This document shows positions 1 through 64,000 of a DNA stretch of 64,000 nucleotides, piece by piece (the first letter of the stretch is position 1; each line of letters starts with the position of its first letter). Below the pieces are notes generated by a model that searched no databases, had not been told where the DNA came from, and was given only the letters and a program-made list of their open reading frames with translations. This DNA is from Scytolyngbya sp. HA4215-MV1. GTDB lineage: Bacteria > Cyanobacteriota > Cyanobacteriia > Leptolyngbyales > Leptolyngbyaceae. The DNA lies in NCBI GenBank assembly GCA_019359045.1, contig JAHHIA010000002.1, forward strand, positions 116,401 to 180,400, written 5' to 3'. The translations under genes and the position numbers were made by a program.

Positions 1-141
1 GGGTGCGGCGTCGCCTCTGTTAACTGGGGCGACACCTTCCGAACTTGGCGGACTGATATTCGGACTGATGCTGCGGGTATAGGCAAGTTCTTGAACCGCA
101 AAAGCCGATAAAGTGCTGATAGCAATGGTTAAGACACGCAT
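1..141 (-). CDS. N-terminal fragment (runs off window start) of a secreted protein; the reverse complement reads MRVLTIAISTLSAFAVQELAYT...
   Basis: Reverse-complement translation from the ATG at 141..139 gives a hydrophobic signal-peptide-like N-terminus and stays open to the window edge. It is absent from the ORF track because it is incomplete. Confidence 0.3.
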   Translation of the reverse strand, partial: MRVLTIAISTLSAFAVQELAYTRSISPNISPPSSEGVAPVNRGDAAP

Positions 142-1032
142 AGATAACGATCGCTCATCGCGTCCCTCTACAAACAGAAATCTGACCCAACAGAGAAGCC
201 CGGTTCACTGTCCAATCTTGGATGCTGGTTTCGAGATAGCGCCTTTTGGAGGCGTCTCAAGCAGAGCATTGCAAGCAAGCAAATCAACAGAATTTGACGG
301 AGGGCTGTCTATTGATACACCATTTTCAGTTTGAATCAGGACAGATCTCACTTTGGCTCATCCCTTTTGGCTGCCCGATCTAATCTGAACCAAGCAAGGA
401 AAGCGACTGTCCAAGAAGGAACTTATTTTTACAGGTAGCTGTCAAATTAGGGAGATAGCTCAATACATCTTTTTGATCACTAATCATTCGGCTCAAACTT
501 TGAGGTAGGTTCTGTCGATCAGCAATTTGTAGGAATCCTGACTTCACTCTCGGAAGTGCAGTAATCTTACGAAATAAATCCTATTGATGCAATTGTAATC
601 AGTCTGAAGAATCCCCGTCTAAAAATAGCGTTAGTCATATTCAAATAAAAAAAAATTGCTGCTAGAAGCGCCTACTTGAGAACCCTACAACAGATATATT
701 CTGGGCGTTGCTCAGCAACGGGATGAAAATGATACTGAATGATTTGAAACTTTGTTCCAAATCATCCTGCTTTTCAGCAACGCCGATATATTCTGCGTCA
801 ATGAAGAGCTTAAAAATCTATCTTTCCAATCAATTTATGGCACCAATTGGGAGGATAGATCGAACATTTTATCCAATCCCAAAAAGCGCCTGAATCGAAT
901 ACTTTGACCAAGAAAAATACGGGCTGAGAATTCGGAAAAATCGTTTCAGGATTCTCGTTTTTTATCCTGATTCAAGAAGAGACGCAGTGTAACAGTTAAA
1001 GACTTTAATTGGTTTCAGGAAGGCTCCATCGG

Positions 1033-3081
1033 ATGACTTCTTCGCGTGTCCCCATTCTGACGGCTTGCACCCTCGCAACTTTAGCAGGCTGGGATTTGCC
1101 CACCCATGCCAATCCAGTTCATGCTCCTACCATGGAACCGGGGGTTGAAAACTCAAGTATCCAGGCTGATTCTGCTGTGGTTGAACCGATCTACGCGATC
1201 GCCACACCCGAAACATTGACCACTGCACAATTTACAACGGTTGCGACCGAGTCAACTGCGATCTCGCCGACGGAAAAGTTTTCCCAGCCTACGCCTGGGC
1301 TGCCTCAGGTCGCAGCAACCAGCACCCCCACTGTGGCTGCTGTGGGGTTACCCCTGGCTGTTGCACCGCCAGAAGTCCTCCCAGGATCGGAGCCTGTTCT
1401 AACCAATCTTGCCTCAGCAGAAGCACAAACTCAGCCAGTCTTTACTCAGGGTTCAGGCTTCAACCCTGAGACAAACCTTCAGACTCAGACCCCCAACCTC
1501 AGGCTTCAGACCATCTCTGTCGCAAACGCTTCACACCTATCCAGTCAATCCGCAGAATCGACAAAATTTATCCCTCGAAGTGCCCCACCTCCCGCTCGTT
1601 TATCTGCTGCCCTCATCAGGCAACCAGAAACCTTACTGGCACAATCTTTAGCTCAGACGGCGGTCAATTCTACTTTCACTGATATTCAAGGGCACTGGGC
1701 GCAAGATTTTATTGAATACCTGGCAGATCGGAACATTGTGCGCGGATTTCCCGATCGCACTTTTCGCCCCGATGACTTGGTTAATCGATCGCAGTTTGCC
1801 GCAATGTTGCAAAAAGCTTTTCCATCTACGCCAGGCAACAATTTGGCAGCGTTCGACTTCACCGATGTGCCTCCCAGCCATTGGGCTTACGACGCAATCC
1901 AGACTGCTTATCGACACGGCTTTCTGACCAAATATCCTGGGAATGCTTTCAAACCAAACCAGGCGGTCTCTCGGCTACAGGTGATCACGACTCTAACTCA
2001 GGGACTTAATCTGATCGCCACTAGTGAAAAACCTGAAAATCTCACCACCTATTTTCAAGATGCAGATAGCATTCCCGATTACGGGGAATCTTCCGTTGTG
2101 GCTGCGATCGAAAATCGTCTGATTGTCAACTATCCTAACCTTCAACGCTTAAATCCCAACCAGGCTGCAACTCGCGCCGATGCGGCTGCTTTTATCTACC
2201 AATCGCTAGTCAAACTGGGCGAAGCCCCACCTTTGGCTCCCACTGCGATGGCAGCTCGTTACCTCGTCGTCCCGCTGGCGGTAGCAGTTACTCCCCCCGC
2301 ACCCGACAACCCACCCTTGCCAGAGAGTGCCACCCCCCCCACAGCAACGGTTCAGGATGTACAAAATCGTTTGCAAGCCGTGCAAGCTGATCCCCTGTTT
2401 GGGGACATTTTTGGTGGGTCTCCTGGCATCACCGTTGCCAATCCCTCTGGATTTGGTGCAGATAATCTGACCGGATTTGCCAGCGCCACTTACCAAGAAA
2501 GTGTGCGGGGCAGTGAAAAAGATGATGGGTCGCTAGGGTTTGGCATTGGGTTTGGCGATGCCCAAAAAGCAGTCGGGGTAGAATTGAGCTACACGATCGC
2601 CAGTTTTGGCAGTAACCGCGACTTTGGCACGGGGGGCTTTAATCTGAAAGTCCATCGCCGCCTTGCCACAGACACCTCGATCGCCGTGGGCTGGAATGGC
2701 TTCCTCAATCTTGGCAATGACAACGATTTTAAGGATTCGCTCTACGGCGTTGTGACGCAGATATTCCGTACCCGATCAGACATCAACCAACCCTTTAGCC
2801 GAGTTGCAGTCAGTGCCGGGCTGGGCAATGGGCAATTTCGCACGGTCGAAGATATTGAAGACGATCGGGGTGCGGTCAATCCCTTCGGCAGTATTGCGCT
2901 ACGCATCGCTCGCCCAGTCAGCTTTATCACTGAATGGACCGGGCAAGATCTGGCTTTGGGGCTATCAATTTCTCCTTTCAAAAATTTCAATCTGGTCATC
3001 ACCCCGGCGTTGCGCGATGTCCTCGGTGAGGGCGATCACGCTAGGTTTGTCTTAGGTGTCGGCACATCATTTAAATTCTGA
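1033..3081 (+). CDS. SLH-domain outer-membrane porin (cyanobacterial SLH/OprB-type porin family)
   Basis: The ORF track starts at a TTG at 1009; the first ATG is at 1033 (MTSSRVPILTACTLATLAGW..., signal-like). There are three S-layer-homology-like repeats (FTDIQGHWAQDFIEYLADRNIVRGFPDRTFRPDDLVNRSQFAAML; FTDVPPSHWAYDAIQTAYRHGFLTKYPG; FQDADSIPDYGESSVVAAIENRLIVNYPN). Long Pro/Thr/Ala-rich linkers follow, then a C-terminal Gly/aromatic-rich beta-barrel-like region ending in F (GVGTSFKF). Confidence 0.75.
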   Translation: MTSSRVPILTACTLATLAGWDLPTHANPVHAPTMEPGVENSSIQADSAVVEPIYAIATPETLTTAQFTTVATESTAISPTEKFSQPTPGLPQVAATSTPTVAAVGLPLAVAPPEVLPGSEPVLTNLASAEAQTQPVFTQGSGFNPETNLQTQTPNLRLQTISVANASHLSSQSAESTKFIPRSAPPPARLSAALIRQPETLLAQSLAQTAVNSTFTDIQGHWAQDFIEYLADRNIVRGFPDRTFRPDDLVNRSQFAAMLQKAFPSTPGNNLAAFDFTDVPPSHWAYDAIQTAYRHGFLTKYPGNAFKPNQAVSRLQVITTLTQGLNLIATSEKPENLTTYFQDADSIPDYGESSVVAAIENRLIVNYPNLQRLNPNQAATRADAAAFIYQSLVKLGEAPPLAPTAMAARYLVVPLAVAVTPPAPDNPPLPESATPPTATVQDVQNRLQAVQADPLFGDIFGGSPGITVANPSGFGADNLTGFASATYQESVRGSEKDDGSLGFGIGFGDAQKAVGVELSYTIASFGSNRDFGTGGFNLKVHRRLATDTSIAVGWNGFLNLGNDNDFKDSLYGVVTQIFRTRSDINQPFSRVAVSAGLGNGQFRTVEDIEDDRGAVNPFGSIALRIARPVSFITEWTGQDLALGLSISPFKNFNLVITPALRDVLGEGDHARFVLGVGTSFKF

Positions 3082-3097
3082 ATTCTCAGGAGGAACG

Positions 3098-3667
3098 ATG
3101 CAGTTTCAAGCGAAGCAAACACGGTGGATGATGGGTGCGATCGTCAGTCTTTGTGCATTCATCGCAATTCCAGTGCATGCCGCTGAAGGAAACCAATCGG
3201 ACACTAGCGGCACCAATGTGTTTAATGACACAACTAATTCCGAGGTTAATTGCCTAAACTTCAGCACCCCCGACCAACGCAGAACCAGCGGTAATGCTTG
3301 CCAGGGCGGAGGCTCAGGTCAACGGCATGAAATGGCTGCGGCGGCCCAAACTTTGCAAACAGCAATTTCAGAACTTCTGAATAATGAGGCGATCGGGGCA
3401 GATACCAAAGGGTCTTTGCAACGAGCCAACGCCTGTTTGGGCGCATCTTTTAGCCAGTGCTCTCGTAAATTCGATCGAGAGATTCGCCGGGTCGCCAAAA
3501 GTCTGCAACAAGACATCAACACCACCAATCAAGCCTGTGCAGGAGGAGATGCGGCTGCCTGCACCCAACTCAATCGACTGGTCGGCCAAACCAATCAATT
3601 TTTGACCAGTCTGGAACGTTTCAAAACCCTTTTCACCCAATACGCTCGAACCTCACGAACCTTTTGA
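3098..3667 (+). CDS. hypothetical secreted/periplasmic Cys-containing protein
   Basis: An AGGAGG RBS lies at 3088-3093, 5 nt upstream of the ATG at 3098. The N-terminus MQFQAKQTRWMMGAIVSLCAFIAIPVHAAEG is a signal peptide. There are several Cys residues and no recognisable catalytic motif. Confidence 0.55.
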   Translation: MQFQAKQTRWMMGAIVSLCAFIAIPVHAAEGNQSDTSGTNVFNDTTNSEVNCLNFSTPDQRRTSGNACQGGGSGQRHEMAAAAQTLQTAISELLNNEAIGADTKGSLQRANACLGASFSQCSRKFDREIRRVAKSLQQDINTTNQACAGGDAAACTQLNRLVGQTNQFLTSLERFKTLFTQYARTSRTF

Positions 3668-3845
3668 AGCGCTAGGAGTTAGGAGTCAGCTGCTAGTAAA
3701 TCTTGATTAATCTCGACTCAAAACTCGTCTCAAAGGATGTTTGAAAAGTTATTGACTGGTGATGTTGAGCCCCCTCTCACACCTATTACCTAACACCAAA
3801 CACCTGTTACCTAACCCCCAATACCGGCTACCTACCCAACCCAGC

Positions 3846-5105
3846 ATGACAAACTCCATCATTCAAGTTGAAAATCTGGGCAAAAAATACATCCTCAAGC
3901 ATCAATCCCAGGAACGTTATACCTCGTTGCGAGATGTGATCAGCGATCGAGTTCAGTCCATTGGTCACAGATTTATGGGGTCGAGATCGCGCACTCTAAT
4001 CCCAAACCAGGAGGAGTTTTGGGCACTCAAGGATGTTTCGTTTAAGATTCAGCAAGGCGATCGAGTCGGCATCATTGGTCGCAATGGAGCCGGTAAATCA
4101 ACGCTACTTAAAATCCTCAGCCGCATCACCGAACCTACCCATGGCAGAATTCGCATCAAAGGAAGAGTTGCCAGTTTGCTGGAAGTTGGCACTGGGTTTC
4201 ATCCTGAACTCACTGGAAGAGAAAACATCTTTTTGAATGGTGCCATTCTTGGAATGGGTAAAGCAGAAATTAGCCGCAAGTTTGATGAAATTGTGGCATT
4301 TGCAGAGATCGAAAAGTTTCTAGATACACCCGTCAAACGCTATTCATCAGGGATGTATGTACGACTAGCATTCGCTGTTGCCGCTCACCTAGAACCTGAG
4401 ATTTTGATCGTAGATGAAGTATTAGCAGTTGGAGATTTACAGTTTCAAAAAAAGTGCTTAGGTAAGATGGAAGATGTTGGCAAAGAGGGCAGAACCGTCT
4501 TATTTGTCAGCCATAATTTGGCAACCGTCAAACAACTCTGTACTAGAGCCATCTTACTTGCAAACGGAGGTATTTTAGCGGATGGTAATCCCATTCAAAT
4601 TGCCTCCAAATATATGCAATCATTCACGACCAACTCTCTCTCTGACGCGAAGAAAACATACCATCATATCAAGGGCGATCGCAGAGCAGAAATATCAAAT
4701 ATCACAATTAATAATATCAGTCAAAATGAAGCCGTCGTCTCCATCTTTGACCAAATAGAGATTGCTATTAACTATCAACTCAATCAACCTATTCAAGAAA
4801 TAGAATTTTTTGTTTTAGTTTCTTCGTTTGATGATGGAGAAGTCCAGGCAAGCTTATTCCAAAGAGATTCCAATACCCGAGTAAAACCGACATCAAATCA
4901 AGGTCAATTAAAAATTAGTTTTATGAATCATTTTTTGCCTGGAAGATATACCATCTCTGCCGGTATTTTTGATGAACATAAAAAATTTGTGGATTGGGTG
5001 GAATATGTAGAGTCTTTTCAGGTTGAATCTGCTTTTAAGAACGGTCAAAAGTATGATCACAGATTAGGCAAAATTAGTCTTCAGGGGAACTGGCATGTTG
5101 AGTAG
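3846..5105 (+). CDS. wzt: Polysaccharide/O-antigen ABC-export ATPase Wzt/KpsT-type with a C-terminal carbohydrate-binding (Wzt_C-like) extension
   Basis: Walker A GRNGAGKSTLLKIL; ABC signature YSSGM; Walker B ILIVDEV; H-loop SHNL. About 190 residues follow the nucleotide-binding domain, as in Wzt CBM-bearing exporters. The start was chosen at ATG 3846 (MTNSIIQVENLGKKY); the ORF track extends to a GTG at 3759. Confidence 0.85.
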   Translation: MTNSIIQVENLGKKYILKHQSQERYTSLRDVISDRVQSIGHRFMGSRSRTLIPNQEEFWALKDVSFKIQQGDRVGIIGRNGAGKSTLLKILSRITEPTHGRIRIKGRVASLLEVGTGFHPELTGRENIFLNGAILGMGKAEISRKFDEIVAFAEIEKFLDTPVKRYSSGMYVRLAFAVAAHLEPEILIVDEVLAVGDLQFQKKCLGKMEDVGKEGRTVLFVSHNLATVKQLCTRAILLANGGILADGNPIQIASKYMQSFTTNSLSDAKKTYHHIKGDRRAEISNITINNISQNEAVVSIFDQIEIAINYQLNQPIQEIEFFVLVSSFDDGEVQASLFQRDSNTRVKPTSNQGQLKISFMNHFLPGRYTISAGIFDEHKKFVDWVEYVESFQVESAFKNGQKYDHRLGKISLQGNWHVE

Positions 5106-5634
5106 AAAGCTTAGAAAAATTATAGTTTCAACTAGGGTTAAATTCTTTAATAAGATCCACCAATATTTATTGGAAAGTCAACAAGAAACATTAATTCAAC
5201 AGCTCAAATTTTGTGGAGAAGACTGTCATTTTTATTTCCCATTCTACATTATTAATCCTGGTAACCTCGAAATTGGAAATGGTGTCTCGATCGGGACTTA
5301 CGTTCATATGTGGTGCCAGGGTGGTATCACCATTGGCAATCGCGTTTTAATCGCTTCCCATACAGCCATCACGTCGGTGACACATAATCACAGTAAGGCA
5401 GATATGCGCAAAGACACTATCCGACAACCTGTGATTATTGAGGATGATGTTTGGATTGGGGCACATGCAGTCATTCTTCCCGGCATCACCATTGGTAAAG
5501 GTGCGGTGATTGGAGCCAATTCAGTAGTGACTAAAGATGTTGCACCTTATTCAATTATGATTGGCAGCCCTGCCAAAGTGCATAAACAAAGAGAAATCAA
5601 AAATGATTTTTCTGCTATTAATCCGATTTTTTAA
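5095..5634 (+). CDS. Hexapeptide-repeat (LbH) O-acetyltransferase, maltose/galactoside acetyltransferase-like
   Basis: Repeated [LIV]-G-x-x-x-x hexapeptides (IGNGVSIGTYVHMW..ITIGNRVLIAS...VWIGAHAVILPGITIGKGAVIGANSVV). It overlaps the wzt stop by 11 nt. Confidence 0.8.
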   Translation: MLSRKLRKIIVSTRVKFFNKIHQYLLESQQETLIQQLKFCGEDCHFYFPFYIINPGNLEIGNGVSIGTYVHMWCQGGITIGNRVLIASHTAITSVTHNHSKADMRKDTIRQPVIIEDDVWIGAHAVILPGITIGKGAVIGANSVVTKDVAPYSIMIGSPAKVHKQREIKNDFSAINPIF

Positions 5635-5676
5635 CAGATCGTTAAAAGCGCTTAATCAAGCATCAGGGCTTTGAAC

Positions 5677-6705
5677 ATGAGTCTTTCACCGCTCCCTTTC
5701 AGTCAAAACAAATTTCTCTGGGTCGAGCCAGAGAAAGGTTTGGATAATGATAATTTAGAACAGTCTAAGTTACCTCGAATTAGTGTGATTACCCCTAGTT
5801 ATAATCAGGGACAATTTATTGAAGAAACAATCTGTTCTGTCTTAGGTCAAAATTATCCCAATTTGGAATACATCATCATTGATGGGGGTAGCACTGATAA
5901 CACTGTAGAAATTATCAAAAAATACGAACCCTGGATTACTTACTGGGTGAGTGAACCCGATCGAGGACAAACCCATGCCCTTAATAAAGGAATTGAAAAA
6001 TCTACAGGTGAAATCCTAGCATACCTCAATAGCGACGATTATTACTTGCCAGACACATTATTAACAGTTGCAGCCTATTTCCAAGCGTTTCCTAATACTG
6101 ATCTATTCCACGGCAAGTGCCGTTACGTAAATGAAAAAGGCGAAAAAGTTGGAGAACAATTTGGCAACATTCAAAAAATAGAAGAAATTCTGGATCTTTG
6201 GCACGTCTGGTGGGCGAAACGTCAATTTGTTCAACCAGAGGTGTTTTGGACAAAGCGAATCACAAATCAAATTGGATTATTCAATGAAGACTTAAATTTT
6301 GTGATGGACTATGAATACTGGAGTCGAATTCTGCGGTTCGGTGCCAAGGTAAGTAGAATCGATGCAGAATTATCATGTTTTCGATTTACCACAACTCAAA
6401 AATCAAACCAGAGCGAACTAGTCGCTGAGGAATTGCTCAATGTAGTCCGTCCTTTAATTTGGGATTACTCTCTAAATTTACCCAACAAACATCGCTTAGT
6501 ATTGCAGGGTAATTGGCTTTACCAGAGTGCCTTTTTGAAGGAGATTAAAAATTCAGTTGAAGGCAGCGATTGTAAACTTATTCGTTGGTTAAAATTGATC
6601 AAAATAATTTTGTACCATCCAAAAATTTTACTGGCTTTAGATTTTTATCAGCGCATCCATCAATTATTTTCTCCACTGCCTCAACACAGTCGAAGTGCTC
6701 TATAG
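5677..6705 (+). CDS. Family 2 glycosyltransferase (GT-A fold)
   Basis: ISVITPSYNQGQFIEETICSVLGQNYPNLEYIIIDGGSTDNT ... LNSDDYY (DXD-like). The ORF track starts at a TTG at 5671; the ATG is at 5677. Confidence 0.85.
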   Translation: MSLSPLPFSQNKFLWVEPEKGLDNDNLEQSKLPRISVITPSYNQGQFIEETICSVLGQNYPNLEYIIIDGGSTDNTVEIIKKYEPWITYWVSEPDRGQTHALNKGIEKSTGEILAYLNSDDYYLPDTLLTVAAYFQAFPNTDLFHGKCRYVNEKGEKVGEQFGNIQKIEEILDLWHVWWAKRQFVQPEVFWTKRITNQIGLFNEDLNFVMDYEYWSRILRFGAKVSRIDAELSCFRFTTTQKSNQSELVAEELLNVVRPLIWDYSLNLPNKHRLVLQGNWLYQSAFLKEIKNSVEGSDCKLIRWLKLIKIILYHPKILLALDFYQRIHQLFSPLPQHSRSAL

Positions 6706-6711
6706 AAAAAT

Positions 6712-7380
6712 ATGTTATTGCGTTCCCACTTTTCCTTCGGTCACCTCTATCTTAAACTCAATCAATTGAGTGAAGCTTTGAGCGTGAAAGCTGTTAAATT
6801 GAGTAGACAGTTTGTTCGTCCTCCGTTTCCCCAAAATACAGACAATACCATTAATTTACACTTGGGTTGTGGTTCTATCCAGCATCCGAAATTTATTAAT
6901 ATTGATGCTCGACCGGCTTCCCATATTCATTATGTCCGCCCGATCGATAATCTGTCCCCGTTTAAAGACAATAGTGTTGATCTAATTTATGCTTGTCACT
7001 GCTTAGAGCACTTTTCTCACACTCAAACTCATCGGGTTTTAGCTGAATGGTATCGCGTTCTTAAAAAAGATGGAATTTTGCGTATATCAGTCCCTGATTT
7101 TGATTTATTGCTGAACATTTATGCCGATTTGAAATACGATCTTGAACCCGTCATGGGCTTAATGATGGGCGGTCAAAATTATGAATTTAATTTTCACAAA
7201 GCTGTTTTTAACGCAAAAAATTTGACGAATGCTTTACTCAAAGTTGGTTTTAAAGAGGTTCAAATCTGGCAACCGGGAAAGTGCGAAATGACTACATTTG
7301 ATGATTGGTCAGGTCGCTATTTGGGGCGCAAATATCCAGTGAGCTTGAATCTAGAAGCAATGAAAGTCGGTAATAAATGA
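6712..7380 (+). CDS. Class I SAM-dependent methyltransferase (Methyltransf_11/12-like)
   Basis: Motif I-like LHLGCGS; motif post-I LKKDGILRISVPD; size about 220 aa. It sits inside the glycan cluster next to wzt. Confidence 0.7.
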   Translation: MLLRSHFSFGHLYLKLNQLSEALSVKAVKLSRQFVRPPFPQNTDNTINLHLGCGSIQHPKFINIDARPASHIHYVRPIDNLSPFKDNSVDLIYACHCLEHFSHTQTHRVLAEWYRVLKKDGILRISVPDFDLLLNIYADLKYDLEPVMGLMMGGQNYEFNFHKAVFNAKNLTNALLKVGFKEVQIWQPGKCEMTTFDDWSGRYLGRKYPVSLNLEAMKVGNK

Positions 7381-7424
7381 GGGCGCATTTTGTTGCTTAT
7401 TTTATTTTATGCTGATTAGCAGTG

Positions 7425-8387
7425 ATGCGTATTAAACTCACGGTGGGCTATCCTAATTGGGGGGGGATACGTCAGACTCCTCGTTCACAGGGAATTTGGG
7501 AAGATTGCAAATTCCTGATTAATCAGTCTTGTGAAGAATGTGATGCCTGGGTTGTCTTACAAAGTACTAAAGGGTTGTTAACGTTAGAAAGTACACATTG
7601 TCCACCCGAAAATTTGGTACTAGTGACTCGAGAACCTCCTGATATGATGACTTGGCAATCCGGCTATCTCAAGCAATTTAACGTAGTTGTTAGCTGCCAT
7701 ACGAATTTGAAGCATTCCAATGTTTTACTAACTCAACATGGGCAAACTTGGCATTTGGCAAACTATTCTTACGATCAGCTTATTGAAGTGCAGCCTGATC
7801 AAAAAATAGATCGAATTTCTATTATTTGTTCCAATAAAAACTATACTTTAGGTCATCGTACTCGATTACGTTTATTAGAAATACTCAAAGGTCACTTTAA
7901 GGAATTGGATATTTTTGGATATGGGTTTAATCCCATCCTAGATAAATGGGAGGGAATCTATCCCTATAAATATCATCTTGTATTGGAAAATGGTAGTTTT
8001 CCCCATTATTGGACTGAGAAATTAACGGATGCATATTTAGGATTTTCTTTGCCAATTTATTGTGGTTGCCCCAACTTAACAGATTACTTTTCTGCTCAGT
8101 CATTTATTCAGATTAATTCGCAAGATATTGATCGGGTAATTGATACCCTTGAACAAGCGATCTCTAATCATCAATATGAGCGATCGCTCCCCGCAGTGAT
8201 GGAGGCGCGGAACCTGGTTCTCAATCACTACAATCTTTTCCCCATGTTGGCTGAGCTATGCCGCCAACTGCCTGGAACTACAAAACAAAAAGTCACGCTT
8301 CGCCCCGATTTTGAATTCAAGCCATCTTTCGTATCGAGAATCAGCAAGTTGTTTAGCCCAACTTGCAAAGGAGATAATTTTTTCTGA
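7425..8387 (+). CDS. GT10-family (alpha-1,3-fucosyltransferase-like) glycosyltransferase
   Basis: The characteristic FucT motif YKYHLVLENGSFPHYWTEKLTDAYLGFSLPIYCG matches the GT10 consensus [YF]x[FL]xFENSxxxxYxTEK. Confidence 0.65.
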   Translation: MRIKLTVGYPNWGGIRQTPRSQGIWEDCKFLINQSCEECDAWVVLQSTKGLLTLESTHCPPENLVLVTREPPDMMTWQSGYLKQFNVVVSCHTNLKHSNVLLTQHGQTWHLANYSYDQLIEVQPDQKIDRISIICSNKNYTLGHRTRLRLLEILKGHFKELDIFGYGFNPILDKWEGIYPYKYHLVLENGSFPHYWTEKLTDAYLGFSLPIYCGCPNLTDYFSAQSFIQINSQDIDRVIDTLEQAISNHQYERSLPAVMEARNLVLNHYNLFPMLAELCRQLPGTTKQKVTLRPDFEFKPSFVSRISKLFSPTCKGDNFF

Positions 8388-9394
8388 TGAAAATAGCAAT
8401 TTTCGGCTATTACAATGCGCTCAATGCTGGGGATGATCGAATTCAATATTGTATTACTCGACTATTGCAAGGTCATCAAGTAATCTTTTTACCCCATTAT
8501 TTGCCACCTCCTAAAGATTATCTCCAATCATTTGATTGGATTCTTATTGGTGGAGGCGGACTTGTTTTTGAGCAGGTTGGTATTTGGAACAATACAGCAA
8601 AATGGATTCAAGACTGTAAAGCGAAGATCGGAGTCTTGGGTTTAGGCGTCAATCATATTTCCCAAAAACTCTGTTCAGAAGTGCTGACTCTTATTGAAAA
8701 AGCTGATTTTTTCTACGTTAGGGATCATACGAGTAAAGCATTGTTGAATCAACATTCTAAAATAGAAGTTTATCCGGATCTAACCTGGTGTTTTCCATTT
8801 CAGTCGGAACAGCAGCCTGATAGGATCTGCCAAGGAATTGCGCTTAATCTATTGCCTTGTCACTGGCGATCTTTTGATATCGACGCATGGGTAAGAGTTC
8901 TAACGAATGCTCAAATTCATCCTTTTCCATTGCACTTTGGCATAAACAGAGATTTTGATCTACTGCATACCTATTTTGGCGATCGTACACCTCAAGAATT
9001 CTCTCTTAAACCATTAATGAACAGTCAATTATTAATTGCCTGTCGGTTTCACGCGATTGTCTTTGCAATGCAACTGGGCAAACCATTCATTGCTATCAAC
9101 TATGACGATAAAGTGCGACGGTTACTTGCGGAGGCAGACCTATTAGAATGCTGCCTACAAACCACTGAACATCACCAGCTCTTGGAAAAAATTCAATTTG
9201 TGTTGGAACATCAAACTCAATTGCAGCAGAAGATTGCTGTCTTTAATCAGTTACAGCACGCACGATCTCAAATTTTATTGAGATTAGTACAAGACCATTT
9301 GCTACCCCAGCCATCGCCAACCAAGCAAGATCCGTTGTCCACTTTAAGAAAGATAGCTAAAATAACGACCAAAAAATTAGTGGGGAGAGTTTAG
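8387..9394 (+). CDS. Polysaccharide pyruvyl transferase family protein (CsaB/WcaK-like)
   Basis: N-terminus MKIAIFGYYNALNAGDDRIQ...ILIGGGGL is typical of PS_pyruv_trans. The start codon overlaps the upstream stop (TGATG). An AAGGAG motif lies 14 nt upstream. Confidence 0.65.
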   Translation: MKIAIFGYYNALNAGDDRIQYCITRLLQGHQVIFLPHYLPPPKDYLQSFDWILIGGGGLVFEQVGIWNNTAKWIQDCKAKIGVLGLGVNHISQKLCSEVLTLIEKADFFYVRDHTSKALLNQHSKIEVYPDLTWCFPFQSEQQPDRICQGIALNLLPCHWRSFDIDAWVRVLTNAQIHPFPLHFGINRDFDLLHTYFGDRTPQEFSLKPLMNSQLLIACRFHAIVFAMQLGKPFIAINYDDKVRRLLAEADLLECCLQTTEHHQLLEKIQFVLEHQTQLQQKIAVFNQLQHARSQILLRLVQDHLLPQPSPTKQDPLSTLRKIAKITTKKLVGRV

Positions 9395-9399
9395 TAACC

Positions 9400-10302
9400 A
9401 TGTCTATTGGCTCTCTAGCGCTTAAAATTCAGCAAAAATATCAATATGGTCTAAAAACGACTTACTATCGAGATACGGTTAGAAATCGTATTTTGGATAC
9501 ACGTCCTTTTTTAAATACACAAGATTTTACCTGTGAAATTCATGTTCTTACTTATGAAAAAGACTGGCTGAATCTCATTTGGGCGCTAAAAAGTTTTTAT
9601 CACTATTCTCAGCGTTGCTATGCGCTCTGTATCCATGATGACGGAACCCTCACAGCCGAACAGTGTGCAATCTTACAACATCATTTTCCGAAGGCTCGCA
9701 TTCTTAAACGCAGCGATGCCGATCGCCATGTTATGCCGACCCTGCAATCCTATCCCCGGTGTTTAGAGTTTCGCAAAACTAACCATCTAGCTCCTAAAGT
9801 ATTTGACTTTGTTGAATACTTAGAAAGCGATCGCATGTTTTTGCTTGACAGCGATGTGCTCTTTTTCACAGAACCAACTGAGCTATTGAAACGCTTGGAA
9901 GATCCAGGTTATCAACTCAATACAGTCAACGGTGACGTCGCAAGTGCCTATACGGTTAATCCAGTCTTGATTCAAGAGACGCTCGGATTTACTGTAATTG
10001 AGCGGTTTAATTCCGGATTGGGACTGATTCATAAAGCCTCCCTGAATCTGGATTGGATTGAAGAGTTTTTGGGATTACCGGACATCATTGGGCATTTCTG
10101 GCGGATCGAACAAACCCTCTATGCCCTATGCAGTTCCCGATTTGGGGTAGAACTTTTGCCACCCGAATACGATGTGTCGCTCTCCAGAGGGGTGAACCGT
10201 TTACCTTGCCGTCATTACGTGGGACAAATCCGTCATTTAATGTATTGCGAAGGGATACAGCATCTGGTTCGCAATCGTTTTTTGCAAGAGCTAAGTCAAT
10301 GA
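9400..10302 (+). CDS. hypothetical protein; possible nucleotide-sugar transferase with a DXD-like motif
   Basis: Clean ATG with a GGGGAGAG RBS-like motif upstream. A possible DXD is MFLLDSDVLFF. There are no transmembrane helices and no recognised family. It lies within the glycan cluster. Confidence 0.45.
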   Translation: MSIGSLALKIQQKYQYGLKTTYYRDTVRNRILDTRPFLNTQDFTCEIHVLTYEKDWLNLIWALKSFYHYSQRCYALCIHDDGTLTAEQCAILQHHFPKARILKRSDADRHVMPTLQSYPRCLEFRKTNHLAPKVFDFVEYLESDRMFLLDSDVLFFTEPTELLKRLEDPGYQLNTVNGDVASAYTVNPVLIQETLGFTVIERFNSGLGLIHKASLNLDWIEEFLGLPDIIGHFWRIEQTLYALCSSRFGVELLPPEYDVSLSRGVNRLPCRHYVGQIRHLMYCEGIQHLVRNRFLQELSQ

Positions 10303-11396
10303 AATTGGAGACTGCTCACTCACCCAAGCCTATTCACGTGTTAATGATGCCTGATTATCGGGCTGACAATCCTTATCAAACATTATTAGAGAAGGCATTG
10401 CAAACGCAGGATATTCAGGTTCACTTCCCCTGGGGGTATCGCCGGATTTTGCCGATTTTCCGGATGGTTAAAGGGATTCAACCAGCAGTTTCTGTGCTGC
10501 ATTTTCATTGGTTCACCCCTTACATGAAAGGCAAGCGAAAACTGGTGAGGTTGGTCTACACAATCAAATTTTTGATAGATATTCTGATCACACGATTTTT
10601 GGGTGTAAAGGTTGTATGGACTGTGCACAATTTGCGATCGCACAATACCGAGTTCGCCGGATTAGATATTTGGATCAATCGTCAAATGGCAAAGCTAGCC
10701 GATCGGATTATCGTTCATCACGACTCAACTCTGGCTCAGATTGTCCAAACCTATCGGTTTGATGCAGCAAAAGCAGAGGTCATTCCTCACGGACATTATC
10801 GAGACGTGTATTGTCCCGCGATCGCTGCCTTAGAGGCTCGACAAGCGTTGGGTTTGCCGTTGATCGGGCGCGTTTACTTGCACCTGGGCATGATCCGCCC
10901 CTATAAAGGTATTGAATTCTTGCTGCAAACCTGGCAAGAAAATCATTCCCAAATGGCCGAAGCCACACTTCTAATCGCTGGAAAAGCTTTGGACAATGAC
11001 TATAAACTGCAACTCACGCAGAAAATTGCAGAAACTGAAGGAGTGCAATACTACCCTGAATTTGTAAAGGCAGGTGAGATACATACTTTCTTTAGTGCCG
11101 CAGATATCGTGGTACTGCCATTTCAAGACATTCTGACCTCTGGCAGTTTGATTTTGGCGATGTCTTATGGCAAACCTATTATCGCCCCTACCTTAGGAGG
11201 CATTCCAGAAACCTTGGGAAGCGCAGATGGGTTACTCTACGATCCAAGCGATCCTGAAGGCTTACTGAAGGCGCTGAGACGGAGCACTCAAGTGGATCTC
11301 AGTCAATTGGCTCAATTGACTGAGATTGCTTGCGATCGTTTGGATTGGCAGGAAATTGGGCGAAAAACCGGAGAACTTTATCAAAAGCTTCTCTAA
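10299..11396 (+). CDS. GT4-family (GT-B fold) glycosyltransferase
   Basis: The C-terminal GT-B sugar-donor motif is FFSAADIVVLPFQDILTSGSLILAMSYGKPIIAPTLGGIPE. The start was chosen at ATG 10299, which overlaps the upstream stop as ATGA. The ORF-track start at 10128 overlaps the preceding gene by 175 nt. Confidence 0.75.
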   Translation: MKLETAHSPKPIHVLMMPDYRADNPYQTLLEKALQTQDIQVHFPWGYRRILPIFRMVKGIQPAVSVLHFHWFTPYMKGKRKLVRLVYTIKFLIDILITRFLGVKVVWTVHNLRSHNTEFAGLDIWINRQMAKLADRIIVHHDSTLAQIVQTYRFDAAKAEVIPHGHYRDVYCPAIAALEARQALGLPLIGRVYLHLGMIRPYKGIEFLLQTWQENHSQMAEATLLIAGKALDNDYKLQLTQKIAETEGVQYYPEFVKAGEIHTFFSAADIVVLPFQDILTSGSLILAMSYGKPIIAPTLGGIPETLGSADGLLYDPSDPEGLLKALRRSTQVDLSQLAQLTEIACDRLDWQEIGRKTGELYQKLL

Positions 11397-11464
11397 TCAA
11401 AAAATATCTTTTACGTTAATTTCAACGAATAAGACGTTTCTAGTGCAAATAGGAGACAGCTTTC

Positions 11465-12442
11465 ATGGCTTCTATCCATTCAGATAGTGTCAAAGTTTTT
11501 AGAGTTGATGGAATGCAAAATACTCCTTTCATCAATCAAAATGCACTTAAAATTCTTTCGGAACAGGGCATTATCGTTGTTGACGATATTCAGGATAGTC
11601 ATATTCTAGTTGCTCAAGACCATAGAAAATTACTTCCCTATCTTTTCAAATATAAGAAGCAAAAGAAATATTTTATATGGACGCATGAACCCAGATCAAA
11701 CACTCATTTTAGCCAAGAAAAGAAAGTGCTTTGGGGACTTCCCTCTATCCACATTATGAATGTTTATACAGGAGATATTTATATTAATAATTTTACGGTA
11801 TGGGGTTACTGCATCGATCGAGCACTCCAGCCACTGAATGCCAACAACTTCAATTTTCGACACAAAAAAGTAGTGGCCCTCATGTCTTATTACAAAGGCG
11901 GAAAAAAGAATAGTTTACGAAAGAATGGACAGGAACTTGATCTCACTCAATTACGACAAGAAATAGCTTTGTATGGACAGGAGATCAATAGACTTGATAT
12001 TTATGGTCGCGGATGGAAAGAAGGCGTATCGTTGGAAAATTCTCGACTGGGACAATGGCGCTCCAGGAAACAAGAAATTCTCCAAAACTATCATTTAAAT
12101 TTATCTTTTGAAAATACCAATACAGCTCATTATGTCACCGAAAAGATATGGGATAGCATCAAATCTTATTGCCTACCTATTTACTATGGTCATAATAATA
12201 CAATTTATGAGACTTTTCCTCAAAACAGTTTCTTGGATTATTCTAATTTTCAACACCCCCAAGAACTCTTTAGATGGATTGACGATTTATCAGTAGAGGA
12301 ATTTGTAGCACGCTTAAATCTCTGCATTCATGTTTTTAATGATTTTTATGAGAAGGGACATACCTATTGGAGTGCTCTTTATATCGAAATGCTTCAAAAG
12401 ACCGCTAAAAGACTGATTGACATCGCAATGGCAGCTCATTAG
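11465..12442 (+). CDS. GT10-family (fucosyltransferase-like) glycosyltransferase, second copy
   Basis: The motif HLNLSFENTNTAHYVTEKIWDSIKSYCLPIYYG is a very close match to the GT10 FENS...YVTEK motif. An AGGAGA RBS lies upstream. The gene is AT-rich relative to its neighbours. Confidence 0.7.
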   Translation: MASIHSDSVKVFRVDGMQNTPFINQNALKILSEQGIIVVDDIQDSHILVAQDHRKLLPYLFKYKKQKKYFIWTHEPRSNTHFSQEKKVLWGLPSIHIMNVYTGDIYINNFTVWGYCIDRALQPLNANNFNFRHKKVVALMSYYKGGKKNSLRKNGQELDLTQLRQEIALYGQEINRLDIYGRGWKEGVSLENSRLGQWRSRKQEILQNYHLNLSFENTNTAHYVTEKIWDSIKSYCLPIYYGHNNTIYETFPQNSFLDYSNFQHPQELFRWIDDLSVEEFVARLNLCIHVFNDFYEKGHTYWSALYIEMLQKTAKRLIDIAMAAH

Positions 12443-12449
12443 TGTCAGT

Positions 12450-13418
12450 ATGCAACCTAGCGTTAGTATTTTGATTCCCTGCTATAATGCGGAGCAATGG
12501 ATTGCGCAAGCGATCGAAAGTGCGCTGGCTCAAACCTATTCTGAACAAGAAGTCATTGTGGTGGATGATGGGTCGAGTGATCGGAGCTTGAACATTATTC
12601 AAAGCTTTGGCGATCAAATTCGTTGGGCAACGCAGCCAAACCAGGGTGGCAATGCGACCCGAAATCGTCTATTAGCAATGAGTTCAGGTTCGTGGATTCA
12701 ATATCTGGATGCTGATGACTATTTGCTTCCCCACAAAATAGAACGGCAAGTTCAATATCTTGCCCAAGTACCTGCAGCAGACATTATTTACGGTCCCAGC
12801 CGGTTTGAGTATTACCACGAGAAGGCAGTTTGGCAAGAAATTTTGTCCATTCCGAACCCTCATGATCCCTGGATTTTATTGGTGCGGTGGTACTTGCCTC
12901 AAACGGGCAGCCCTCTTTGGCGCAAACAAGCCATTGTCGATGTGGGTGGATGGAAAACCGATCAACCTTGTTGCCAGGAACATGAATTATATTTTCGATT
13001 ACTGATGGCTCGTAAACGCTTTGAATATTTAAACGATGCTAGTTCAGTTTACCGACAGTGGAGTGAATCAACCGTTTGTAAGAAAAATAAAGCTGAAACT
13101 TATCGTCGGCGTCTAGAAATTACTGATAATGCTGAGGTGTATTTAAAGGAAAACAAACAGCTCACTCCCATGCGGCAACAATCCATCCATCAATCTCGAT
13201 TTGAATGCGCTCGTCAAATCTGGCTATTTGAGCCTGCCTGGGCGATTGCAATCATGACACAAGTTCACCAAATAGAACCCAATTTTTTGCCCACGGGAAA
13301 TGCCGCACCAGCAAACTATCAATGGTTTTACAGAAAATTGGGTTTTGCTACGGCTGAAACGATCGCCAACTTCAAAAGAAGCATCTCGCCCCCTCGTAGT
13401 CTGTCAAGACTATTTTGA
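12450..13418 (+). CDS. Family 2 glycosyltransferase
   Basis: VSILIPCYNAEQWIAQAIESALAQTYSEQEVIVVDDGSSDRS ... YLDADDY. The ORF-track start at 12417 is a TTG; the first ATG is at 12450. Confidence 0.85.
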   Translation: MQPSVSILIPCYNAEQWIAQAIESALAQTYSEQEVIVVDDGSSDRSLNIIQSFGDQIRWATQPNQGGNATRNRLLAMSSGSWIQYLDADDYLLPHKIERQVQYLAQVPAADIIYGPSRFEYYHEKAVWQEILSIPNPHDPWILLVRWYLPQTGSPLWRKQAIVDVGGWKTDQPCCQEHELYFRLLMARKRFEYLNDASSVYRQWSESTVCKKNKAETYRRRLEITDNAEVYLKENKQLTPMRQQSIHQSRFECARQIWLFEPAWAIAIMTQVHQIEPNFLPTGNAAPANYQWFYRKLGFATAETIANFKRSISPPRSLSRLF

Positions 13419-13592
13419 GAGGTTGAAAACCCACAAAACATCTCAAAAATGGTTTTTGTAGATTTGAGTGCCCCCTCAAATCTATCCTGACGGACTGCCA
13501 GTCAGGTTATGAAAATGACCGTCACCGTTCTAAATCGTTGAATTGCCCTCTGAATAAGCATGTAACCCTAATTAATTGTAAGAAAGGGCTTT

Positions 13593-13607
13593 GGGGGCTG
13601 CGCCCCC
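13593..13607 (+). terminator. GC-rich hairpin GGGGGCTGCGCCCCC, a possible terminator downstream of the GT2 gene
   Basis: Perfect 6-bp GC stem; a T-run (GCTTTTACT) follows about 10 nt later. It lies 175 nt after the stop of the 13418 gene. Weak. Confidence 0.25.
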
Positions 13608-13945
13608 AGCCAGGGGCTTTTACTCCCTCCACCACCAAAAACATCTTCAATTGAATTTAGCCCAGCTACTTATAGCTAGACTTTAGCCAAATCTTTGTTA
13701 AATATTAAGCTTGTGTAAAGTCTCAAGATCATCTCATCTTTGCCTGTAGATTTACTTGGCTTGCAAAGTTTATTTTCTGTTTCGGCTATCTTTGGCTAAT
13801 CAGCCTTGGTGGGTCAAGCACTTACAAAGTTTGTTGCCTGTATTGGCTAAAGAGTCAACGAGCAACGTTATAAGCGCTTCATTCAGGTGAGCATCTTCCG
13901 CTGTATTTATGGCACCTCTTAGTCAGTATTGCTGGGGAGAAACTT

Positions 13946-15163
13946 ATGACAGTTTACACAGGCACCAATCTCAATGATGTCATCAATGCTTTTTTGATCA
14001 ATCCCAATCAGATAGCTGACATTTCGGGATTAGATGGAGATGATACGCTAACGGGTGGCAATCTTAATGACACGATTAATGGAGGATTGGGTAGAGACTT
14101 CATTAATGGTGGACTGGGGGCTGATTTGATGATTGGGGGCGGTGGAGCTTTTGGCGATACCTTTGTTGTTGATAATATTGGCGATCGCGTCATTGCTGAT
14201 GGCATTGGGGTTCCCACAGGTAGTACCTCAACATTGGGAGTCAACACGATCTTCTCTTCCATCAATCTTGATTTGCTAAATGATCCAGTGGTTGTCAGTG
14301 GCAATGTTTTCAATCTGATTCTGACTGGCAATGCCATTATTGGTAGAGGCAATAACCTGCCGAACTATATTGCGGGGAATAGCAAAAATAATATTCTCAG
14401 TGGAGGGGGCGGCACCGACTATCTTTATGGTTTTCAAGGCGCAGACACCCTCGATGGAGGAGATGGGAATGACTTTCTAGATGGGGGAACCGGGGCAGAC
14501 ACCTTCATCACAAGTTTAGGGATGGATACTTTTTATGTCGATAATGCCGCCGATACCGTGACTGGCAACCTTGGCGGACCCCATCTCGTGATTTCGACCG
14601 TCAGTTACAGCCTGAGCCAAAGAGCACCCGGAGTCAGAGATTTGACTTTGGCTGGGACTAAACCCATCAATGCTACCGGCACGGACATTACTAACTTCCT
14701 TAGAGGTAACAGCAGTAATAACCGCCTCAATGGCTTGGGTGGCAATGACTATCTCTATGGCAATGGCGGAAGCGATATCTTAGTGGGAGGCAAGGGAAAT
14801 GATCAATTATCCGGGGGTGCTGGTGCAGACCGTTTTAGTTTCTCCGGTGTTTCAACCTTCTCTGAGTTAGGCATAGATACAATTCTCGACTTCAGTTCGG
14901 GCGAACGGATAGAACTTTCTAAAACTGTCTTTACAGCTTTATCGTCGATCAACTCTTCAGTATTGCCATCGAATAAATTCGCCAAAGTTGCGAATGATCA
15001 ATTAGTTGCGACTAGTGCTGCCACAATTGTTTACAGCGCTGGTAGCAGTAAGCTATTTTACAATCCAGATGGTATCGCGCCGGGTCTAGCGGGTGGAGGC
15101 GCATTTGCGCGATTGCAAAATGCGCCTATCTTGGCGGCTAGCAGTTTCTCTCTGGTAGCGTAG
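13946..15163 (+). CDS. RTX/hemolysin-type calcium-binding repeat protein; probable secreted (T1SS-type) or S-layer-like protein
   Basis: Many GGxGxDxxx nonapeptide repeats (GGNLNDTINGGLGRDFINGGLGADLMIGGGG; GGDGNDFLDGGTGADTF; GLGGNDYLYGNGGSDILVGGKGNDQLSGGAGADRF). There is no N-terminal signal peptide, consistent with C-terminal T1SS secretion. A GGGGAGA RBS is present. Confidence 0.8.
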   Translation: MTVYTGTNLNDVINAFLINPNQIADISGLDGDDTLTGGNLNDTINGGLGRDFINGGLGADLMIGGGGAFGDTFVVDNIGDRVIADGIGVPTGSTSTLGVNTIFSSINLDLLNDPVVVSGNVFNLILTGNAIIGRGNNLPNYIAGNSKNNILSGGGGTDYLYGFQGADTLDGGDGNDFLDGGTGADTFITSLGMDTFYVDNAADTVTGNLGGPHLVISTVSYSLSQRAPGVRDLTLAGTKPINATGTDITNFLRGNSSNNRLNGLGGNDYLYGNGGSDILVGGKGNDQLSGGAGADRFSFSGVSTFSELGIDTILDFSSGERIELSKTVFTALSSINSSVLPSNKFAKVANDQLVATSAATIVYSAGSSKLFYNPDGIAPGLAGGGAFARLQNAPILAASSFSLVA

Positions 15164-15295
15164 TTCAAGGTTTGACTGGACTGACCCATCGGGGTTCATC
15201 CCAAATAGTCAAAGCACGTCGTTTAGAGTGGTGCACAGTCCTGTTCTCCATCCTTTCATCCACTCTGACAATGGCATCCATTGGGTATCAAACTC

Positions 15296-15347
15296 ATCCT
15301 GCATATTTTGAAAATCTTACTCATCAGATTTTCAAAATATGCAGGAT
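15296..15347. repeat. Perfect 21-bp inverted repeat with a 10-nt spacer (ATCCTGCATATTTTGAAAATC ... GATTTTCAAAATATGCAGGAT)
   Basis: Read directly: arms at 15296-15316 and 15327-15347. It lies 133 nt downstream of the RTX gene stop and upstream of the sulfotransferase gene. No T-tract follows. Confidence 0.6.
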
Positions 15348-15627
15348 AGGGGGATGTTGCAGTTTTCAATTATTCAGTCCCGGCTGGTGGGTGAACAGCG
15401 CCCATTTCACAGAAATTTTCGGACGAGTAAGCCCCAGTTCGGTGAATGAGTGGATGGCTGGGTAGATGAGTCTGAGTGTGGCTCATGCCAATGAAAACGG
15501 TTGTCATCCGTGAACTGCACTGATCTACATTGAGAATATAACTTTTATTTTTATTAGAAAAACAGAAAAATATCCTGAATTATCCACAAAGTTTCGCATA
15601 AAGAAATAAAATTAATCCCGAAATTCA

Positions 15628-16470
15628 ATGTCTACTCAACCGATACCCACCCACCCTTCAACTAGTGGACAGTTGGCGAATTTGGTAATTATTGGAGCGA
15701 TGAAGTGTGGGACATCTAGTCTGCATCGATATTTGAACTTACATCCGGAAATTCAAATGTCAAAGAGCAAAGAACTCGATTTTTTCATAAAAGAAAAGAA
15801 TTGGCAACGAGGACTAGATTGGTATCAATCCCACTTTACTGAGTCTGCCAAGGTGAGAGGTGAAGCATCTCCTAACTACACCAAACACTCGATTTTTCGA
15901 GGGGTGCCAGAGCGAATGCACCAAATCATTCCAGAGGCAAAGCTGATCTATCTAGTTCGAGATCCAATTCAACGAATTGTTTCCCATTATCTCCATAATT
16001 TTATCGATCGCCATGAATTGCGTAGCCTGCCAGATGCACTGCAAAATTTAGAGAGCAACCACTACCTACATTGCAGTCTTTACTACCAACAATTGCAACA
16101 GTTTTTGACTTATTATTCACCTGAACAAATTTTGGTAGTCAGTCTAGAAACTTTAGCTTACGATCGCCTGAAAACGCTTCGAAAGATCTTCCAGTTCTTA
16201 GAAGTTGATTCTGAATTTCAACATCCAGATTTTTTTCAAATCTTTCATCAATCAAATCAGAAAAAACGCCTTACTCATTGGGGTGTCCGGGTTGTTCAAT
16301 TGCCCTCAGGGGGACGATTGCGAAAAATTTTACCTGGCTTACTTGAAGAATCGATCGCAACCCCAATTGTAAGCGAGGATTTGCGCCAGTCCTTGGTTCA
16401 GATGCTTAGTAACGATATTGAACAACTCAAAGCGTTCACCCAGTTGCCCTTTGCTGAATGGAGTGTTTAG
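15628..16470 (+). CDS. PAPS-dependent sulfotransferase family protein
   Basis: 5'-PSB motif IIGAMKCGTSSL and 3'-PB motif LVRDPIQRIVSHY; about 280 aa. Confidence 0.8.
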   Translation: MSTQPIPTHPSTSGQLANLVIIGAMKCGTSSLHRYLNLHPEIQMSKSKELDFFIKEKNWQRGLDWYQSHFTESAKVRGEASPNYTKHSIFRGVPERMHQIIPEAKLIYLVRDPIQRIVSHYLHNFIDRHELRSLPDALQNLESNHYLHCSLYYQQLQQFLTYYSPEQILVVSLETLAYDRLKTLRKIFQFLEVDSEFQHPDFFQIFHQSNQKKRLTHWGVRVVQLPSGGRLRKILPGLLEESIATPIVSEDLRQSLVQMLSNDIEQLKAFTQLPFAEWSV

Positions 16471-16473
16471 TTC

Positions 16474-17475
16474 ATGACGGTGATCTTGCCCGTTGCTGCA
16501 ATTATCCCCACTCGCGATCGCAGTCTGCCCTTGATGAGTACCCTGCAGAGCTTAGCCCAGCAATCGGCTCAACCGATCGAGGCAGTAGTGGTCGATGCGT
16601 CTACCGACGACCAGACTCAGCAACTTTGCCAAGCTCCCGAAATTCCTGGTCTGGTGACCAAAATTGTTTATCATCGAGCCACGACAGTTGGTGCTGCAAC
16701 TCAACGCAATCAGGCGATCGCCTACACCACCCAATCTACGATTCTGTTCTGTGACGACGACATTTTATTTGAACCCGATTGTTTGGCAAAGCTGTGGGCA
16801 GCATTACAGTGCGATCCTGAACTGGGGGGAGTCAATGCCATGATTACCAACCAAAGGTATTTACCGCCTGGTCGATTCAGCAGAATGCTTTTTCAGTTTC
16901 TGGATGGCAAAAAGCAAGTGAGTTATGCCGGGCAATGTATCGGTCCGGGGCTAAACTTACTGCCCGAAGATCGGGCAGATCTGCCAGAAGTTGTACCAGT
17001 GCAATGGTTAAATACGACCTGTACGCTTTATCGAAGACAAGCCTTGCCCCATCCCCCCTTTCCAGAGCATTTCACGGGTTATTCTTTGATGGAAGATCTG
17101 ACTCTTTCACTCACGGTTGGACAAAGATGGAAATTAGCCAATGCTCGCACCGCAAGAATTTTTCACGATAGCCAACCAGGCAGCCACAAAAATAACCCAA
17201 CCGTATTGTCAAAAATGGAATTGGTCAATCGTCACTATGTCATGACGCAAATTTTACAACAGCGGCAACCCCAAAATTATCTAAAACTAATGGTGCTGCA
17301 AGGGTTTGGCATCCTTGCAGCGCTGCAAACACTGCAAGGGTGGAAAAATTTCCCTGCGATCGTGCAGGGAAACTTAGAAGCGCTTGCCCAAATTGTTTCA
17401 TCCGGATACCCTGCCTTCAGCCTGAAAGATAGATTGGGAAAGAGACTCAAAGGTAACAATGCATCCAATCATTGA
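16474..17475 (+). CDS. Family 2 glycosyltransferase
   Basis: AAIIPTRDRSLPLMSTLQSLAQQSAQPIEAVVVDASTDD ... FCDDD; GT-A fold pattern. Confidence 0.75.
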   Translation: MTVILPVAAIIPTRDRSLPLMSTLQSLAQQSAQPIEAVVVDASTDDQTQQLCQAPEIPGLVTKIVYHRATTVGAATQRNQAIAYTTQSTILFCDDDILFEPDCLAKLWAALQCDPELGGVNAMITNQRYLPPGRFSRMLFQFLDGKKQVSYAGQCIGPGLNLLPEDRADLPEVVPVQWLNTTCTLYRRQALPHPPFPEHFTGYSLMEDLTLSLTVGQRWKLANARTARIFHDSQPGSHKNNPTVLSKMELVNRHYVMTQILQQRQPQNYLKLMVLQGFGILAALQTLQGWKNFPAIVQGNLEALAQIVSSGYPAFSLKDRLGKRLKGNNASNH

Positions 17476-18013
17476 AGGTTTAAGGAGTCGCTGGCGTAAC
17501 GGCTACTATCGAATGCTGGGAGTCAAACTGCACGGCTATATCTGGATGCGTGAGATTGAGATTCCTCGCAACTTTTCCGATATTGAGATCGAGCGTTCTT
17601 GTGCCCTGGATCGAGGAGTAACGCTACTGTGCAGTGGTGAACCATCACCCCATCCTAAAATTCACATTGGTGCCCACACTTATATCAATCGAAACACCTT
17701 TTTGGATGCTATCTTATCCCTCACGATCGGTGAACATTGTGCCATTGGACCTGGTTGCTACATCACGGATCATGATCATGGACAAGACTGCACTCTGCCA
17801 CCGCTACAGCAACCAATGATTGCTAAACCCACCCAAATTGGCAATCAAGTTTGGATCGGAGCGAATGTCACCATTCTTAAGGGGGTGACGATCGGCCCCA
17901 ATACTATTGTTGGAGCAGGTAGCGTCGTCAACAAAAATTTACCCGAAAAAAGTATTGCAGTAGGCGTTCCTGCAAAGGTCATTCGATATCGTTCTGTACT
18001 GGAAGTAGGATAG
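17459..18013 (+). CDS. Hexapeptide-repeat (LbH) acetyltransferase, second copy
   Basis: IGEHCAIGPGCYITDHDH...VWIGANVTILKGVTIGPNTIVGAGSVV. It overlaps the upstream gene by 17 nt. Confidence 0.8.
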   Translation: MHPIIEGLRSRWRNGYYRMLGVKLHGYIWMREIEIPRNFSDIEIERSCALDRGVTLLCSGEPSPHPKIHIGAHTYINRNTFLDAILSLTIGEHCAIGPGCYITDHDHGQDCTLPPLQQPMIAKPTQIGNQVWIGANVTILKGVTIGPNTIVGAGSVVNKNLPEKSIAVGVPAKVIRYRSVLEVG

Positions 18014-18023
18014 GACAAAAGTA

Positions 18024-19127
18024 TTGAGTGTGAATCAATCGACAACTCAAGCTCAACCAGACGATAAAGAACACCGTCGATTTCGATTTATTGATGGATT
18101 GCGGGGACTTGCTGCGCTCTTAGTGACTGGCTTTCATTTTTACAATGCGGGACCGCTGCATCAAGCCTTATCTACCCTATTTCCCTTACCCATTGGATTG
18201 ATATTGGAACAAGGTTGGTTAGGGGTCGAAGTCTTTTTTGTCATTAGTGGTTTTGTGATTGCCTACAGCTTAAGAGAGACAAAAATTACACTCAATTTTT
18301 TGAGAAGTTTTACGCTACGTCGCTTCTTACGGCTTAGTCCTCCCTATTGGGGCAGTATCCTATTAGTCATTTTGATCAATTATTTCTCCAACTGGTTCCT
18401 CACCGATCGCGCAGTTCCCCTACCAACTGTCGGTGTAACCCTGGCACACCTCTTTTATCTCCAGAATATTTTGGGCATGGGGGATCTCGTGCCAGTTTTT
18501 TGGACGCTCTGTCTGGAAATTCAGTTCTATCTTGTGTTTGTGATTCTTTTAGCAATCAGTCAGAACCTCATCCCCCAAAAGAGCGCTTCATTCAATATGC
18601 TGACTGATTTCTGTTTTGTGGGGTTAGCAATAGGGTCAATTTTTCTCACGATCGAGGCTGGTAGCTCAATCCGATCTTTCTTTTATCCTGATTGGTATAC
18701 CTTCTTTATGGGAGTCTTGGTGTGCTGGACACTGCAAAAAAAGACTCTGAGCATATGGCTTTGGCTATATGTTTCAATTATTACAATATCACTCATTATT
18801 CACTGGGATATTCGAATCTTTGCAACTCTCATCACTGGTTTGAGTATTTATTTATTTGTTCAATACGAGCAATTACAGAACTGGCTCAATAGTCGTTGGC
18901 AACAGTATGTTGGAAAAATTTCTTATAGCTTGTATTTAATCCATCTTCTCACAGGCATGCGTATTATTAATCTCGGTTATCGAGTCACCGGAGATTCTCC
19001 AATTCTGGCCTTGGTTTGGTTTATTTTAGCTATTGCAATGAGTATTTTATCCGCTCATTTATTTTATACATGGGTTGAGAAACCGAGTTTAATCCTGAGT
19101 AGAAAAATCAAATTTGAGAATAGTTAA
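18024..19127 (+). CDS. Acyltransferase family 3 (OafA/WecH-like) integral membrane O-acyltransferase
   Basis: N-terminal R-x(n)-IDGLRGLAALLVTGFHF motif; about 10 predicted hydrophobic helices. The ORF starts at a TTG (a GTG alternative at 18028). Confidence 0.75.
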   Translation: MSVNQSTTQAQPDDKEHRRFRFIDGLRGLAALLVTGFHFYNAGPLHQALSTLFPLPIGLILEQGWLGVEVFFVISGFVIAYSLRETKITLNFLRSFTLRRFLRLSPPYWGSILLVILINYFSNWFLTDRAVPLPTVGVTLAHLFYLQNILGMGDLVPVFWTLCLEIQFYLVFVILLAISQNLIPQKSASFNMLTDFCFVGLAIGSIFLTIEAGSSIRSFFYPDWYTFFMGVLVCWTLQKKTLSIWLWLYVSIITISLIIHWDIRIFATLITGLSIYLFVQYEQLQNWLNSRWQQYVGKISYSLYLIHLLTGMRIINLGYRVTGDSPILALVWFILAIAMSILSAHLFYTWVEKPSLILSRKIKFENS

Positions 19128-19192
19128 AAAGGTACAGACTGCGATGTTGGTTACTCAGAGACTCCGAAATTGGTAGTACATAGGCAAAAAGT

Positions 19193-20098
19193 ATGAGTAA
19201 TTTAGGAAAACCATCTTGCGAGATAACCGTAGGAATTCCTACCTTTCAACGTCCCGAAAAACTTGTTCAGACGCTAAAGAAAATTCTTGACTGCAATCCA
19301 CAACCCTGCGAAATCATCATTCACATTGATGGTCAAGATAGCGTTACTGAGAAAATCCTAAGAGAGAATTTTCAAGATCTTAAAATTATTCAGAGTGATG
19401 TCAGAGTAGGTCCTGGAGGGGGAAGAAATAGAATTATACGGGCAGCTCAGAATCCTATTATTGCTAGTTTTGACGATGATTCTTACCCGATCGATTCGGA
19501 TTATTTTTCTCGACTTAGTATTCTGTTTGAACGCTTTTCTCAAGCAGCCATTATTGGAGCAAAAGTCTATGAAATTGATCAGTCTCTTAACCCTGACCAG
19601 CAGGATATTTTATGGACATCTAGTTTTATTGGGTGTGGCTGTGCCTATCGCCGAGAAGCATTTACTCAGACTCAAGGGTATGTTCCGCTCCCTTTAGCCT
19701 ATGGAATGGAAGAGGTTGACTTATCTCTACAACTCCACCACCTCAATTGGAGAATTCTACAAACTTCGTGGTTGAGAGTATGTCATAACACGAAGTTGGA
19801 ACATCGTAATCAACCCACCATTACGGCTGCATCGATTACCAACCAGGCTCTACTCACTTACTTAAGATATCCTTTTATCTTTTGGTGGATCGGTTTTGGT
19901 CAGTTTGTTAGTCGAATTGTCTGGTTAGCTTTGAATGGGAAATTTGCTGGAATTTTAGAAGGAATTACTGATGTTCCTCGATTAATCAGAAAAAATCGAC
20001 ACTATCGTCAAGTAATTTCTTCTAAGTCTTTGCTTTCACATTTATATCTACGTCGTAACTCAGTCATTGCAGAGATCAATCCAGATCGGGTTGATTAG
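19193..20098 (+). CDS. Family 2 glycosyltransferase
   Basis: ITVGIPTFQRPEKLVQTLKKIL...IIIHIDGQDS...ASFDDDSY (DXD). Confidence 0.75.
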   Translation: MSNLGKPSCEITVGIPTFQRPEKLVQTLKKILDCNPQPCEIIIHIDGQDSVTEKILRENFQDLKIIQSDVRVGPGGGRNRIIRAAQNPIIASFDDDSYPIDSDYFSRLSILFERFSQAAIIGAKVYEIDQSLNPDQQDILWTSSFIGCGCAYRREAFTQTQGYVPLPLAYGMEEVDLSLQLHHLNWRILQTSWLRVCHNTKLEHRNQPTITAASITNQALLTYLRYPFIFWWIGFGQFVSRIVWLALNGKFAGILEGITDVPRLIRKNRHYRQVISSKSLLSHLYLRRNSVIAEINPDRVD

Positions 20099-20133
20099 GT
20101 GGTTATCAGAAAACGCCAAGCTGCTAGAAATTC

Positions 20134-21372
20134 GTGATAGCTCAAATTTCATCCTGGATTTGTTGTCAATTAGGTGCGAGAGAGCACTATGCCATTCCCC
20201 GATCGCTGGCAAGATCGGGACATCTGGCAATGCTGATTATTGATGCCTGGGTGCCGCCCCAGTCTGCTTGGCGGCGATTGCCACTGTCGTCTCTCAAATC
20301 TCTGCAAGAACGGTTTCATCCAGAACTGGCTCAATTTCATTCGGTTCATGCGTTTACCAATGCCCTGGTGCAGTTTGAAATCACCCAGCGACTCTTTAAA
20401 ACTTCAGAATGGTCTCGCATTCTCGATCGCAATCGCTGGTTTCAACAGCAAGCGGTACAAAAGCTTTGCCAACAGACGATGCAATGCATATCTCGCCCCA
20501 CACTCTTTGCCTATAGTTATGCTGCCCTAGATTTGTTTCGCTACGCCAAAACTCAGGGTTGGCAAACCGTATTAGGGCAGATTGATCCGGGTCCGATCGA
20601 GGAAAAGCTAGTCTTGGCGGAATGCACCCGTTACGCACCCGCAGGAATCGACTGGCAACCTGCACCCGCCCAATATTGGGCGGACTGGCAAGTGGAATGT
20701 GCTCTGGCAGACCGGATTGTGGTGAATTCTGATTGGTCGCGTCAGGCATTGCAACAAGTGGGGATTGCCGCAGCCAAAATTGAAGTGATGCCGCTAGCCT
20801 ATGAGCAATCTGAAGCGTCTAAAAGTTGGGTACGCACTTATCCCCCCCAGTTTTCCCACGATCGTCCCTTGCGGGTTTTGTTTTTGGGACAGATCATTTT
20901 ACGAAAAGGAATTGCGGCGGTGTTAGAAGCCGCTAATTTTCTCAAAGATGAACCAATCGAGTTTTATCTCGTGGGTGCTCCGGGCATCCCTCGACCTGAG
21001 CCAGCCCAACCCCATGTGCATTGGCTGGGCGTTGTCTCCCGCAGTGAAACGGCTCAATATTACCAGCGATCGGATGTTTTTTTGTTCCCAACCCTATCCG
21101 ATGGTTTCGGATTAACCCAACTAGAAGCTCAGGCTTGGCAGCTACCTGTGATTTCGTCCAGATTTTGCGGGGCTGTGGTGAAAGATCAGGTAAATGGATG
21201 GATACTGCCGGAGGTGACTGGAGATGCGATCGCGCAGATTTTGCGAATTTGTTTGCATCATCCCAGGCTTTTGGAGCAATTTTCGCACCACTCATGGGTC
21301 ACTCAAGAATTTAGCTTGACCCAACTCTCAGCACAATTAGTCCAGCAAGAACGTGATCCCCCCAACCTTTAA
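20134..21372 (+). CDS. GT4-family (GT-B) glycosyltransferase
   Basis: VLFLGQIILRKGIAAVLEAA...SDVFLFPTLSDGFGLTQLEAQAWQLPVISS is the GT-B C-terminal domain with the E-x7-E-like region. GTG start; an alternative ATG is at 20230. Confidence 0.7.
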   Translation: MIAQISSWICCQLGAREHYAIPRSLARSGHLAMLIIDAWVPPQSAWRRLPLSSLKSLQERFHPELAQFHSVHAFTNALVQFEITQRLFKTSEWSRILDRNRWFQQQAVQKLCQQTMQCISRPTLFAYSYAALDLFRYAKTQGWQTVLGQIDPGPIEEKLVLAECTRYAPAGIDWQPAPAQYWADWQVECALADRIVVNSDWSRQALQQVGIAAAKIEVMPLAYEQSEASKSWVRTYPPQFSHDRPLRVLFLGQIILRKGIAAVLEAANFLKDEPIEFYLVGAPGIPRPEPAQPHVHWLGVVSRSETAQYYQRSDVFLFPTLSDGFGLTQLEAQAWQLPVISSRFCGAVVKDQVNGWILPEVTGDAIAQILRICLHHPRLLEQFSHHSWVTQEFSLTQLSAQLVQQERDPPNL

Positions 21373-21380
21373 CCTGGCTC

Positions 21381-22808
21381 ATGGCTTATGAAACCGGTTT
21401 GACCATAGCGTTCCCTTTTAATTACGTCCTGGCAGGAATCATTCTGGGAGTTTTGAGTTTAGAAGCTTTCCTCCGCAGAAATCGTGCCTGGGGAATTCCA
21501 TCCCTGATTATCTATGCCACCACTGCATTATGGTATTTTGTTGAAATTTTTTACACTCCGGAAGAATATACAAGTTTCCCAAATTCAATCATTGAAGATA
21601 GCTATACCGAAGTCATTATTTTTCTAATTAGTTATCGATTGATGATTTCGTATTGTACCAAACGGTTAGTTAATCGCCGTCTGAACATGGCGACCTATAT
21701 TAGCCAATTTACTTTCAATCCAAATCGCTTTCTGGTTTACATCGCCAGCGTCTGGTTGATATTACTATTATTTGGCCTTAGCCGCGTGAACTGGAATTTG
21801 GTTGAAGCTCTCTTCCCCCTGACAGGTAGAGCCGGAATCAATATGTGGAGCCGTGCTGGGGCTGGGGCTGCTGGGGCAGGGGGATTTATCATTTCTTCTG
21901 CCAATTACATTTACACCCTCACCTGTGCTTTTTTTGGCATCTTATTGTTCTTCACACGCAACCAGATTAAAATTCTCAATCTTGCCTTGATTCTGGCTTC
22001 TTGGCCCTTTTATATGTTGAGCGGGACCCGGAATCAGTTTCTGGCTGTAGCTATGCCTGCATTTTTTACCTACCTCTTGCTCTCTAAACAAAAGTGGTGG
22101 ATGAAAATCCTGGTTTCACTCTTGCTGTTTGGGATGCTGAACTATCTATTTACAATCGTAATTGCCTACCGAGATGTGGGATTTCAAAGCGTTGTTTCTA
22201 ACCTGATGCAAGGGCAAGAGATCAACAAACCAGAAACGAAACATCTGGGGCTGAACATGGCAGTCGAGCTTTTCTATATCAATCAGTTTTATGATCAAGG
22301 TCAGGTTCAGTTGCAGTATGGCTTTGATTACCTGGCAGATTTTTTGAATTTCATACCACGAGCAATTTGGCCAGAAAAGCCGATTTTGGGATTGCAATAT
22401 AATCTGCTACGGGGATTTGGCAGTAGTCGCGGTGACATTGGTGTGTTTGCCACGATCGCGTCTGGTTTTATTGGACGGGGCGTCCTCAACTTCGGACCCT
22501 GGCTCGGACCGATCGCACCCGCTTTGCTACTGGCGTTATGGAGCGCATTGCTCAGTCGGTTTTGGAGTCAGCGATACTCTGTATTACGACTCTGTTTGTT
22601 CCTCATGGGTTTGGGCATTACCCCTAACTTAGGGCGAGATATTACCCTATTGGTGATTTGGCCCATGATTTTTGGCTATGGGTTAGTCCGCTTTCTGGAA
22701 CATCTCGATCGCAAAAAGCAGCGACAGATGTCTCGTTTCATTCCTGATTCCGGTAGCGCTGCTGCCATCCGGCAGAACTTTTATCGTGATCTGGAGAACG
22801 ACTCATGA
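21381..22808 (+). CDS. Polytopic membrane protein, Wzy/O-antigen polymerase or O-antigen-ligase-like
   Basis: About 10-12 hydrophobic helices over 475 aa with a larger loop near the C-terminal third. It sits between glycosyltransferase genes with no other recognisable motifs. The family assignment is an inference from architecture and context. Confidence 0.5.
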   Translation: MAYETGLTIAFPFNYVLAGIILGVLSLEAFLRRNRAWGIPSLIIYATTALWYFVEIFYTPEEYTSFPNSIIEDSYTEVIIFLISYRLMISYCTKRLVNRRLNMATYISQFTFNPNRFLVYIASVWLILLLFGLSRVNWNLVEALFPLTGRAGINMWSRAGAGAAGAGGFIISSANYIYTLTCAFFGILLFFTRNQIKILNLALILASWPFYMLSGTRNQFLAVAMPAFFTYLLLSKQKWWMKILVSLLLFGMLNYLFTIVIAYRDVGFQSVVSNLMQGQEINKPETKHLGLNMAVELFYINQFYDQGQVQLQYGFDYLADFLNFIPRAIWPEKPILGLQYNLLRGFGSSRGDIGVFATIASGFIGRGVLNFGPWLGPIAPALLLALWSALLSRFWSQRYSVLRLCLFLMGLGITPNLGRDITLLVIWPMIFGYGLVRFLEHLDRKKQRQMSRFIPDSGSAAAIRQNFYRDLENDS

Positions 22809-23941
22809 CACGAATTGTTGTTCTGTTTACGAACTATGGTCCCTATCACCTTGCCAGAGTCCGGAGTTTAGAGCAACACTGTCGTCTTCTCAATTGGGAA
22901 GTCTTGGGTGTGGAATTGTCGCGACAGGAACAAACTTATGCATGGCAGGTCGATCGTCGTGATTTACCTAGCCATCTGATTTCCGTCATTCCAGACTCAC
23001 CGTTGGAGCAAGTGCCCCTGGTGCATTTGTTATCTCAATTAATCACTGTGCTCACTCGGCTACAGCCTGATATTGTTGCGATCGCAGGCTATGCCCATCC
23101 AGCCATGTTAACGGCACTGGGCTGGAGTTTATGGCATCGCAAACCAGCGATTCTGATGTCCGAAACCACTGCTTGGGACAATCCTCGTCATTGGCTGCAG
23201 GAAATGCTAAAAAGTTGGATTGTCAAACAATACCAATCCGCCCTGGTGGGTGGCAGCCCTCAGGCTCGCTACTTAATCGAATTAGGGATGCCAGCTACAA
23301 CCATCTGTTTCGGGTATGACGTTGTTGATAATCAAGTCTTTCACCCCGATCGTTGCCATCATTTTCCCCGCCCGATCTCGCGTCCCTACTTTTTGTCTGT
23401 GAGTCGCTTCGTTCCCAAAAAAAACTTGCCGTTCTTACTCGCTGCCTATGCCCAGTATCGTCAGGTAGTTGGTGATGTGGCTTGGGATTTAGTGCTTTCC
23501 GGGGATGGACCTTTACGGGCTCAACTGGAGCAACAGATTGCAGAACTCAACCTAGAGCCTTGGGTTCACCTACCAGGGTTTCTCCAACAAACTGAATTAC
23601 TGCCCTACTTTGCCCATGCGGGTTGTTTTGTTCATGCCAGCACTCAGGAGCAATGGGGATTGGTGGTGAATGAGGCGATGGCAGCGGGATTGCCCGTCTT
23701 AGTGTCTAACCGTTGTGGTTGCTTTGAAGATCTGGTCTTAGAAGGCGTTACCGGCTTTGGCTTTGACCCGGCAAATGAACTTCAATTAACTGATTTGATG
23801 ACCAAAATCACGTTGGCAGCAGGGCAACTTGAGACAATGCGGCAAGCGACACTGGCGCATATTCAAAAGTTCTCACCGGACTGTTTTGCGATCGGGCTGA
23901 TTCAGGCAATTCAATACGCCCACACTCTCAAACGCGGATGA
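22805..23941 (+). CDS. GT4-family (GT-B) glycosyltransferase
   Basis: FVHASTQEQWGLVVNEAMAAGLPVLVSNRCG (EX7E region). ATGA overlap with the upstream gene. Confidence 0.8.
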   Translation: MTRIVVLFTNYGPYHLARVRSLEQHCRLLNWEVLGVELSRQEQTYAWQVDRRDLPSHLISVIPDSPLEQVPLVHLLSQLITVLTRLQPDIVAIAGYAHPAMLTALGWSLWHRKPAILMSETTAWDNPRHWLQEMLKSWIVKQYQSALVGGSPQARYLIELGMPATTICFGYDVVDNQVFHPDRCHHFPRPISRPYFLSVSRFVPKKNLPFLLAAYAQYRQVVGDVAWDLVLSGDGPLRAQLEQQIAELNLEPWVHLPGFLQQTELLPYFAHAGCFVHASTQEQWGLVVNEAMAAGLPVLVSNRCGCFEDLVLEGVTGFGFDPANELQLTDLMTKITLAAGQLETMRQATLAHIQKFSPDCFAIGLIQAIQYAHTLKRG

Positions 23942-24020
23942 GTTCTGACTGGAGGTCTATTCTTGCACTGTTTGCAGAGATGCACCCAGGAGGCACCTGG
24001 GCGATCGCGCCCATCCTGGA

Positions 24021-24587
24021 TTAGTGGGTACGACTACGTCCACCCACTACTTCGGTATTAGGGGGAAGGGCAGTTGTCGGAGACACTTTTCGGAAAAGGG
24101 ATGGACGATCGAAAGTCGTAGGTCGCGGTTGTCCAGGCGCAGTTCCCAAGATTTGAATCCGCATTTGGTCGTTCGCAGCAAGTTCAAAAATAGTCAGGAC
24201 AGTCCGGTTTTCTGCCAAATCGATATTCAAGCCCATGGGTTTGCTGCTGGCATTGACCTGATAGTGCAACTCCAACGCTTTGGGCGGCAATCCTTCTGGT
24301 GGCGGCGCAGTCATAAAGAAGAGTTTGCCCTGGGGAGCAAAAATCCAGGTAACGGTTCGTCCAGGGGCTAATTCTCCTTGCCAGGTGCCAGTGATATCGG
24401 GAGCTTTGACCGGGTTGGTTCCGGCAGTAGCAGTTTCAGCCAGAACTGGCAGCAACCCGGGGGAACCTTTCATCAAGCCTGGCAAACTCACCAGTAAGCC
24501 GCTGGAAACAACCAGGGTGGTTGCCAGCGACAGGTTCAAGCCAGGTTTGGCAAACAGGACAAGGCGATGGAATTGGCGACGAAGCAT
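24021..24587 (-). CDS. hypothetical secreted protein
   Basis: From the internal ATG (24587), MLRRQFHRLVLFAKPGLNLSLATTLVVSSGLLVSLPG is signal-peptide-like. The ORF track extends to 24749 and overlaps the putA stop. No known domain recognised. Confidence 0.4.
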   Translation of the reverse strand: MLRRQFHRLVLFAKPGLNLSLATTLVVSSGLLVSLPGLMKGSPGLLPVLAETATAGTNPVKAPDITGTWQGELAPGRTVTWIFAPQGKLFFMTAPPPEGLPPKALELHYQVNASSKPMGLNIDLAENRTVLTIFELAANDQMRIQILGTAPGQPRPTTFDRPSLFRKVSPTTALPPNTEVVGGRSRTH

Positions 24588-24674
24588 GGATGAAATCTGT
24601 AGAGTCGGCAATGCTACTCTACTCGATTTTTTTGACCCAGCCCACTCGATCTCTTGCAAACTAGTTGTTGAGGG

Positions 24675-24711
24675 GATTGTGGTGAGGCGGCTTTGCCGCC
24701 TCACCACAATC
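24675..24711 (-). terminator. Perfect 16-bp stem / 5-nt loop hairpin (GATTGTGGTGAGGCGG CTTTG CCGCCTCACCACAATC) immediately downstream of putA
   Basis: Read directly. It lies 13 nt after the putA stop on the minus strand. No clear U-tract, so it may be a stability/terminator hairpin. Confidence 0.4.
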
Positions 24712-24723
24712 TGAAAGAGGCGA

Positions 24724-27700
24724 CTATTCTGCGCCTGCGATCGGAGCAAAGCCCTGTCGTTGTATGTTTTCAGTTACAGCACGAGGCTCCAGGAATTGCA
24801 ACAGATAATCGGGACCGCCCGCTTTAGAGCCTACTCCAGAGAGCTTGAAACCGCCAAATGGTTGACGCGCCACGATCGCCCCGGTAATGCCCCGGTTAAT
24901 GTACAGGTTGCCTACCTCGAACTCGGCTTCCGCTTGAGCAATGTGGGACGGCGTGCGAGAATACAATCCCCCAGTTAGGGCATAATTTGTGCCATTGGAG
25001 ATCGTCAGCGCTTCTGCAAACGTCTTTGCCTGCATCACCGCCAGCACTGGACCAAAGATTTCTTCTTGAGCGATCGCCGCATCGGGTGCAACCTGATGGA
25101 AGATGGTGGGTCCAATAAAGTACCCCCCTTCGGGCGCAGGCATCTCTAGTGCCACTTCACAGGTTAACTTGGCTTTTTCGATTGACTCACGAATCCGATC
25201 TCTGGCACTGGCATCGATCACTGGACCGACTTTGGTACCGGGAAATTCGGTTTGTCCCAGATGGAGCGATCGGGTGGCTTCCACCAGTCGCCGCAAAAAC
25301 GTATCGTAAATTGGCTCCAGCACAATCACGCGGGAACAAGCGGAACACTTCTGTCCGCTGTAACCAAACGCAGACTGCACCACCCCCTGCACTGCCTGAT
25401 CCAGATCAGCGCTTTCATCCACAATGATGGCGTTTTTCCCACCCATTTCCGCAATCACCCGCTTCAAGTGTTTCTGGCCCGGTTGCAAAATTGCGGCATC
25501 GGCATAGATGCGACAACCCACTTCCTGCGATCCGGTGAAGGTAATCATATGCACATCGGGGTGCTTGACCATATGCGCCCCCACACTGGAACCCTTACCT
25601 GGAACAAACTGGAACACACCTTTAGGCATCCCTGCTTCCACCAGGATTTCTGCCAGTTTTGCCGCAATCACCGAAGACACTTCGGCAGGTTTGAGCAGGG
25701 TGCAGTTGCCCGCCACCAGCGATGCCACGGTCATACCTGTGGGAATTGCCAGCGGAAAGTTCCAGGGAGAAATGATCAGGGAAATACCTCTGGGTTGGTA
25801 GTGGTAGCGGTTGGTTTCACCGGGATAGTCGTAGGCAACACCTGCTTGCAAACGTTCCATTTCATCGGCGTAGTAGCGGCAGAAGTCGATCGCCTCGGAC
25901 ACTTCGGGATCAGCTTCTTTCACCACTTTGCCCGTTTCCAACACCATCCAGGCAATCAATTCTTGCCGTCGCTGCTCCATCAAATCGGCAGCTTTGCGCA
26001 GAATAGCAGCACGTTCTTTGGCAGGCGTGCGCTTCCAGGCAGGAAACGCCGCTTTAGCAGCCGCGATCGCCTGGTCTGCCTGTTCTAAGCTAATCAAGCC
26101 TACCTGACCGATTGTCTCGCTAAAATTGGAAGGATTCACCGAATTCACAGACGAGGTAGTCTGTACCCACTCCCCATCAATCAGGGGTAGATAGGTCTTG
26201 CCTAACCGTTGCCGCACGCTTGCCAATGCCTGTTGCACTTCCCGACAGTGGGCCGCATTGGCATAATCTGTATCTGCAGCATTTTGGAAAGCTTGAGAGA
26301 TCGAGGCTGTCTCCCGTCTCCCATCTTCCGTCTCCTGCCCCCTGTCTCCTGCCTGCTGTCTCCCCACTGGCTTCGCCAGCAATTCTTCCACCGGACGTTC
26401 TTCCAGGTTTTGCCGCAGGAAAGAACTGTTAGCAGTGTTTTCCAGCAGACGACGGATCAGGTAGGACATACCGGGAATCAGTTCGCCGTAGGGGCAGTAG
26501 ACCCGCACCCGATAGCCCCGATCAGCGATCGCAGTTGCTAGTTTATCGCCCATGCCATAGAGCACCTGACACTCAAACCGTCGCCGGGGGATTTTCAATT
26601 CCTCAGCGATCGCAATGGCGTGGGCTTGAGAGCGTACGTTGTGTCCACCAATTGCCGCATAAAGGTATTCATGATTTTCTAACAATAACTGGGTCAGGGT
26701 TTCGTAATTGGCATCGGTAGACGCTTTGTCGTTATAAACGGGTTGTGCCCAATCCTTCTGCACTGCTTTGATGGTTTCCTGATCCCAATAGGCACCCTTG
26801 ACCAGACGTATGGTTAGGGGATGTCCCCGCTCTTTTGCCCAGACAATCAGGTCTTTCAGGTCGCGTTTGCTGTCGCGCAGATAGGCTTGGATAGTCATCC
26901 CCAGATCGGTGCGATCGCGAAACTCGTCTTCCATCAGCAGTTGCTTGAGAATCGCCAGAGTCAGGTCTTTGTAAGCATACTGTTCCATGTCAAAGTGGAC
27001 GGCAGCACCCAATTCTTTCGCCCGTCGCAGCAGAATGCGGATGCGATCGCTCACCCGTTCCTGGCTCCCCTTGGCATCCAGTGGGTCAAATTGAGAGTAG
27101 AACGCAGTCAGCTTCACCGACACCTGCACTTTGGGTAAGGATTCGCCCTCGGCTTCGTCGATCGCCGCCACGGGTGACCAACTTTTTGCCGCATCGGTCA
27201 ATTGCTCCATCAACTCTAAGTAGCGATCGAGGTAAGACTGTGCCTCGGCTTCCGTAATCACGGCTTCTCCCAACAAATCCACCGTGAATGCCATTTTGTC
27301 TTTCCGCAACCGCCCCAGGGTTTTGATCACCTGCTGGATGGTTTCTCCGGCAATATATTTATGCGCCAGGGTTTCCACGGCAGTGGAGAGTGTTGTAGCA
27401 GCAACCTGTCCCGGCAGGGCTTCGGGGCTGGCAAAGTTGAGCAGTCCCTTCAGCGCCGCAGGCAGCTCCACGGTGGTATCGCCCAGATATTCCTGCAAGT
27501 GACGGGCAATTTCGGCTTTGCTGCGCAGCGAGGGCAGACAATCAATTAAACGAAATAGTTGCACTCGCAAGCCGGGGTTGCCCATTGCCCACCCCAATAG
27601 TTTGTCGTCCCAGCGCATTTGGTCTCGCATCTGGGCGAAGAAGGAACGATTTTCCCGCGTTGCAGATAAGAGTTGGCGGGCGATCGCTTGTGTTTGTGCC

Positions 27701-27855
27701 TCATAGACCTGACCTGAACCCTGAACCACCACGGCTGATAACCCCCAGTAAACAAAAAAGAACTCGAAACCCCCGATTTTTGGGGATTTCTCCATTCTAT
27801 CGCGGGGGTTGGATGGGGAAATTTGACTTGTCTTGAGGTGTTGACGATCGTGCAT
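24724..27855 (-). CDS. putA: Bifunctional proline dehydrogenase / delta-1-pyrroline-5-carboxylate dehydrogenase PutA
   Basis: About 1040 aa. The N-terminal half has a proline-DH TIM-barrel. The C-terminal half is an aldehyde dehydrogenase with a catalytic Cys region (FGYSGQKCSACSRV) and EMGGKNAIIVD. ATG at 27855; the ORF track begins at a TTG at 27858. Confidence 0.9.
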   Translation of the reverse strand: MHDRQHLKTSQISPSNPRDRMEKSPKIGGFEFFFVYWGLSAVVVQGSGQVYEAQTQAIARQLLSATRENRSFFAQMRDQMRWDDKLLGWAMGNPGLRVQLFRLIDCLPSLRSKAEIARHLQEYLGDTTVELPAALKGLLNFASPEALPGQVAATTLSTAVETLAHKYIAGETIQQVIKTLGRLRKDKMAFTVDLLGEAVITEAEAQSYLDRYLELMEQLTDAAKSWSPVAAIDEAEGESLPKVQVSVKLTAFYSQFDPLDAKGSQERVSDRIRILLRRAKELGAAVHFDMEQYAYKDLTLAILKQLLMEDEFRDRTDLGMTIQAYLRDSKRDLKDLIVWAKERGHPLTIRLVKGAYWDQETIKAVQKDWAQPVYNDKASTDANYETLTQLLLENHEYLYAAIGGHNVRSQAHAIAIAEELKIPRRRFECQVLYGMGDKLATAIADRGYRVRVYCPYGELIPGMSYLIRRLLENTANSSFLRQNLEERPVEELLAKPVGRQQAGDRGQETEDGRRETASISQAFQNAADTDYANAAHCREVQQALASVRQRLGKTYLPLIDGEWVQTTSSVNSVNPSNFSETIGQVGLISLEQADQAIAAAKAAFPAWKRTPAKERAAILRKAADLMEQRRQELIAWMVLETGKVVKEADPEVSEAIDFCRYYADEMERLQAGVAYDYPGETNRYHYQPRGISLIISPWNFPLAIPTGMTVASLVAGNCTLLKPAEVSSVIAAKLAEILVEAGMPKGVFQFVPGKGSSVGAHMVKHPDVHMITFTGSQEVGCRIYADAAILQPGQKHLKRVIAEMGGKNAIIVDESADLDQAVQGVVQSAFGYSGQKCSACSRVIVLEPIYDTFLRRLVEATRSLHLGQTEFPGTKVGPVIDASARDRIRESIEKAKLTCEVALEMPAPEGGYFIGPTIFHQVAPDAAIAQEEIFGPVLAVMQAKTFAEALTISNGTNYALTGGLYSRTPSHIAQAEAEFEVGNLYINRGITGAIVARQPFGGFKLSGVGSKAGGPDYLLQFLEPRAVTENIQRQGFAPIAGAE

Positions 27856-27879
27856 CAATCCAGAAGAATCGATAACCAG

Positions 27880-28170
27880 CTAGCAGGGTCTGACAAAATC
27901 CATCTTCTCGTAGAACAGATCGGGGCTGCCTTTTCCTACACACAACTTGTGTAGACTGCAAATGACATAGCCTTCCAGAGACAATCCTCGAAGATCAGGG
28001 CGGATTGTCGCATAGTTTTTACCACTGTTAGGGAAAGCAACCAGTAGTTGACACTTGTGGTTGAAGGCGCGAAAAAAACGATCGCCCGCTTCAAGGCTAT
28101 TTTCGGCAAAGTAGTCAGCGATGTCGTTAAGATCTTGGCTGGCAAGAATGTTGATGACGTAGCGACTCAT
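27880..28170 (-). CDS. parE: Type II toxin, ParE/RelE superfamily
   Basis: MSRYVINILASQDLNDIADYFAENSLEAGDRFFRAFNHKCQLLVAFPNSG is the typical ParE-like N-terminus. It sits 62 nt downstream of a small RHH-like antitoxin gene. Confidence 0.7.
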   Translation of the reverse strand: MSRYVINILASQDLNDIADYFAENSLEAGDRFFRAFNHKCQLLVAFPNSGKNYATIRPDLRGLSLEGYVICSLHKLCVGKGSPDLFYEKMDFVRPC

Positions 28171-28231
28171 ACCTATGCCTGATTTGCTCGCTGGAACCGC
28201 TCTAAGATCTGGTTAACGAACGTTTCGCCAT

Positions 28232-28432
28232 CTATTGGGGGGTATGGGTCGAGGCTTCAATTGCTGCGTCAATTTTGGTACGAACTTCCTCTACCCACTC
28301 TGCATCGGCACGATCGTACTCATCCAGCAATCGCAACGCCATTTCAAGCACTTCTTCGACAGAGCGGTACTTACCAGACTGGAGCTTGATCTGAATCAGA
28401 CGTTCTTGGTCAGGAGCAAGACTGATGCTCAT
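28232..28432 (-). CDS. parD: Type II antitoxin (ParD/RHH-like) paired with the ParE-like toxin
   Basis: 66 aa; MSISLAPDQERLIQIKLQSGKYRSVEEVLEMALRLL is the characteristic ParD-type antitoxin N-terminus. It lies immediately upstream of the toxin on the same strand. Confidence 0.65.
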   Translation of the reverse strand: MSISLAPDQERLIQIKLQSGKYRSVEEVLEMALRLLDEYDRADAEWVEEVRTKIDAAIEASTHTPQ

Positions 28433-28439
28433 CGTAGCC

Positions 28440-29550
28440 CACCATACATGTTATTCATCATTTTAGGCTGAAGAACCTGACTTTACATTTTCCTATTGCT
28501 CAAGTTCTCTAGTTGCCCACTCACAGAACCAATTTCCACAGGCTTCACCAAATGCAATTATTAGCTTTTGTAGATTGTAGTACCCTGTGTTGATCGCATC
28601 TGGTTCAAAGTCAGAGGGCATTCACCAACATAATCTATCAAACGTCTTACCTTCCCATTGGTAATTTTCCTAGAGTCAAGGTTATTCATATGAAGCAAAG
28701 AATTGCGATGCTCCCATAATTCTTCGACTGTGATACCTATACTATTAAGCTGTGCATATGTGTCGAGTCATTTGATAAAAGTATTTTCATTCTTGATATC
28801 TCCATACTCAACAAAACCTACTGAATCTATAGCAATAAGTGGAAGTTTAGCTAATGATACGTAGTGCTTATGCTGAAACAATATTCTTTATAGGTTAAAA
28901 GAAGTCTGCATTCAGAAGCCCTGTAAAATCAAAGCCATCTTTAGTAAAAAACGTACCGAAGTAATCTACAGACATTCATCTTGCCTGCTAACAACTAAGC
29001 TCGCTGTATCCAATGTCCCTCCTGTGATCTACCAACCCCAATTGGGAGTTCGGTACAGGACTTGATCACCTCCTACCACTCACCCAAAATCTGCTAGGAC
29101 TAGGGGATCACAGACGAACTTACCCACCAGCTTAGCCTCCTTTTGCTCAATCTTAGCCCCCCCACAGATAATCTCTCGGTAGTGAAAAACTTAATGGAAG
29201 AAAGACAGCTAACGATGCCCATAACCCGGCGCAGATACCCTTTGAATTCCAACAGATAATTTCTCGGCGGTCGGTGTGCATAGGCGTTATGGGCATATTT
29301 TTAGACTGCGATCGCTTGCTTAAAGTCCATAATCCTAGTGCGTTCCTAGGAATTTATCGGCGGAGTAATTAGGGGTTGTCGTGGGGAACACACCCTACAA
29401 AATCGGCATCGCACTGGGGAGTGTTTTAAGGGGTTGAAAGGACATACGAGTGGCATCAGAGCAATGGCACCCACCTCCGAAGCAGGCAATAAAAGCATTA
29501 GGTGACGATCGAAAATTAATCGTCATAACTTAACACGATAAAATACTAGA
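28440..29550. pseudogene. About 1.1 kb stretch without an intact ORF of 60 aa or more; probable decayed gene remnant(s)
   Basis: Six-frame track is empty here. The reverse-complement of about 28610-28870 reads a protein-like peptide (...HKHYVSLAKLPLIAIDSVGFVEYGDIKNENTFIK*LDTYAQLNSIGITVEELWEHRNSLLHMNNLD...) interrupted by a stop. Not assignable to a family. Confidence 0.3.
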
Positions 29551-29583
29551 CAGATGCTTTCAACTTCTAGTGAATTCCCTACA

Positions 29584-30000
29584 ATGCCTGCAAAAGATGT
29601 ATTTCATCAGCTTGTTAGGATTGCCCTTGAGAATGAGGGGTGGACAATTACTCATGATCCGTACCATATCGATTTAGGCTTTGTTGATTTCTATATCGAT
29701 TTAGGTGCAGAGCGGTTAATTGCAGCAACGAAAGATGGTGATAAAATCGCTGTAGAGATCAAGACTTTCTTAGCCGCTTCAACGATTTCAGAATTTCATA
29801 CTGCGATCGGACAATTTATTAACTATCGCATTGCTTTAGAGGAAGAAGATGTAGATAGACGGTTGTACTTGGCGGTTCCATCAGATGTTTATAAGCGGTT
29901 TTTCAAGTATCCATTTATTCAAACTGTGATTCGCCGCAACCAAATTCCGTTATTAGTATATAACACAGAAAAACAGGAGGTTGCCCAATGGATAAGTTGA
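29584..30000 (+). CDS. xisH: XisH family protein (fdxN-element excision controlling factor homologue)
   Basis: MPAKDVFHQLVRIALENEGWTITHDPYHIDLGFVDFYIDLGAERLIAA is a strong match to the cyanobacterial XisH family. It overlaps the following XisI gene. Confidence 0.8.
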   Translation: MPAKDVFHQLVRIALENEGWTITHDPYHIDLGFVDFYIDLGAERLIAATKDGDKIAVEIKTFLAASTISEFHTAIGQFINYRIALEEEDVDRRLYLAVPSDVYKRFFKYPFIQTVIRRNQIPLLVYNTEKQEVAQWIS

Positions 30001-30326
30001 ATTTGTATCGTCAATTAATTCAGGAGTCATTAACAGAGAGAGCCAAATTACGTTCTCCCAGTGATCCAATCAAAACTCAGACAATTTTTGATCGAGAGGG
30101 TGATCACTATCAACTTGTAAATCTAGGATGGAAAGATAGCAGTACTCGAATCTATGGCTGTGCTTTACATGTCGATATTATCAATGGCAAAATTTGGGTG
30201 CAACATGATGGCACTGAAGATGCAATTGCAGATCAATTAGCAGATAAGGGAGTGCCGAAACAAGACATCGTGTTGGCATATCAGGCACCTCATGTGCGAC
30301 AGTACACAGAGTTTGCGGTAAGTTGA
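29988..30326 (+). CDS. xisI: XisI family protein
   Basis: MDKLNLYRQLIQESLTERAKL...HYQLVNLGWKDSSTRIYGCALHVDIINGKIWVQHDGTEDAIADQLADKGVPKQDIVLAYQ is typical XisI. It is coupled to XisH by a 13-nt overlap. Confidence 0.8.
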   Translation: MDKLNLYRQLIQESLTERAKLRSPSDPIKTQTIFDREGDHYQLVNLGWKDSSTRIYGCALHVDIINGKIWVQHDGTEDAIADQLADKGVPKQDIVLAYQAPHVRQYTEFAVS

Positions 30327-30452
30327 TGCAGCAGTTGCTGCCCAGACTGAGCGATCGCAAACCGAATTGATTCAAGCTGGGATTATTTTTTCTGTTGGAA
30401 TCTTTTACCACACAACTTTTCCTGCCTGAGCGAGTCCTTTAAGGGCTGTGTA

Positions 30453-30653
30453 TTAAACTGCTGCATTATCGTTACTATTTGCCGATCTCATCTGTCGCAA
30501 AACAATTGCTTGAATCTTATCGTCAAAGTCAGCATCATCTACAGTAGTAATCATGGTGCGGGGATGATTACTCAATCTGTCCAAATAAGCTTGAAGCGCT
30601 ATCTTATCCTCACGAGGCTGGAGAAAGTATTGCCTCAGCTCTTCATCAGACAT
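30453..30653 (-). CDS. hypothetical small protein
   Basis: 66-aa ORF only; no motif recognised. Confidence 0.2.
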   Translation of the reverse strand: MSDEELRQYFLQPREDKIALQAYLDRLSNHPRTMITTVDDADFDDKIQAIVLRQMRSANSNDNAAV

Positions 30654-30848
30654 CGTGGCACCGTTAATCTGACTGATCAGAGAACCTCCCCATCTGGTGT
30701 AACCTGAAAATCTTGAATTTCAGCGTTTCCAGCCAACGGTCGTGTTCAGCAACGTCCAAGATCTTGATACCGTCCGCTGCGACACAGTTGTTAGACCGCA
30801 CAGTACAACATTCTACTCTTAAAGACTTAGAAAATTAAGCTCTGCCTA

Positions 30849-31289
30849 CTAAGCAAGCATGCGTTTTAAAAGTTGTTTTGACCCATCAACATCTTCACAT
30901 TCGTGAGAGGTAATAATTCTTGTTGACTCGTCAAAATTCATGATCACTAAAAAACTACGCTGAATATATTCTCCCATCAAAAGATATTGAAACTCACCAT
31001 GAATATAGTGTTTATATGCTTCTTCAAATTTCATACTAAGGTTAAGATTTGAGCCAAATTCTTCAGGCTTGACAGAAAGAAAGTGAATTTCTACTCGACT
31101 TCTGGGAGGTAAAGAACCTAATCTCAGTTTGTAATCCAAAGCAGGACGGCTACCTACCCTAGTGCGATCGCCCCTCGCCGTAGGTTGGGTTGAGCAAGTC
31201 AACCCCTTCTGCATCAACGAGCGTGATATTTGTAACGAAACCCAACAGCTTACCGATCCAGCAACACCCTTGGAAAGATGGAAAATCAT
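30849..31289 (-). CDS. hypothetical protein, co-transcribed downstream of the flotillin-like gene
   Basis: 4-nt start/stop overlap with the flotillin-like ORF; no domain recognised. Confidence 0.4.
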   Translation of the reverse strand: MIFHLSKGVAGSVSCWVSLQISRSLMQKGLTCSTQPTARGDRTRVGSRPALDYKLRLGSLPPRSRVEIHFLSVKPEEFGSNLNLSMKFEEAYKHYIHGEFQYLLMGEYIQRSFLVIMNFDESTRIITSHECEDVDGSKQLLKRMLA

Positions 31290-32716
31290 TCATCCGGTTC
31301 ATGATTATCAGGGCGCTTAAAGATGTCCTGCGTTAAATTTGACAGCCCTGCCAGAAAGCCCAAGAGCGGATTGACCAGACCCTCTTGCGCCTCTGAGGTA
31401 ATGATGGTCGTGCGTTGTTCTTGAGGCGTGGGTAGGTGTCGGGCAATGTCGGGTAATTGCGCGATTAACTGAGCCTGAATATGACGATCGGACAGTTCAT
31501 TTTCAATCTGACGCTGCTTGCGATCGAGATCCAATTGCCGATCGCGTTGAGTCATATCAGCCTGGTTCTGTAATTCCTGCACCTCTAGTCCAGCAGAGGC
31601 TTGTGCCAGTGTTTTCTGAGCCTGGATGGCATCCAACTGAATTTGTTGCTGCACCTTCTCCATTTCAGCAGTGATGCGTTGTTTTTCCAGCTCCAGCTCT
31701 TGCAACACCAACTCTAATTGAGCCTGGTTGCGAGCCTGGGCAGTACGGTTCTGTTCTGCCAAAATCTGACGCTCAGCCTCCTGTTCTACCTGGTTACGGC
31801 GCAATTTCTCCGTCTGTTCACGATCGTAGGCAATGCGGGTTTGCTCAGCTCGGAGTTGGGCAATTTCGCTGGCAACATTCAGTTCCCCGCGCTCACTACT
31901 CAGGCGATTCGCCAGTTCGCGAGCAGTGATTTCCTGATCACTTTCCAGTTGTGCCAGCCGCGCCAGTTTTTCCCGTTCGGCGCGGAAAGGAGTTTGCAAG
32001 TTGTGCCATAACTGGGTTGAACTGACGATCGCTTCCTTAATCTGAACCGTCACAATCTTGAGACCCAACCCCTCCGAGGGAGAATGCCTGCCCTCCTCCC
32101 CGCCACTGCCCTCAGCCACCGTTTGCAAGCGATGGGTTAGCTCCTCAATAATCGGTTGTTTGTCACTTAAAACTTCATCAATGCTGAGCGTAGCAACTTT
32201 ATCTTTAATGGCAGCTTCCGCCTGTTCGCGCAACTGCAAGTTGACAATGCCCATCGGGTCTTCTGGATCAGAAAAGTCCAGTTTCCGGTATGCCGTTTGA
32301 ATATCGTTAATAATCCATTGCACATAAGCTTGTACCAACAATCCTTGCCGTTCAATACAGATGCAGTTGGCGTTGATCAAAATGGTTTGAACCGCAGCAG
32401 GAATCACCAAAAAGGCATCCGTGAGGGGATTGAAACGAAAGGAAATGCCTTGACCGATGTGTAAGGGGGTACGGTGTCCGCGTCGAGTATGGACGGTGTA
32501 GACATTGGGCGGCACAATGACACTTTTCCAGATCCAGACCCCAGTGATGCGGTAATCGATCGCCCGGCTGGTCGGCGGCGACGTTCCTCCCAATGGAGCC
32601 GGAGCAGCTCCTGGAGCCACTGGAGCACGACGACTGCGGCTGAGCTGGCGATCTACCTCAGCTTTTTCTTGCAGGACTTGTTGGAGGTAGGTATTTTCTG
32701 CGGGTTGTTTACTCAT
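31286..32716 (-). CDS. Flotillin-like SPFH/band-7 domain protein
   Basis: The SPFH-like core is LHIGQGISFRFNPLTDAFLVIPAAVQTILINAN...GLLVQAYVQWIINDIQ. A long charged coiled-coil follows (AEQTRIAYDREQTEKLRRNQVEQEAERQILAEQNRTAQARNQAQLELVLQELELEKQR...), as in bacterial flotillins. The N-terminus is Pro/Ala-rich and low-complexity. Confidence 0.6.
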   Translation of the reverse strand: MSKQPAENTYLQQVLQEKAEVDRQLSRSRRAPVAPGAAPAPLGGTSPPTSRAIDYRITGVWIWKSVIVPPNVYTVHTRRGHRTPLHIGQGISFRFNPLTDAFLVIPAAVQTILINANCICIERQGLLVQAYVQWIINDIQTAYRKLDFSDPEDPMGIVNLQLREQAEAAIKDKVATLSIDEVLSDKQPIIEELTHRLQTVAEGSGGEEGRHSPSEGLGLKIVTVQIKEAIVSSTQLWHNLQTPFRAEREKLARLAQLESDQEITARELANRLSSERGELNVASEIAQLRAEQTRIAYDREQTEKLRRNQVEQEAERQILAEQNRTAQARNQAQLELVLQELELEKQRITAEMEKVQQQIQLDAIQAQKTLAQASAGLEVQELQNQADMTQRDRQLDLDRKQRQIENELSDRHIQAQLIAQLPDIARHLPTPQEQRTTIITSEAQEGLVNPLLGFLAGLSNLTQDIFKRPDNHEPDE

Positions 32717-33234
32717 GGTGGTTGTGATCGGTTGAGCGGGAGGTCGTCGCAGCGCTGATTGACAGCGCCTGATCGCCCGGCTTCAGAACTTCAGGTTCCC
32801 CGATTCTTGACAAAAGGGCATCCCAAAAAAAGAAGCACAAGCAAAAGGATTAAACACCTAAAATCTCAGTCATTCCGCATGTCGTTATTAAAACATTACC
32901 AACAGGCTCAATGCTTACAGATATGACCTTGTCTATCGATCGTGTTATCTCAAAGTTGCAATCAGTAGGTGGGCTGATTTAGATGCAGGGTGGGTTAGCG
33001 TTAGCGAAGCCATACCAAAGGCTATTAGCGTAAACCATACGCGCGTTGGCTTGACGCATGAAACCCAATTGCTTAAGTATCCCAACGACTGACAATACTC
33101 GTTGCAGACTGCGATGATGCGGTTGAACTTAGCATTAGACAGGCAAAAAACTGTCTGTCTTATTCTCCTATCTAACAGATCTCTCCGTTAGGCTGAGTTA
33201 TTCAAACTCAATCTAGCAATCGTGGGAAAGCTTT

Positions 33235-33930
33235 GTGTTTCAAAAAATACCTCATCGTCGTCGTGAACTGCTTGCTCTACTGTTGACGGTCCCATTTCCG
33301 AGTATAGGGGCAATCATGTCGCTCCTGATTGCTCCCGGAGTGAGTGGACAGATCGGATTGATTATCTGTCAGATGTGGTTGCTGGTTTTGCCGATAGCTT
33401 GGCTATTGGGGGTCGATCAACAGCCTTTAAGAATTCCTAAGCCAAAGCGGCGCGATTGGATAACTGGAATTGTGGTTGGATTATTGATGTTTAGTATTAT
33501 TCTTGTAATTTATTGGCTGTTTGCTAAACAGTGGATTAACCAGGCTGAGGTGCTAAATCAGGTGAAACAAGTTGGCTTGATTAGTCAACCTATTTTTCTG
33601 ATGGGTTGCATATATTTTGCGTTAATTAACTCATTAATCGAGGAATATATTTGGCGCTGGTTTGTTTATCGTAGATGCGAAGAATTAATCTCGGCAAGGG
33701 GGGCCGTCTTCTTGACTGCTGGCTTTTTTACAGTCCATCACATCATTGTTCTAATATTTTATACTGACTGGAAAATAGTTGTTTTAGGTACTTTAGCAGT
33801 GTTTGTTGCTGGACTTGTATGGTCAGAGTCTTATCGCAGATATCGATCGATCTGGAGTAGCTACGTCAGCCACTCGATGGCAGGTTTGGCAATTTACATC
33901 GCTGCTTGGCAAATCCTTTTTGGATCATGA
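33235..33930 (+). CDS. CPBP-family (CAAX-protease-like) intramembrane metalloprotease
   Basis: Polytopic membrane protein with an EExxxR motif (LIEEYIWRWFVYRR) and a downstream FxxxH (FFTVHH). GTG start; an alternative ATG is at 33316. Confidence 0.5.
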   Translation: MFQKIPHRRRELLALLLTVPFPSIGAIMSLLIAPGVSGQIGLIICQMWLLVLPIAWLLGVDQQPLRIPKPKRRDWITGIVVGLLMFSIILVIYWLFAKQWINQAEVLNQVKQVGLISQPIFLMGCIYFALINSLIEEYIWRWFVYRRCEELISARGAVFLTAGFFTVHHIIVLIFYTDWKIVVLGTLAVFVAGLVWSESYRRYRSIWSSYVSHSMAGLAIYIAAWQILFGS

Positions 33931-34097
33931 TTTACTAGCCCGTTGTAAAATGGGTCACAGTAGAAGTTTCAATGGGTTGCTTGATGGTTGCATGCCTAAC
34001 CCCCAGTTTCAGTTGCAAAAAATGGGAGATTTTATCTCATCCAATGGCAGCGTAATTGCCGAATCGTTTGGTTGTGTTTTCATCTCACAAGGCTTGT

Positions 34098-34580
34098 ATG
34101 ACAGAACAGACAAACCCGATCGCCATCCATGCCGCTGAGGTACCTGCACGCACCAAGTCCTCAAATTATCCAGAGCCGTTCGCATCGCGCATGGCAGGCA
34201 GGGAAAAGCGTCCGCTTGGTGAATTGTTTGGACTCAGAAACTTTGGTGTCAACCTGACGCGCTTGGCTCCCAATGCGGTTTCGGCACTTCGTCATGCGCA
34301 CACCCAACAAGACGAGTTCGTTTACATTTTGCAGGGACACCCCACTCTGCACACCGATGCAGGACAAACCCAACTTGCACCGGGCATGTGTGCAGGTTTC
34401 AGGGCGGGCACCGGAAACGGACACTGTTTAGTCAACGAAACCGCAGAGGAGGTCTTGTACCTTGAAATCGGTGACAGGACACCGGGCGATGCCGCAACCT
34501 ATCCCGATGACGACCTGCAAGCCTTACAGGTGGACAGTCGGTGGCAGTTCACTCATAAAGACGGCACGCCCTACTGTTGA
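34098..34580 (+). CDS. Cupin-domain protein
   Basis: The cupin_2-like beta-barrel motif is HAHTQQDEFVYILQGHPTLHTDAGQTQLAPGMCAGFRAG. Confidence 0.6.
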   Translation: MTEQTNPIAIHAAEVPARTKSSNYPEPFASRMAGREKRPLGELFGLRNFGVNLTRLAPNAVSALRHAHTQQDEFVYILQGHPTLHTDAGQTQLAPGMCAGFRAGTGNGHCLVNETAEEVLYLEIGDRTPGDAATYPDDDLQALQVDSRWQFTHKDGTPYC

Positions 34581-34636
34581 GGCGACTAGCAACAGTCCGC
34601 TTTGAAAGTTCTATCGTCCTTCCACTGGAGGTGAGA

Positions 34637-34981
34637 ATGAGCCATTATGAACAACTGACCATCTATGTGGGGGAGTCTGACCAATGGCATGGCAAACCCG
34701 TTTATTTAGCGATCGTCGAGGTTGCCCAACAGCAGGGACTGGCAGGCGCAACGGTATTGAGAGGGGTGGCAGGATTTGGCACCCGCCAGAATCACGCCAT
34801 TCACACGGCTAAGATTCTGGAGCTTTCTTCAGAGTTGCCTATGGTCGTGATCATCATCGATCGGGCAGACGCGATCGGCCAATTTTTACCTCAAGTTAAA
34901 GAAATTGTCCAACACGGCATGGTGATTCGAGAAGTGCTGAATGTGGTGCATCATGCCCCCCTCAATGTTGACCCTGCATAG
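34637..34981 (+). CDS. DUF190-family protein (CrcB-associated small protein)
   Basis: A perfect GGAGGTGA RBS lies 5 nt upstream of ATG 34637. The sequence MSHYEQLTIYVGESDQWHGKPVYLAIVE...GLAGATVLRGVAGFG is characteristic of DUF190, which frequently accompanies crcB. Confidence 0.65.
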   Translation: MSHYEQLTIYVGESDQWHGKPVYLAIVEVAQQQGLAGATVLRGVAGFGTRQNHAIHTAKILELSSELPMVVIIIDRADAIGQFLPQVKEIVQHGMVIREVLNVVHHAPLNVDPA

Positions 34982-35120
34982 TCAATCCAGCATTGCTTAA
35001 TCAAGGGACGAAATGAGAGTGGTATGAATTGAAACTTTATTGTAATTCATACTGCTATTAGCAATACCGTCAATCTATTTTGATCAACAGTGCCAGCTGA
35101 AAGTGTCAGCAGAAGGTCAC

Positions 35121-35324
35121 TTATTTTTTCTGGATGTGCCAATCTTCATTTTCGCCCTTTTCATACTTGTGTTTAACCGCACTCCAAGCCACTCTAAAAG
35201 CTCGTTCCTCTGCTTGATATTCTTTTTCGGCATTGTTAAAAGCAGCCAGGAAAATTTCCTGCGCGTGCTTCGGAAGATGGTTTTTAACGGTATCAGGTAA
35301 CTCTTCAATGTGCTGATAAGACAT
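35121..35324 (-). CDS. chaB: ChaB family protein
   Basis: MSYQHIEELPDTVKNHLPKHAQEIFLAAFNNAEKEY...AFRVAWSAVKHKYEKGENEDWH is a close match to the ChaB family pattern. Confidence 0.7.
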   Translation of the reverse strand: MSYQHIEELPDTVKNHLPKHAQEIFLAAFNNAEKEYQAEERAFRVAWSAVKHKYEKGENEDWHIQKK

Positions 35325-35613
35325 CGTTTTTTCCTTTCTTTGTTCTCACGATTGGGTTGGATATGCGTGGGTTGGATAGCGATTGTCTTAGGTTAGAAAG
35401 TCTGCAGAGGGCTTGCCCTCTTTCCAATGTGAGAGATTGATGCCAATCAGTCCCTTTTTCAGGACAGGGATGCACATCCAAAGAAGCAGCCCAATATTGG
35501 GTTACCCTCCTTCTACCAGTTTGTTTGAGCGGCGTTGCTTGAGATGCGCCATCCCCATGGTTTAATCGGCAAAACACCCAATCTATTCAAATCAGCAACC
35601 TCCAAAATCCAAC

Positions 35614-36060
35614 ATGGTTTTACAGATTTGGTCGAGTCTTGTCAGTAAAATTTTGGCAGTGACAACTTCTGCTGATCCCGCTGTGCGAGCGCCGCTGGCA
35701 ATTAGTCTGGGAGCGATTCCCGGAGCTTTAAGCCGCTATTATCTGACCCTCCTCTTTACCCATTGGTTGGGAACCGCATTTCCTTACGGAACTTTTTTCA
35801 TCAATATCACCGGGGCACTGCTGATGGGCTTTTTTGTCACCTTAACGTTGGAACGCACCATTACCTCCCCAGATTTGCGATTGTTAGTGGCGGTGGGTTT
35901 TTTGGGGTCATACACCACCTTCTCTACCTACGCGCTCGATACCGCCAATCTGTTACAGTCGGGCAACCGGGGCATGGCGTTTTTTTACTGGCTGGGAAGT
36001 GCCACGATCGGTTTCATTGGATTACAAATCGGCAGTTTTTTTGCCAGGAAGGTATCATAG
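35614..36060 (+). CDS. crcB: Fluoride ion channel CrcB/Fluc
   Basis: Small four-helix membrane protein with the diagnostic GFLGSYTTFSTYALD motif. Confidence 0.8.
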   Translation: MVLQIWSSLVSKILAVTTSADPAVRAPLAISLGAIPGALSRYYLTLLFTHWLGTAFPYGTFFINITGALLMGFFVTLTLERTITSPDLRLLVAVGFLGSYTTFSTYALDTANLLQSGNRGMAFFYWLGSATIGFIGLQIGSFFARKVS

Positions 36061-36087
36061 GCGAGCACCAGATCACAGGGGTGAATC

Positions 36088-38631
36088 ATGAGCGACCAGG
36101 CAACCAAACCTATTCACAAAAGCAGATTCCGTTTTTTATTCACCTGCCTTGCCCTAGGTGTGGGCTTGTGTGTGCCGCTGGTTAAGCCAAAGCCAGTCGC
36201 CGCTGCCGAACGGATTTTGCTGTCTTATGGCTTGTTGGAAGTATCGCTTCCGATCGAATCTTTGTCAGTCTTTGTCAAAGAAGGGAAAGTCGATAGTGAA
36301 TTTGCTTTTTTTGCTCATCACCTGAAGCCACAACAGTTGACATTGTTACGGGATGGGTTACAGAAACAGTTGAAGATCAATCCGGGGATGCTCGATCGCC
36401 TACTGAGCATTCAGATGGCGGAAGCAGGTATTAAGCGTCTGGGACAAATTATCCAAACCGATTCCCGAATTAATGGCTTCTACGCGATTCGGGCTGCTGT
36501 CTTGCTGGCAGCCAGCGATCGGGAAGGCTTAACCGTTCTCAATGTGATGCGCCACTACCCTACCAAAAGTGTACGTATCGATGTGGCAACCGTACTGGAA
36601 CTGGCAAAACAGGTGACCGTCCTGCCTCACTATCGAGATGCGATTGTTGCTGCCATCTCGCAAGAATCTGCCACCGAATCTGCTGCCGATCCTGCCATCA
36701 ACTATGCCCAACTACCTGACCTAGGTAAACCGGGTCCCTATCGAGTTAACAAACAGACCCTGACTTTTAAGGTGGATGCCCTGCGACCAACCCTGGAAGG
36801 ACTTTCGACGACCTATGATCTGGTCACGGATGTCTATCTACCGGAAGGTCTTACCCAACCGGCTCCCATGGTGGTGGTAACCCATGGCTTTGGTTCCACG
36901 CGAGCTTCCTACGGTTACATTGCCCAACACCTGGCAAGCCATGGCTTTGTCACCGTCGCACCTGAACATCTGGGTAGTGACCTGGCATACCGCAACGCTT
37001 ATCTGGCAGGCGAAGGGTTAAATGTGGATATCAGTCCACTGGAGTTTATTAGTCGCAATCTGGATATCAGTTACACGATCGACAAACTGCAACAACTCGC
37101 TACTACCGATCCTGCCTGGACAAATCGGATCAATTTTCAGCAAATTGGAGTGATGGGCAACTCCTTTGGCGGCACCACGGCACTGGCAGTGGCTGGAGCC
37201 ACTATTAACCAGGCACGACTGAGCCAGGAATGTACCCCCGATCAGCACATCCTCAACTTTTCAGTGCTGTTGCAATGTCGTGCTCGTTATTTGCCGCCCC
37301 AACCCTATCGTGTTGCCGATCCCCGCATTAAAGCCACCTTTGCCGCCTATCCGCTAACCAGTGTGCTGTTTGGGCCCGAAGGCTTGAGCACCATCAACAT
37401 TCCGACTTTCATCATGGCGGGCAGTCGCGATGTCTTTACACCCGTGATTGTGGAGCAGATGCATCCCTTTATCTGGCTCAAAACCCCGGAAAAGTATCTG
37501 GGCATGATGATCAACGGCACCCATTTCTCCACGGCTGAAGACGCGGTCAGTGTGAAATTGCCCGGTCTGCTGAAAAGTCCGCGTCCTGATATTGGGCGTC
37601 GATACTTTCAGAGTATGAGTGTGGCGTTCTTTCATGTTTATTTAGAAAATCGGGCGGAGTTTCGCCCCTACCTCACCGCTTCTTACGCCGATGCGTTGAC
37701 GGTGGCGTATGGGCAATCTCCTACTACTGCCGATACCTTGCCACTGAAGTTGGTGCGATCGCTGACACCGGCCCAAATCATCACCGCCTATGGCAAAGAG
37801 CCACCGCTGCCGATCGTCCCCAAACCGGTTCTCGCCATTGCCCCCCAACCCAAAGAATCGATCTTGCAAGAAATCCAGCGCACGGGCACTCTCAAAGTGG
37901 CATTTCGCGGCGATACGCCTCCCTTTAGCTACTTTGATGCCCAAGCCAATCGCTGGACTGGTTACTGTGATGCGCTGGCAGATGCCCTCGCCAGCCAACT
38001 CACCCAGCAGCTCAATGTGCCTGGTGGGGTGGAAGTGGTCAGGTTCAATGCGTCACTGGACGATCGCTTCAAGCTGGTACAAGACAAAACGGTGCATTTG
38101 GGCTGTGGACCCGACACCATCCGCCAAGATGTCAAAGGCGTGGCATTCTCCTATCCATTTTTTGCTACAGGCACACAATTGCTCGTTAAAAAAGGCAACG
38201 AAGCCCCGATTAACCCCAATGGGTTTCTCGAAGGGATTCGTATTGGCACGTTCAAAAATAGCCTGACCGAACAGTTTATTCAAAATCACTATCCCAAAGC
38301 CAAATCAGTCAATTTTCTAGGTGCGATCGGCAGGGAGCAGGGGTTGCAATCACTTAATCAGGGAGAAATTGATGCCCTTGCCAGTGATGGAGTGTTGCTC
38401 CTCGGTGCTTTGCGTCAGCAAAAACTTAGCGTTGAGAACTACACACTCATTCCCCAAAAGCCTCTGTCTTGCGACTTCTACGGTTTAGCCCTTCCCAGCG
38501 CCGATAAACGCTGGCAAGAGACGGTGAATGCCTTTATGGAAGCCAAGGTGGCAAAACAAGTACAGCAAACGTGGCTGGCTGAGGCAATTCCAACTGCGCT
38601 ATCGGATGCTGGGTATTGTTTGAGTCAATAG
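36088..38631 (+). CDS. Large secreted fusion protein: DUF1400-like N-terminal domain, an alpha/beta hydrolase and a C-terminal family-3 solute-binding-protein-like domain
   Basis: Signal peptide/TM (FRFLFTCLALGVGLCVPLV). The alpha/beta hydrolase has a GxSxG nucleophile elbow (GVMGNSFGGTTALAVAG) and VVVTHGFGS. The C-terminal about 250 aa resemble periplasmic amino-acid-binding proteins (TGTLKVAFRGDTPPFSYFD...). Confidence 0.6.
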   Translation: MSDQATKPIHKSRFRFLFTCLALGVGLCVPLVKPKPVAAAERILLSYGLLEVSLPIESLSVFVKEGKVDSEFAFFAHHLKPQQLTLLRDGLQKQLKINPGMLDRLLSIQMAEAGIKRLGQIIQTDSRINGFYAIRAAVLLAASDREGLTVLNVMRHYPTKSVRIDVATVLELAKQVTVLPHYRDAIVAAISQESATESAADPAINYAQLPDLGKPGPYRVNKQTLTFKVDALRPTLEGLSTTYDLVTDVYLPEGLTQPAPMVVVTHGFGSTRASYGYIAQHLASHGFVTVAPEHLGSDLAYRNAYLAGEGLNVDISPLEFISRNLDISYTIDKLQQLATTDPAWTNRINFQQIGVMGNSFGGTTALAVAGATINQARLSQECTPDQHILNFSVLLQCRARYLPPQPYRVADPRIKATFAAYPLTSVLFGPEGLSTINIPTFIMAGSRDVFTPVIVEQMHPFIWLKTPEKYLGMMINGTHFSTAEDAVSVKLPGLLKSPRPDIGRRYFQSMSVAFFHVYLENRAEFRPYLTASYADALTVAYGQSPTTADTLPLKLVRSLTPAQIITAYGKEPPLPIVPKPVLAIAPQPKESILQEIQRTGTLKVAFRGDTPPFSYFDAQANRWTGYCDALADALASQLTQQLNVPGGVEVVRFNASLDDRFKLVQDKTVHLGCGPDTIRQDVKGVAFSYPFFATGTQLLVKKGNEAPINPNGFLEGIRIGTFKNSLTEQFIQNHYPKAKSVNFLGAIGREQGLQSLNQGEIDALASDGVLLLGALRQQKLSVENYTLIPQKPLSCDFYGLALPSADKRWQETVNAFMEAKVAKQVQQTWLAEAIPTALSDAGYCLSQ

Positions 38632-38671
38632 AATACCCTGTCTCTAGGGAGCAACGGTTATGTTCTAGACA

Positions 38672-38728
38672 TGTTGTTGATATTTTTGAAAGCTTTGCTC
38701 AGCAAAGCTTTCAAAAATATCAACAACA
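38672..38728. repeat. Perfect 28-bp inverted repeat separated by 1 nt (TGTTGTTGATATTTTTGAAAGCTTTGCT c AGCAAAGCTTTCAAAAATATCAACAACA)
   Basis: Read directly. It starts 41 nt after the stop of the 847-aa gene. It is too long and too AT-rich for a typical intrinsic terminator. Confidence 0.6.
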
Positions 38729-38959
38729 CCTTTGAAGCACTACCGGGAGCATCATTGGGCATGGGATCAGTTTTCACTAAAAGCCCCCAGACGTCTGACC
38801 TTGTTTCGACTCCGGGGGCTCGTTAGTTTTCTGTTCACTCCTCACACAAGCCAATCATGCCGCAGACGTTCCCAGATTTCTGTCTTTCTTATTACAAAAC
38901 TTCAAAATCACTCTGGAGTAGGACTGAAAGCGCCAACAAAGCTGAACAGTCGGCATAAT

Positions 38960-39336
38960 TTTAACCCAGCTTTTTCTGTAGAAGATGAAATCCCTGGGTA
39001 TGCGGTGGAATTTCGCCAGCGAACCCAAACAGGTGACTGGGAATGGATTCTCTCGTTGGGCAAAATCATTACCTGCCATCCCAGACAACCCCTTACGAAT
39101 GCTGGGCACTTACACCGGACATTACCGATCGCAAACAAGCAGAAGCAGCACGATTGCAAGCTGAGCAGATTCGCCAAGAGCTAACCCTACTGGAACAGAT
39201 TCTTGACGTTATCCTGGCAGGATACTGGGATTGGGATATTGCCCATAGCCAAGAATATCTAAGCCCCGGTTTCAAACACATGTTTAGCTATGAAGATAAT
39301 GAGCTACCGAACTCACCCGAAACTTGGATGCATTGA
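38960..39336 (+). pseudogene. Frameshifted fragment of a multi-PAS sensor protein
   Basis: One frame carries a PAS-core-like run (YAVEFRQRTQTGDWEWILSLGKII). A second frame continues with the inter-PAS linker and the start of the next PAS (TPDITDRKQAEAARLQAEQIRQ...GYWDWDIAHSQEYLSPGFKHMFSY) and then stops. There is no N-terminus or kinase domain. Confidence 0.5.
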
Positions 39337-39343
39337 AAATGTG

Positions 39344-39748
39344 CTAAATCTCTGTTCGGGAAATCGAACTGAGCATTGAAATTAAGGGACAAACGATACA
39401 CCCAGCCACAATCATAAACTTAATAACATTGATGGCTTTTTCCATTTCATCAGGGCGATTCGCTTCCACTGGCATCCATACCAAAACTACAATCGTAAAG
39501 ATCAATCCCAAGATCAGTCCCAAAATTGCGCCCCCTGCTGCTGCCCAATACCAGCGCGGACGAACTCCCTGATCCTGCGCCTGCGCTTTATATGTAATAC
39601 CGACCCAGAGACTAAACGCCAGCCAAGCCAACGGCGTCATGAACACCGCTCCAGGATAGCCAGAAAACGTTGCCCCCCCCACTATAACTAGCCACCATAG
39701 CAGTGGCTGCAGCATCGCGTAGCCCAATAAGAGAAGATGCGTTTTCAT
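39344..39748 (-). CDS. hypothetical integral membrane protein (about 4 TM)
   Basis: 134 aa, four hydrophobic segments, no motif. Confidence 0.45.
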   Translation of the reverse strand: MKTHLLLLGYAMLQPLLWWLVIVGGATFSGYPGAVFMTPLAWLAFSLWVGITYKAQAQDQGVRPRWYWAAAGGAILGLILGLIFTIVVLVWMPVEANRPDEMEKAINVIKFMIVAGCIVCPLISMLSSISRTEI

Positions 39749-40003
39749 AGGAAAACCTCAAAATGCACCCAACTTGCTCTAAATAGCAGATTGCAACAAT
39801 CAATGCATCAGTAATGGGACTAACAACTCCGTTGTGCCTGCATACAAGATCGCCTTAAGGATCACAGATTAATTAATGTGTAATTCTCGGCGTAGAGTTA
39901 TGGCATTCAGTAAAACATTCTTGCATTGCTCTAGAAACCTCAGCCGAATGCCGCGCCCGTACAGTAGAAATTCAGTGTTATTTAATCCACGTTCCTAAGT
40001 AGA

Positions 40004-43000
40004 TCATTCATTTGCAGTGCTGATGCCTCTATCATTTGCGCCCTCTGAATCAACCACCAGCCTGGCAATTGTCTGCATCAGCAAATCGGGCTCAAGCGGT
40101 TTGGCAAGATGTTCTTGAAAGCCCGCTTCCAGCGCTTTTTGTTGGTCAATTTCTCGCACATAGGCAGTAAGGGCGATCGCCGGAATTGTCCCCCCTTGTT
40201 CAGGAGGTAACGCCCGTACTTTTTGCATTAGGGTATAGCCATCCACCGTTGGCATCCCGACATCACTGATCAAAACATGGGGCTGGAATGACGGGATCGC
40301 AGCCAAAAAATCTGAACTGGAGGTCACCGTCATCACTTCGGCACCATATTCTTCTAATAAAACTGTGAGCAATTCACGCGCATCCGGATCATCGTCGATC
40401 GTCAGCACCCTTACTCCAACCAGATCGCATTCCTCTATCACTATCCCATCGACCGGAGAAATGCCTGGCTCCGTTGACAACAAGGGTAACTGAACAGCAA
40501 AGGTTGCCCCCAGCCCTTCGCCTCGGCTATACGCCGAGACTGTTCCACCGTGAGCTTCGACCAAATATCGGACGATCGCTAGCCCCAAACCCAACCCACC
40601 ATGTTGCCGGGTAATGGACACATCTTCTTGTCGGAACGACTCAAACAAATAAGGCAGAAACGTAGGATTGATGCCCTTGCCATTATCAGTGACCGTAATT
40701 TGTGCCTGATCGCCAATGGGTTCCAACTGGATAGTCACCATTCCTCCACTCGGTGTAAATTTGATGGCGTTGGAAAGCAAGTTCCAAACGATTTGCTGGA
40801 AACGGGCTGCATCGCCCGCCACCGTCCCCGTAGGCAACAATTTGGGAGAAATGAGAATCGATTTGGCAACCGCAGCCGTTTTGACAGTTTCAATTGCCTG
40901 CTCAATCACAATCGCTAAGTTAACTGGAGCAACATTTAAACTGAGTTTGCCGCGCAAAATCTTAGCCACATCCAACAGATCATCAATCAATTGGGTTTGA
41001 AGTTTGGCGTTGCGCTCGATCGTGGCTAATGCTTCTGCAGTACGAGTAGGGTCAAATTTACGCGATTGCAGGAGTTTCGTCCAACCCAGGATAGGGTTGA
41101 GGGGCGATCTCAACTCATGAGATAGAATTGCCAGGAATTCATCCTTCACCCGATTCACTCGTTCAGCTTCAGTGCGAGCATTTTTTTCTAACTGAAGTAG
41201 TCGATCTCGTTCACCTTCCAGTTGTTTTTGCGCTTCGATGTTGGTCGCCGTGCCAAACCACTTCAGCACTTGTCCCTGTTCATTTTTTTGCGGGATTGCC
41301 TGGTGTAAGTGCCAACGGAATGCACCATCAGATTGACGCATGCGTCCTTCTGCCTGATAGGGTGCCCCTGTATGAACCGCAACCGCCCATTGTTGACTAA
41401 GAATGGGCAAGTCATCAGGATGAATAATCACCTCCCAGCCATGGATTTGCACTTGCTCCAGACTCAATCCAGTAAATTTTGTCCAACGCTGATTGACATC
41501 CAGCAGTAAACCTTCTGGATCTGCCGTCCACACCAATTGAGGAATCAATTCTGCCAGACACCGATAGCGTTCCTCACTTTGTCGCAAGGCTTCTTCAGTT
41601 TGTTTGCGTTGGGTAATGTCGATCGCCACACCCATCAATCGAATTGGTTGTCCGAGTGCATTATAAGCACAGTGACCTTTTGCCGCAATCCACCGCACAG
41701 TCCCATCTGGCCACAAGCTGCGGTATTCAATGTCATAGTCCACGTGATCATAAATTGCAGCAGTCACAGCTTCGTTAGTACGTAGGCGATCGTCCGGGTA
41801 TAGCGCGTTGAGAAACACCTCATAAGACATTTCGGCATCCGGAGCCAAACCAAACAATGCCTTACATTGCGTTGTCCAGGTCAAAATATCCTTTTCCAGA
41901 TCCCAATACCACATTCCCTGCCTAGAAGATTCCAAAACCAAACGCAAGCGTTCTTCACTTTGTTGCAAAGACGCTTCTGCCTGCTTAAAGTCGTCAATAT
42001 CGGTGTTAGTGCCAAACCAGCGAATCATCTGCCCTGCTTCGTTTCGGATAGGAATAGCACGAGATAAGAACCAGCGATAGGTGCCATCTTGTCCCCGCAG
42101 CGGGAAAGTATCTTCCCAGAGCGTACCCGTTTCAATACAGTGGCGAAAATATTTAACTACGCGATCGACGTGAGCAGGATGCAGGACTTGTTGCCAGCCC
42201 CATCCCTGCATTTCTTCTAGTGTGGTGCCGGTGTATTCAAACCAGCGACGGTTATACCAGGTAGTCCAACCACTGGCGTCTGTCATCCAGGCAAACTGGG
42301 ACATGTTATCTGCCAGAGTACGGAACTGTTCTTCGCTGGCTTTTTGGGCAGCTTCTGCTTGTTTACGAGCGCTAATATCCTGGTGAACGCCTGCCATGAT
42401 TAGGGGTTTGCCCTGTTCATCCCGAACCACGATTTTGCCGTAGTTGGCAATCCATTTCCAGTGGCCCGATCGCGTACGGAGCCGATATTCAAATCGATAA
42501 GGAATCGTATCATTTTCCAGATGGGCATTCAGGCGATCGATCACCCAGGGTTTGTCATCGGGATGGATGAGTTGCACCCAAGTACTGAGATGCCCCGTGA
42601 GTTCGCCTGGGCGATAGTCCAGCATTTCTAGCCAGCCAGAACTAATGTAGATATCTCCCGTTGCGATCGTCCAATTCCAGATCCCACTGCCCGATCCATC
42701 CAGGGAGAGTTGCAGGCGCTCTTCACTCACTCTCAGTTCGGCTTCGGCTTGTTTCCGTTCCGCTAGCTCTTGTTGTGCTTGTTGATACAGCTCAGCCTGT
42801 CGAACCGCAATACTCACTTGTGCCCCTAACTGCTGAAGCAAATCGATTTCCAAAGGTTGCCATTGCCGGGGAGCTACGCAGTGGTGGGCAATCAACAATC
42901 CCCATCGTTTGTCCTCGTACAGAATGGCAACGACCAGATTTGCCTGGATTTGAAACTGGCTGAGCAGTTCGACATAGCAAGGTTCAACACTACCATCGTA

Positions 43001-43699
43001 AATATTTGCCTTGGCAACACCCTTACTCTGATGGCTCAAATCGTGGGTAGAGTGGTCCATACAAATATCTTCAAATTGCATTGACAGTAGAGATTGCCAG
43101 CTCTCTCCCACAGACTCTGCAACAACCGTACTCCGACTTCCAGCATCCAACCGCAAAATCACCACGCGATCGGTTTGGAGAAACTGCCGAACCCCAATCA
43201 CCGTGGCGTCTAGAATGTCATTCAGATCCAACGATTGACGAATTTGCTGGGTAATTTGGGCACTCAATCGCTCTAGGTCGATCCGTTGTTGCAGTTGGGT
43301 GCGCAGTTGAACCGTTGAAATTGCACCATTGACCGCTAATTGCAAGCTTTCAGGTGTAATTTGTTCTTTGACTAAATAGTCTTGTGCGCCAATTTTAATT
43401 GCCTGGACAGCAATCTCTTCGCTCCCTTGCCCCGTCACCATAATCACAGGCAAGCTGATCTGCTCACACTGCTGTTGGAGTCGAGTCAGAAATGTCAACC
43501 CATCCAAATCGGGCAGTCGATAATCCAGCAAGACCACATCCGGACGCTGCTGTTGCCAGAGTTTTAATCCAGCTTCGCCCAAACTCGCTTCTAAAAATTG
43601 ATAGCTGTGGTCTTTATCTCGACGCAAATATCGCTGATAAAGTGCTCGATCGACCGAATCATCATCAATGATCAAAATGGTGCGCTGAATTTGACTCAT
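40004..43699 (-). CDS. Multi-sensor hybrid histidine kinase (REC-GAF-PASx5-HisKA-HATPase_c-REC)
   Basis: N-terminal REC (ILIIDDDSVDRALY...VVLLDYRLPDLDG); repeated PAS units each followed by D[IT]T[EQ]RKQ[AT]E linkers; H-box HELRSPLNPILGW; N/G-box ATPase (NLLSNAIKFT, DNGKGI, GGLGLGL); C-terminal REC (VLTIDDDPDARELL...ISDVGMP). Confidence 0.9.
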   Translation of the reverse strand: MSQIQRTILIIDDDSVDRALYQRYLRRDKDHSYQFLEASLGEAGLKLWQQQRPDVVLLDYRLPDLDGLTFLTRLQQQCEQISLPVIMVTGQGSEEIAVQAIKIGAQDYLVKEQITPESLQLAVNGAISTVQLRTQLQQRIDLERLSAQITQQIRQSLDLNDILDATVIGVRQFLQTDRVVILRLDAGSRSTVVAESVGESWQSLLSMQFEDICMDHSTHDLSHQSKGVAKANIYDGSVEPCYVELLSQFQIQANLVVAILYEDKRWGLLIAHHCVAPRQWQPLEIDLLQQLGAQVSIAVRQAELYQQAQQELAERKQAEAELRVSEERLQLSLDGSGSGIWNWTIATGDIYISSGWLEMLDYRPGELTGHLSTWVQLIHPDDKPWVIDRLNAHLENDTIPYRFEYRLRTRSGHWKWIANYGKIVVRDEQGKPLIMAGVHQDISARKQAEAAQKASEEQFRTLADNMSQFAWMTDASGWTTWYNRRWFEYTGTTLEEMQGWGWQQVLHPAHVDRVVKYFRHCIETGTLWEDTFPLRGQDGTYRWFLSRAIPIRNEAGQMIRWFGTNTDIDDFKQAEASLQQSEERLRLVLESSRQGMWYWDLEKDILTWTTQCKALFGLAPDAEMSYEVFLNALYPDDRLRTNEAVTAAIYDHVDYDIEYRSLWPDGTVRWIAAKGHCAYNALGQPIRLMGVAIDITQRKQTEEALRQSEERYRCLAELIPQLVWTADPEGLLLDVNQRWTKFTGLSLEQVQIHGWEVIIHPDDLPILSQQWAVAVHTGAPYQAEGRMRQSDGAFRWHLHQAIPQKNEQGQVLKWFGTATNIEAQKQLEGERDRLLQLEKNARTEAERVNRVKDEFLAILSHELRSPLNPILGWTKLLQSRKFDPTRTAEALATIERNAKLQTQLIDDLLDVAKILRGKLSLNVAPVNLAIVIEQAIETVKTAAVAKSILISPKLLPTGTVAGDAARFQQIVWNLLSNAIKFTPSGGMVTIQLEPIGDQAQITVTDNGKGINPTFLPYLFESFRQEDVSITRQHGGLGLGLAIVRYLVEAHGGTVSAYSRGEGLGATFAVQLPLLSTEPGISPVDGIVIEECDLVGVRVLTIDDDPDARELLTVLLEEYGAEVMTVTSSSDFLAAIPSFQPHVLISDVGMPTVDGYTLMQKVRALPPEQGGTIPAIALTAYVREIDQQKALEAGFQEHLAKPLEPDLLMQTIARLVVDSEGANDRGISTANE

Positions 43700-43725
43700 G
43701 GAGGATTAGGGAAATCGAGCTGCTT

Positions 43726-44087
43726 CTAAGAGGATATTTTAAAAGTCCTTTCGCAGGTAGTAACAGACACGATCCCCCTAACTCCCCGTGCTAATGCACC
43801 GCTGCGCTAGAAAAAGAGGGGACTTCGAGGCTGATCCCCCTCTTTTTAAGGCTACCGTGTACACACAAGTAATCAGTGATGTCATTGAGTGGGTTGATCC
43901 CCCTAAATCCCCCTAAAAAGGGAACTATGAAATCTGAAGCCCCTTTTTAAGGGGGGGGGTGGGGGGATCTCCAGGGGTTTCGCCTTGAATCTGAGATTTG
44001 TGTGTACACCGTAGCCTTTTAAGGGGGGCCAGATGGGGGATCTCCGAGTGCTCAACATCACAGCGGGCACCTTTTCAAACACCCTCT
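43726..44087. repeat. Copy 1 of a duplicated upstream element of about 220 bp (shared with 46122-46345), here interrupted by a 166-bp MITE-like insertion
   Basis: Colinear blocks match copy 2 directly: TCTAAGAGGATATTTTAAAAGTCCTTTCG.AGGTAG.AACAGACACGATC; GCACCGCTGCGCTAGAAAAAGAGGGGACTTCGAGGCTGATCCCC; GGATCTCCGAGTGCTCAACATCACAGCGGGCACCTTTTCAAACACCCT. It lies 27 nt upstream of the 1231-aa kinase start. Confidence 0.7.
43851..44016. mobile_element. MITE-like miniature element with 19-bp terminal inverted repeats (GGCTACCGTGTACACACAA / TTGTGTGTACACCGTAGCC, 1 mismatch) flanked by a TTTTAAG(G) direct duplication
   Basis: Read directly. The flanks TTTTTAAGG|...|TTTTAAGGGG are both present, whereas copy 2 of the host repeat has a single TTTTTTAAGGG, consistent with a target-site duplication. 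Internal subterminal palindromes are GATCCCCCTAAA...CCCCTTTTTAAGGGGGGGGGTGGGGGGATC. Confidence 0.6.
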
Positions 44088-44342
44088 GAGACACTGCGAC
44101 CGAACCTACAACTAGGTGACTTTAAACTAATACTAATACTGTCCAAATTATGAGACAAACAACTATCTAAAGAGGGATCTATTTTATTTCCGATGGATAA
44201 CTTCTGCACAATGCTATGCCTTGATTATGAGTGGGAATATGCTCGGACGTTTTCAGCAGTTTTCAGATGGATTCGTCCCTTTACAGGGGGATGGGGAGAT
44301 GGGAGTGGCTTATGTCCATGAAAATGGCTGTAAGTCAGCTGC

Positions 44343-45839
44343 TCAGGACTGAGATCGCCCATGAGGTAGCGAGAAGTAGAAAGTTGCGCCTCCCTCGATC
44401 TCGCCTTCTGCCCAAACGCGACCGCCATGACGACGCACAATCCGCTGAACATTGGCTAGCCCAACCCCAGTGCCATCCACTGCGGTGGTATTGGGTAACC
44501 GTTGAAAAACGCTGAACAGTCGATCGGCATCCTGCATATCAAAACCGATTCCATTATCTCTAACAAAAAAGATGGTTTCGTCTAGGGTTGATCGGGCGCC
44601 GATCTCAATCTCAATACAAGGTCTCGAATAGCTATATTTCACTGCATTGTCAATCAAATTTTGCCATACCTGCCGCAGTAAGTTGCGATCGCCCTGTATC
44701 TCTGGCAAATTTGTGATCTGCCAAACAATTTCATGGTCTCTCAGCTGCATTTCAACCAAGCTACAAATTTCGTAGACCAATCGCGTCATATTAACCGTGG
44801 AATACTGCATTTCGACTCGACCTGTGCGAGAAAAATGCAACAAGTCGTCAATCATGCGTCTGCAACGGTCTGCCAAATTTTCAGTCGTTTGTAGATAGTG
44901 AAAAACTATTGCATTGCAGGGAAATGGCTCCAAAGATTGCCTGAGTAAACTCACAAACCCATTGATTTGCCGAATGGGCGATCGTAAATCGTGAGAAATG
45001 GAAAATGCAAAGGTTTCCATTTCTCCACTGATTGCCTGGATCTCCAAGGTGCGATCTTCCACCCATTGCTCTAAGGTCTGATTGCGCTGGCGCAGTGCAT
45101 TGGCAACTTGCACCTGGTCAGTGATGTCGCAGAGCAATCCTTCAATCACTTTTTGCCCATGGTTCGGCATCCCCATGGCATGAACTTGCAGCCAAACCTG
45201 TTGACCGTCTGGACGCACCCATTCCAAAATGGGAGGCGATCGAGGCGAAACTTCGGCAATTGTAGATAAGACGGATGAGTCTTGAAAAAAAACAGGCGCT
45301 GTTGCCAAAGAAGAGAAGCCTAATAAATTGAGAAAGCCCTCACTCGCTTCGAGCAATTCCCCTTGAGGAGTAGCCCGAAAAGTCCCCATATTTAATTCAT
45401 TTAAGAGCACTTTTAATCGCGACTCAGACTGAATTATCTGCTGTCTAGTCTGCTTTTTTTCTAAAATCGCACGCACAATTTGCGAGAGCCGCTCGAATTG
45501 TTCGGGTGATTTAATCACATAATCATCAAATCCCGCCTTTATCGCAGCTACCGCCACTTCTTCCGAACCCGAATTGGTCAACATCATCATGGGACAATCG
45601 GGCAGAAGTGCTTTTACCTTAGCTAAAATTTCTAATCCTGTTGTCCCATGAAGCGAAGAATCGGTAATGACCAGTTCAAAAGCGGAATTCGCTAGGGCAT
45701 TATCTAGTTCACTTAAATTACAAATCTCCTCAACCTGCACCCCCCGGAAAGATTGTTTCAGGGCTTGGATAATGAGTTGACGATCGTCAGAACTATCGTC
45801 AACTAAAAGAATAGATTGAAGGGATTGTGCTAATTCCAT
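44343..45839 (-). CDS. Hybrid response-regulator/histidine kinase (REC-PAS-HisKA-HATPase_c)
   Basis: N-terminal REC (ILLVDDSSDDRQLI...LVITDSSLHGTTG); H-box SHDLRSPIRQINGF; ATPase N/G boxes (NLIDNAVKYS, DNGIGF, GTGVGLA). Confidence 0.85.
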   Translation of the reverse strand: MELAQSLQSILLVDDSSDDRQLIIQALKQSFRGVQVEEICNLSELDNALANSAFELVITDSSLHGTTGLEILAKVKALLPDCPMMMLTNSGSEEVAVAAIKAGFDDYVIKSPEQFERLSQIVRAILEKKQTRQQIIQSESRLKVLLNELNMGTFRATPQGELLEASEGFLNLLGFSSLATAPVFFQDSSVLSTIAEVSPRSPPILEWVRPDGQQVWLQVHAMGMPNHGQKVIEGLLCDITDQVQVANALRQRNQTLEQWVEDRTLEIQAISGEMETFAFSISHDLRSPIRQINGFVSLLRQSLEPFPCNAIVFHYLQTTENLADRCRRMIDDLLHFSRTGRVEMQYSTVNMTRLVYEICSLVEMQLRDHEIVWQITNLPEIQGDRNLLRQVWQNLIDNAVKYSYSRPCIEIEIGARSTLDETIFFVRDNGIGFDMQDADRLFSVFQRLPNTTAVDGTGVGLANVQRIVRRHGGRVWAEGEIEGGATFYFSLPHGRSQS

Positions 45840-46121
45840 TTTTGTGAAATTGGATCAGGTGCCCTAAGCAATTTCTTGAACGAATGAATCAGGAAATTGT
45901 TAAAAAACAGGGCAAAAAATATTATTTTATAGAATTTAGTTGTCAAGGTTAAAAACAACTCACAACTCTAGAAATCATTATCGGAAGAATGGTCATTTCA
46001 ATCGATTGGCTATCAAATTGCTTTGTAGAATTGAAATTTTTGATAATTATTCATAATTTCAGTATAGCGGCTCGGTTCAGAATTCTCAAAAAGGTTTTCA
46101 AGAACTTTTTCTACTCAATAG

Positions 46122-46345
46122 TCTTAGAGGATGTTTTAAAAGTCCTTTCGTAAGTAGCAACAGACACGATCTCCTAAATTCCCGTGCTTTGGCGAAGCCA
46201 TGCCGACAGGCTATACGCACCGCTACGCTAGAAAAAGAGAGGACTTTGAGGCTGATCCCCTCTTTTTTAAGGGAGGGGTTGGGGGGGGATCTGGGAGTGC
46301 TCAACATCACAGCAAGCACCTTTTCAAACACCCTTTCAAACATCC
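46122..46345. repeat. Copy 2 of the duplicated upstream element, about 280 nt upstream of the 44343..45839 hybrid kinase
   Basis: See copy 1. Small minus-strand ORFs predicted in both copies (FEKVPAVMLSTRRSP / FEKVLAVMLSTPRSP) reflect the repeat and are probably not genes. Confidence 0.7.
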
Positions 46346-46593
46346 TCTTAGAAAGAGTATTGATTGTCTGAATCCACCCTGATTTAATCGCGACCAAAAA
46401 ATCCATTTATTCCTTGAGTGGTGCTGCGCCAAGTTCTCTATTTTCCTGTTAGATCAAATTCTATCTAGTGTATTATCTATATTAAGAAATTCAAAACTGT
46501 CTAAAGTTAGAGATGGATTCCGATAGATTTTTTATAGTTCTTTGTTGATGGTGTAATGTTCCCGTTTGCCCGGTGAGGTTGATCGCTCTCCCT

Positions 46594-47067
46594 ATGAAAG
46601 AGTTTGGATTTGGGCATTTCAATTCTACATTGCCAGAACTGAGCCTTAAGGGGATCAAAATTTTGGCGATCGATGACAATCCTGAATGCTGTGGCATTCT
46701 GTCGATGTTGTTTAAGCTTTACGAAGCGGAAGCACAAGTGGTGACAAAATCGAGCAAAGCATTGGAATTGCTATTGCAATGGCAGCCGCAGGTATGGGTG
46801 ATTGATATCGCTCTGCCCATAATCGACGGATTCGAGTTGCTCAACTCTATTCGCAGTCTGGAAGCCAAACAAGGGCTGACTCCCACTCCCGCGATCGCCA
46901 TTACTGCCCGCCTTACTCCCAGTATCGAAAAAAAAGCTTACCAGGTAGGCTATAGTGCGCTCTTCGCCAAGCCGCTCCAAATTGACAATTTTGTTGCAAC
47001 TTTGATGTCTCTGGCTCAAACAACATTGCCTGCCTCTCTCCAAGCGTCGCCTCTAAAACCCGATTAA
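46594..47067 (+). CDS. Single-domain response regulator (CheY-like receiver)
   Basis: IKILAIDDNPECCGILSMLF...VWVIDIALPIIDGFELL...AIAITAR...LFAKP are receiver-domain conserved positions (DD, D, T/A, K). The ORF track begins at a TTG at 46573. Confidence 0.75.
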   Translation: MKEFGFGHFNSTLPELSLKGIKILAIDDNPECCGILSMLFKLYEAEAQVVTKSSKALELLLQWQPQVWVIDIALPIIDGFELLNSIRSLEAKQGLTPTPAIAITARLTPSIEKKAYQVGYSALFAKPLQIDNFVATLMSLAQTTLPASLQASPLKPD

Positions 47068-47236
47068 ATTCAATGCCCATTGCATCGAGGGGGCGCTTGC
47101 CATTAGCCAGGATAATGCGTGGGTGAGATCGTCACCACAAATGTCCCCATCCTCCTAAGTTACCGATCACAGCCACCCAGTCTACGCCACGATTCGTTCC
47201 CATTTCTCACAACCCAGCGGTCAATGCCAAAACCCA

Positions 47237-48424
47237 ATGCAAGATTTTAGTCAACTTTTGAAGCATAAAAAATTAGCAATTACAGAACAATGGATTACAG
47301 CCGTTGCCGAAAGCCAACGCATTGCCAGTACGGAAGGTCTTCCGCGATCGGCAATTCGAGATCACATTGATCAGGTTCTTGCAGCGCTAGTCTCGGTTTT
47401 GGCACGTGATCAAGACAATGAAATTGCCGATATTGTGAAAGCCAGTTTGCGTCATGGTAAAGCGCGCGCCGCTCAAGGATTTAACCCAGCAGAAATTGCC
47501 CAGGAGTATCACTTGCTGCGATCGCTGCTGCGCCAAAATCTCTGGACAGAATTGATGCAAGAAACTACCAAAGATGCGGTACGAGCGATCGCGATGATTG
47601 ATGAAGTCATCGATGCAGCGATTTCTGTCTGTTTTCAGAGCTATATGGAAGAACGCACCGCTGAATTACAGCAAATTCAACAACAGCTCCATCTGACCGT
47701 GCAGGAGTTACAACGTCTGGTTCAAGTCAGCCAGGATAATGTCTCCCTATTGGCACATGAATTGAAAACGCCTCTATCTGCCATGATTGGCTATGCCGAA
47801 TTATTTTTGCGACAGCAACGAAAGGTCAGCGATACTACGGAACTGAGTTACGACGCGATCGAACGCATTATTCGGGCAGGAAGAAAACTCGTTTACCTCA
47901 TCAACGATGCCCTGGAATTTTCTCAGTCTGATGATGGGCAAGTGTGCGTCAAACCGGTTGCTATCTCCATTGCGGCGGTACTCAATGATATTGTTGAAAC
48001 CATGCATCTCCTGGCAGAAGAGAAAGGACTCACCCTGACCCTGGAGATCGATCAGGCACCTGCATCCGTCACAACTGATTCGCTGAAGCTCCAGCAAATC
48101 GTGATTAACCTCGTGAGTAATGCCATTCGCTACACCGATACAGGTACTATTACCGTTAGGAGTAAAACGCTCTCTGCCGAAAGTTGGTCTATCTCCATTA
48201 TTGACACAGGCATTGGTATCGCGAGCGAAGATCAGTCCCGGATTTTTAATCCCTTTGTACGTGCCACTCCCCCCGATCGACTCCCACCTGCCGAAAGTAG
48301 CGGACTGGGATTATCCATTGTCGAACGGTTGGTTAAAGTCCTGCATGGCAACATTTATTTAACCTCTCAAGTGGGTATAGGCTCAACCTTCACCCTGATT
48401 TTGCCCATGCATTTGCAGGCCTGA
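47237..48424 (+). CDS. Cytoplasmic sensor histidine kinase (HisKA + HATPase_c)
   Basis: H-box LAHELKTPLSAMIGYAELF; N-box NLVSNAIRYT; G-boxes DTGIGI and GLGLSIVERL. No TM segments. Confidence 0.85.
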   Translation: MQDFSQLLKHKKLAITEQWITAVAESQRIASTEGLPRSAIRDHIDQVLAALVSVLARDQDNEIADIVKASLRHGKARAAQGFNPAEIAQEYHLLRSLLRQNLWTELMQETTKDAVRAIAMIDEVIDAAISVCFQSYMEERTAELQQIQQQLHLTVQELQRLVQVSQDNVSLLAHELKTPLSAMIGYAELFLRQQRKVSDTTELSYDAIERIIRAGRKLVYLINDALEFSQSDDGQVCVKPVAISIAAVLNDIVETMHLLAEEKGLTLTLEIDQAPASVTTDSLKLQQIVINLVSNAIRYTDTGTITVRSKTLSAESWSISIIDTGIGIASEDQSRIFNPFVRATPPDRLPPAESSGLGLSIVERLVKVLHGNIYLTSQVGIGSTFTLILPMHLQA

Positions 48425-48525
48425 GGGTACGAGTCCTGGCAATGTGTGGTTGCACTTCTGCGTAATTTCCTCAGTCTGTCCTGATAAGTACGCAGGTGTA
48501 TTCAGTTGCTGAGGTCGTCGTTATG

Positions 48526-49065
48526 CTTTCTGCTCCCCATGCTCCTAAATCTGAGTTCCCGTCTGAATCCCCTGCTCAAGCCAAGGGCAATCACGGGTTT
48601 CTCCCGATCGATTCTCTAAAAAGTGGACAGGTTCTGCGTCTTGCCCCCCATTGTCCGGGGGGACTGATTATTCAAAAACCCTTTTTCGCTGATTTTGCGG
48701 GTCCCGGTGCCGCGGTGGGCAGCAGTTTTGATATTGAATGCAAAGCCGTGTACGCGATCGGGAAAATTCAACTCCTGCCAGCACGATCGTTTGATGAACG
48801 TCAACACTCTTATCAAAAGCGGATTGAGTACACCCAATCCCTTACAGAGATTGCTAGTACACTTTCGCCATTGCATCGTGCCCATCTGATCGTCAACCAA
48901 CTGTGTCAATGGTTGGGAATCGAGGAAGCTAGAAAAGTACCGATTGAACTGATTGCCCAGATGGTAGGCGTTTTACCGCGCACAGTGATCTTGGCATGGC
49001 GGCAACGCCCCGCCCAAACCACAACGGTGAATCCCGCGACGATGGAAACATTAATTGTCCATTAA
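48526..49065 (+). CDS. hypothetical protein; the C-terminus may be a Crp-like HTH (weak)
   Basis: ELIAQMVGVLPRTVILAWRQ resembles a Crp/Fnr-type HTH, but no cNMP-binding motif was recognised. Start uncertain (ORF track 48496). Confidence 0.35.
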   Translation, partial: LSAPHAPKSEFPSESPAQAKGNHGFLPIDSLKSGQVLRLAPHCPGGLIIQKPFFADFAGPGAAVGSSFDIECKAVYAIGKIQLLPARSFDERQHSYQKRIEYTQSLTEIASTLSPLHRAHLIVNQLCQWLGIEEARKVPIELIAQMVGVLPRTVILAWRQRPAQTTTVNPATMETLIVH

Positions 49066-49176
49066 GGATGGTAGCAGGGTTTTCTGCCCCTAGCCAACGC
49101 TGCCGATCGGGGTAATCATTTTGCCACAGACAAGCTTTAATGCAAGTGGGTAACCCTGATATAGCAACCGAGTCTC

Positions 49177-50259
49177 ATGGTGAATTTTTCGAACAATCCC
49201 CTCAGCAAACTAGCCGTTGCACTGCTTGGCGCAACGGTTTCCCTATCGCTGTGGTCAGGCAATGCAGCAGCCCAAGTCCGGCAATCTGGAACCTTTCAGG
49301 CAACGCAAAATTGCCTGGCATCGCGGGCAATTAATGGCGCCAATCCAGAGAATGTGCGGTTGGTGGTCGGGCAGCGCTACGAACTGGTCGGCTTCAATAG
49401 TCCTGCTCGCAAATATGTTTTGCTGAAAGTGCCGAATGCAACGCCGAATCAGCGCTGGGTCAGTGCAAGCTGTGGTCAAGTAGCCATCTCCAATAGCACG
49501 CCCACACCCATGCCCGATCGCCCTCAAACGCCTGGATCGGGATTTCTGCCCTTTTTCGACCAAATCAATAACCCCGTCAACGTCAACGTTTCGCCCAATC
49601 ACAGCAAAGTCGATATCTCCCCCCCACCGCCACTACTCAAAGACTTCGATCGAGCGATTCTGAAAACTTGCGGACCCATTGGCAGCAAAGTCAATGCCAA
49701 CTCAATCCGACAACTGCTCACTCGCTCTCCCAACCTGGTCAAAGCAGCCCAACAACAGGTAGGCGGTGAACTGTTGCCAGGTCGCTCGACCGAAAGCGAA
49801 TTTTTGGATGATCTGGTGGCAGTCTGGTCCAAGCGATCCGGGTTTGAGCACATTTTTTGTGGGGAATTAGAAAGTGCTCAAAAGATTGGGGGATTGCACT
49901 TTGTGGGACGTTATCTGCAACTACAAGAACAAGGGATTGGGGGTCGCCTGCCCAACAACGCTAGCAAAGAAGAAGTCATTCCGGGAGTGGTTTACACCCT
50001 GGGCATCGTGATTCGTCAAGGCAACCGCACCTTCTCAGACGATCTCAAAGGCTATCCCTATGTTTCGGATGGACAGGAACTGTTCTTAGCAGCGATCGCG
50101 CTGTTAAAGGCGCAGGGAAATGCCCAAGGTGCCTGCATTGCAACCGTTGCCGATCGGGATAGCGGCAAGTCCTATTCCGCAATCTTCGTCAAGGATCGAG
50201 ATGCGATCGTGACGTTCTATCCTGATGCCACCCCCAAAGGGAAAAGTTGCCGCCCGTAA
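49177..50259 (+). CDS. Secreted EndoU/XendoU-like endoribonuclease domain protein
   Basis: Signal peptide (LAVALLGATVSLSLWSGNAAAQ). The C-terminal region SGFEHIFCGELESAQKIGGLHFVGRYLQLQEQG aligns by eye with the XendoU signature GFEHVF[VL]GE...SGFHNW..FY..E..G, which carries the two catalytic His residues. Confidence 0.5.
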   Translation: MVNFSNNPLSKLAVALLGATVSLSLWSGNAAAQVRQSGTFQATQNCLASRAINGANPENVRLVVGQRYELVGFNSPARKYVLLKVPNATPNQRWVSASCGQVAISNSTPTPMPDRPQTPGSGFLPFFDQINNPVNVNVSPNHSKVDISPPPPLLKDFDRAILKTCGPIGSKVNANSIRQLLTRSPNLVKAAQQQVGGELLPGRSTESEFLDDLVAVWSKRSGFEHIFCGELESAQKIGGLHFVGRYLQLQEQGIGGRLPNNASKEEVIPGVVYTLGIVIRQGNRTFSDDLKGYPYVSDGQELFLAAIALLKAQGNAQGACIATVADRDSGKSYSAIFVKDRDAIVTFYPDATPKGKSCRP

Positions 50260-50262
50260 GGC

Positions 50263-50305
50263 AGCAGAACTGTGCTGCAATTTCACTGTGCAGCGATCGT
50301 TTTGA
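50263..50305 (+). terminator. Possible intrinsic terminator after the EndoU-like gene (hairpin GCAGCAGAACTGTGCTGC / CACTGTGCAGCG followed by TCGTTTTG)
   Basis: Read directly; modest stem plus a short T-run. Confidence 0.3.
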
Positions 50306-50511
50306 CACGGAAAAAAGGGACGCGGAGAGTAGGTTCGTTTGTAGCCAAGCCCTGTGTTTCCGTGTCCATTCCATCTCTACGAGAAACTTTTCTAAAGAAG
50401 TGATAAAAATTCTGGTGCTTCAGCGGACACTGTTTTTGAATACTCATACAATCACCCGTACAGTGCCAACTTGAGAACTCTCTAAATCCCCATGGACTGA
50501 CTACTGCCCTT

Positions 50512-52122
50512 ATGAGTAAAGTTTCTTATCAACCCCTGACCCCACTCAGTTTTTTGGAGCGCAGTGCGTCGGTTTTTCGCCACAAGCCTGCGATCGTCTA
50601 CGGAGAGCAGCGCTGGACCTACGCCGAATTTGCCGATCGTGTGCAGCAGTTGGCAGCCGCATTACAGCAATGGGGGTTGCAGCCCGGCGATCGAGTGGCT
50701 TTCCTTTGTCCCAATCTGCCACCACTCTTGGAAGCACACTTTGGTGTACCGCTAGCTGGGGGCATTTTGGTGGCAATGAACATCCGCCTTGCACCCGCAG
50801 ATATTGGCTATATCTTACAAGATGCGGGGGCGCGGGTTCTTTTTGTAGAGAGCGAATTGGCGTCTGCGATCGCCCCAATTTTGACCCAACTGACACCTCT
50901 GGAACTGGTCGTCACGATCGTTGATGAACCCGCACAAGCAGGGGAAGTGACCCTCAAGGGACAGGAATATGAAGCTTTTCTGATGCAAGGCAACCCTTCA
51001 TCTTTGGGCTTGGCATTAGACGATGAAGAAACCCCTATTTCAATTAATTACACCAGTGGTACTGGTGGAAAACCCAAAGGCGTGGTCTATACCCATCGCG
51101 GGGCATATTTGAATGCATTGGGTGAAGCCTTAGAAGTGGGCATGAATTCTGAAAGTGTCTATTTATGGACCTTGCCCATGTTTCATTGTAATGGCTGGTG
51201 TTTTACCTGGGGTGTTGTTGCGGTTGGTGGCACCCATGTTTGCCTACGCAAAGTTTTACCCAATACCACGATTACACTCCTGATGGATGAGGGTATTACA
51301 CATTTTTGTGGTGCCCCAGCATTGCTAAATCTGTTGATTCACGATCGCGCCATCAAAAAATTGCAGTTACGCCACCCCCTACGGGCGGTAATTGCCGGAG
51401 CACCGCCTTCACCCACCATCATCCAGACTTTGGAAGAATTGGGGATTGAAGTCACTCATGTATATGGTCTTACGGAAACCTACGGACCACACAGCATTTG
51501 CGAATGGCAAACTGCATGGAATGCATTGCCCTTGGAGCAACGTGCGCGCCTGAAAGCTAGACAGGGAGTCCCCTATATCCATGCAGCGGCAATGCGCGTG
51601 GTCGATCAGGCAATGCAAGATGTGCCTGCGGACGGCATCACTCTGGGCGAAGTGGTGATGCGGGGCAACAATGTCATGCGGGGCTATTTTAACCAACCTG
51701 ACCTAACGCGAGAAGTGTTTCGCGACGGCTGGTTTCACAGCGGCGATCTTGCAGTGATGCATCCTGACGGCTACATCGAACTCCGTGATCGAGCGAAGGA
51801 TATTGTCATCAGTGCTGGAGTGAACATCTCAACGATCGAGATTGAGCAGGCGATCGTCCAACATCCGTTGGTTTTTGAAGTGGCAGTCATTGCCATTCCC
51901 GACGAAAAACGAGGTGAAGTACCTAAGGCATTTGTGACCCTCCAACCCGATGCCAGCCTGACTGCAAAAGACATTCTGGATTTTTGCCGTCAACACTTGG
52001 CAGCGTTCAAATGCCCTAAGGCGATCGAATTTGGTGAATTGCCTAAAACAGCAACGGGCAAGGTTCAGAAATATCTCCTACGAGACAAGGAATGGGTCGG
52101 TTATGAAAAGCGCATCCACTAA
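50512..52122 (+). CDS. AMP-dependent synthetase/ligase (acyl-CoA synthetase family)
   Basis: AMP-binding motif YTSGTGGKPKGV. Other motifs are YGLTETYGP, GWFHSGD and VISAGVNIS...E..I. Assigned to the ANL superfamily. Confidence 0.85.
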   Translation: MSKVSYQPLTPLSFLERSASVFRHKPAIVYGEQRWTYAEFADRVQQLAAALQQWGLQPGDRVAFLCPNLPPLLEAHFGVPLAGGILVAMNIRLAPADIGYILQDAGARVLFVESELASAIAPILTQLTPLELVVTIVDEPAQAGEVTLKGQEYEAFLMQGNPSSLGLALDDEETPISINYTSGTGGKPKGVVYTHRGAYLNALGEALEVGMNSESVYLWTLPMFHCNGWCFTWGVVAVGGTHVCLRKVLPNTTITLLMDEGITHFCGAPALLNLLIHDRAIKKLQLRHPLRAVIAGAPPSPTIIQTLEELGIEVTHVYGLTETYGPHSICEWQTAWNALPLEQRARLKARQGVPYIHAAAMRVVDQAMQDVPADGITLGEVVMRGNNVMRGYFNQPDLTREVFRDGWFHSGDLAVMHPDGYIELRDRAKDIVISAGVNISTIEIEQAIVQHPLVFEVAVIAIPDEKRGEVPKAFVTLQPDASLTAKDILDFCRQHLAAFKCPKAIEFGELPKTATGKVQKYLLRDKEWVGYEKRIH

Positions 52123-52149
52123 GGTCATGGATTAAATAAGGTGTAATAA

Positions 52150-53155
52150 GTAGCTAGTCGGAATTAAATTTAAAACGCTCCAGTGTATATTGACCTTTGA
52201 CACTGCGTGTTTCCATACCATCTATGATAGCGAGAGCTAAATCATATTCATCTTCAAACATTCATTCTGCAATTTCGTGTGTTTTCAGTTAATGCCATTC
52301 CTCTTCAATCCGATTCATTTGAGAACAATACTCTGGTAGGAAGAATAGAAATAATCCCTGCTCTTGCCAGCGTTGCCACTGTTGCTGAGTCAGCTGACTG
52401 GTATGCAAAGAGCCGTTGTCCTGAACAATTACCGTTATCGACCTGTTTGAGCCAGGGTTTGAGCTGCCTTGTCTGCTCCCCAATCCGTCACTTTGATTTA
52501 AGTCGGACTCTTGAAACTCCCACACACAAGCGCATAGTCAAAGCTTGTGTCGGGTTGCCAAAGTCCTAAAATGCTCATACGTCTGCCGCGTCGCTCGGTC
52601 TGCTCCAACCGCTTTTGCTCTCCAATGCGACTCTAGCTGTAGTTGACTAGACTCCACAAACAGCATCCAGATTCATCGAGGTATTTCAAGTCAATGTAGC
52701 CATCTTATGCTGCTAACTTTAGCGTACCCAGGTCGGCTTATTTGATCCGTTGGTGCTCAGGGTCTTGTTTGCCTCGGTGCGAATGTCGGGTTCGTTTCCA
52801 GCGAAAGCCCTTTTTTGCAGAATGTGCCGCACTCACCGTGCGCTCAGCTTGACCTGACGGTCACTGCTCAATTTTTGGGCTAGCTGTGAACTGTTGTAGG
52901 TGCGTGGGTCTTGCTCTATCCGCTGCTCAACCGCTTCCAAATCGGCTTCCTGCCATTGACGCTTGGCTCCACGTCCAGGGGCTTCCCACAAACCGCCCAG
53001 TCCATTCTGCTGCGAGCGTCGCAGGGTTTGTTCGTGACACTCAAAAATCTCAGTGATTGCTGGCGCCGTTTATCCTTGAGCATTGAGTCGAATCATATGA
53101 GCACGATCACGGGTTCGCTGCGGTACCGTAATGGCAAGCCGTAATTCGACCAGTG
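52150..53155 (-). mobile_element. IS630/Tc1-family insertion sequence with a disrupted transposase (pseudogene)
   Basis: Minus-strand frames carry an HTH-type transposase N-terminus with stops (...QWQEADLEAVEQRIEQDPRTYNSSQLAQKLSS...) and the DDE C-terminus (IVQDNGSLHTSQ...GLFLFFLPEYCSQMNRIEEEWH* then ...FEDEYDLALAIIDGMETRSV). Imperfect terminal inverted repeats: CTAGTCGGAATTA at about 52168 and TAATTCGACCAG at about 53143. Confidence 0.6.
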
Positions 53156-53281
53156 TCCGATTCTCTTCAGAATTCAAAATTAGATGAATTGGAGCAGGCA
53201 TAGGAGTGGAGTAAAATCAATTTAAATAGTCTTCCTGTCTTAGTTTTAATGGTGCCGACTACTTAATGAATGAGCTCGTTT

Positions 53282-56137
53282 CTATCGTAATGGTTGCCAG
53301 TTTCCTGAGGGGATGAAACTTGCCCAATAATAGGGATGAGAACGATCCTGGCTTTTTAGCATCTCCAATTGAGTTTGCCGCAGGGCTTCACTACGTCCTT
53401 GTCCTGCCAAAAGCTTCTGGTAGTAGCTCACTATCAATTCCTGCGTCGCGTCATCTGCGACTTTCCAGAGGCTAATGACCTGACTTTCGGCACCAGCAAT
53501 GACCAGTGCTCGTCGCAGACCGTAGATACCTTCTCCCGTGGAAAGACGACCCAGTCCAGTGTCACAGGCAGAAAGTACGACCAGTTGGGTGCCTAACAGG
53601 TTTAGGTTGGCCACTTCGAGAGCAGTGAGCACGCCATCTTCCCGGTTTTGCGGTTTGAGTTTGAAGCCTGCCAGCACCAGGCCAGAAAGAAGCAGGGGAT
53701 TATCAGTAAGTGTTGTTTCTGGTAGGTCAGGTTGAAGCGTAGGCGTTACAAAGAAGCCGTGGGTCGCGATGTGCAGAATGCGAGGACGATTGACCTGCTT
53801 GACCGCTTCTTCAGTTGCTTGGGAGCCAGTGAGCGGTTGGACATTGAGTAGGGGGGCAATGGCGTTGATTTCTTGGGCTGTGCCAGGAAGGGAAGGGAAA
53901 TCTTGTTGCGTCAGGTCAATCGTCCGAGTTCTGATATTTTGTTCAGCTTTTAGGGATGGTACTGGAGCCACGTCTCCCAGTTTGGCAAAGTAAGGATCAG
54001 CCATCAGGACAGGGGGAGACTGGCTGGGGACAGAGTTCGCCAGTCGCAGCAGATCTCGACCGGAGGTGAGGTAGGTAAAAGAATAAGCTTCGACCAGGTA
54101 GCGGTTGGTGTCATCTACCAGGGCTTCAAAGGGGATGAGATTGAGGTTGCCGTCAGGGGAAAGCAAGACAGTATGGGTATCGCCCAGGAGATTGCGAACA
54201 GGCTGCATTACCAATTTCTCTAATTCATGGGAAGGGGGTTGCAGTTGGTTCGCTGGAGTGTTTGAGTCTCTAAGGACAGAGCGGAAGTTTTGTAGTGACT
54301 GATTGATCGCCTCAGCGTCACCCAGGTCAATGCCTTTTGGATTTCCCTGCGCATGTAGCACATAGGCAGCATAACGTGTACTCAAGCCATTTTTAGCTGA
54401 TGATTTTGGGTTAAAGACCCGGTATTGCACAAATTCGACTAAGGCAGCATTGGTAGGAATTAAAGATTGAATGGCATCGATCGTTACTGGTCGAGATAGA
54501 TTCCGAAAAACGGTGCTGCGTCGGCTCAATTCATCTTCCTGTTGTCTCAATCGCTCTTCCAGTGCTGCAACTTGGGTCTGGTATTGATAACGATCGAGGG
54601 GCTGTTGTTGAGGCGAAGCAAACACAAGTTTGGCAAGTTGATCACGGGTTGCAAATACACGATCAAGGCGATCGCGATCTGCCGAAGCAACCTGTTGTCG
54701 CAGAATCCGTTGCAGATTGGCAGAAAAATCGAGTGCTCGCCCTTTGCGTTGTAGAATTGCCGTGAATGCCAGTCGTGCCGCAGCAGGATTGTTGGGTAGT
54801 TGTTGCAAATGCAGGGCAATTTTGTTATCCAGGGCGATCGCAGTATTTTCCAGGATGCTGCGCCGATTGCTCTCAGAAGCGTTGGCAAGATTGAGCGCCA
54901 GGCTATATTCTTCAATCGCCTGAACCTGCCATAGTAATTCCAGGGAACGATCGACCTTCCCCTGCTTAAGATAGAGTTTTGCCAAATTTTCTAGATCCCA
55001 GGCGACTGCATAGCCGTTTTCCCCAAATTCTCGGCGATGATGCTCCAAACTTTGCAAAAAGACCGTTTCTGCTTCCGCATCGCGCCCTTGTTGCAAGTAA
55101 AGGAACCCTAATTGGCTGGGGTTAAAGCGACTCTGTTCTTCTGGGATTGCATTTTGCGAGGCATTATTTTGAGATAGGTGACGATTTAGCTCAAAGACTT
55201 GTTTGTAAAGTCTCTCGGCTTTATCAGAGCGTCCCTGATCAGCATAAAAAAGTGCCAGACTGTTTAGACTTTCCAATACTTTCGGGTCCGTTGCTCCATA
55301 CAGACGACGTTTGATTTCCAGAGACTCCCGGTAGAACTCCTCAGCTTCTACGCTGCGCTTTTGTAGTGCATATAGAAATGCCAGTTGATCCAGATACAAC
55401 AGGGTCTCAGACTGATCGGTGCCAAAGGTCTGACGACTGGCTTTTAAGGCGCGTTCAAACAGGAGCGTGGCTTCGGCATAACGCTCTTGCGCCATGTAAT
55501 TCCAGCCTAAAGCTCTGAGACTGTTGAGCACATCTGGATGATTGGGTTCCAAAAGGGCTTCGCGAATTGCTAAGGCACGTTCAGCCAGGGGAAAGGCTTC
55601 TTTGTACTGTCCTTGACTGAATAGGAAGGATGCCTGAACCCATAGTTGCTCTGCCTGGTGCAGATCTTCGGGTTGGATGGCGGTGGGTGCCAGATTCCAG
55701 GTTAGGGTGTAGCGACCAAAGGTGTAGTCGGCAAAGATGCTCGATCGCTGACTCGCTGCCAAAACGGTATACGTACCTGTGGCAGGTAAGGTCACCACTA
55801 GGCGGGCGTTCGTACCGCCAGTGCCAATGCCACCTTCCGCAATTTTGTTGCCAGTGGGGTCGAGCAAAATCAGGTAAGTATCAAACTCGTCACTGGTCAG
55901 ATCAATTTTGATTTTCTGTCTAGCGGTGCCCCAAAAGGGATGGGCGTTGAAGTAAGTGCTGTCTCCCAACTGTTGACTGGTGCGATCGAGCCTGCCCTGC
56001 ACGGTTGATTGCTGCGATCGCTGGTCTGAAACTGCACTTCCCGATTGTGCCAGTGTTGCTGCTGGTAAGCAAACCGAAAAGCCGACGAGCATCAGGGCAG
56101 CGAATCGGCAGGCAGATCGATTGCAGGAATCAGTCAT
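53282..56137 (-). CDS. Secreted TPR-repeat CHAT-domain (caspase-like) protein, with an N-terminal PPC-like beta-sandwich
   Basis: Signal peptide MTDSCNRSACRFAALMLVGFSVCLPAATLAQ. There are eight or more TPR-like 34-aa repeats (AEEFYRESLEIKRRL..., AERLYKQVFEL...). The C-terminal CHAT domain has the His/Cys dyad context HIATHGFF and VVLSACDTGLG. Confidence 0.8.
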   Translation of the reverse strand: MTDSCNRSACRFAALMLVGFSVCLPAATLAQSGSAVSDQRSQQSTVQGRLDRTSQQLGDSTYFNAHPFWGTARQKIKIDLTSDEFDTYLILLDPTGNKIAEGGIGTGGTNARLVVTLPATGTYTVLAASQRSSIFADYTFGRYTLTWNLAPTAIQPEDLHQAEQLWVQASFLFSQGQYKEAFPLAERALAIREALLEPNHPDVLNSLRALGWNYMAQERYAEATLLFERALKASRQTFGTDQSETLLYLDQLAFLYALQKRSVEAEEFYRESLEIKRRLYGATDPKVLESLNSLALFYADQGRSDKAERLYKQVFELNRHLSQNNASQNAIPEEQSRFNPSQLGFLYLQQGRDAEAETVFLQSLEHHRREFGENGYAVAWDLENLAKLYLKQGKVDRSLELLWQVQAIEEYSLALNLANASESNRRSILENTAIALDNKIALHLQQLPNNPAAARLAFTAILQRKGRALDFSANLQRILRQQVASADRDRLDRVFATRDQLAKLVFASPQQQPLDRYQYQTQVAALEERLRQQEDELSRRSTVFRNLSRPVTIDAIQSLIPTNAALVEFVQYRVFNPKSSAKNGLSTRYAAYVLHAQGNPKGIDLGDAEAINQSLQNFRSVLRDSNTPANQLQPPSHELEKLVMQPVRNLLGDTHTVLLSPDGNLNLIPFEALVDDTNRYLVEAYSFTYLTSGRDLLRLANSVPSQSPPVLMADPYFAKLGDVAPVPSLKAEQNIRTRTIDLTQQDFPSLPGTAQEINAIAPLLNVQPLTGSQATEEAVKQVNRPRILHIATHGFFVTPTLQPDLPETTLTDNPLLLSGLVLAGFKLKPQNREDGVLTALEVANLNLLGTQLVVLSACDTGLGRLSTGEGIYGLRRALVIAGAESQVISLWKVADDATQELIVSYYQKLLAGQGRSEALRQTQLEMLKSQDRSHPYYWASFIPSGNWQPLR

Positions 56138-56179
56138 GACGATACTCGCGAGAGAAGAATCGATATGGGAACGATCGGC

Positions 56180-57742
56180 TTACGGTAGGGGTCTCCAATC
56201 GCCGGAAAGAATGAAGCCAGCCCAATAATAGGGATGGGAACGATCGGGACGTTTTAACAGATCCTGTTGAGTTTGCCGTAGGGCTTCGCTGCGTCCCTGC
56301 CCTGCCAATAGCTTTTGGTAGTAACTCACTATCAGATCTTTAGTAGCAGCATCCTCAACTTTCCAGAGGCTGATCAGTTGACTTTCTGCCCCTGCCATAG
56401 TCAGGGCACGCCGCAAACCGTAGATGCCTTCCCCAGCAGAAAGACGCCCCAGTCCTGTATCGCAAGCAGAAAGCACAACAAGTTTGGTGCCCAGCAGATT
56501 CAGACCTGCCACTTCTAGAGCAGTGAGAATGCCGTCTTCTCGATTTTGAGGCTTGAGTTTGAAGCCTGCCAAGACTAAGCCAGACAACAGCAGAGGGTTG
56601 TCGGCAAGGGTGTTTTCTGGTAACTCATTTTGAGTTGTAGGCGTTACAAAAAAGCCGTGGGTGGCGATGTGTAGAATACGAGGACGGTTGACCTGTTTAA
56701 CTGCTTCTTCGCTGGCTTGGCTACCGATTAGGGGGTGAACGTTGAGCAAGGGGGCGATCGCTTCAACTTCCGCAGCAGTTTCAGGCAGCGAGGAAAACGT
56801 TTGTTTGAATAAATTAGTAAAGCTAGTAGATCGCGTTTGGGAATTCTGGTTGATTTGAGAGTGCAGAACTTGGGTAACAGGTTCACCCAGTTTATCGAAA
56901 GTAGGATTGGCTAACAGGACAGCGGCGGTTTGGCTGGGAGAATGGGTTGCCAGACGTAACAGGTCACGTCCAGAGGTGAGATAGGTGAACGCATAGGTTT
57001 CCACTAAATAATGATTGTTCTCATCCACCAGCGCTTCAAAGGGAATCAAGTTGAGTGCACCATCCGGTGAGAGCAAAACAGTTTGAGCGTTACCTAAAAG
57101 TTGACGAACTGGCTGCATTATGAGGGCATCCAGTTTTCGGGCAGCATGTTTGAGTTGTGCTGGCGGAGTTTGCGGATCTCTCAAGGCTGCCCGAAACGTT
57201 TCGATAGCTTGGTTAATTGTAAAGGTGTCTCCCAAATCAATCCCTTGAGATTGTCCCTGAGCAGTGAGGATATAAGCCGCGTAGCGGGGGGCACTAAAGC
57301 CTTTATCGGCTGCAAAGTTCTGACTCATGTAAACTACAGCCAAATTGTGAATGATCGTGGCAGTAGTAGAGTTTGCTGGATTTCCTATCTGCTGATGTAG
57401 CACCAAAGCCTGTTTGAAAAGCGGTTCTGCTTCGGCATAACGCCCTTGATTCAAATAAAGAGATGCGAGGGTATGCAGGCTATCGATGACTGTAAAATCA
57501 TCCTGCTTCAAGCGATGCTGGCGAAGTTCGAGAACTCTCTGTGCTAAGGGAATTGCGTCTCTGAGTCTTCCCTGGGCAATGAATTGGGAGATATGTTGAT
57601 CAAGCCATGCAATTTCTGTAATCTCGGCAGACTGAGGCAGCGGACTGAGGATTTGTCCTTTGACGTGGCTTCCTGCACTTATCAACACGATCGTGAACGT
57701 TAAGGAGGCTAAGAAGCAGTGGACAATTCTCTGCTTTATCAT
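56180..57742 (-). CDS. Secreted TPR-CHAT-domain protein, shorter tandem paralogue
   Basis: Signal peptide MIKQRIVHCFLASLTFTIVLISAGSHVKGQ. The C-terminal 330 aa are near-identical in pattern to the upstream CHAT protein (RYAAYILTAQGQSQGIDLGD...HIATHGFF...VVLSACDTGLG...YYWAGFILSGDW). Confidence 0.8.
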   Translation of the reverse strand: MIKQRIVHCFLASLTFTIVLISAGSHVKGQILSPLPQSAEITEIAWLDQHISQFIAQGRLRDAIPLAQRVLELRQHRLKQDDFTVIDSLHTLASLYLNQGRYAEAEPLFKQALVLHQQIGNPANSTTATIIHNLAVVYMSQNFAADKGFSAPRYAAYILTAQGQSQGIDLGDTFTINQAIETFRAALRDPQTPPAQLKHAARKLDALIMQPVRQLLGNAQTVLLSPDGALNLIPFEALVDENNHYLVETYAFTYLTSGRDLLRLATHSPSQTAAVLLANPTFDKLGEPVTQVLHSQINQNSQTRSTSFTNLFKQTFSSLPETAAEVEAIAPLLNVHPLIGSQASEEAVKQVNRPRILHIATHGFFVTPTTQNELPENTLADNPLLLSGLVLAGFKLKPQNREDGILTALEVAGLNLLGTKLVVLSACDTGLGRLSAGEGIYGLRRALTMAGAESQLISLWKVEDAATKDLIVSYYQKLLAGQGRSEALRQTQQDLLKRPDRSHPYYWAGFILSGDWRPLP

Positions 57743-58836
57743 TAGCTCAATCTCTTTAATAGATGATCAATTTGCTCTTGCAGTACTTCAATCTGCCCGT
57801 CATCCTTTAAGAGCCGATAATTGATTTGGGCATCGCGATACCACTGGAGGGCGATTTTCTCCTGTCCTAGGGATTCCTCGATCGTGCCTAATGCCACGTG
57901 AACTTCTGCCTGCATTTCTACATTCTGTTCAGTTTTCGCCCGTGTCAATGCCTTGAGATACCGTTCTTTGGCAAGCCGAGGTAAACCTACCTGTTGGTAG
58001 AGACTACCTAGCAGCGCATCCAGCACTGAGGCATGGGTAGCGTTATGTGTGGCAACTTCGAGTAAATCGATCGCCTCTGCTTGCAAAGCGTAACTCTGAT
58101 AGAGATACCCCAGCGTCAAAATCTGTATTTCTGGACTGAGCGCATCCCGTTTGACCTGGACAATCTCCTGCTTAACTTTTTGAGCCTGCGTCTCATCCAA
58201 GAAGGCAAAACTCACAGGTAAATCTTGGATGGAAGAAACGCCCGTGTTGGCGGTCACCGTTACCTGGCATCGGAAACCCGGTGTAATTGGCTGATTCACA
58301 GCAGAAAAAGCAGCTTCCGTTTGGCTTACGGTTTTGGACCAGTCAATTCCGCACCCGGTCACTTGTACTTGATACTGAGTTGCACCAACAACGGGATGCC
58401 AGCGTATTGTCACCTCTTGGCTCAGGAGGGTAGTGTTGCGAGGGCTGATGACATAGGGAATGGTTGGATTTTCTCCAGAACGGGTGAAGGTCGTTTTGCG
58501 ATCGCTGCGCCTCAACACAGTTCTATCCCTTAGGTTACACCCCTGAGCCACGGACAAATCCTTGCCTACCGGAACCTGCCAGATTTTGAGATTGGCACAC
58601 ATCACTCTTGCTGAGGCTTGGGTCGAAACTCGAATGCGATCGCCTGGACTCAACAAATCTCCCACAAAGGCTCGTTGATAATCTGAGCGGCTGGGGCGCT
58701 TAATTTCAACCTTCCCATTCCCTCGAATGGTAAGGGCAGAAATATAATTTAGCCCCACAGGCTGAGCCAAACTGGGAGTGGTTGTTCCCACCCATCCTAG
58801 AGTGAGGAGCAGACTAGAGAACCAATTCAATTTCAT
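57742..58836 (-). CDS. Secreted protein with an N-terminal FecR-like/beta-rich region, an FN3/Ig-like segment and C-terminal TPR repeats
   Basis: Signal peptide MKLNWFSSLLLTLGWVGTTTPSLAQ. The central segment TIRWHPVVGATQYQVQVTGCG is FN3-like. The C-terminal segment YLKALTRAKTEQNVEMQAEVHVALGTIEESLGQEKIALQWYRDAQ is TPR-like. Domain names are tentative. Confidence 0.5.
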   Translation of the reverse strand: MKLNWFSSLLLTLGWVGTTTPSLAQPVGLNYISALTIRGNGKVEIKRPSRSDYQRAFVGDLLSPGDRIRVSTQASARVMCANLKIWQVPVGKDLSVAQGCNLRDRTVLRRSDRKTTFTRSGENPTIPYVISPRNTTLLSQEVTIRWHPVVGATQYQVQVTGCGIDWSKTVSQTEAAFSAVNQPITPGFRCQVTVTANTGVSSIQDLPVSFAFLDETQAQKVKQEIVQVKRDALSPEIQILTLGYLYQSYALQAEAIDLLEVATHNATHASVLDALLGSLYQQVGLPRLAKERYLKALTRAKTEQNVEMQAEVHVALGTIEESLGQEKIALQWYRDAQINYRLLKDDGQIEVLQEQIDHLLKRLS

Positions 58837-60113
58837 GGATTTGGCGAAGCTTTTTTTGCAGCATTCATTTTGAGTTGTGCCTCATGCACCCAGACATCTT
58901 CGTCAGGATTTTCGTTCGATGCTAACTCAGCACATTTTTGCCACTGAGCGATCGCACCCGGTAGTTTTTCCTTTTCTAACACTTTAGCCAATAGACAATG
59001 GGCAGATCCAGGAAATTCGATATATTTTTGAGTCTCTGGATCACGGGCAAGACTCACCGCGACCTGTAGAGCAGCCTGAGCCTCGGCAGTACGTCCCTGT
59101 TGCAACCGCACCCATCCCAGATTTTTGAACAGACTGTACTTCATCTCTGGTAGAAGATCTCCAGGTCGCTGTAAGCCCTGCTGCAATAGCACCACTGCCT
59201 CTGGATATCGTTTGTTTCGCAGATATAGCCGACCCAGATTGTTGTAAGCCTCTGGCAGGTCGCCCTTCACCGCAATCAAATACTGTTTCTGAGCCTTGTC
59301 AAATTCCTGCAAATCCTCGTAGAGACTGCCCAGGTTAAAGTGGGCTGCCACATTGTCTGGATTAAGCGCGATTGCCCGCTCATAGTTCTGCACTGCACTG
59401 CCGACCTTGCCTGCATCTGCATCCGCTAGCCCCTGGTGGTTATACCACTCCGAAATCTTAGGCAAACAAAACCAAAAGACCAGTAAAAAAGCCAGAAAAG
59501 TCAGCGTTGCCCCTAAATGCACTTCTTCTCGTAACCGTCGAGGCACACGCCAGCGTTCTAGCAGTTGCTGAAAACCTGCCCATCCACTCTCAGTCAATTC
59601 GTTTTTGGCTTGCAAGAGAGCCAGGATGCTGGGCAGGGCGATCGCGAACACCCCACCTACACCTGGACCTCCCAGCACAAAGCGGCTGATGATATTTGCC
59701 AGTAACCCCAGATTGGTTGCCCAGGTTATCACAGTCAACCCTTTCCAGAAATAGTCAAGTGCATGACTGGGAAGTGAGATCGCATCCAACTGCCACCACC
59801 AGGCATCGCTAGGTGCAGACAAACTACGCCGCAAATCTTCAAAACTAACCGTGCGAGTGAGGCGTTCTGCCTGTTGCTTCAGTTGTTCATCCAGTTGCAG
59901 TAATTGAACAGACTGTTGAGGAGAAATCTGGCGCTGGTTGGTCAGAATCGTTGCCGCGCGATCGCGGGCATTCAGCAGCCGCAAAATCTGTTGGGGCGTG
60001 ATTGAACAATCGGCACTGGTACGGATTTGCTCCAGTTCCGTTTGGTAATGCTCTAGTGCAGAGTTGAAATCGGAGTACATCGGGCAATCTGCTAGTCCTG
60101 GAAAATAAACCAA
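58833..60113 (-). CDS. TPR-repeat membrane protein (cytoplasmic N-domain, 2-3 TM, C-terminal TPR array)
   Basis: Hydrophobic helices GLTVITWATNLGLLANIISRFVLGGPGVGGVFAIALPSILALL and HLGATLTFLAFLLVFWFCL. TPRs include AIALNPDNVAAHFNLGSLYEDLQEFDKAQKQY. The start overlaps the downstream gene by 4 nt, suggesting an operon. Confidence 0.6.
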   Translation of the reverse strand: MVYFPGLADCPMYSDFNSALEHYQTELEQIRTSADCSITPQQILRLLNARDRAATILTNQRQISPQQSVQLLQLDEQLKQQAERLTRTVSFEDLRRSLSAPSDAWWWQLDAISLPSHALDYFWKGLTVITWATNLGLLANIISRFVLGGPGVGGVFAIALPSILALLQAKNELTESGWAGFQQLLERWRVPRRLREEVHLGATLTFLAFLLVFWFCLPKISEWYNHQGLADADAGKVGSAVQNYERAIALNPDNVAAHFNLGSLYEDLQEFDKAQKQYLIAVKGDLPEAYNNLGRLYLRNKRYPEAVVLLQQGLQRPGDLLPEMKYSLFKNLGWVRLQQGRTAEAQAALQVAVSLARDPETQKYIEFPGSAHCLLAKVLEKEKLPGAIAQWQKCAELASNENPDEDVWVHEAQLKMNAAKKASPNP

Positions 60114-60237
60114 CTCCAGTTTTACATTTAGAATTCTCCTCGGAAAAAAGCTGCTAGATCTTGGCTAAAGAGAGTTTAGTAACATTATTCAGTAACCAAT
60201 AAACCACGGGGCAATTGCGATCGCTCTTACTGTAAGG

Positions 60238-60532
60238 CTCGGTTCAGATCATCCCGAATGTGAGTCCAGCAGGCTTTTTCCGGCACGAAAAAGATATCGC
60301 GATAAAAAGTTAAATCTTCCAGCCGTTTGGCAATGTCTTCCGCTGACAGCTTTCTTGCCTCCCACTTCTGTTTAAGCTGTTCTCACTGCTGGTCAAATAC
60401 ATCGGATGCCCGCTTCAGAAACAGCATTCCAAAAATGTATTCCTTGAACTCCGAAGTATTCATCTTGCTGCGCAGGATATCCAGTGCTGCAAAGAGATGT
60501 CGTTCAAGTTGGGGAAGGGGCAGTTTACCCAT
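60238..60532 (-). pseudogene. hsdM: Remnant of type I restriction-modification methyltransferase HsdM (N-terminal domain only, with an in-frame stop)
   Basis: The reverse complement reads [99 protein letters not shown]. This is the HsdM N-terminal pattern (W..AD.LRG....EYK..I.GL.FLKRISD); the catalytic domain is absent. Confidence 0.55.
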
Positions 60533-60635
60533 AAGGCCATTCAGACCAGGACTGTGCTTGCCACATCACAATTTACCCAACCTATGCCACATTGGCGTAA
60601 TTTTTTAATTTTCAGGCATTTCCGGTTAAGAAGAA

Positions 60636-61095
60636 TTGGAGGTGATGTCAAAGGCTTCTCCACCCAAAATCTTCCAGAAAGCCATTGCCCTGCGACGGCG
60701 ACGGCATAGTTTAGTAGCTTCGACCATCCAGCAGTATGGCACTCGATTTCGAGGTTCACTGCGGGAGATCTTTAATCTAAAACCCAAATCCGTCGAGGGA
60801 CAGCGGTTGCTCAATGGTATTAGAAAATTCGCGAGTACTTGTTGCTGTTTTTGAGTGATGAGACTATCCCGCCGATGAATAATGCCAGTAAGCAAGCGTT
60901 GCGCTGGAGCGTCATCTTTCGCAAGGTGACCATTGGCTTCCGTTCGGATTGGGGAGCGGAGTTATTCGTTCAAGTGCGCTCGCTGGTCAATACGGCAAAA
61001 CGTCAGGGTATTTCTGCCCTTGATGCCATTGCTCGTGCTATTACCTCACAGCAGACCGAATTGGCTACTGGGTTGAGCAATTACCATTGTTTTAT
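60636..61095 (+). pseudogene. IS66-family transposase C-terminal fragment, frameshifted
   Basis: Two frames together read ...LLNGIRKFASTCC / LLFLSDETIPPMNNASKQALRWSVIFRKVTIGFRSDWGAELFVQVRSLVNTAKRQGISALDAIARAI. This matches the IS66 C-terminus pattern (PPTNNxAE[RQ]ALR..VI.RK...G..S..G). Confidence 0.6.
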
Positions 61096-61112
61096 AAGGG
61101 TTTTCTTCTTAA

Positions 61113-61184
61113 AGCCGATGGCGGGATTTGAACCCGCGACCGCTCGATTACGAATCGAGTGCTCTACCACTGAGCCACATCGGC
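61113..61184 (-). tRNA. tRNA-Thr (anticodon CGU)
   Basis: The reverse complement is GCCGATGTGGCTCAGTGGTAGAGCACTCGATTCGTAATCGAGCGGTCGCGGGTTCAAATCCCGCCATCGGCT. It folds into a cloverleaf with acceptor GCCGATG/CATCGGC, D-arm GCTC/GAGC, anticodon stem CTCGA/TCGAG with loop TTCGTAA, and T-arm GCGGG/CCCGC with TTCAAAT. Confidence 0.85.
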
Positions 61185-61317
61185 AATTTCTCAAACTAGT
61201 ATAATCCGGAAATGGAAAAGCAATCCAGAGAGAAGGCGACGATCGCCGGAAGTCGAAAACTCATCGCCAGACTTCAACATTCAGTTTTTCCACTATTCCT
61301 CTTATTCTAAATCTGCC

Positions 61318-61584
61318 ATGTCATCCCTAAAAGAGCGAGATCCAGAAAAATATGCCCGATTGATGGCAGAAGCCAAAGCCCCTTATCGTGGATTGCGACA
61401 GTTTATCTATGTCGCCTTTGGCGCATCGGGGTTTATTGGAGGCATGGTCTTTTTGGCGCAAATGCTTGCTGGACGAAATGTAGAAGCTGCATTGCCTAAT
61501 TTCGCCTTGCAAGTTGGTGTAGTCGCGTTAATGATTGGGTTATACCGATGGGAGCAACGATCGAAGCGCAAGTCTCGTCCTTGA
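61318..61584 (+). CDS. small hypothetical membrane protein (two predicted TM helices)
   Basis: 88 aa; FIYVAFGASGFIGGMVFLAQML and VGVVALMIGLY are hydrophobic helices; basic C-terminus. Confidence 0.4.
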   Translation: MSSLKERDPEKYARLMAEAKAPYRGLRQFIYVAFGASGFIGGMVFLAQMLAGRNVEAALPNFALQVGVVALMIGLYRWEQRSKRKSRP

Positions 61585-61601
61585 GCAAGAAGATGGCAAT
61601 C

Positions 61602-62141
61602 CTATTTTCTCATTGACTGTAATGCACGCCATGCCAAGGCTTGTTTTTGCATCTCCTTAATAAAAGCATCCTCGCCATCCATGTAGCCTTCGATGTCGTC
61701 GGAACGCAGTGTGGCAACCAGTCTACGCTTCAGTTCGCTATATTGTTGGGCATCAGCGGGATGGGCTATCATATAGTCCCGAAATGCCAGGTGCCGATCG
61801 ACTTCCGCAGAACCGCCCGCAAAAATATGCACCTGGTGAGTTCGAACTCCGGCTACAGTGTCTTTGCGGAAGTAGCGCCGACCCGAAATGCCAAATTCTC
61901 CCTTCGCTTCATAACCCAACGCCTGCATGGCAGCGTTAGATTCATCAACTCGTCCCAGATGATTGACTTCGACTAACAGGTCGATGATAGGTTTGGCGTA
62001 AATCTGCGGAATGGCAGTACTGCCAATGTGATAAATTGCAACAACGTTGTTTCCCAAAGCTAGCAAAAGTTTTGCTGTCTCACGTTCAAATTCATGATGC
62101 CAGTTTGGCTGGTGAGGCAAAACCTCTAATTTGACTGGCAT
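61602..62141 (-). CDS. GrpB/UPF0157-family protein
   Basis: MPVKLEVLPHQPNWHHEFERE...IYHIGSTAIPQIYAKPIIDLLVEV... is the typical GrpB pattern (nucleotidyltransferase-like fold). Confidence 0.7.
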   Translation of the reverse strand: MPVKLEVLPHQPNWHHEFERETAKLLLALGNNVVAIYHIGSTAIPQIYAKPIIDLLVEVNHLGRVDESNAAMQALGYEAKGEFGISGRRYFRKDTVAGVRTHQVHIFAGGSAEVDRHLAFRDYMIAHPADAQQYSELKRRLVATLRSDDIEGYMDGEDAFIKEMQKQALAWRALQSMRK

Positions 62142-62186
62142 GACTCAAACCTCAACTGCAATGCCAATAGTGAGGATTTTGATAAG

Positions 62187-62260
62187 GGCGAACGAGCGGA
62201 CTCGAACCGCCGAATGGAGGAACCACAATCCTCTGCCTTAACCACTTGGCTACGCTCGCC
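62187..62260 (-). tRNA. tRNA-His (anticodon GUG) with an encoded G-1
   Basis: The reverse complement is G-GCGAGCGTAGCCAAGTGGTTAAGGCAGAGGATTGTGGTTCCTCCATTCGGCGGTTCGAGTCCGCTCGTTCGCC. The anticodon loop TTGTGGT, the extra 5' G pairing with discriminator C73, and the T-loop TTCGAGT all fit tRNA-His. Confidence 0.85.
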
Positions 62261-62453
62261 ATGCGTTTCTGATTGTAGCACCTGAAATCGAATTTATTCA
62301 GGAGAGAACACAGAATTCGGAAAAGCTATACAAATAATCTGTGATGTCTCAATTTTATACCCAGGATGAACCAGGCTGCTTTTTTCTGCTTCATCCTGCT
62401 ACTCCGTTTTACTAACCCCCCGTTTAGTCCCAACAGACGACCGACACGATCAA

Positions 62454-63143
62454 TCAAGTGCGCCGCCCTTGTCCGAACAAAATAGTGCGAGATGCATCGG
62501 TCACGGTTGGTTGGGCACTGATGGTTTCAGCCACTGCATAGGCTCGTTGTACCGCCGGACGCATCCGAATCGTGGTAAACCAGCGTTTGACATGGGGGAA
62601 GTCATCCAGGTTTTGTTGCTGTCGCTCATGGGGCACAATCCAGGGATAGGCAGCCATATCTGCGATCGAATAGCCCCCTGCAATAAATTCACGATCGCTC
62701 AAGCGTTCATCCAGCACTCCATACAGCCGCTCGGTTTCTTTCACATAGCGGTTGATGGCATAGGGAATCTTCTCCGGTGCGTATTGAGAAAAATGATGAT
62801 TTTGCCCGAGCATGGGTCCCAATCCCCCCATTTGCCAAAATAACCACTGCATCACTTCTACGCGCTGACGGATATCAATGGGCAAAAATTTCCCCGTCTT
62901 CTCTGCAAGATATTGCAAGATTGCCCCCGATTCAAACACACTAATCGGCTGTCCGCCGTCACTCGGAGCCAGATCCACGATCGCGGGAATTCGGTTATTG
63001 GGAGAGAGTTTGAGAAATTCTGGTGCAAACTGTTCTCCTGCCCCAATGTTGACAGGTTTCACCGTATAGGGAAGTTCAGCCTCTTCTAAAAAAATCGTGA
63101 TTTTGTGACCGTTGGGCGTTGTCCAATAGTAGAGGTCAATCAT
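62454..63143 (-). CDS. Glutathione S-transferase family protein (YfcG/YghU-like)
   Basis: From ATG 63143: MIDLYYWTTPNGHKITIFLEEAELPYTVKPVNIGAGEQFAPEFLKLSPNNRIPAIVD is a GST N-terminal thioredoxin-like domain pattern. The ORF track extends 32 codons upstream to 63239. Confidence 0.75.
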   Translation of the reverse strand: MIDLYYWTTPNGHKITIFLEEAELPYTVKPVNIGAGEQFAPEFLKLSPNNRIPAIVDLAPSDGGQPISVFESGAILQYLAEKTGKFLPIDIRQRVEVMQWLFWQMGGLGPMLGQNHHFSQYAPEKIPYAINRYVKETERLYGVLDERLSDREFIAGGYSIADMAAYPWIVPHERQQQNLDDFPHVKRWFTTIRMRPAVQRAYAVAETISAQPTVTDASRTILFGQGRRT

Positions 63144-63531
63144 GATGCTTTCCTGGTCGAAGGTTATCGGGTAACCGTTGTCTGATATTCCTAGTACAGC
63201 ACGTCTCAATATTTTTGGAGAGGTTGGCACAGAAATCAATCGGTAGGGAGTTTAATTCATTTTAGAAAAAGGGATTGCACCCTCTCGCCAACGCGTGCCT
63301 CACTCCCACTGCCAAAAACATCTTCCGCTGAATCAGATCCCTTGATCCAATGCTGAAAGAAAATGCGATCGCAGAGACCAAAAAACCCAACCTTGTCAAT
63401 CAGGTTGGGTTCAGCAATTTTCCGTCAAATTAGTTTTTTTAGATAGGTGGCGAAGCATCAACACCTCAGGTGAGCGCGCTTAAACCAGCCTTAGGTGAGC
63501 GCCTCATGCCGGGAGTCTCAAAACACTGACT

Positions 63532-63894
63532 CTAAGGTAAAGAAGCTTTGAGAGAAGTCTGATCTGGAGTCGCATCCATCTCTTTGGTAATCGTTGCCCC
63601 ATGCAAATAGGCTTGGCTGAAATTTGCATCACTCACATTTGCATTACTCAAGTTAGCATTGGTCAGATTTGCTTTAGTGAAGTTGGTTTCGGTTAAATTG
63701 GCTCCCACTAAAATTGCATCAGCCAGGTTTGCATAACTGAAATTGGTTCTGGTGAGATTCGCTTTTGTCAGATTGGCACCACTGAGATTGATACCACTCA
63801 AGTTCATATTTCTGAGATTCGCTGCCATCAAGTTCAGGTTTCTGAAGTCTCTCTGTCCGGCAGCATATCGACTGCAAAGTTCTTTGATGTTCAT
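63532..63894 (-). CDS. Pentapeptide-repeat protein
   Basis: Continuous A(N/D)L(T/S)x pentapeptides (ANLTRTNFSYANLADAILVGANLTETNFTKANLTNANLSNANVSDANFSQ). Confidence 0.85.
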   Translation of the reverse strand: MNIKELCSRYAAGQRDFRNLNLMAANLRNMNLSGINLSGANLTKANLTRTNFSYANLADAILVGANLTETNFTKANLTNANLSNANVSDANFSQAYLHGATITKEMDATPDQTSLKASLP

Positions 63895-64000
63895 AATCTC
63901 TGTGGAGCTGTGGGAAGTGTAAATCAGGTTTCAGAATGCAACCGATAAGTTAGGATTGAGATGTTTCCAGAGGGAACAAAATAACTCTCGATTAAGTTCC

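What the first reader, a model, noticed from the sequence alone, without database searches (positions are those of the whole stretch)
3098..23941. About 20-kb single-strand cluster for a multiply decorated (sulfo-, fucosyl-, pyruvyl-, acetyl-, methyl-) glycan with Wzt-type export
About twenty consecutive + strand genes are present, many with overlapping start/stop codons. They encode a Wzt ATPase with a C-terminal carbohydrate-binding module, 3 GT2, 3 GT4, 2 GT10-like fucosyltransferases, a pyruvyl transferase, 2 LbH acetyltransferases, an acyltransferase_3, a SAM methyltransferase, a PAPS-type sulfotransferase and a Wzy/ligase-like polytopic membrane protein. The combination of sulfotransferase, fucosyltransferases and pyruvyl transferase resembles the logic of cyanobacterial sulfated exopolysaccharide loci, but the gene content here is distinct and includes an embedded RTX protein. 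This is the largest coherent system in the window and could specify an undescribed sulfated/fucosylated surface polymer or a protein-glycosylation pathway.
Basis: partly seen in the sequence, partly recalled or inferred. Interest (0 to 1): 0.7.

Follow-up and report, generated by a model that had tools for sequence, protein, structure and literature searches.

The report
Cyanobacterial decorated surface-glycan gene cluster
This is a real 20-kb gene cluster in a soil cyanobacterium (Scytolyngbya) for building a heavily decorated, probably sulfated and fucosylated, cell-surface sugar polymer; clusters of this general kind are already known in cyanobacteria, but this one lacks the usual membrane half of its exporter and carries a conserved calcium-binding protein gene in its middle.

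Summary
Corrections: there are four GT2 genes, not three. One more conserved GT8-like glycosyltransferase has no Pfam family. The first gene (3098-3667) encodes a secreted protein, not a glycan enzyme. The window comes from the MAG Scytolyngbya sp. HA4215-MV1.

"Wzt-type export" is only half encoded. No wzm permease lies anywhere in the 64 kb, although 67 of 74 related wzt loci have one within 3 kb. The wzm-less layout recurs in two related genomes, and all 20 genes are under purifying selection (dN/dS 0.07-0.20), so the cluster is not decaying.

The cluster sits on a framework shared by many cyanobacteria: wzt ... GT2-unk300-GT4 ... GT4-(Wzy-like)-GT4, with variable decorating genes between. 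The polytopic protein belongs to the SEDS/WaaL/Wzy fold superfamily; whether it acts as polymerase or ligase is unresolved. The RTX gene is conserved in place (GT2-RTX-GT2-LbH) in four related lineages.

Maeda et al. 2021 already reported cyanobacterial sulfotransferases inside ABC-type polysaccharide clusters. This is therefore a new member of a known kind, of moderate interest.

The parts
3846..5105 (+). wzt: ABC-transporter ATPase with a C-terminal carbohydrate-binding domain (CBD)
   Evidence: ABC_tran 86 bits and Wzt_C 46.1 bits, cutoff 30.4. The best solved relative is full-length Aquifex WzmWzt (8dku/7k2t), 231 bits, aligned over residues 53-399 including the CBD. Walker A (GRNGAGKST), YSSGM, Walker B (ILIVDE) and the H-loop can be read in the translation. 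dN/dS is 0.10 against L096.
5095..5634 (+). LbH1: hexapeptide-repeat O-acetyltransferase overlapping wzt by 11 nt; candidate enzyme for the chain-end cap
   Evidence: Hexapep 54 bits. WcaF/WbbJ-type, below threshold. Found immediately downstream of wzt in all 4 loci that share this CBD type, against 6 of 73 other loci.
5671..6705 (+). GT2a glycosyltransferase (framework gene)
   Evidence: Glycos_transf_2 102 bits. 61-66% identical orthologues in L002, L008, L014, L096, L097, L098 and L099.
6712..7380 (+). Class I SAM methyltransferase (O-methylation; possible terminator)
   Evidence: Methyltransf_11 44 bits. Orthologues in L002, L096 and L099.
7425..8387 (+). GT10a: GT10-like (fucosyl)transferase
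   Evidence: Glyco_transf_10 30.4 bits, cutoff 23.9. The motif LENGSFPHYWTEK is present.
8387..9394 (+). Polysaccharide pyruvyl transferase
   Evidence: PS_pyruv_trans 79.5 bits. Not CsaB: TIGR03609 scores 61 bits against a cutoff of 213.
9400..10302 (+). unk300: conserved cyanobacterial GT8-like (GT-A fold) glycosyltransferase with no Pfam family (framework gene)
10299..11396 (+). GT4a glycosyltransferase (framework gene; ATGA overlap with unk300)
   Evidence: Glyco_trans_1_4 and Glycos_transf_1. Start position read. Follows unk300 in L002, L008, L014, L096, L097, L098 and L099.
11465..12442 (+). GT10b: second GT10-like (fucosyl)transferase; variably present
   Evidence: Glyco_transf_10 61 bits. 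Aligned with H. pylori FucT through the YVTEK motif. Window 11359-12462 has no counterpart in L096 or L002. A 54% homologue is present in L099.
12450..13418 (+). GT2b glycosyltransferase
   Evidence: Glycos_transf_2 104 bits. Part of the conserved block GT2b-RTX-GT2c-LbH2.
13946..15163 (+). RTX beta-roll Ca2+-binding protein with no catalytic domain, embedded in the cluster
   Evidence: HemolysinCabind 88 bits, 5 stretches; 8 nonapeptide repeats. Same position in L096 (81%), L099 (72%) and L098 (53%), with a 33% analogue in Calothrix NIES-2098. dN/dS 0.07.
15628..16470 (+). PAPS-dependent carbohydrate-type sulfotransferase
   Evidence: Sulfotransfer_1 74 bits. The 5'-PSB (GAMKCGTSSL) and 3'-PB (RDPIQRIVSHY) motifs align with 3rnl and with heparan-sulfate 3-OST-1.
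16474..17475 (+). GT2c glycosyltransferase
   Evidence: Glycos_transf_2 58.5 bits.
17459..18013 (+). LbH2: WbbJ-like O-acetyltransferase
   Evidence: Hexapep 63 bits. WbbJ model 112 bits, below threshold.
18024..19127 (+). Acyltransferase_3: membrane O-acyltransferase
   Evidence: Acyl_transf_3 66 bits.
19193..20098 (+). GT2d glycosyltransferase (the fourth GT2)
   Evidence: Glycos_transf_2 55 bits.
20230..21372 (+). GT4b glycosyltransferase; first gene of the conserved triad GT4b-Wzy-like-GT4c
   Evidence: Glyco_trans_1_4 75 bits. 50-74% orthologues directly upstream of the polytopic gene in L082, L084, L086, L088, L093 and L094.
21381..22808 (+). Wzy-like polytopic membrane protein (SEDS/WaaL/Wzy fold superfamily); polymerase or ligase role unresolved
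22805..23941 (+). GT4c glycosyltransferase; last gene of the cluster
   Evidence: Glycos_transf_1 102 bits. 53-75% orthologues directly after the polytopic gene in seven cyanobacterial loci.
3098..3667 (+). sec189: small signal-peptide protein inside the reported coordinates; probably not a glycan gene
   Evidence: No family. Signal-peptide-like N-terminus. 81% orthologue between the SLH porin and wzt in L096. Higher G+C than the cluster.

Best explanation
This is the strain-variable surface-glycan locus of Scytolyngbya sp. HA4215-MV1. The product would be an O-antigen-like or capsular/sheath polysaccharide. The locus follows the ABC-transporter-dependent design and sits on a framework shared by many cyanobacteria.

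Proposed mechanism:
1. An unlinked priming enzyme starts the chain on undecaprenyl phosphate at the cytoplasmic face.
2. Up to ten cytoplasmic glycosyltransferases (4 GT2, 3 GT4, 2 GT10-like, 1 GT8-like) build a heteroglycan that probably contains fucose.
3. The chain is decorated with O-acetyl/acyl groups (LbH1, LbH2, AT3), O-methyl (MT), a pyruvate ketal (Pyr) and sulfate (PAPS sulfotransferase).
4. A modification at the non-reducing end is recognised by the Wzt carbohydrate-binding domain. LbH1, which is co-inherited with this CBD type, is the leading candidate for making it; MT and Pyr are alternatives.
5. Wzt then drives export together with a Wzm permease that must be encoded elsewhere in the genome.
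6. On the periplasmic face, the conserved polytopic SEDS/WaaL/Wzy-superfamily protein, always flanked by GT4b and GT4c, transfers or joins the lipid-linked glycan to its acceptor.
7. The RTX beta-roll protein is a conserved, probably secreted, Ca2+-binding partner of the anionic glycan.

Shown: gene content, motifs, synteny and purifying selection. Inferred: every biochemical step, the identity of the cap, the unlinked wzm, and the roles of the polytopic and RTX proteins.
For: - Domain assignments are at or above the curated cutoffs.
- Wzt aligns along its full length, CBD included, with Aquifex Wzt. CBD-bearing Wzt proteins recognise a chemically modified chain terminus (PMC9445017; WbdD precedent PMC3482155).
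- The PAPS and GT10 motifs are intact.
- The whole array is collinear with contig Ga0484864_000241 from window 47 to 24627.
- All 20 genes have dN/dS of 0.07-0.20.
- The framework genes recur across cyanobacteria. wzt..GT2a-unk300-GT4a is seen in Anabaena lutea, Picosynechococcus PCC 11901, Elainellales and Oculatellaceae. GT4b-polytopic-GT4c is seen in Calothrix, Scytonematopsis, Nodularia and Pseudanabaena; Microcoleus L092 keeps only polytopic-GT4c.
- wzt and the polytopic gene lie in one same-strand cluster in Elainellales, about 15 kb apart, and in a Bryobacterales MAG.
- The CBD type and LbH1 are co-inherited: 4 of 4 against 6 of 73 loci, including two non-cyanobacterial phyla.
- A terminal pyruvate on an ABC-pathway O-antigen has a precedent (PMC10629545).
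- Maeda et al. 2021 place cyanobacterial sulfotransferases in ABC-type clusters and suggest these make cell-bound sulfated polysaccharide.
Against: - No wzm is present in 64 kb, whereas 67 of 74 related wzt loci have one within 3 kb. A working transporter is therefore assumed, not seen.
- ABC-dependent pathways do not need a Wzy-type enzyme.
- The polytopic family has no invariant histidine. To my knowledge, a histidine is essential in characterised WaaL ligases.
- A 38% homologue in Phenylobacterium sits beside a Wzx flippase, which points to a polymerase role.
- The window contains no priming transferase, GDP-fucose genes or PAPS genes.
- Long spacers around the RTX gene split the array into at least three likely transcription units.
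- L099 has the RTX block but no polytopic triad.
- The CBD-LbH1 association rests on four loci that are not fully independent.
Confidence: 0.55

Rival explanations
1. Two pathways lie side by side and make one composite ('dual-chain') glycan or two separate glycans. Module A (wzt to GT2b) would make an ABC-exported backbone. Module B (sulfotransferase to GT4c) would make Wzy-polymerised sulfated units that are joined to the backbone outside the cytoplasm, as in the rhamnan plus pellicle/teichoic decorations of lactococci and enterococci.
For: - The array is split by two long spacers around the RTX gene.
- Module A occurs without the 10 kb of module B in Anabaena lutea L002.
- L099 lacks the polytopic triad.
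- The polytopic protein's best family match is the repeat-unit polymerase model TIGR04370. It has many invariant arginines and no invariant histidine.
- A Phenylobacterium homologue sits beside a Wzx flippase.
- There are precedents for ABC plus Wzy-like dual assembly (PMC10821137 and PMC7188991).
Against: - No Wzx flippase and no second priming enzyme were found among the window ORFs scanned.
- The polytopic protein is 49-79% identical across cyanobacterial orders while the neighbouring transferases change. That is unusual for a repeat-unit-specific polymerase.
- Modules A and B stay contiguous in L096, L098 and Elainellales.
Confidence: 0.2
2. This is a protein O-glycosylation system. The lipid-linked glycan is exported by Wzm/Wzt and transferred en bloc by the WaaL/PglL-like polytopic enzyme onto the co-encoded RTX surface protein. 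This would resemble S-layer glycoprotein glycan (slg) clusters of Gram-positive bacteria.
For: - The RTX gene keeps its position (GT2b-RTX-GT2c-LbH2) in four related lineages and is among the most conserved genes: 81% identity, dN/dS 0.07.
- In L098 and L099 it lies 7 and 88 nt from the next transferase gene.
- slg clusters combine Wzm/Wzt, a methyl cap and the oligosaccharyltransferase WsaB (PMC2943079).
- To my knowledge, known cyanobacterial S-layer and motility proteins are RTX glycoproteins.
Against: - Five of seven cyanobacterial loci with the polytopic triad have no RTX gene.
- L099 has the RTX gene but no polytopic gene.
- Only 3 of 43 family members give even a weak Wzy_C hit.
- There is no evidence that this RTX protein is glycosylated or secreted.
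Confidence: 0.1
3. The cluster makes a released sulfated exopolysaccharide like synechan, by a Wzx/Wzy-type route, and wzt is incidental.
For: A sulfotransferase plus many transferases plus a Wzy-like protein. An OPX (Poly_export) gene starts at the left edge of the window. Synechan precedent (PMC8205485).
Against: - No Wzx, PCP or priming transferase was found.
- wzt heads the cluster in every relative and is under purifying selection.
- According to Maeda et al., free EPS is not known to be made by the ABC route.
- The OPX gene lies in the higher-G+C flank and is absent from the other relatives.
Confidence: 0.08
4. The cluster is a non-functional remnant, because the exporter permease has been lost.
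For: wzm is absent from 64 kb although it normally lies beside wzt.
Against: - All ORFs are intact.
- dN/dS is 0.07-0.20 for every gene against a relative whose synonymous sites are nearly saturated.
- The same wzm-less layout occurs in L096 and L098.
Confidence: 0.05

Closest known systems
ABC-transporter-dependent O-polysaccharide clusters with a CBD-bearing Wzt (E. coli O9a wzm-wzt-wbdD-wbdABC; Aquifex aeolicus WzmWzt)
   Same: A Wzt ATPase with a C-terminal carbohydrate-binding domain heads a run of cytoplasmic glycosyltransferases. Candidate chain-end modifying enzymes lie directly downstream of wzt, as wbdD does in O9a.
   Different: - No adjacent wzm.
- No WbdD-like coiled-coil terminator.
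- Far more decorating enzymes (sulfo, pyruvyl, three acyl, methyl).
- A Wzy/WaaL-superfamily gene and an RTX gene lie inside the cluster.
Synechan (xss) sulfated EPS cluster of Synechocystis PCC 6803, and the sulfotransferase-containing ABC-type clusters surveyed by Maeda et al. 2021 (PMC8205485)
   Same: A cyanobacterial glycan cluster with a PF00685 sulfotransferase among many glycosyltransferases. It is 'partial' as a cluster, as Maeda et al. describe for most such loci.
   Different: xss is a Wzx/Wzy/PCP system with a priming transferase and regulators. This cluster has wzt and none of those. Neither the product nor a mutant is known.
Dual-chain rhamnose-rich cell-wall polysaccharide loci of lactococci and enterococci (PMC10821137, PMC7188991)
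   Same: One locus combines an ABC-exported chain with a Wzy-like polytopic enzyme and variable decoration genes.
   Different: Those are Gram-positive and peptidoglycan-anchored, and they encode flippases. No flippase is seen here.
S-layer glycan (slg) clusters of Geobacillus and Paenibacillus (PMC2943079)
   Same: Wzm/Wzt export, a capped chain, a WaaL-like transferase, and a surface-protein gene linked to glycan genes.
   Different: The target there is a classical S-layer protein. Here the linked protein is an RTX beta-roll protein and there is no evidence of glycosylation.

Membership tests
ABC-transporter-dependent glycan pathway with CBD-Wzt | Wzt nucleotide-binding domain with intact ATPase motifs | tested here: met
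   ABC_tran 86 bits. 231 bits to Aquifex Wzt 8dku. Motifs read.
ABC-transporter-dependent glycan pathway with CBD-Wzt | C-terminal carbohydrate-binding domain (Wzt_C) | tested here: met
   PF14524 46.1 bits, cutoff 30.4. The alignment to 8dku extends to residue 399.
ABC-transporter-dependent glycan pathway with CBD-Wzt | Wzm (ABC-2) permease partner, normally adjacent | tested here: not met
   tblastn of a cyanobacterial Wzm against the whole window gave nothing below E = 2.8. 67 of 74 related loci have wzm within 3 kb. The rest of the genome could not be searched.
ABC-transporter-dependent glycan pathway with CBD-Wzt | Dedicated chain-terminating or capping enzyme | tested here: inconclusive
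   LbH1, MT and Pyr are candidates. Only co-inheritance of LbH1 with this CBD type was shown.
ABC-transporter-dependent glycan pathway with CBD-Wzt | Priming phosphoglycosyltransferase (WecA/WbaP type) | tested here: not met
   No Bac_transf or Glycos_transf_4 domain in any ORF scanned. It may be unlinked, as wecA is in E. coli.
Wzx/Wzy-dependent pathway (e.g. synechan xss) | Wzx flippase | tested here: not met
   No Polysacc_synt or MATE domain in the window ORFs scanned.
Wzx/Wzy-dependent pathway (e.g. synechan xss) | Wzy repeat-unit polymerase | tested here: inconclusive
   TIGR04370 36.1 bits, below the cutoff of 40. The fold is shared with both SEDS polymerases and WaaL.
Wzx/Wzy-dependent pathway (e.g. 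synechan xss) | PCP (Wzc) and OPX (Wza) | tested here: inconclusive
   No PCP. An SLH+Poly_export gene begins at window 141..1 (- strand), inferred from 47 codons matching the L096 gene.
O-antigen ligase / Wzy_C (PF04932, WaaL) | Match to the Pfam model | tested here: not met
   No hit for the window protein. Only 3 of 43 homologues hit weakly, best E = 0.005.
O-antigen ligase / Wzy_C (PF04932, WaaL) | WaaL-like fold | tested here: met
   [not shown]
O-antigen ligase / Wzy_C (PF04932, WaaL) | Conserved periplasmic-loop histidine (from my own knowledge of WaaL) | tested here: not met
   No invariant or nearly invariant histidine among the 43 homologues; eight invariant arginines.
GT10 alpha-1,3/4-fucosyltransferases | PF00852 above cutoff and the ENS..YxTEK nucleotide-binding motif | tested here: met
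   30.4 and 61 bits, cutoff 23.9. Motifs seen. Only the C-terminal domain matches.
GT10 alpha-1,3/4-fucosyltransferases | Use of GDP-fucose as donor | not testable with these tools
   There are no gmd/fcl genes in the window. An enzyme assay or glycan composition analysis is needed.
PAPS-dependent sulfotransferases (PF00685) | 5'-PSB and 3'-PB motifs | tested here: met
   74 bits. KCGTSSL and RDPIQRIVS align with 3-OST-1 and 3rnl.
CsaB (pyruvylation of the SLH-ligand cell-wall polymer) | TIGR03609 equivalog score | tested here: not met
   61 bits against a cutoff of 213. It is a generic PS_pyruv_trans, so the neighbouring SLH porin is probably a coincidence.
S-layer / protein O-glycosylation cluster | A glycosylated target protein and an oligosaccharyltransferase | not testable with these tools
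   Only the conserved linkage of the RTX gene was shown.

The most novel reading that the evidence does not exclude
A clade of filamentous cyanobacteria (Scytolyngbya, Oculatellaceae and relatives) uses a hybrid route. A capped, sulfated/pyruvylated fucoglycan is exported by a CBD-Wzt whose permease is unlinked. A Pfam-less family of SEDS/WaaL-like enzymes then transfers it en bloc onto the co-encoded RTX beta-roll protein. This would be a Gram-negative, cyanobacterial counterpart of S-layer glycoprotein glycan synthesis. The same polytopic family could also be the poorly defined cyanobacterial glycan ligase.
Probability: 0.1. Interest if true: 0.7.

Novelty: new member of a known kind. Interest (0 to 1): 0.35.

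Why it matters
Sulfated, pyruvylated and fucose-rich surface polymers give cyanobacterial sheaths and crusts their metal-binding, water-holding and biotechnological properties. Yet only one sulfated-polysaccharide pathway (synechan, Wzx/Wzy type) has been worked out genetically.

This locus is a complete-looking example of the other, ABC-type class, from a culturable terrestrial strain.

The comparison also yields three testable leads that apply across cyanobacteria:
1. A highly conserved GT8-like transferase that has no family assignment.
2. A conserved GT4-polytopic-GT4 triad that may hold the poorly defined cyanobacterial ligase or polymerase.
3. A CBD type that travels with an acetyltransferase, which hints at an acetyl-dependent export cap.

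None of these overturns current models.

Tried and rejected
- **Profile of 43 polytopic homologues against PDB sequences:** no meaningful hit.
- **Metagenome scan** with the single polytopic protein returned only 4 loci.
- **Rfam** on 1-30000: no RNA family.
- **Promoter/terminator scan** of the RTX flanks: uninformative, with one weak terminator-like site at 13602.
- **Island borders:** no tRNA, IS element or repeat.
- **NCBIfam:** no equivalog-level name for any gene. In particular none matches the hormogonium polysaccharide (Hps) models or CsaB. Both were therefore rejected.
- **SLH porin and pyruvyl transferase as a functional pair:** considered and rejected, because the CsaB score is too low and relatives outside the clade lack the porin.
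- **476-aa protein at 31286-32716:** checked as a possible missing membrane component. Its translation reads as a coiled-coil protein with no membrane-protein character.
- **Simkovsky et al. 2012** (predicted S. elongatus WaaL) could not be read. Whether that protein belongs to this polytopic family is therefore unknown.
- **unk300 structure model** was poor (pLDDT 57). The GT8 assignment is only moderately supported.

Full report
**1. What is in the sequence**

The ORF listing and Pfam scans confirm an uninterrupted run of + strand genes from 3098 to 23941. In order:
- a 189-aa signal-peptide protein
- Wzt (ABC_tran plus Wzt_C)
- an LbH acetyltransferase
- GT2
- a SAM methyltransferase
- a GT10-like protein
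- a PS_pyruv_trans protein
- a 300-aa protein with no family (unk300)
- GT4
- a second GT10-like protein
- GT2
- an RTX protein
- a Sulfotransfer_1 protein
- GT2
- a second LbH acetyltransferase
- Acyl_transf_3
- GT2
- GT4
- a 475-aa polytopic protein with no Pfam family
- GT4

There are four GT2 genes, not three.

Five gene pairs overlap and most gaps are under 70 nt. However, 527-nt and 464-nt spacers flank the RTX gene. The 97-aa ORF in the second spacer has no counterpart in the closest relative.

The cluster has lower G+C (0.38-0.47) than its flanks (0.51-0.54).

No wzm, wzx, priming transferase, PCP, GDP-fucose gene or PAPS gene turned up among the ORFs scanned in the 64 kb. A tblastn for wzm over the whole window was also negative.

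**2. Checks on the key assignments**

- *Wzt.* Its best solved relative is the full-length Aquifex WzmWzt transporter: 8dku/7k2t, 231 bits, aligned through the carbohydrate-binding domain. The ATPase motifs are intact.
- *Sulfotransferase.* It aligns with a bacterial sulfotransferase (3rnl) and with heparan-sulfate 3-O-sulfotransferases. Both PAPS-binding motifs are conserved.
- *GT10-like proteins.* Both carry the ENxxxxxYxTEK motif. GT10b aligns with H. pylori FucT across it.
- *Pyruvyl transferase.* It is generic and is not CsaB: 61 bits against a cutoff of 213.
- *LbH proteins.* Both are of the WcaF/WbbJ O-acetyltransferase type. No gene reaches an NCBIfam equivalog score, and none matches the Hps models.

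**3. Source and relatives**

The window is from the MAG Scytolyngbya sp. HA4215-MV1, a terrestrial culture metagenome (PMC8354539).

The closest relative is contig Ga0484864_000241 (L096/L082). It is collinear with window 47-24627 at 70-79% nucleotide identity. The one difference is GT10b (window 11359-12462), which is absent there.

That relative has the same SLH porin, the same small secreted protein, and a wzt with no wzm.

dN/dS between the two genomes is 0.07-0.20 for all 20 genes, wzt, the RTX gene and the polytopic gene included. Synonymous sites are nearly saturated, so these values are approximate. Still, pN is far below pS throughout.

**4. The missing permease**

Of 74 related wzt loci with enough upstream sequence, 67 have wzm within 3 kb and three more have it within 5 kb. 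The window has none. This includes the syntenic Anabaena lutea locus, where wzt to GT2b is 49-72% identical at the protein level.

A third related genome, Oculatellaceae bins.114 (L098), also has a non-wzm gene directly upstream of wzt.

The wzm-less arrangement is therefore a feature of this lineage, not an assembly artefact or decay. The permease must be unlinked. That could not be checked.

**5. A shared framework with variable content**

- GT2a-unk300-GT4a follows wzt in Anabaena lutea, Picosynechococcus PCC 11901, Elainellales and Oculatellaceae.
- GT4b-polytopic-GT4c closes large transferase clusters in Calothrix, Scytonematopsis, Nodularia and Pseudanabaena. The Microcoleus locus L092 keeps polytopic-GT4c but a different GT4 upstream. 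The three triad proteins are 49-62% identical to the window's across these loci, while the genes upstream differ completely.
- In an Elainellales MAG, wzt and the polytopic gene lie 15 kb apart in one same-strand cluster that also has two sulfotransferases and a pyruvyl transferase.

To my knowledge, such conservation is unusual for a repeat-unit-specific Wzy. It favours a structure-independent step, either ligation or a conserved backbone.

Against a ligase role, the family has no invariant histidine, and a Phenylobacterium homologue sits beside a Wzx flippase. The role stays open.

**6. Cap recognition**

CBD-bearing Wzt proteins recognise a modified chain terminus (PMC9445017; WbdD precedent PMC3482155).

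Only 4 of 77 wzt loci share this CBD type: two cyanobacteria, a Nibricoccus and a Chitinophagales MAG. All four have an LbH1 homologue immediately downstream of wzt, against 6 of 73 other loci. By the hypergeometric distribution this is about 1.6e-4, but the loci are not fully independent.

This makes an acetyl-dependent cap the leading guess. The methyltransferase and the pyruvyl transferase are alternatives; a terminal pyruvate has a precedent in PMC10629545.

**7. The RTX gene**

It is not a stray insertion. The block GT2b-RTX-GT2c-LbH2 is conserved in L096 (RTX 81% identical), L099 (72%) and L098 (53%). In L098 and L099 the RTX gene lies 7 and 88 nt from the next transferase gene. Calothrix NIES-2098 has a 33% analogue in a similar position.

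However, five of seven cyanobacterial loci centred on the polytopic gene have no RTX gene, and L099 has the RTX gene without the polytopic triad.

The protein is almost entirely beta-roll repeats with no catalytic domain. I infer a structural, Ca2+-binding role. A glycoprotein role is possible but untested.

**8. Comparison with what is known, and verdict**

Maeda et al. [quoted passage not shown] They suggested that ABC-type clusters make cell-bound sulfated polysaccharide.

This locus fits that description. It works like a CBD-Wzt O-polysaccharide pathway, but it fails the adjacency test for wzm and carries extra parts.

I class it as a new member of a known kind. Its interest is moderate, because the product is uncharacterised and the comparison yields three testable leads: the GT8-like framework gene, the polytopic triad, and the CBD-acetyltransferase pairing.

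Noticed in passing
window 1-141 (- strand): The first 47 codons of a gene that runs off the left edge match the N-terminus of an SLH + Poly_export (Wza/KpsD-like OPX) protein of the closest relative, L096. So an outer-membrane polysaccharide export gene lies divergently 3.7 kb upstream of wzt.
   Followed up: partly
window 1009-3081 (+) and 3098-3667 (+): An SLH-domain outer-membrane porin-like protein (690 aa) is followed by a small signal-peptide protein of unknown function. The pair is conserved in L096 (the small protein at 81% identity, dN/dS 0.08). It is absent upstream of wzt in Anabaena lutea.
   Followed up: partly
[not shown]
   Followed up: partly
window 11359-12462: The second GT10-like gene is the only segment of the cluster missing from the otherwise collinear relative L096, and also from Anabaena lutea. 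A 54% homologue occupies the same slot in L099. It is a variably present decoration gene.
   Followed up: yes
window 24021-24611 (- strand): A signal-peptide protein of unknown function converges on the end of the cluster. A 66% orthologue is in the same place in L082. No family was found.
   Followed up: partly
window 13946-15163: The search of the 5.8-billion-protein collection listed no 100% match to the RTX protein itself; the best hit was 81%. Yet the same 405-aa gene is called on Logan contig L001.
   Followed up: no
window 29554-30326 (+): An XisH gene (Pfam 189 bits) with an overlapping 112-aa ORF that may be XisI; the second ORF was not tested.
   Followed up: no
window 48496-50259 (+): A 360-aa protein with a C-terminal bacterial EndoU nuclease domain (93 bits), preceded by a 189-aa protein with no family. 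This may be a toxin module.
   Followed up: no
window 53282-60113 (- strand): Four consecutive genes: two TPR-CHAT proteins (951 and 520 aa), a 364-aa protein with only a weak sub-threshold TPR_12 hit, and a TPR-only protein (426 aa).
   Followed up: no
window 36088-38631 (+): An 847-aa fusion of DUF1400, an alpha/beta-hydrolase (PETase/PAF-AH-like) domain and a family-3 solute-binding domain.
   Followed up: no
window 31286-32716 (- strand): A 476-aa, glutamine/glutamate-rich coiled-coil protein without a Pfam hit. It was checked only to exclude a membrane glycan enzyme.
   Followed up: partly

Follow-up and report, generated by a model that had tools for sequence, protein, structure and literature searches.

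Nested non-autonomous transposable elements as the probable origin of the repeats upstream of two kinase genes in Scytolyngbya sp. HA4215-MV1

The window analysed here is a stretch of 64,000 nucleotides from Scytolyngbya sp. HA4215-MV1 in which similar non-coding sequences lie upstream of two REC-first kinase genes. The locus raises the question of whether these sequences form a duplicated regulatory module, or whether they are mobile DNA that happens to lie beside the kinases. A first-pass annotation had favoured the regulatory explanation, with a recent MITE insertion into one of the copies. From the analysis described below we consider, with a probability of about 0.85, that the region consists of nested non-autonomous transposable elements and is not a duplicated regulatory module. 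Both elements belong to already known kinds, the outer one to MITE-like elements and the inner one to an IS4-family IS/MITE group.

The outer repeat and its distribution

Colinear direct repeats were found at 43725-44093 and 46122-46352, each upstream of a minus-strand kinase gene, which confirms the arrangement reported in the first-pass annotation (Table 1). In the alignment their identity was 85.1% over 195 aligned positions, with 37 gap columns in addition. They had been described as near-identical, with identical blocks of more than 40 nt, but the longest identical stretch is 19 nt. Three probes of 19-29 nt derived from the repeat gave two matches each in the 64-kb window, against a chance expectation of 0.00-0.01. 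The REC-first architecture ascribed to the kinases was supported by Pfam; the PAS domain of the 498-aa kinase is a PAS_9 match with an E of 6e-4, under the cut-off. Both kinases are neighbours of the elements and lie outside them.

Table 1. Features of the kinase locus and related sequences, in coordinates of the window.
Feature	Position	Strand	Remarks
1231-aa hybrid histidine kinase	40004..43699	-	Pfam REC-GAF-PAS(n)-HisKA-HATPase-REC
498-aa kinase	44343..45839	-	Pfam REC-(weak PAS)-HisKA-HATPase
Outer MITE-like element, copy 1	43730..44086	+	TIR to TIR, split by inner MITE
Outer MITE-like element, copy 2	46127..46347	+	uninterrupted where copy 1 carries the MITE
Outer element, partial third copy	3727..3775	-	right-hand 50 nt
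Inner MITE, 163 bp	43852..44014	+	IS4-family (Tn5-like, ISSysp3-related) ends
Left terminal inverted repeat of inner MITE	43852..43870	+	CTACCGTGTACACACAAGT
Right terminal inverted repeat of inner MITE	43996..44014	-	reverse complement CTACGGTGTACACACAAAT
Left target-site duplication of inner MITE	43842..43851	.	CTTTTTAAGG, 10 bp
Right target-site duplication of inner MITE	44015..44024	.	CCTTTTAAGG, 9/10 vs left
25-nt insert, copy 2 only	46189..46213	+	lies in a small hairpin loop (stem GTGC...GCAC)
12-nt tandem duplication, 2.8 copies	46313..46346	+	CAAACACCCTTT, right end of copy 2
Conserved non-coding block	44145..44186	-	85.7% vs orthologous locus L127

The termini of the outer repeat are inverted repeats of ~20 nt, GAGGRTGTTTNAAAAGT, flanked by T-N-A; in copy 2 they are 19-20 nt long with a complementarity of ~89%. 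These inverted termini had been overlooked in the earlier annotation. Copy 1 is flanked by TAA (43727-43729) and TGA (44087-44089), and copy 2 by TTA on both sides (46124-46126 and 46348-46350). The element has a size of ~170-230 bp and a GC-rich double palindrome at its centre, GATCCCCC..CCCCC-loop-GGGGG..GGGGGATC. A gap of 25-30 nt separates the near end of copy 1 from the ATG of the 1231-aa kinase, and copy 2 occupies the middle of the intergenic region from which the gene of the 498-aa kinase and a response-regulator gene diverge, its start being 283 nt from the ATG of its own gene. The partial third copy precedes a Wzt-type ABC-transporter gene by ~70 nt.

Copy 2 had been presented as the preserved empty site of a before/after pair. 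It is indeed uninterrupted, but it is paralogous to copy 1 and not orthologous, and it has two changes of its own, the 25-nt insert and the 12-nt tandem duplication. Empty MITE targets inside the outer element were found in copy 2, in a Pantanalinema MAG (L002) and on a plasmid of Nostoc C052 (L134); the orthologous locus L127 is without the inner MITE and also without the outer element. A string of 28 nt at 32998-33025 resembles the 25-nt insert and is the only similar one in the window, and a 20-nt insert is common to copy 1, copy 2, L002 and the metagenome contig L063. In general type, both inserts may be likened to the small dispersed repeats (SDR) of Nostoc (Elhai et al. 2008, cited in PMC3116915), as very short sequences of 20-25 nt that seem to have entered the loops of hairpins in larger repeats.

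The outer element is present in Pantanalinema, Thainema, Kovacikia, Nostoc and metagenomes, where the adjacent genes are unrelated (an FAD oxidoreductase and a LysR regulator, a Wzt-type ABC transporter, a CHAT-CHASE2 protein, and RND/ABC transporter genes). When genome contigs of species representatives were scanned with the outer-element pattern, matches were obtained in Pantanalinema and Thainema only. Complete copies are carried by the Pantanalinema MAG L002, by the metagenome contigs L063, L022 and L070, by plasmid pA of Kovacikia (L133) and by the Nostoc C052 plasmid (L134). All of these have the outer termini, as does L068, a complete element of 143 bp from which the palindromic core is absent; L108 has the left end and the core without the right terminus, and fragments occur at 3727-3775 of the window, in L003 and in L099. 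T-N-A was seen at every outer end. The two flanks match directly in six of nine complete copies and in none do they have the inverted form expected of an extension of the inverted repeat; copy 1 and L063 are unmatched with TAA/TGA each, and the flanks of L068 are ambiguous.

The distribution, the inverted termini and the T-N-A flanks suggest that the outer element is mobile, and it appears to be a dispersed MITE-like element, that is, ordinary selfish DNA. No homologues were found of the spurious ORFs that it encodes, scans of viral contigs with three patterns gave no match, and the Rfam search returned only a sub-threshold lncRNA match that we judged meaningless. A search for an autonomous partner in ~0.86 Mb, window included, gave no pair of termini at an IS-like spacing. 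An IS630-family element beside an outer-type terminus in L121 was ruled out as the partner, as its ends are different. Elements of the IS5 family (IS1031/ISL2-type) and of the PIF/Harbinger-Tourist group have a 3-bp TNA/TWA duplication. The outer element resembles them in its GAGG... termini and flanking T-N-A (direct in 6/9), although no transposase-bearing partner was found in the ~0.86 Mb, and its assignment to this type is a lead only.

The inner MITE and its partner IS

The first-pass annotation was right that copy 1 is split by a true MITE with terminal inverted repeats and a target-site duplication; the length of this MITE is 163 bp, not 166 bp. Its inverted repeats, CTACSGTGTACACACAAGT, are 19 nt long as had been stated, and the two arms agree at 17 of 19 positions. 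The flanking duplication is also present, but it comprises 10 bp, and the GG/CC belong to it and not to the inverted repeats. The left duplication lies within the loop of the copy-1 palindrome CCCCC-TCTTTTTAA-GGGGGG. The interior of the MITE has a palindromic core of its own, GATCCCCC...GGGGGGATC, and its coding content is limited to one spurious frame of 63 codons. While the MITE insertion is real, calling it recent has only a loose basis, given inverted repeats that agree at 17/19 and a duplication that agrees at 9/10.

Scanning of metagenomes with the end sequence gave at least 120 stretches with an inner-MITE end. Among the matches listed there were 67 paired elements, 60 of them MITE-sized (80-420 bp, median ~167 bp), and in the same matches the direct repeat was 9-12 bp with a mode of 10, exact in 31 of 63 cases and with at most one mismatch in 41 of 63. 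In 30 of the listed elements the flanking dinucleotide was other than GG/CC and yet inside the direct repeat, which means that the element begins at CT. A reading with GG in the inverted repeat and a duplication of 6-7 bp was rejected in favour of CT ends and a 10-bp duplication, with which complete IS copies agree.

The 19-20-nt ends of the inner MITE are identical to the ends of 1.49-kb elements found in L093, L095, L100 and L118. This IS has a length of ~1486 bp (1484-1492) and one transposase of ~450 aa, which matched NCBIfam NF033590 (IS4 family) with 371 bits and Tn5 transposase structures with E = 3e-35 over ~400 aa; the Y-2-R-3-E-6-K motif is legible in L095, YKWRWRIEQLFATLK. Its 5'-CT ends, YREK motif and single transposase are also those of IS4-family elements of the Tn5/IS50 type. 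The partner ends would agree with the outside end of Tn5 at 13 of 19 positions. Exact 10-bp duplications surround the full-length IS copies in L129, L130 and L132, three complete plasmids, and 10 bp is about the norm of the IS4 family. Judging by sequence, an autonomous IS4-family partner for the inner MITE exists. What the window MITE has in common with this IS is limited to the 19-20-nt ends, its interior being the palindromic core and not a deleted IS.

Members of the IS50 subgroup have the end consensus CW------Y---CA-A--W- and a size of 1350-1550 bp (PMC2266710), and the left end of the inner MITE, CTACCGTGTACACACAAGT, agrees with this consensus at all seven specified positions. The direct repeats of the subgroup are 8-9 bp (PMC2266710), whereas in the present IS/MITE family they are 9-12 bp with the mode at 10, so that the subgroup value does not apply here. 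The nearest named relative of the partner IS is ISSysp3 of Picosynechococcus sp. PCC 7002, whose copy on pAQ7 is named an ISSysp3-family transposase in RefSeq; its DNA identity to the partner IS is only ~65%, and the pAQ7 copy is not in a C-run/G-run palindrome.

Known cyanobacterial MITEs (Nezha/ISNpu3, the Microcystis MaeMITEs and the Anabaena MITEs) are non-coding elements of ~130-435 bp with inverted repeats and a target duplication, and, like the inner MITE, they are multi-copy and intergenic and share their ends with ISs (PMC3184786, PMC6042816). Nezha/ISNpu3 (~130-170 bp) is compatible with the inner MITE in size and in repeat length, the two properties to which the comparison was confined (PMC3184786, PMC6042816); its published direct repeat is 10 bp, CATTATCTAC, and is not a C/G palindrome (PMC6042816). 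A text search for the end sequence of the inner MITE gave no match.

Target palindromes of the IS/MITE family

Palindromes of the C-run/loop/G-run type were present at 31 of the 41 sites reconstructed among the matches listed (76%), compared with 0.2% for positions drawn randomly from these loci; the sample is enriched for G-flanked targets, because the scan pattern demanded GG ahead of CTAC. Exceptions are two full-length IS copies, of PCC 7002 and Acaryochloris, which are more distant and lie at non-palindromic sites, and the palindrome preference of the family appears to be statistical rather than absolute. Tn5 itself has merely a weak symmetric target consensus, in contrast to the strong preference of this subfamily. 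It is conceivable, although we would sooner bet against it, that a Tn5-like (IS4-family, ISSysp3-related) subfamily together with its MITEs has evolved in filamentous cyanobacteria a strong specificity for the loops of C-run/loop/G-run palindromes, which two or more unrelated MITE families would carry as their core module. In that case mobile elements would be landing pads for each other, and nested intergenic repeat clusters would arise while genes are spared. If the specificity is real and undescribed, this would be a relative of Tn5 that selects its targets by structure or sequence, and it would explain why cyanobacterial repeats have the GATCCCCC...GGGGGATC module in common. This target preference is the most notable by-product of the analysis.

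Several ISs target REP/BIME palindromes, among them IS1397, ISPpu9/10, ISPa11 and ISRm22 (Tobes and Pareja 2006, PMC1525189), and ISRm22 belongs to the IS4 family and shows a marked specificity for its targets (PMC2266710). In common with the family described here, they insert into short GC-rich repeated extragenic palindromes. The differences are that the target hairpin is here a C-run/loop/G-run inside other MITEs, which leads to MITE-in-MITE nesting, that the host is a cyanobacterium, and that the specificity is statistical (76% of the sampled sites).

Origin of the repeats and the question of regulation

The syntenic orthologous loci L126 and L127 have both kinases, and neither outer copy nor the inner MITE was detected in them with nhmmer and blastn. 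Their intergenic DNA is too diverged, with heptamer repeats, for the pre-insertion sequence to be resolved to the base level. Of the non-coding DNA between the kinase genes, only the block at 44145-44186 is conserved in L127; it is a candidate for the site from which the 1231-aa kinase is natively regulated, and the composite element separates it from the ATG of that gene.

We infer the following order of events. A MITE-like element of ~170-230 bp with the termini GAGGRTGTTTNAAAAGT would have entered the Scytolyngbya genome at two intergenic sites in separate events; a fragment occupies a third site. The 163-bp MITE would then have entered copy 1 at the loop of its right-hand C-run/G-run palindrome, duplicating a 10-bp target. 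It would have been mobilised in trans, presumably by the Tn5-like DDE transposase of the 1.49-kb IS4-family IS that shares its 19-nt ends, and by homology the mechanism is likely to be cut-and-paste. The proximity to REC-first kinases would reflect insertions tolerated in intergenic DNA, and an effect on kinase expression, if any, would be a side effect of insertion, for example through the long structured leader of the 1231-aa gene.

Two other histories were weighed against this one. The composite of outer element and inner MITE could have transposed as a unit into the copy-1 site, with no insertion of the MITE at this locus, since an inner-type MITE is nested at the same palindrome in L063, L099, L133, L070, L065 and L025. 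However, the duplication in L063, CCTTTTTAAG, is shifted by 1 nt relative to that in the window, the MITE interiors of the two are unrelated and have only core fragments of ~25 nt in common, and the nearest relatives of the window MITE (L091, L104, L059 and others) sit outside outer elements. These differences point to independent nested insertions in the window and in L063. As the IS/MITE family prefers palindromes of a type present in the outer element, such nesting has probably arisen repeatedly and independently in other cyanobacteria, and the strong target preference accounts for the recurrence; we regard transfer as a unit as very improbable. The two copies, 2.4 kb apart in direct orientation and each with a REC-first kinase downstream, might also suggest that, instead of transposition, a segmental duplication within the locus copied one intergenic region and possibly an ancestral kinase gene as well. 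This is scarcely credible and is already contradicted by the data: the similarity ends exactly at the inverted termini, with unrelated flanks, the kinases are just 27-29% identical, the orthologous loci hold both kinases and neither copy, and copy 1 is nearer to L063, a contig of another organism (89%), than to copy 2 (85%).

A shared promoter/5'UTR with co-regulation, or a duplicated regulatory cassette, had been the proposal of the first-pass annotation. In its broader form, in which the outer repeat is, or was co-opted as, a cis-regulatory cassette (promoter, 5'UTR or attenuator) coupling both REC-first kinases, we consider it unlikely. Its appeal is that each copy precedes a kinase gene, that the gene-relative orientation of the two agrees, and that copy 1, because it lies between the block at 44145-44186 and the ATG, is probably transcribed as the leader of the 1231-aa gene. 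The RNA of the copy-1 region is predicted to fold strongly (-163 kcal/mol, z = -7.2), and an A-tract/stem/U-tract hairpin is legible in this region; any nested inverted-repeat element should fold strongly, however, and Rfam has no match. Five of seven copies elsewhere face the adjacent start codon in the orientation seen at the kinases, which is weakly compatible with selection for function, but in other genera the element adjoins unrelated genes, and L126 and L127 are without both copies. The distances of the two copies to the ATG, 25 and 283 nt, differ tenfold. A promoter scan that covered sigma-70-like sites, with other cyanobacterial promoter types outside its scope, gave no match within copy 1 or copy 2, and the best matches for the 498-aa gene were between copy 2 and its ATG. 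The use of the repeats as evidence for kinase co-regulation is thus not supported, and they probably have no regulatory function.

With nested mobile elements as the preferred explanation, annotating the repeat as a promoter or RNA element would be inappropriate, as would citing it for co-regulation of the kinases. The probable leader of the 1231-aa kinase would be longer by ~370 structured nt than in the related genome, with mobile DNA as the cause. The analysis supplies clean element borders, the 10-bp length of the duplication and the palindromic pattern of the targets for a Tn5-like IS/MITE family that is widespread in cyanobacteria. That the repeats nest and break short-read assemblies is useful to know when Leptolyngbyaceae genomes are assembled and their repeats annotated. 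In the same organism, Logan contigs end at 43872, 43991 and 46152, and these breaks are consistent with additional element copies in the source genome.

The quadruplex potential that had been ascribed to G-runs inside the inner MITE was borne out at the level of pattern matching. The canonical pattern (four runs of G3+ with loops of 1-7 nt) is present on the + strand at 43951-43977, and a second occurrence lies in copy 2 at 46271-46295, also on the + strand. Both are candidates defined by a pattern match, and the same G-runs would form arms of the palindromes.

The outer repeat and its probable mobility

One sequence occurs in two copies, upstream of the 1231-aa kinase gene and upstream of the 498-aa kinase gene. 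By repeat finding and alignment the copies share three colinear blocks of 56-77 nt with 81-89% identity, and probes taken from them each gave exactly two hits in the window, where chance would give 0.00-0.01. The first-pass annotation had described near-identical repeats with blocks of more than 40 identical nt; the colinear repeat upstream of both kinases is real, but the similarity was overstated, the longest identical block being 19 nt and the overall identity, with the insert of copy 1 taken out, 85.1% over 195 positions. Copy 1 starts 25 nt from the ATG of the 1231-aa gene and copy 2 starts 283 nt from that of the 498-aa gene. Copy 2 terminates in 19-nt inverted repeats (TCTTAGAGGATGTTTTAAA / TTTCAAACATCCTCTTAGA), present in a weaker form in copy 1. 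At the right end of copy 2, 12 nt are duplicated in tandem, and a 25-nt insert at 46189-46213 is private to this copy.

Features of the window and outer-type copies elsewhere (L-numbers are contigs or loci from other organisms or metagenomes)
Feature	Position or locus	Strand	Description
1231-aa ORF	40004-43699	minus	REC-GAF-PAS(n)-HisKA-HATPase-REC (Pfam)
498-aa ORF	44343-45839	minus	REC-HisKA-HATPase (Pfam)
Response-regulator gene and RsbRD_N-HisKA-HATPase kinase gene	46573-48424	plus	divergent from the 498-aa kinase
Outer element, copy 1	43730-44086		contains the inner MITE
Outer element, copy 2	46127-46347
Inner MITE	43852-44014		target duplication CTTTTTAAGG / CCTTTTAAGG
Outer-element fragment	3727-3775		right end, 50 nt; upstream of Wzt-type ABC-transporter gene
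Insert of ~20 nt, GTGCTAATGCACCGCTGCGC	43787-43806; 46184-46227		copy 1; copy 2
Outer copy	L133		Kovacikia minuta plasmid pA (complete plasmid)
Outer copy, 171 bp	L134		Nostoc sp. C052 complete plasmid; between RND-adaptor gene and ABC-permease gene
TTA/TTA flanks	copy 2, L133
TAA/TAA flanks	L002, L022, L070, L134

The Pfam architectures of the two ORFs bear out their earlier description as REC-first kinases; a PAS_9 match in the 498-aa protein (E 6e-4) falls short of the curated cut-off. Identity between the two kinases is only 27-29%, so the repeats are no remnants of a duplicated gene. A scan of species-representative genomes recovered a full-length outer copy, 77-79% identical, from a Pantanalinema MAG (L002), where an FAD-oxidoreductase gene and a LysR-regulator gene flank it; a Thainema MAG has part of the element, with CHAT-CHASE2 and DUF1822 genes on either side. 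More copies were present in contigs retrieved for the inner element (L063, L022, L070, L099, L108, L065, L025 and L068). Copy 1 is closer to the L063 copy (89%) than to copy 2, and the flanks of the L063 copy are entirely unlike those of copy 1. The outer repeat is thus itself mobile-element-like. Every outer-element end is bordered by T-N-A, equal on both sides in six of nine complete copies, a candidate 3-bp duplication; copy 1 and L063 are mismatched (TAA/TGA). The inverted form of the flanking T-N-A, as from an extension of the inverted repeat, was never seen among the outer copies. A search of ~0.86 Mb of sequence, window included, found no transposase-bearing partner with outer-element termini.

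Assembly graphs built with k=31 branch at repeats, and contigs are expected to break there. Logan short-read contigs from this organism stop at 43872 and 43991, about 20-25 nt inside the MITE ends, and another stops at 46152, 31 nt into copy 2. These breaks suggest that further copies exist in the source genome and give no count of them.

The inner MITE and its partner IS

Metagenomes were scanned with the inverted-repeat sequence of the first-pass annotation, GG being required beside one end. The end sequence was found in more than 120 stretches (a lower bound), and at least 67 paired elements were extracted among the matches listed. Among these, 60 of the 67 were of MITE size (80-420 bp, median ~167 bp) and five belonged to a long class of about 1.4-1.5 kb. 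Four of these long elements, L093, L095, L100 and L118 (1484-1492 bp), each encode a transposase of ~450 aa. The transposase of this IS scores 371 bits to NCBIfam NF033590 (IS4 family), matches Tn5 transposase structures over ~400 residues (E = 3e-35) and contains the Y-2-R-3-E-6-K motif; a copy on plasmid pAQ7 of Picosynechococcus PCC 7002 is annotated as an ISSysp3-family transposase. The IS is the autonomous partner of the inner MITE, and the sequence common to the two is limited to the 19-20-nt ends.

If the inverted repeat is made to include GG/CC, the direct repeat around the element appears to be 5-8 bp. Among the matches listed, 30 elements have an outer dinucleotide that is not GG/CC yet lies within an exact or near-exact direct repeat, so the element starts at CT. 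The target duplication of the family then measures 9-12 bp, most often 10 (among the matches listed), and perfect 10-bp duplications flank three full-length IS copies on complete plasmids (GTTTATTAAG, CCCTCTAAAT and GTCTATAGGG). The CT ends and CTACCGTGTACACACAAGT match the published end consensus of the IS50 subgroup (PMC2266710). The insert in copy 1 is therefore a MITE with inverted repeats and a target duplication, as originally proposed, but the GG/CC counted into it lies outside the element.

A palindromic core with C4+ and G4+ runs is present in 47 of the 60 MITEs of this family (among the matches listed). In L037 (156-1550), the gene for an IS110-family transposase (two ORFs, 184 and 148 aa) lies between two IS4-type ends; an inner-family MITE seems to have been hit by an IS110-type element. 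Plasmid pPg_02 of Pseudanabaena galeata (L005:2930-3125) carries a one-ended copy without a right end: the left MITE end sits in one palindromic core, inserted behind CCCCCCTTTACAAG, and continues into a second core, which suggests recombination between palindromic cores.

Target choice and nesting

The reconstructed pre-insertion sites (n=41) consist of 6-7 nt rich in C/T, about six variable bases, on which the duplication is centred, and a G/A-rich run. At least four C in the left 6 nt together with at least four G in the right 6 nt were found at 31 of the 41 sites, recovered with the GG-requiring scan pattern, as against 0.2% of 200,000 random positions on the same contigs. Two more distant full-length IS copies are located in ordinary sequence. 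The core of the outer element is a double palindrome, GATCCCCC..CCCCC-loop-GGGGG..CCCCC-loop-GGGGG..GGGGGATC, of which the right-hand small palindrome fits this target pattern. As a preferred target it harbours an IS4-type MITE or full IS in the outer-type elements of L063, L099, L070, L065, L025, L133 and L131, and target choice explains the nesting. The duplication in L063 is offset by one base relative to the window, the interior of its MITE is unrelated to that of the window MITE, and the nearest relatives of the latter (among the matches listed) lie outside outer elements; the nestings are therefore independent events. At L131:150-262 (Kovacikia minuta plasmid pA) the flanks of a full-length 1484-bp IS4-type element within an outer-type element derive from different palindromes without a matching duplication, suggesting an IS-mediated rearrangement.

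Cyanobacterial MITEs are well documented, the Nezha/ISNpu3 pair among them (PMC3184786, PMC6042816), and some IS, one of them in the IS4 family, are known to target repeated extragenic palindromes (PMC1525189, PMC2266710). The elements described here are of these known kinds, the inner MITE being compatible with Nezha in size and direct-repeat length. The data also point to a Tn5 relative whose target preference is strongly palindromic, and to a core module, common to two MITE families, that acts as this target; that this is a genuine intrinsic property and also undescribed seems to us rather doubtful (about three chances in ten).

Hairpin loops of the outer element seem to gather insertions at three levels. 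The ~20-nt insert, located in the core's left small palindrome, is common to copies 1 and 2, L002 and L063 and missing from L133, L134, L108 and L003. The 25-nt insert of copy 2 lies within the loop of a small GTGC..GCAC hairpin and resembles a 28-nt string, GCGAAGCCATaCC.AAAGGCTAT, located 13 kb away at 32998-33025; the two may represent a very small dispersed repeat, of a kind reportedly described by Elhai et al.

Regulatory context and orthologous loci

The shared repeat had been thought to indicate a common promoter and co-regulation of the kinases. A promoter scan found no sigma-70-like promoter within copy 1 or copy 2, and the best candidates for the 498-aa gene, TTGAGA-17-TATACT (46089-46061) and TTGACA-16-TAATAT (45946-45919), both fall in the interval from copy 2 to the ATG. 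No Rfam family matches the repeats. The predicted RNA fold of the copy-1 region is very stable (-163 kcal/mol, z = -7.2) and that of copy 2 moderate (z = -3.0), and inverted repeats that are nested would be expected to fold stably. Relative to the nearest start codon, outer copies point one way in five cases and the other way in two, not a significant bias. Co-regulation of the kinases by way of the repeat thus finds no support; the leader of the 1231-aa kinase may be affected incidentally by the structured insert of 370 nt. Of the five canonical quadruplex-pattern matches in the 64-kb window, two lie within these elements, at 43951-43977 and 46271-46295 (+); both are antisense to the kinases and coincide with palindrome arms.

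The closest homologues of the 498-aa protein (69% and 66% identity) are encoded on L126 and L127, where the gene order is kept: RsbRD_N kinase, response regulator, divergent 498-aa kinase and the start of the large kinase. The divergent response regulator/RsbRD_N kinase arrangement is kept in L126, and the locus is thus a conserved multi-kinase signalling cluster. Neither nhmmer nor blastn found a match to the outer or inner element in L126 or L127. The two kinase genes are separated by 643 nt in the window and by 410 nt in L127. The sole non-coding block of this spacer that is conserved relative to L127 is 44145-44186 (85.7% over 42 nt), which may represent the 1231-aa kinase's native promoter or operator; the 20 nt preceding the ATG of the 1231-aa gene are likewise alignable. 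The composite element, copy 1 with its MITE, therefore separates the start codon from a regulatory block that is probably native. The surroundings of copy 2 behave in the same way against the orthologous loci. The inter-kinase spacer is a hot spot for repeat turnover. At about the place of copy 1, the orthologous loci have heptamer tandem repeats (AATTCAG / AAATCCA; L126:6650-6760 and L127:2790-2850) that resemble cyanobacterial STRR sequences.

Follow-up and report, generated by a model that had tools for sequence, protein, structure and literature searches.

The four minus-strand genes at positions 53282-60113 of the window (the whole 64,000-nucleotide stretch of DNA analysed from Scytolyngbya sp. 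HA4215-MV1) were found to be one copy of a widespread, uncharacterised cyanobacterial cassette. The locus may represent a conserved, self-contained envelope sensor-protease module with three kinds of component, a reading that is held tentatively, at somewhat below even chances, and among known systems its nearest counterpart is the periplasmic TPR-CHAT anti-sigma factor DdvA, of which it looks like a split version. The genes and their features are as follows.

53282..56137, minus strand: gene A, 951 aa, full-length TPR-CHAT protein, predicted to be exported
53300..54241, minus strand: CHAT domain of A (aa 633-946)
53564-53566, minus strand: catalytic Cys858 of A, from alignment to known dyads
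53759-53761, minus strand: catalytic His793 of A, from alignment to known dyads
55760..55939, minus strand: PPC-like (bacterial pre-peptidase C-terminal) domain of A (aa 67-126), borderline in Pfam
56180..57742, minus strand: gene B, 520 aa, short TPR-CHAT protein, predicted to be exported
56198..57145, minus strand: CHAT domain of B (aa 200-515)
56462-56464, minus strand: catalytic Cys427 of B, from alignment to known dyads
56657-56659, minus strand: catalytic His362 of B, from alignment to known dyads
57319..57320, minus strand: deletion junction in B, between codons 141 and 142 (VVYMSQ/NFAADK)
57742..58836, minus strand: gene C, 364 aa, adaptor-like protein, predicted to be exported
58833..60113, minus strand: gene D, membrane TPR protein, 426 aa counted from TTG

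The genes follow one another in the order D, C, B, A and are translationally coupled, with 4 nt shared at the D/C junction (ATGA), 1 nt shared at the C/B junction (TAATG) and a gap of 42 nt between B and A. The reading frames and spacing given in the original prediction were thus confirmed by the ORF coordinates, and its treatment of the four genes as one operon-like unit is supported by the same overlaps. The true start of D is more likely the ATG at 60080 (415 aa), which matches the NCBI annotation and the orthologue. When compared with a relative whose four proteins are ~89% identical (locus L037), all four genes gave dN/dS values of 0.14-0.22 (0.17 for A, 0.17 for the retained parts of B and 0.14 for D), which shows purifying selection. 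TPRs had been expected in all four proteins, and strong Pfam family matches were obtained for A, B and D, with C below the threshold (5e-4) and showing TPR-like helices in its AlphaFold model.

The CHAT domains (PF12770) of A and B match the complete Pfam model, with E-values of 2.4e-85 and 2e-84, respectively, and both proteins contain the motifs HIATHGFF and VLSACDTG. The His-Cys pair (His793/Cys858 in A, His362/Cys427 in B) was invariant in 28 of 28 neighbouring CHAT proteins and aligns with H585/C627 of craspase (PMC9729208) and H862/C907 of DdvA (PMC11506125), in agreement with the earlier view that these are genuine CHAT domains with a conserved dyad. In A, the signal peptide (~aa 1-30, TLA/QS) is followed by a PPC-like beta domain and then by TPRs in an array (aa ~160-410); a helical scaffold (aa ~420-620) lies between this array and the CHAT domain. 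The PPC score was 25.2 bits against a cutoff of 25.9, rising to 28.7 bits when the N-terminus was searched in isolation, and PPC-like domains are also common to the CHAT partners in L006, L014 and L016.

The layout of B is reduced to a signal peptide and about two TPR units joined straight to the complete CHAT domain. The orthologue in the ~89%-identical relative has 870 aa, and B equals that protein minus exactly 350 codons, in frame (B aa 1-141 align with orthologue 1-141, and B aa 142-520 with orthologue 492-870), so that on this alignment B is an in-frame deletion derivative of the 870-aa gene. With its TPR/scaffold region gone, B may be either a deregulated or partner-dependent protease or a gene heading for loss. 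The CHAT pair had been taken for a recent tandem duplication; it is not recent, because the relative already has both genes. The close match of A and B claimed over the C-terminal 330 aa was measured as 69% identity over 394 aa.

Inspection of n-, h- and c-regions in C places a signal peptide at ~aa 1-24 (SLA/QP), which is followed by a small beta domain holding two invariant cysteines (C80 and C100). A linker connects this domain to an FN3/Ig-like one (aa 129-212, with the motif IPYxISPRNT; FN3 consensus match E 2e-4), and four TPR-like repeats (aa 215-363), modelled as eight TPR-like helices (pLDDT 85.7), complete the protein. A FecR domain, also considered for this gene, gave no match in a profile search even at E = 10. 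At E<=1e-30, C was matched by 995 representative clusters, including some FN3 repeats inside giant proteins, and a hydrophobic N-terminal stretch was present in 111 of 122 representatives, with lipobox-like sequences in 19. The top Foldseek match of the model was MtxA of Magnetospirillum gryphiswaldense (PDB 4z29; E 5e-6, TM 0.69 on the target), and as modelled C has the MtxA-like architecture of a beta domain, an FN3/Ig domain and TPRs.

The product of D has a three-helix domain at its N-terminus, closing with the invariant motif WWWxLD. A helical hairpin of weak hydrophobicity (~aa 118-168) comes next and then, after a basic loop, a strong transmembrane helix (~aa 200-219); the TPR domain occupies aa 237-422 at the C-terminus. 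The family numbers at least 228 cluster representatives, the named ones being cyanobacterial and labelled only 'tetratricopeptide repeat protein'; in most of its members no more than two windows are strongly hydrophobic, and in D itself the first two hydrophobic helices are weak. The positive-inside rule was indecisive for the orientation of D.

Conservation of the cassette was evident at other cyanobacterial loci. An orthologue of D lay immediately upstream of C in 23 of 37 loci, with TPR-only similarity in 6 more, and CHAT was found near C in 25 of the 31 loci with enough sequence (22 directly downstream, 3 within 6 kb). Synteny taken from D as the starting point repeated the D-C-CHAT order in L037 and L039, overlapping stop and start codons were seen repeatedly, and beyond D, C and CHAT no conserved neighbour was found at the cyanobacterial loci examined. 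The co-occurrence foreseen in the original prediction therefore recurs in other genomes, but the conserved core is made up of D, C and one or more proteases, three components instead of four, and the proposed caspase cascade is unsupported, most cassettes having a single CHAT gene. In one lineage (7 contigs) D and C form a fusion protein that lacks an internal signal peptide and precedes a TPR-CHAT gene, which links D to C and would place the TPR domain of D in the compartment of C. Whereas D and C are constant, the downstream exported enzyme may be TPR-CHAT, WD40-TPR-CHAT, Trypsin-WD40 or TPS-CHAT. Several genomes carry more than one cassette (L008/L025, L014/L020 and several Moorena paralogues), and degraded or interrupted ones also occur (an orphan D in L038, a split D in L015 and an IS630-type transposase after C in L012).

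Signal peptides were assessed by inspection of n-, h- and c-regions together with a hydropathy heuristic, and nearly all partner proteases were found to have signal-peptide-like N-termini with these regions conserved. C-like genes in L027, L033, L034 and L036 are paired with CHAT proteins having an N-terminal TPS domain (PF05860, 7.5e-37), and in L032 with a giant TPS-domain protein running off the locus end; these relatives show export to be routine for CHAT domains that have C-like partners. Export of C and the partner proteases is supported at the sequence level by the N-termini, lipoboxes, the two invariant cysteines of C and the TPS-CHAT relatives, with the PPC-like domain of A also counting towards it, and the extracytoplasmic location originally proposed is very probable as far as heuristically judged signal peptides allow. 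At divergent loci, the C-like gene has a gene for a TIR-CHASE2 membrane protein on one side and a TPS-CHAT gene on the other. The proteases A and B differ from TpsA proteins ending in CHAT in having plain Sec-type signal peptides and no TPS domain, and no TpsB transporter gene was found among the window genes examined.

In MtxA, as in C, a signal peptide precedes a beta-rich N-domain, which is followed by an Ig/FN3-like domain and short TPRs, but sequence homology to C is not detectable. It is exported and encoded beside a CHASE2 membrane receptor, which recalls the CHASE2 protein adjoining the divergent C-like genes; the MtxA paper describes a CHASE2-adenylate cyclase neighbour, does not mention a CHAT gene and found no phenotype on deletion (PMC4439547). 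Craspase Csx29 of type III-E CRISPR-Cas and separase share with A and B the arrangement of TPR then CHAT in one protein (dyad alignments of the cassette CHAT: Sb H585/C627 at E 1.4e-11, Di Csx29 at 4e-6, separase at 0.12) and offer the principle of an allosterically latent protease cleaving the product of a neighbouring gene. These enzymes, however, work in the cytoplasm, where Cas7-11 or securin binds them and RNA or the cell cycle activates them, whereas no cas genes were seen at the cassette and its proteins have predicted signal peptides.

DdvA of Myxococcus xanthus is a transmembrane TPR-CHAT anti-sigma factor of solved structure (PDB 8rot/8rw5; PMC6061681, PMC11506125). Shared features are an extracytoplasmic TPR-scaffold-CHAT unit with a canonical His-Cys dyad (location predicted for the cassette, whose CHAT profile matches 8rot at 2.2e-10 with H/C aligned to H862/C907), a small cytoplasmic three-helix domain joined across the membrane to periplasmic TPRs (predicted for D) and, as proposed, latent protease activity signalling inward. 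DdvA differs in being a single polypeptide with one transmembrane helix, in having an anti-sigma domain that binds zinc, in the ECF sigma gene beside its own, in its narrow distribution (Myxococcota and one Comamonas species) and in lacking three active-site helices that the full Pfam matches of A and B include. In the cassette the protease is a separate, soluble exported protein (predicted), the membrane component D has about three hydrophobic helices and no conserved Cys/His, the extra adaptor C is always present and no sigma factor is linked among the neighbours examined.

In the proposed module, D would be an inner-membrane protein with its three-helix domain in the cytoplasm and its TPR domain in the periplasm, the thylakoid lumen being a possible alternative destination in cyanobacteria. 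C, with its probable disulfide-containing beta domain, FN3 and TPR, would be an exported adaptor physically working with D, and A and B would be exported, TPR-scaffolded, caspase-like cysteine proteases with intact His-Cys dyads. By analogy with separase, craspase and DdvA, the TPR/scaffold would hold CHAT latent until a ligand or partner binds. D and C together would anchor the protease on the outer side of the membrane or control it there. An envelope signal (damage, phage or foreign material) would then lead CHAT to cleave a substrate outside the cytoplasm, D or C being the most economical choice, and the cleavage would be relayed inward through the cytoplasmic domain of D, the whole acting as a split counterpart of DdvA without a sigma factor. 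Several observations count against this reading: no sigma factor, kinase or regulator that could serve as a cytoplasmic output is conserved beside the cassette at the loci examined, the N-domain of D lacks the zinc-binding Cys/His of anti-sigma domains, the topology of D is unsettled, the signal peptides were judged heuristically and PADLOC gave no match.

Alternatively, the exported CHAT protein could act on phage, competitors or non-kin cells as a weapon or a suicide effector, with D-C as sensor and anchor, or as an inhibitor in the manner of securin for separase; this is possible, if on balance doubtful. The flanks of the window copy, which lie outside the system, are as follows.

52289..53201, minus strand: degraded IS630-type transposase, HTH_32 and DDE_3 fragments in different frames
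60383..60532, minus strand: HsdM_N remnant, 49 aa, N-terminus of a type I R-M methylase (6.3e-13)
60839..61075, plus strand: C-terminal remnant of an IS66-family transposase (4.2e-5)
61113-61184, minus strand: tRNA-Thr, adjoining the IS66 remnant

Profile matches bore out these flanks as first described, and this IS and R-M debris is consistent with a conflict role, as are the TPS-CHAT, TIRx5-CHASE2 and DUF4231/SLATT domains, typical of conflict systems, combined at divergent C-like loci, the integrase, transposase, DpdA, methylase or patatin genes adjoining some copies, the multiple cassettes per genome and the exchange of protease partners. The further claim that the context is typical of conflict systems was not supported, since neighbours at 35 loci were heterogeneous with no recurrent defence family and PADLOC returned zero matches to known defence families. 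Moreover, no immunity-like small gene follows the protease, and L037 has its cassette amid ordinary metabolic and photosynthesis genes.

It is unlikely that D and C instead serve large exported repeat proteases as a dedicated pair of chaperones or docking proteins in the membrane and the periplasm, with the proteases processing proteins of the cell surface or matrix or attaching them, in the manner of the secreted clan CD enzymes gingipains, PorU and MARTX CPD. The constant D-C core with a variable exported enzyme would suit such machinery, and the CHAT subfamily swaps fit the servicing of varied exported proteases as well as they fit signalling. The PPC-like domain of A, as in secreted peptidases, and the TPR fold of D, closest to PilF-type assembly factors (TMt 0.71) with sub-threshold NCBIfam matches to Tgl and PilW, point the same way. 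However, the TPR similarities of D are generic and far under family thresholds, no conserved candidate substrate, secretin or outer-membrane component was found nearby, and the highly conserved cytoplasmic N-terminal domain of D would be left unexplained.

That the window copy is a non-functional remnant in decaying accessory DNA, with nothing to explain, is very improbable: the 350 codons lost from B, the pseudogene fragments in the flanks and the degraded cassettes elsewhere would agree with it, but all four frames are intact, the dN/dS values are low for each gene, the coupling overlaps are kept and the deletion in B is exactly in frame. An ordinary cytoplasmic TPR-CHAT protein of STAND or craspase type, its hydrophobic N-termini not being export signals, is hardly credible, for although most characterised TPR-CHAT proteins (separase, Csx29) are cytoplasmic and the signal peptides were judged by heuristic, the proteins lack an NTPase domain, no cas gene was found in the window or the examined neighbours, and the conserved N-terminal regions of the partner proteases, the TPS domains of relatives and the lipobox variants and invariant cysteines of C argue for export.

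As for the envelope sensor-protease module, the original description of the system as undescribed and unlike known TPR-CHAT proteins does not stand, DdvA being a structurally solved periplasmic TPR-CHAT protein (PMC11506125). The locus is real and interesting, yet it has a precedent, periplasmic TPR-CHAT being already known in DdvA.

The four genes, all on the minus strand and transcribed in the order D, C, B, A, encode two predicted exported TPR-CHAT proteases (A and B), a predicted exported adaptor (C) and a membrane TPR protein (D). The genes and their flanks were placed in the window as follows:
53282-56137, minus strand, gene A, ORF of 951 aa
56180-57742, minus strand, gene B, ORF of 520 aa
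57742-58836, minus strand, gene C, ORF of 364 aa
58833-60113, minus strand, gene D, 426 aa from a TTG start
52289-53201, flank, IS630-type fragments (DDE_3 and HTH_32)
60383-60532, flank, HsdM_N fragment of 49 aa
60839-61075, flank, IS66 C-terminal fragment
61113-61184, flank, tRNA-Thr
The tight packing was confirmed, with overlaps of 4 nt between D and C (ATGA) and 1 nt between C and B (TAATG), and a gap of 42 nt between B and A. For D, an ATG at 60080 is annotated and conserved in the orthologue, giving a product of 415 aa. The IS630-type, HsdM_N and IS66 remnants and the tRNA-Thr of the original prediction were all located, and the same four-gene locus was also found in a Logan assembly. 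A promoter and terminator scan at the locus returned a number of sites not above that in shuffled sequence.

Several other features were recorded in the window. The product of a plus-strand gene at 49177-50259 (360 aa) has an N-terminus resembling a signal peptide and, at its C-terminus, a bacterial EndoU nuclease domain (PF14436, 1.9e-26), a domain whose usual setting is secreted polymorphic toxins; the gene lies about 3 kb from the cassette, with an AMP-binding enzyme gene in between. A Cyano-1 sRNA match was found at 38777-38851 on the minus strand (45.5 bits, Rfam gathering score 41), and a 476-aa ORF at 31286-32716 on the minus strand gave no Pfam match at E ≤ 1e-5. From about 4000 to 23000, GC is low (0.38-0.45, versus about 0.49-0.53 near the cassette); the genes of this block lie on one strand, include a Wzt-type ABC transporter ATPase and probably form a surface-polysaccharide cluster.

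The CHAT domain (PF12770, cutoff 24) was detected in A with 286.9 bits (2.4e-85, model positions 1-289 of 289) and in B with 283.9 bits (2e-84, positions 3-289 of 289). His793 and Cys858 of A, equivalent to His362 and Cys427 of B, were invariant in the alignment of 28 of 28 CHAT domains of cassette neighbours, so that the predicted conservation of the dyad was borne out. When a profile built from 20 of these 28 domains was searched against the PDB, it retrieved the solved CHAT proteins Sb craspase TPR-CHAT (7x8a, 1.4e-11), the Myxococcus xanthus transmembrane anti-sigma factor DdvA (8rot, 2.2e-10), Di Csx29 (4e-6) and separase (0.12). Counted along the printed alignments, the profile His and Cys fall on H585/C627 of Sb craspase, its catalytic dyad (PMC9729208), and on the DdvA dyad, H862/C907 in 8rot (PMC11506125). 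By this alignment, A and B are CHAT proteins with the dyad in place and predicted peptidases. A presents the full TPR-CHAT architecture (TPR at about 160-410, a helical region at about 420-620 and CHAT at 633-946 aa), and B fits it in part, with about two TPR units left and the scaffold gone after a 350-codon deletion. A PPC domain (PF04151) near the N-terminus of A was borderline, at 25.2 bits in the full protein (cutoff 25.9) and 28.7 bits with the N-terminus scanned alone; three orthologous partners conserve this region.

Signal peptides were judged by inspection of the n-region, the hydrophobic stretch and the small-x-small site and by hydropathy. A, B and C each start with a basic n-region and continue through a hydrophobic stretch free of charges to a small-x-small site, the candidate cleavage sites being TLA|QS, VKG|QI and SLA|QP, respectively. 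Similar N-termini were found on almost every CHAT partner at other loci, as well as on the Trypsin-WD40 and TPS proteins. In the C family, 111 of 122 full-length representatives had a hydrophobic N-terminal stretch and 19 a lipobox-like motif, and the remaining members look like truncated gene calls. The CHAT partners of divergent loci carry a TPS secretion domain (7.5e-37). A and B each present a single N-terminal hydrophobic stretch, and no anti-sigma domain with a TM segment was found in the chain. An extracytoplasmic location predicted for A, B and C is supported by these N-termini, the lipoboxes, the cysteines of C, the TPS relatives and a D-C fusion. Sec signals in cyanobacteria may serve export to the periplasm or entry into the thylakoid lumen, and either may be the destination of the cassette products.

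The AlphaFold model of C (pLDDT 85.7) was divided as follows:
N-terminal to the aa 28 domain, signal-peptide region, disordered
aa 28-107, small beta domain, followed by a linker
aa 129-212, FN3/Ig-like domain
aa 215-363, eight TPR-like helices
TPR arrays had been claimed for all four genes; Pfam agreed for A, B and D, and in C they amounted to a weak Pfam match and the modelled helices. NCBIfam gave nothing beyond sub-threshold generic TPR matches. The top Foldseek match of the model was MtxA of Magnetospirillum (4z29, E 5e-6), an exported protein with the same domain order (PMC4439547), and C has, as modelled, an MtxA-like architecture of signal peptide, beta N-domain, Ig/FN3-like domain and TPR. 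No sequence-level match was obtained, 4z29 not being among the best 60 PDB matches of the C-family profile. With the same profile, FN3 consensus proteins were matched at about 2e-4. In the family alignment, the first domain holds two cysteines that are invariant, as is the IPYxISPRNT motif with which the FN3-like domain opens. A FecR domain (PF04773), which had been considered for C, was rejected, with no Pfam match at E ≤ 10 in the full protein or in 11 isolated N-domains and nothing useful from a search of the PDB with the N-domain profile. In a profile search of 1.84 billion cluster representatives, the C family comprised 995 clusters at E ≤ 1e-30; the best matches were mostly full-length proteins of about 360 aa, and some were FN3 repeats inside giant proteins.

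D begins with a domain of about 110 aa without a signal peptide, containing about 11 basic residues, and its AlphaFold model (pLDDT 82.9) opens with three helices. Next come a long helix of weak hydrophobicity (aa 118-147) and a short one (aa 154-168); after a basic loop, a further long helix, strongly hydrophobic at about aa 200-219, continues into the C-terminal TPR domain. An invariant WWWxLD motif precedes the first hydrophobic helix in the family alignment, in which no invariant Cys or His, and so no zinc ligands, were found in the N-domain. Clustered at 90%, the family has at least 228 representatives; those with a name are cyanobacterial and labelled just 'tetratricopeptide repeat protein'. 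One homologue, at L013:8477-10297, has a duplicated N-terminal module with the WWW motif twice, which shows, at sequence level, that the putative cytoplasmic domain is a discrete, repeatable unit.

A 746-aa fusion (P0253), present on seven contigs, runs from a D-like part directly into a C-like part and has no signal peptide at the join; the next gene, overlapping it by 1 nt, encodes a 1088-aa TPR-CHAT protein bearing a signal peptide (L040:8001-13507, and L041). Phage-type integrase, CoiA-like nuclease and transposase genes are neighbours of these two fusion loci. The fusion indicates that D and C are functionally linked and, since it lacks an internal signal peptide, that the TPR domain of D lies in the same compartment as the exported domains of C. 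Positive-inside analysis of D was indecisive, and hydropathy gave two strong windows in most family members, so that its topology rests on the fusion argument; the simplest arrangement would be an inner N-terminus, a hairpin and one further TM segment, and an outer TPR domain.

The occurrence of the cassette, that is D and C with at least one predicted exported protease, was examined in other genomes. A C-family motif scan with one genome per species gave 35 loci, nearly all cyanobacterial and one from Anaerolineales, and two loci reached from D homologues raised those with a C homologue to 37. The lineages represented were Nostocales, Oscillatoriales, Chroococcales, Pleurocapsales, Leptolyngbya-like and Pseudanabaena-like. 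A true D orthologue, matching in the N-domain, was found directly upstream on the same strand at 23 of the 37 loci, and a protein with TPR-only similarity to D at 6 more. At least 3 kb of downstream sequence could be inspected at 31 of the 37, and a CHAT gene followed on the same strand within 3.5 kb at 22 loci; 3 more had one within 6 kb. Starting independently from D homologues, loci L037 and L039 were again found to be D-C-TPR-CHAT. The expected recurrence in other genomes thus held for D, C and CHAT and failed for the second CHAT gene, most cassettes having a single one, so that the protease cascade of the original prediction is not a feature of the family. Stop/start overlaps recur in many loci at both junctions, D with C and C with the protease gene, which suggests translational coupling.

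All-against-all clustering of the cassette neighbours gave no further conserved gene family, and a Pfam census of 150 neighbours from 35 loci gave 236 families, none in more than 4 proteins; a fourth component, a sigma factor, a TpsB or an immunity gene was not found by either approach. Since D, C and the protease are conserved with no other conserved neighbour, the cassette can be considered a self-contained unit found in varied genomic contexts.

Individual loci showed further variation. In L003:8667-21050, from a Coleofasciculus MAG, downstream of D-C come two Trypsin_2-WD40 proteins with signal peptides, more TPR/WD40 ORFs and then a TPR-CHAT gene, from which it follows that the D-C pair can accompany a serine protease too. 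L032 has a giant TPS-domain protein as an exception to the usual CHAT partner, and in L012 an IS630-type transposase is inserted after C. In Fischerella sp. PCC 9605, an orphan D (L038:8001-9257) is followed by short ORFs only, with no C or CHAT gene, and is probably a decayed cassette. The Anaerolineales (Chloroflexota) copy, L023:234-10996, has the order CHAT, CHAT, two small reverse genes, D, C, and suggests transfer outside cyanobacteria.

A divergent branch was represented by L033 (4092-15284), L034 and L036, with the order M15 peptidase, 1478-aa protein, C-like protein and TPS-CHAT. The 1478-aa product is a membrane protein with five TIR domains and a CHASE2 domain and, by gene order, takes the place of D; a DUF4231/SLATT protein with a chitinase-like domain lies nearby. 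This pairing of CHASE2 with a C-like protein parallels that in magnetotactic bacteria, where the MtxA gene adjoins a CHASE2 receptor gene (PMC4439547). By analogy, this suggests that MtxA-like adaptors may couple exported proteins to membrane receptors generally.

The relation of A to B was clarified by L037, a metagenome contig and the closest relative found, which carries the same four genes with each product about 89% identical to that of the window. The shared C-terminal stretch that had been described as a close match over 330 aa proved to be 69% identity over the last 394 residues of A and B. A recent tandem duplication, also proposed, was rejected, as L037 already has both genes. Its gene B encodes 870 aa, compared with 520 aa in the window, and the shorter product aligns to residues 1-141 and 492-870, exactly 350 codons missing in frame:
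57319/57320, minus strand, deletion junction within gene B (56180-57742), from comparison with L037
The deletion took most of the TPR array and the helical scaffold, and left the signal peptide, about two TPR units and the entire CHAT domain. The dN/dS values against L037 were 0.14 for D, 0.22 for C, 0.17 for the retained parts of B and 0.17 for A, which places all four genes under purifying selection over most of this divergence. In L037 the neighbours of the cassette are unrelated to it (a TonB-dependent receptor, MbnP and a photosynthetic reaction-centre gene of the Photo_RC family), so the position of the cassette is not conserved even between close relatives.

The cassette had been described as unlike known TPR-CHAT proteins and as an undescribed system, and this needs qualifying because DdvA is an extracytoplasmic TPR-CHAT precedent. 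DdvA has its His-Cys dyad in the resting state, and its authors proposed self-cleavage in trans as the first step of a regulated intramembrane proteolysis that frees the ECF sigma factor DdvS; in their hands, DdvA-like proteins were confined to Myxococcota and one Comamonas species (PMC11506125). Common to both are a TPR-scaffold-CHAT part outside the cytoplasm and a membrane-spanning part with a small cytoplasmic helical domain, both predicted in the present case. The cassette differs in that the protease is a separate protein, predicted to be exported, whereas DdvA is one chain with a TM segment and a zinc-binding (CHCC) domain, in its additional, invariably present adaptor of MtxA-like architecture, in the absence of zinc ligands from the N-domain of D, and in that no ECF sigma factor gene was seen next to it, either in the ORFs examined in the window or in the neighbours that were conserved or sampled. 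The cassette is not a craspase, as cas-related proteins turned up neither in the ORFs examined in the window nor in the neighbours, conserved or sampled, at the 35 loci; nor a STAND system, as Pfam detected an NTPase domain in none of the four; nor a TpsA, as A and B lack the TPS domain (PF05860) present in the CHAT partners of divergent loci. Within the limited coverage of the literature, no paper was found on the cassette or on exported cyanobacterial CHAT proteins, or linking CHAT to two-partner secretion or CHASE2. The cassette is real, uncharacterised and widespread, and is a variant of a known TPR-CHAT type rather than a categorically new system.

The anatomy of a membrane TPR protein, a predicted exported adaptor and one or more predicted exported cysteine proteases of latent type, conserved, coupled and under selection, can be regarded as solid. 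As to function, the reading placed first, tentatively and somewhat short of an even chance, is an envelope sensor-protease module that would work like a split DdvA. An extracytoplasmic conflict effector is a rather doubtful alternative; the TIR and SLATT domains lend the divergent branch a conflict-system flavour, and for the four proteins PADLOC gave no defence-family match, only two weak generic TPR matches. That the cassette is a maturation or assembly apparatus for exported proteases is unlikely; in its favour, D and C can stand beside proteases of more than one class, and against it stands the conserved N-domain of D, which it leaves unexplained. Decay of this particular copy is very improbable, the deletion in B being set against purifying selection on all four genes. 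Cytoplasmic TPR-CHAT proteins are scarcely credible, given the signal-peptide-like N-termini of A and B.

Beyond the split-DdvA reading, a broader proposal, to which only a low probability is given, is that D-C-CHAT would be a widespread, hitherto unrecognised cyanobacterial trans-envelope caspase-like signalling or immunity module, with MtxA-like adaptors as general couplers of exported proteases to membrane receptors (D or CHASE2). In this proposal the exported TPR-CHAT protease would sense an extracytoplasmic trigger, for instance phage parts, envelope damage or foreign cells, and would cleave the membrane protein D or the adaptor C, upon which the conserved WWW-motif cytoplasmic domain of D would set off a response with no sigma factor involved. 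Caspase-like CHAT proteases are known chiefly as cytoplasmic switches (separase, craspase), and DdvA, with its limited distribution, is the only characterised periplasmic one. The combination of a predicted exported TPR-CHAT protein, a specific membrane TPR protein and an MtxA-like adaptor is common across cyanobacteria; its sequence clusters number from hundreds to about a thousand, and one copy lies in a Chloroflexota genome. Two large families labelled 'hypothetical' or 'TPR repeat' thereby gain a testable context, and a role is suggested for the orphan MtxA fold. With three genes, or two in the form with a D-C fusion, the cassette offers a simple genetic system for asking what activates an extracytoplasmic caspase-like protease and what gets cut.
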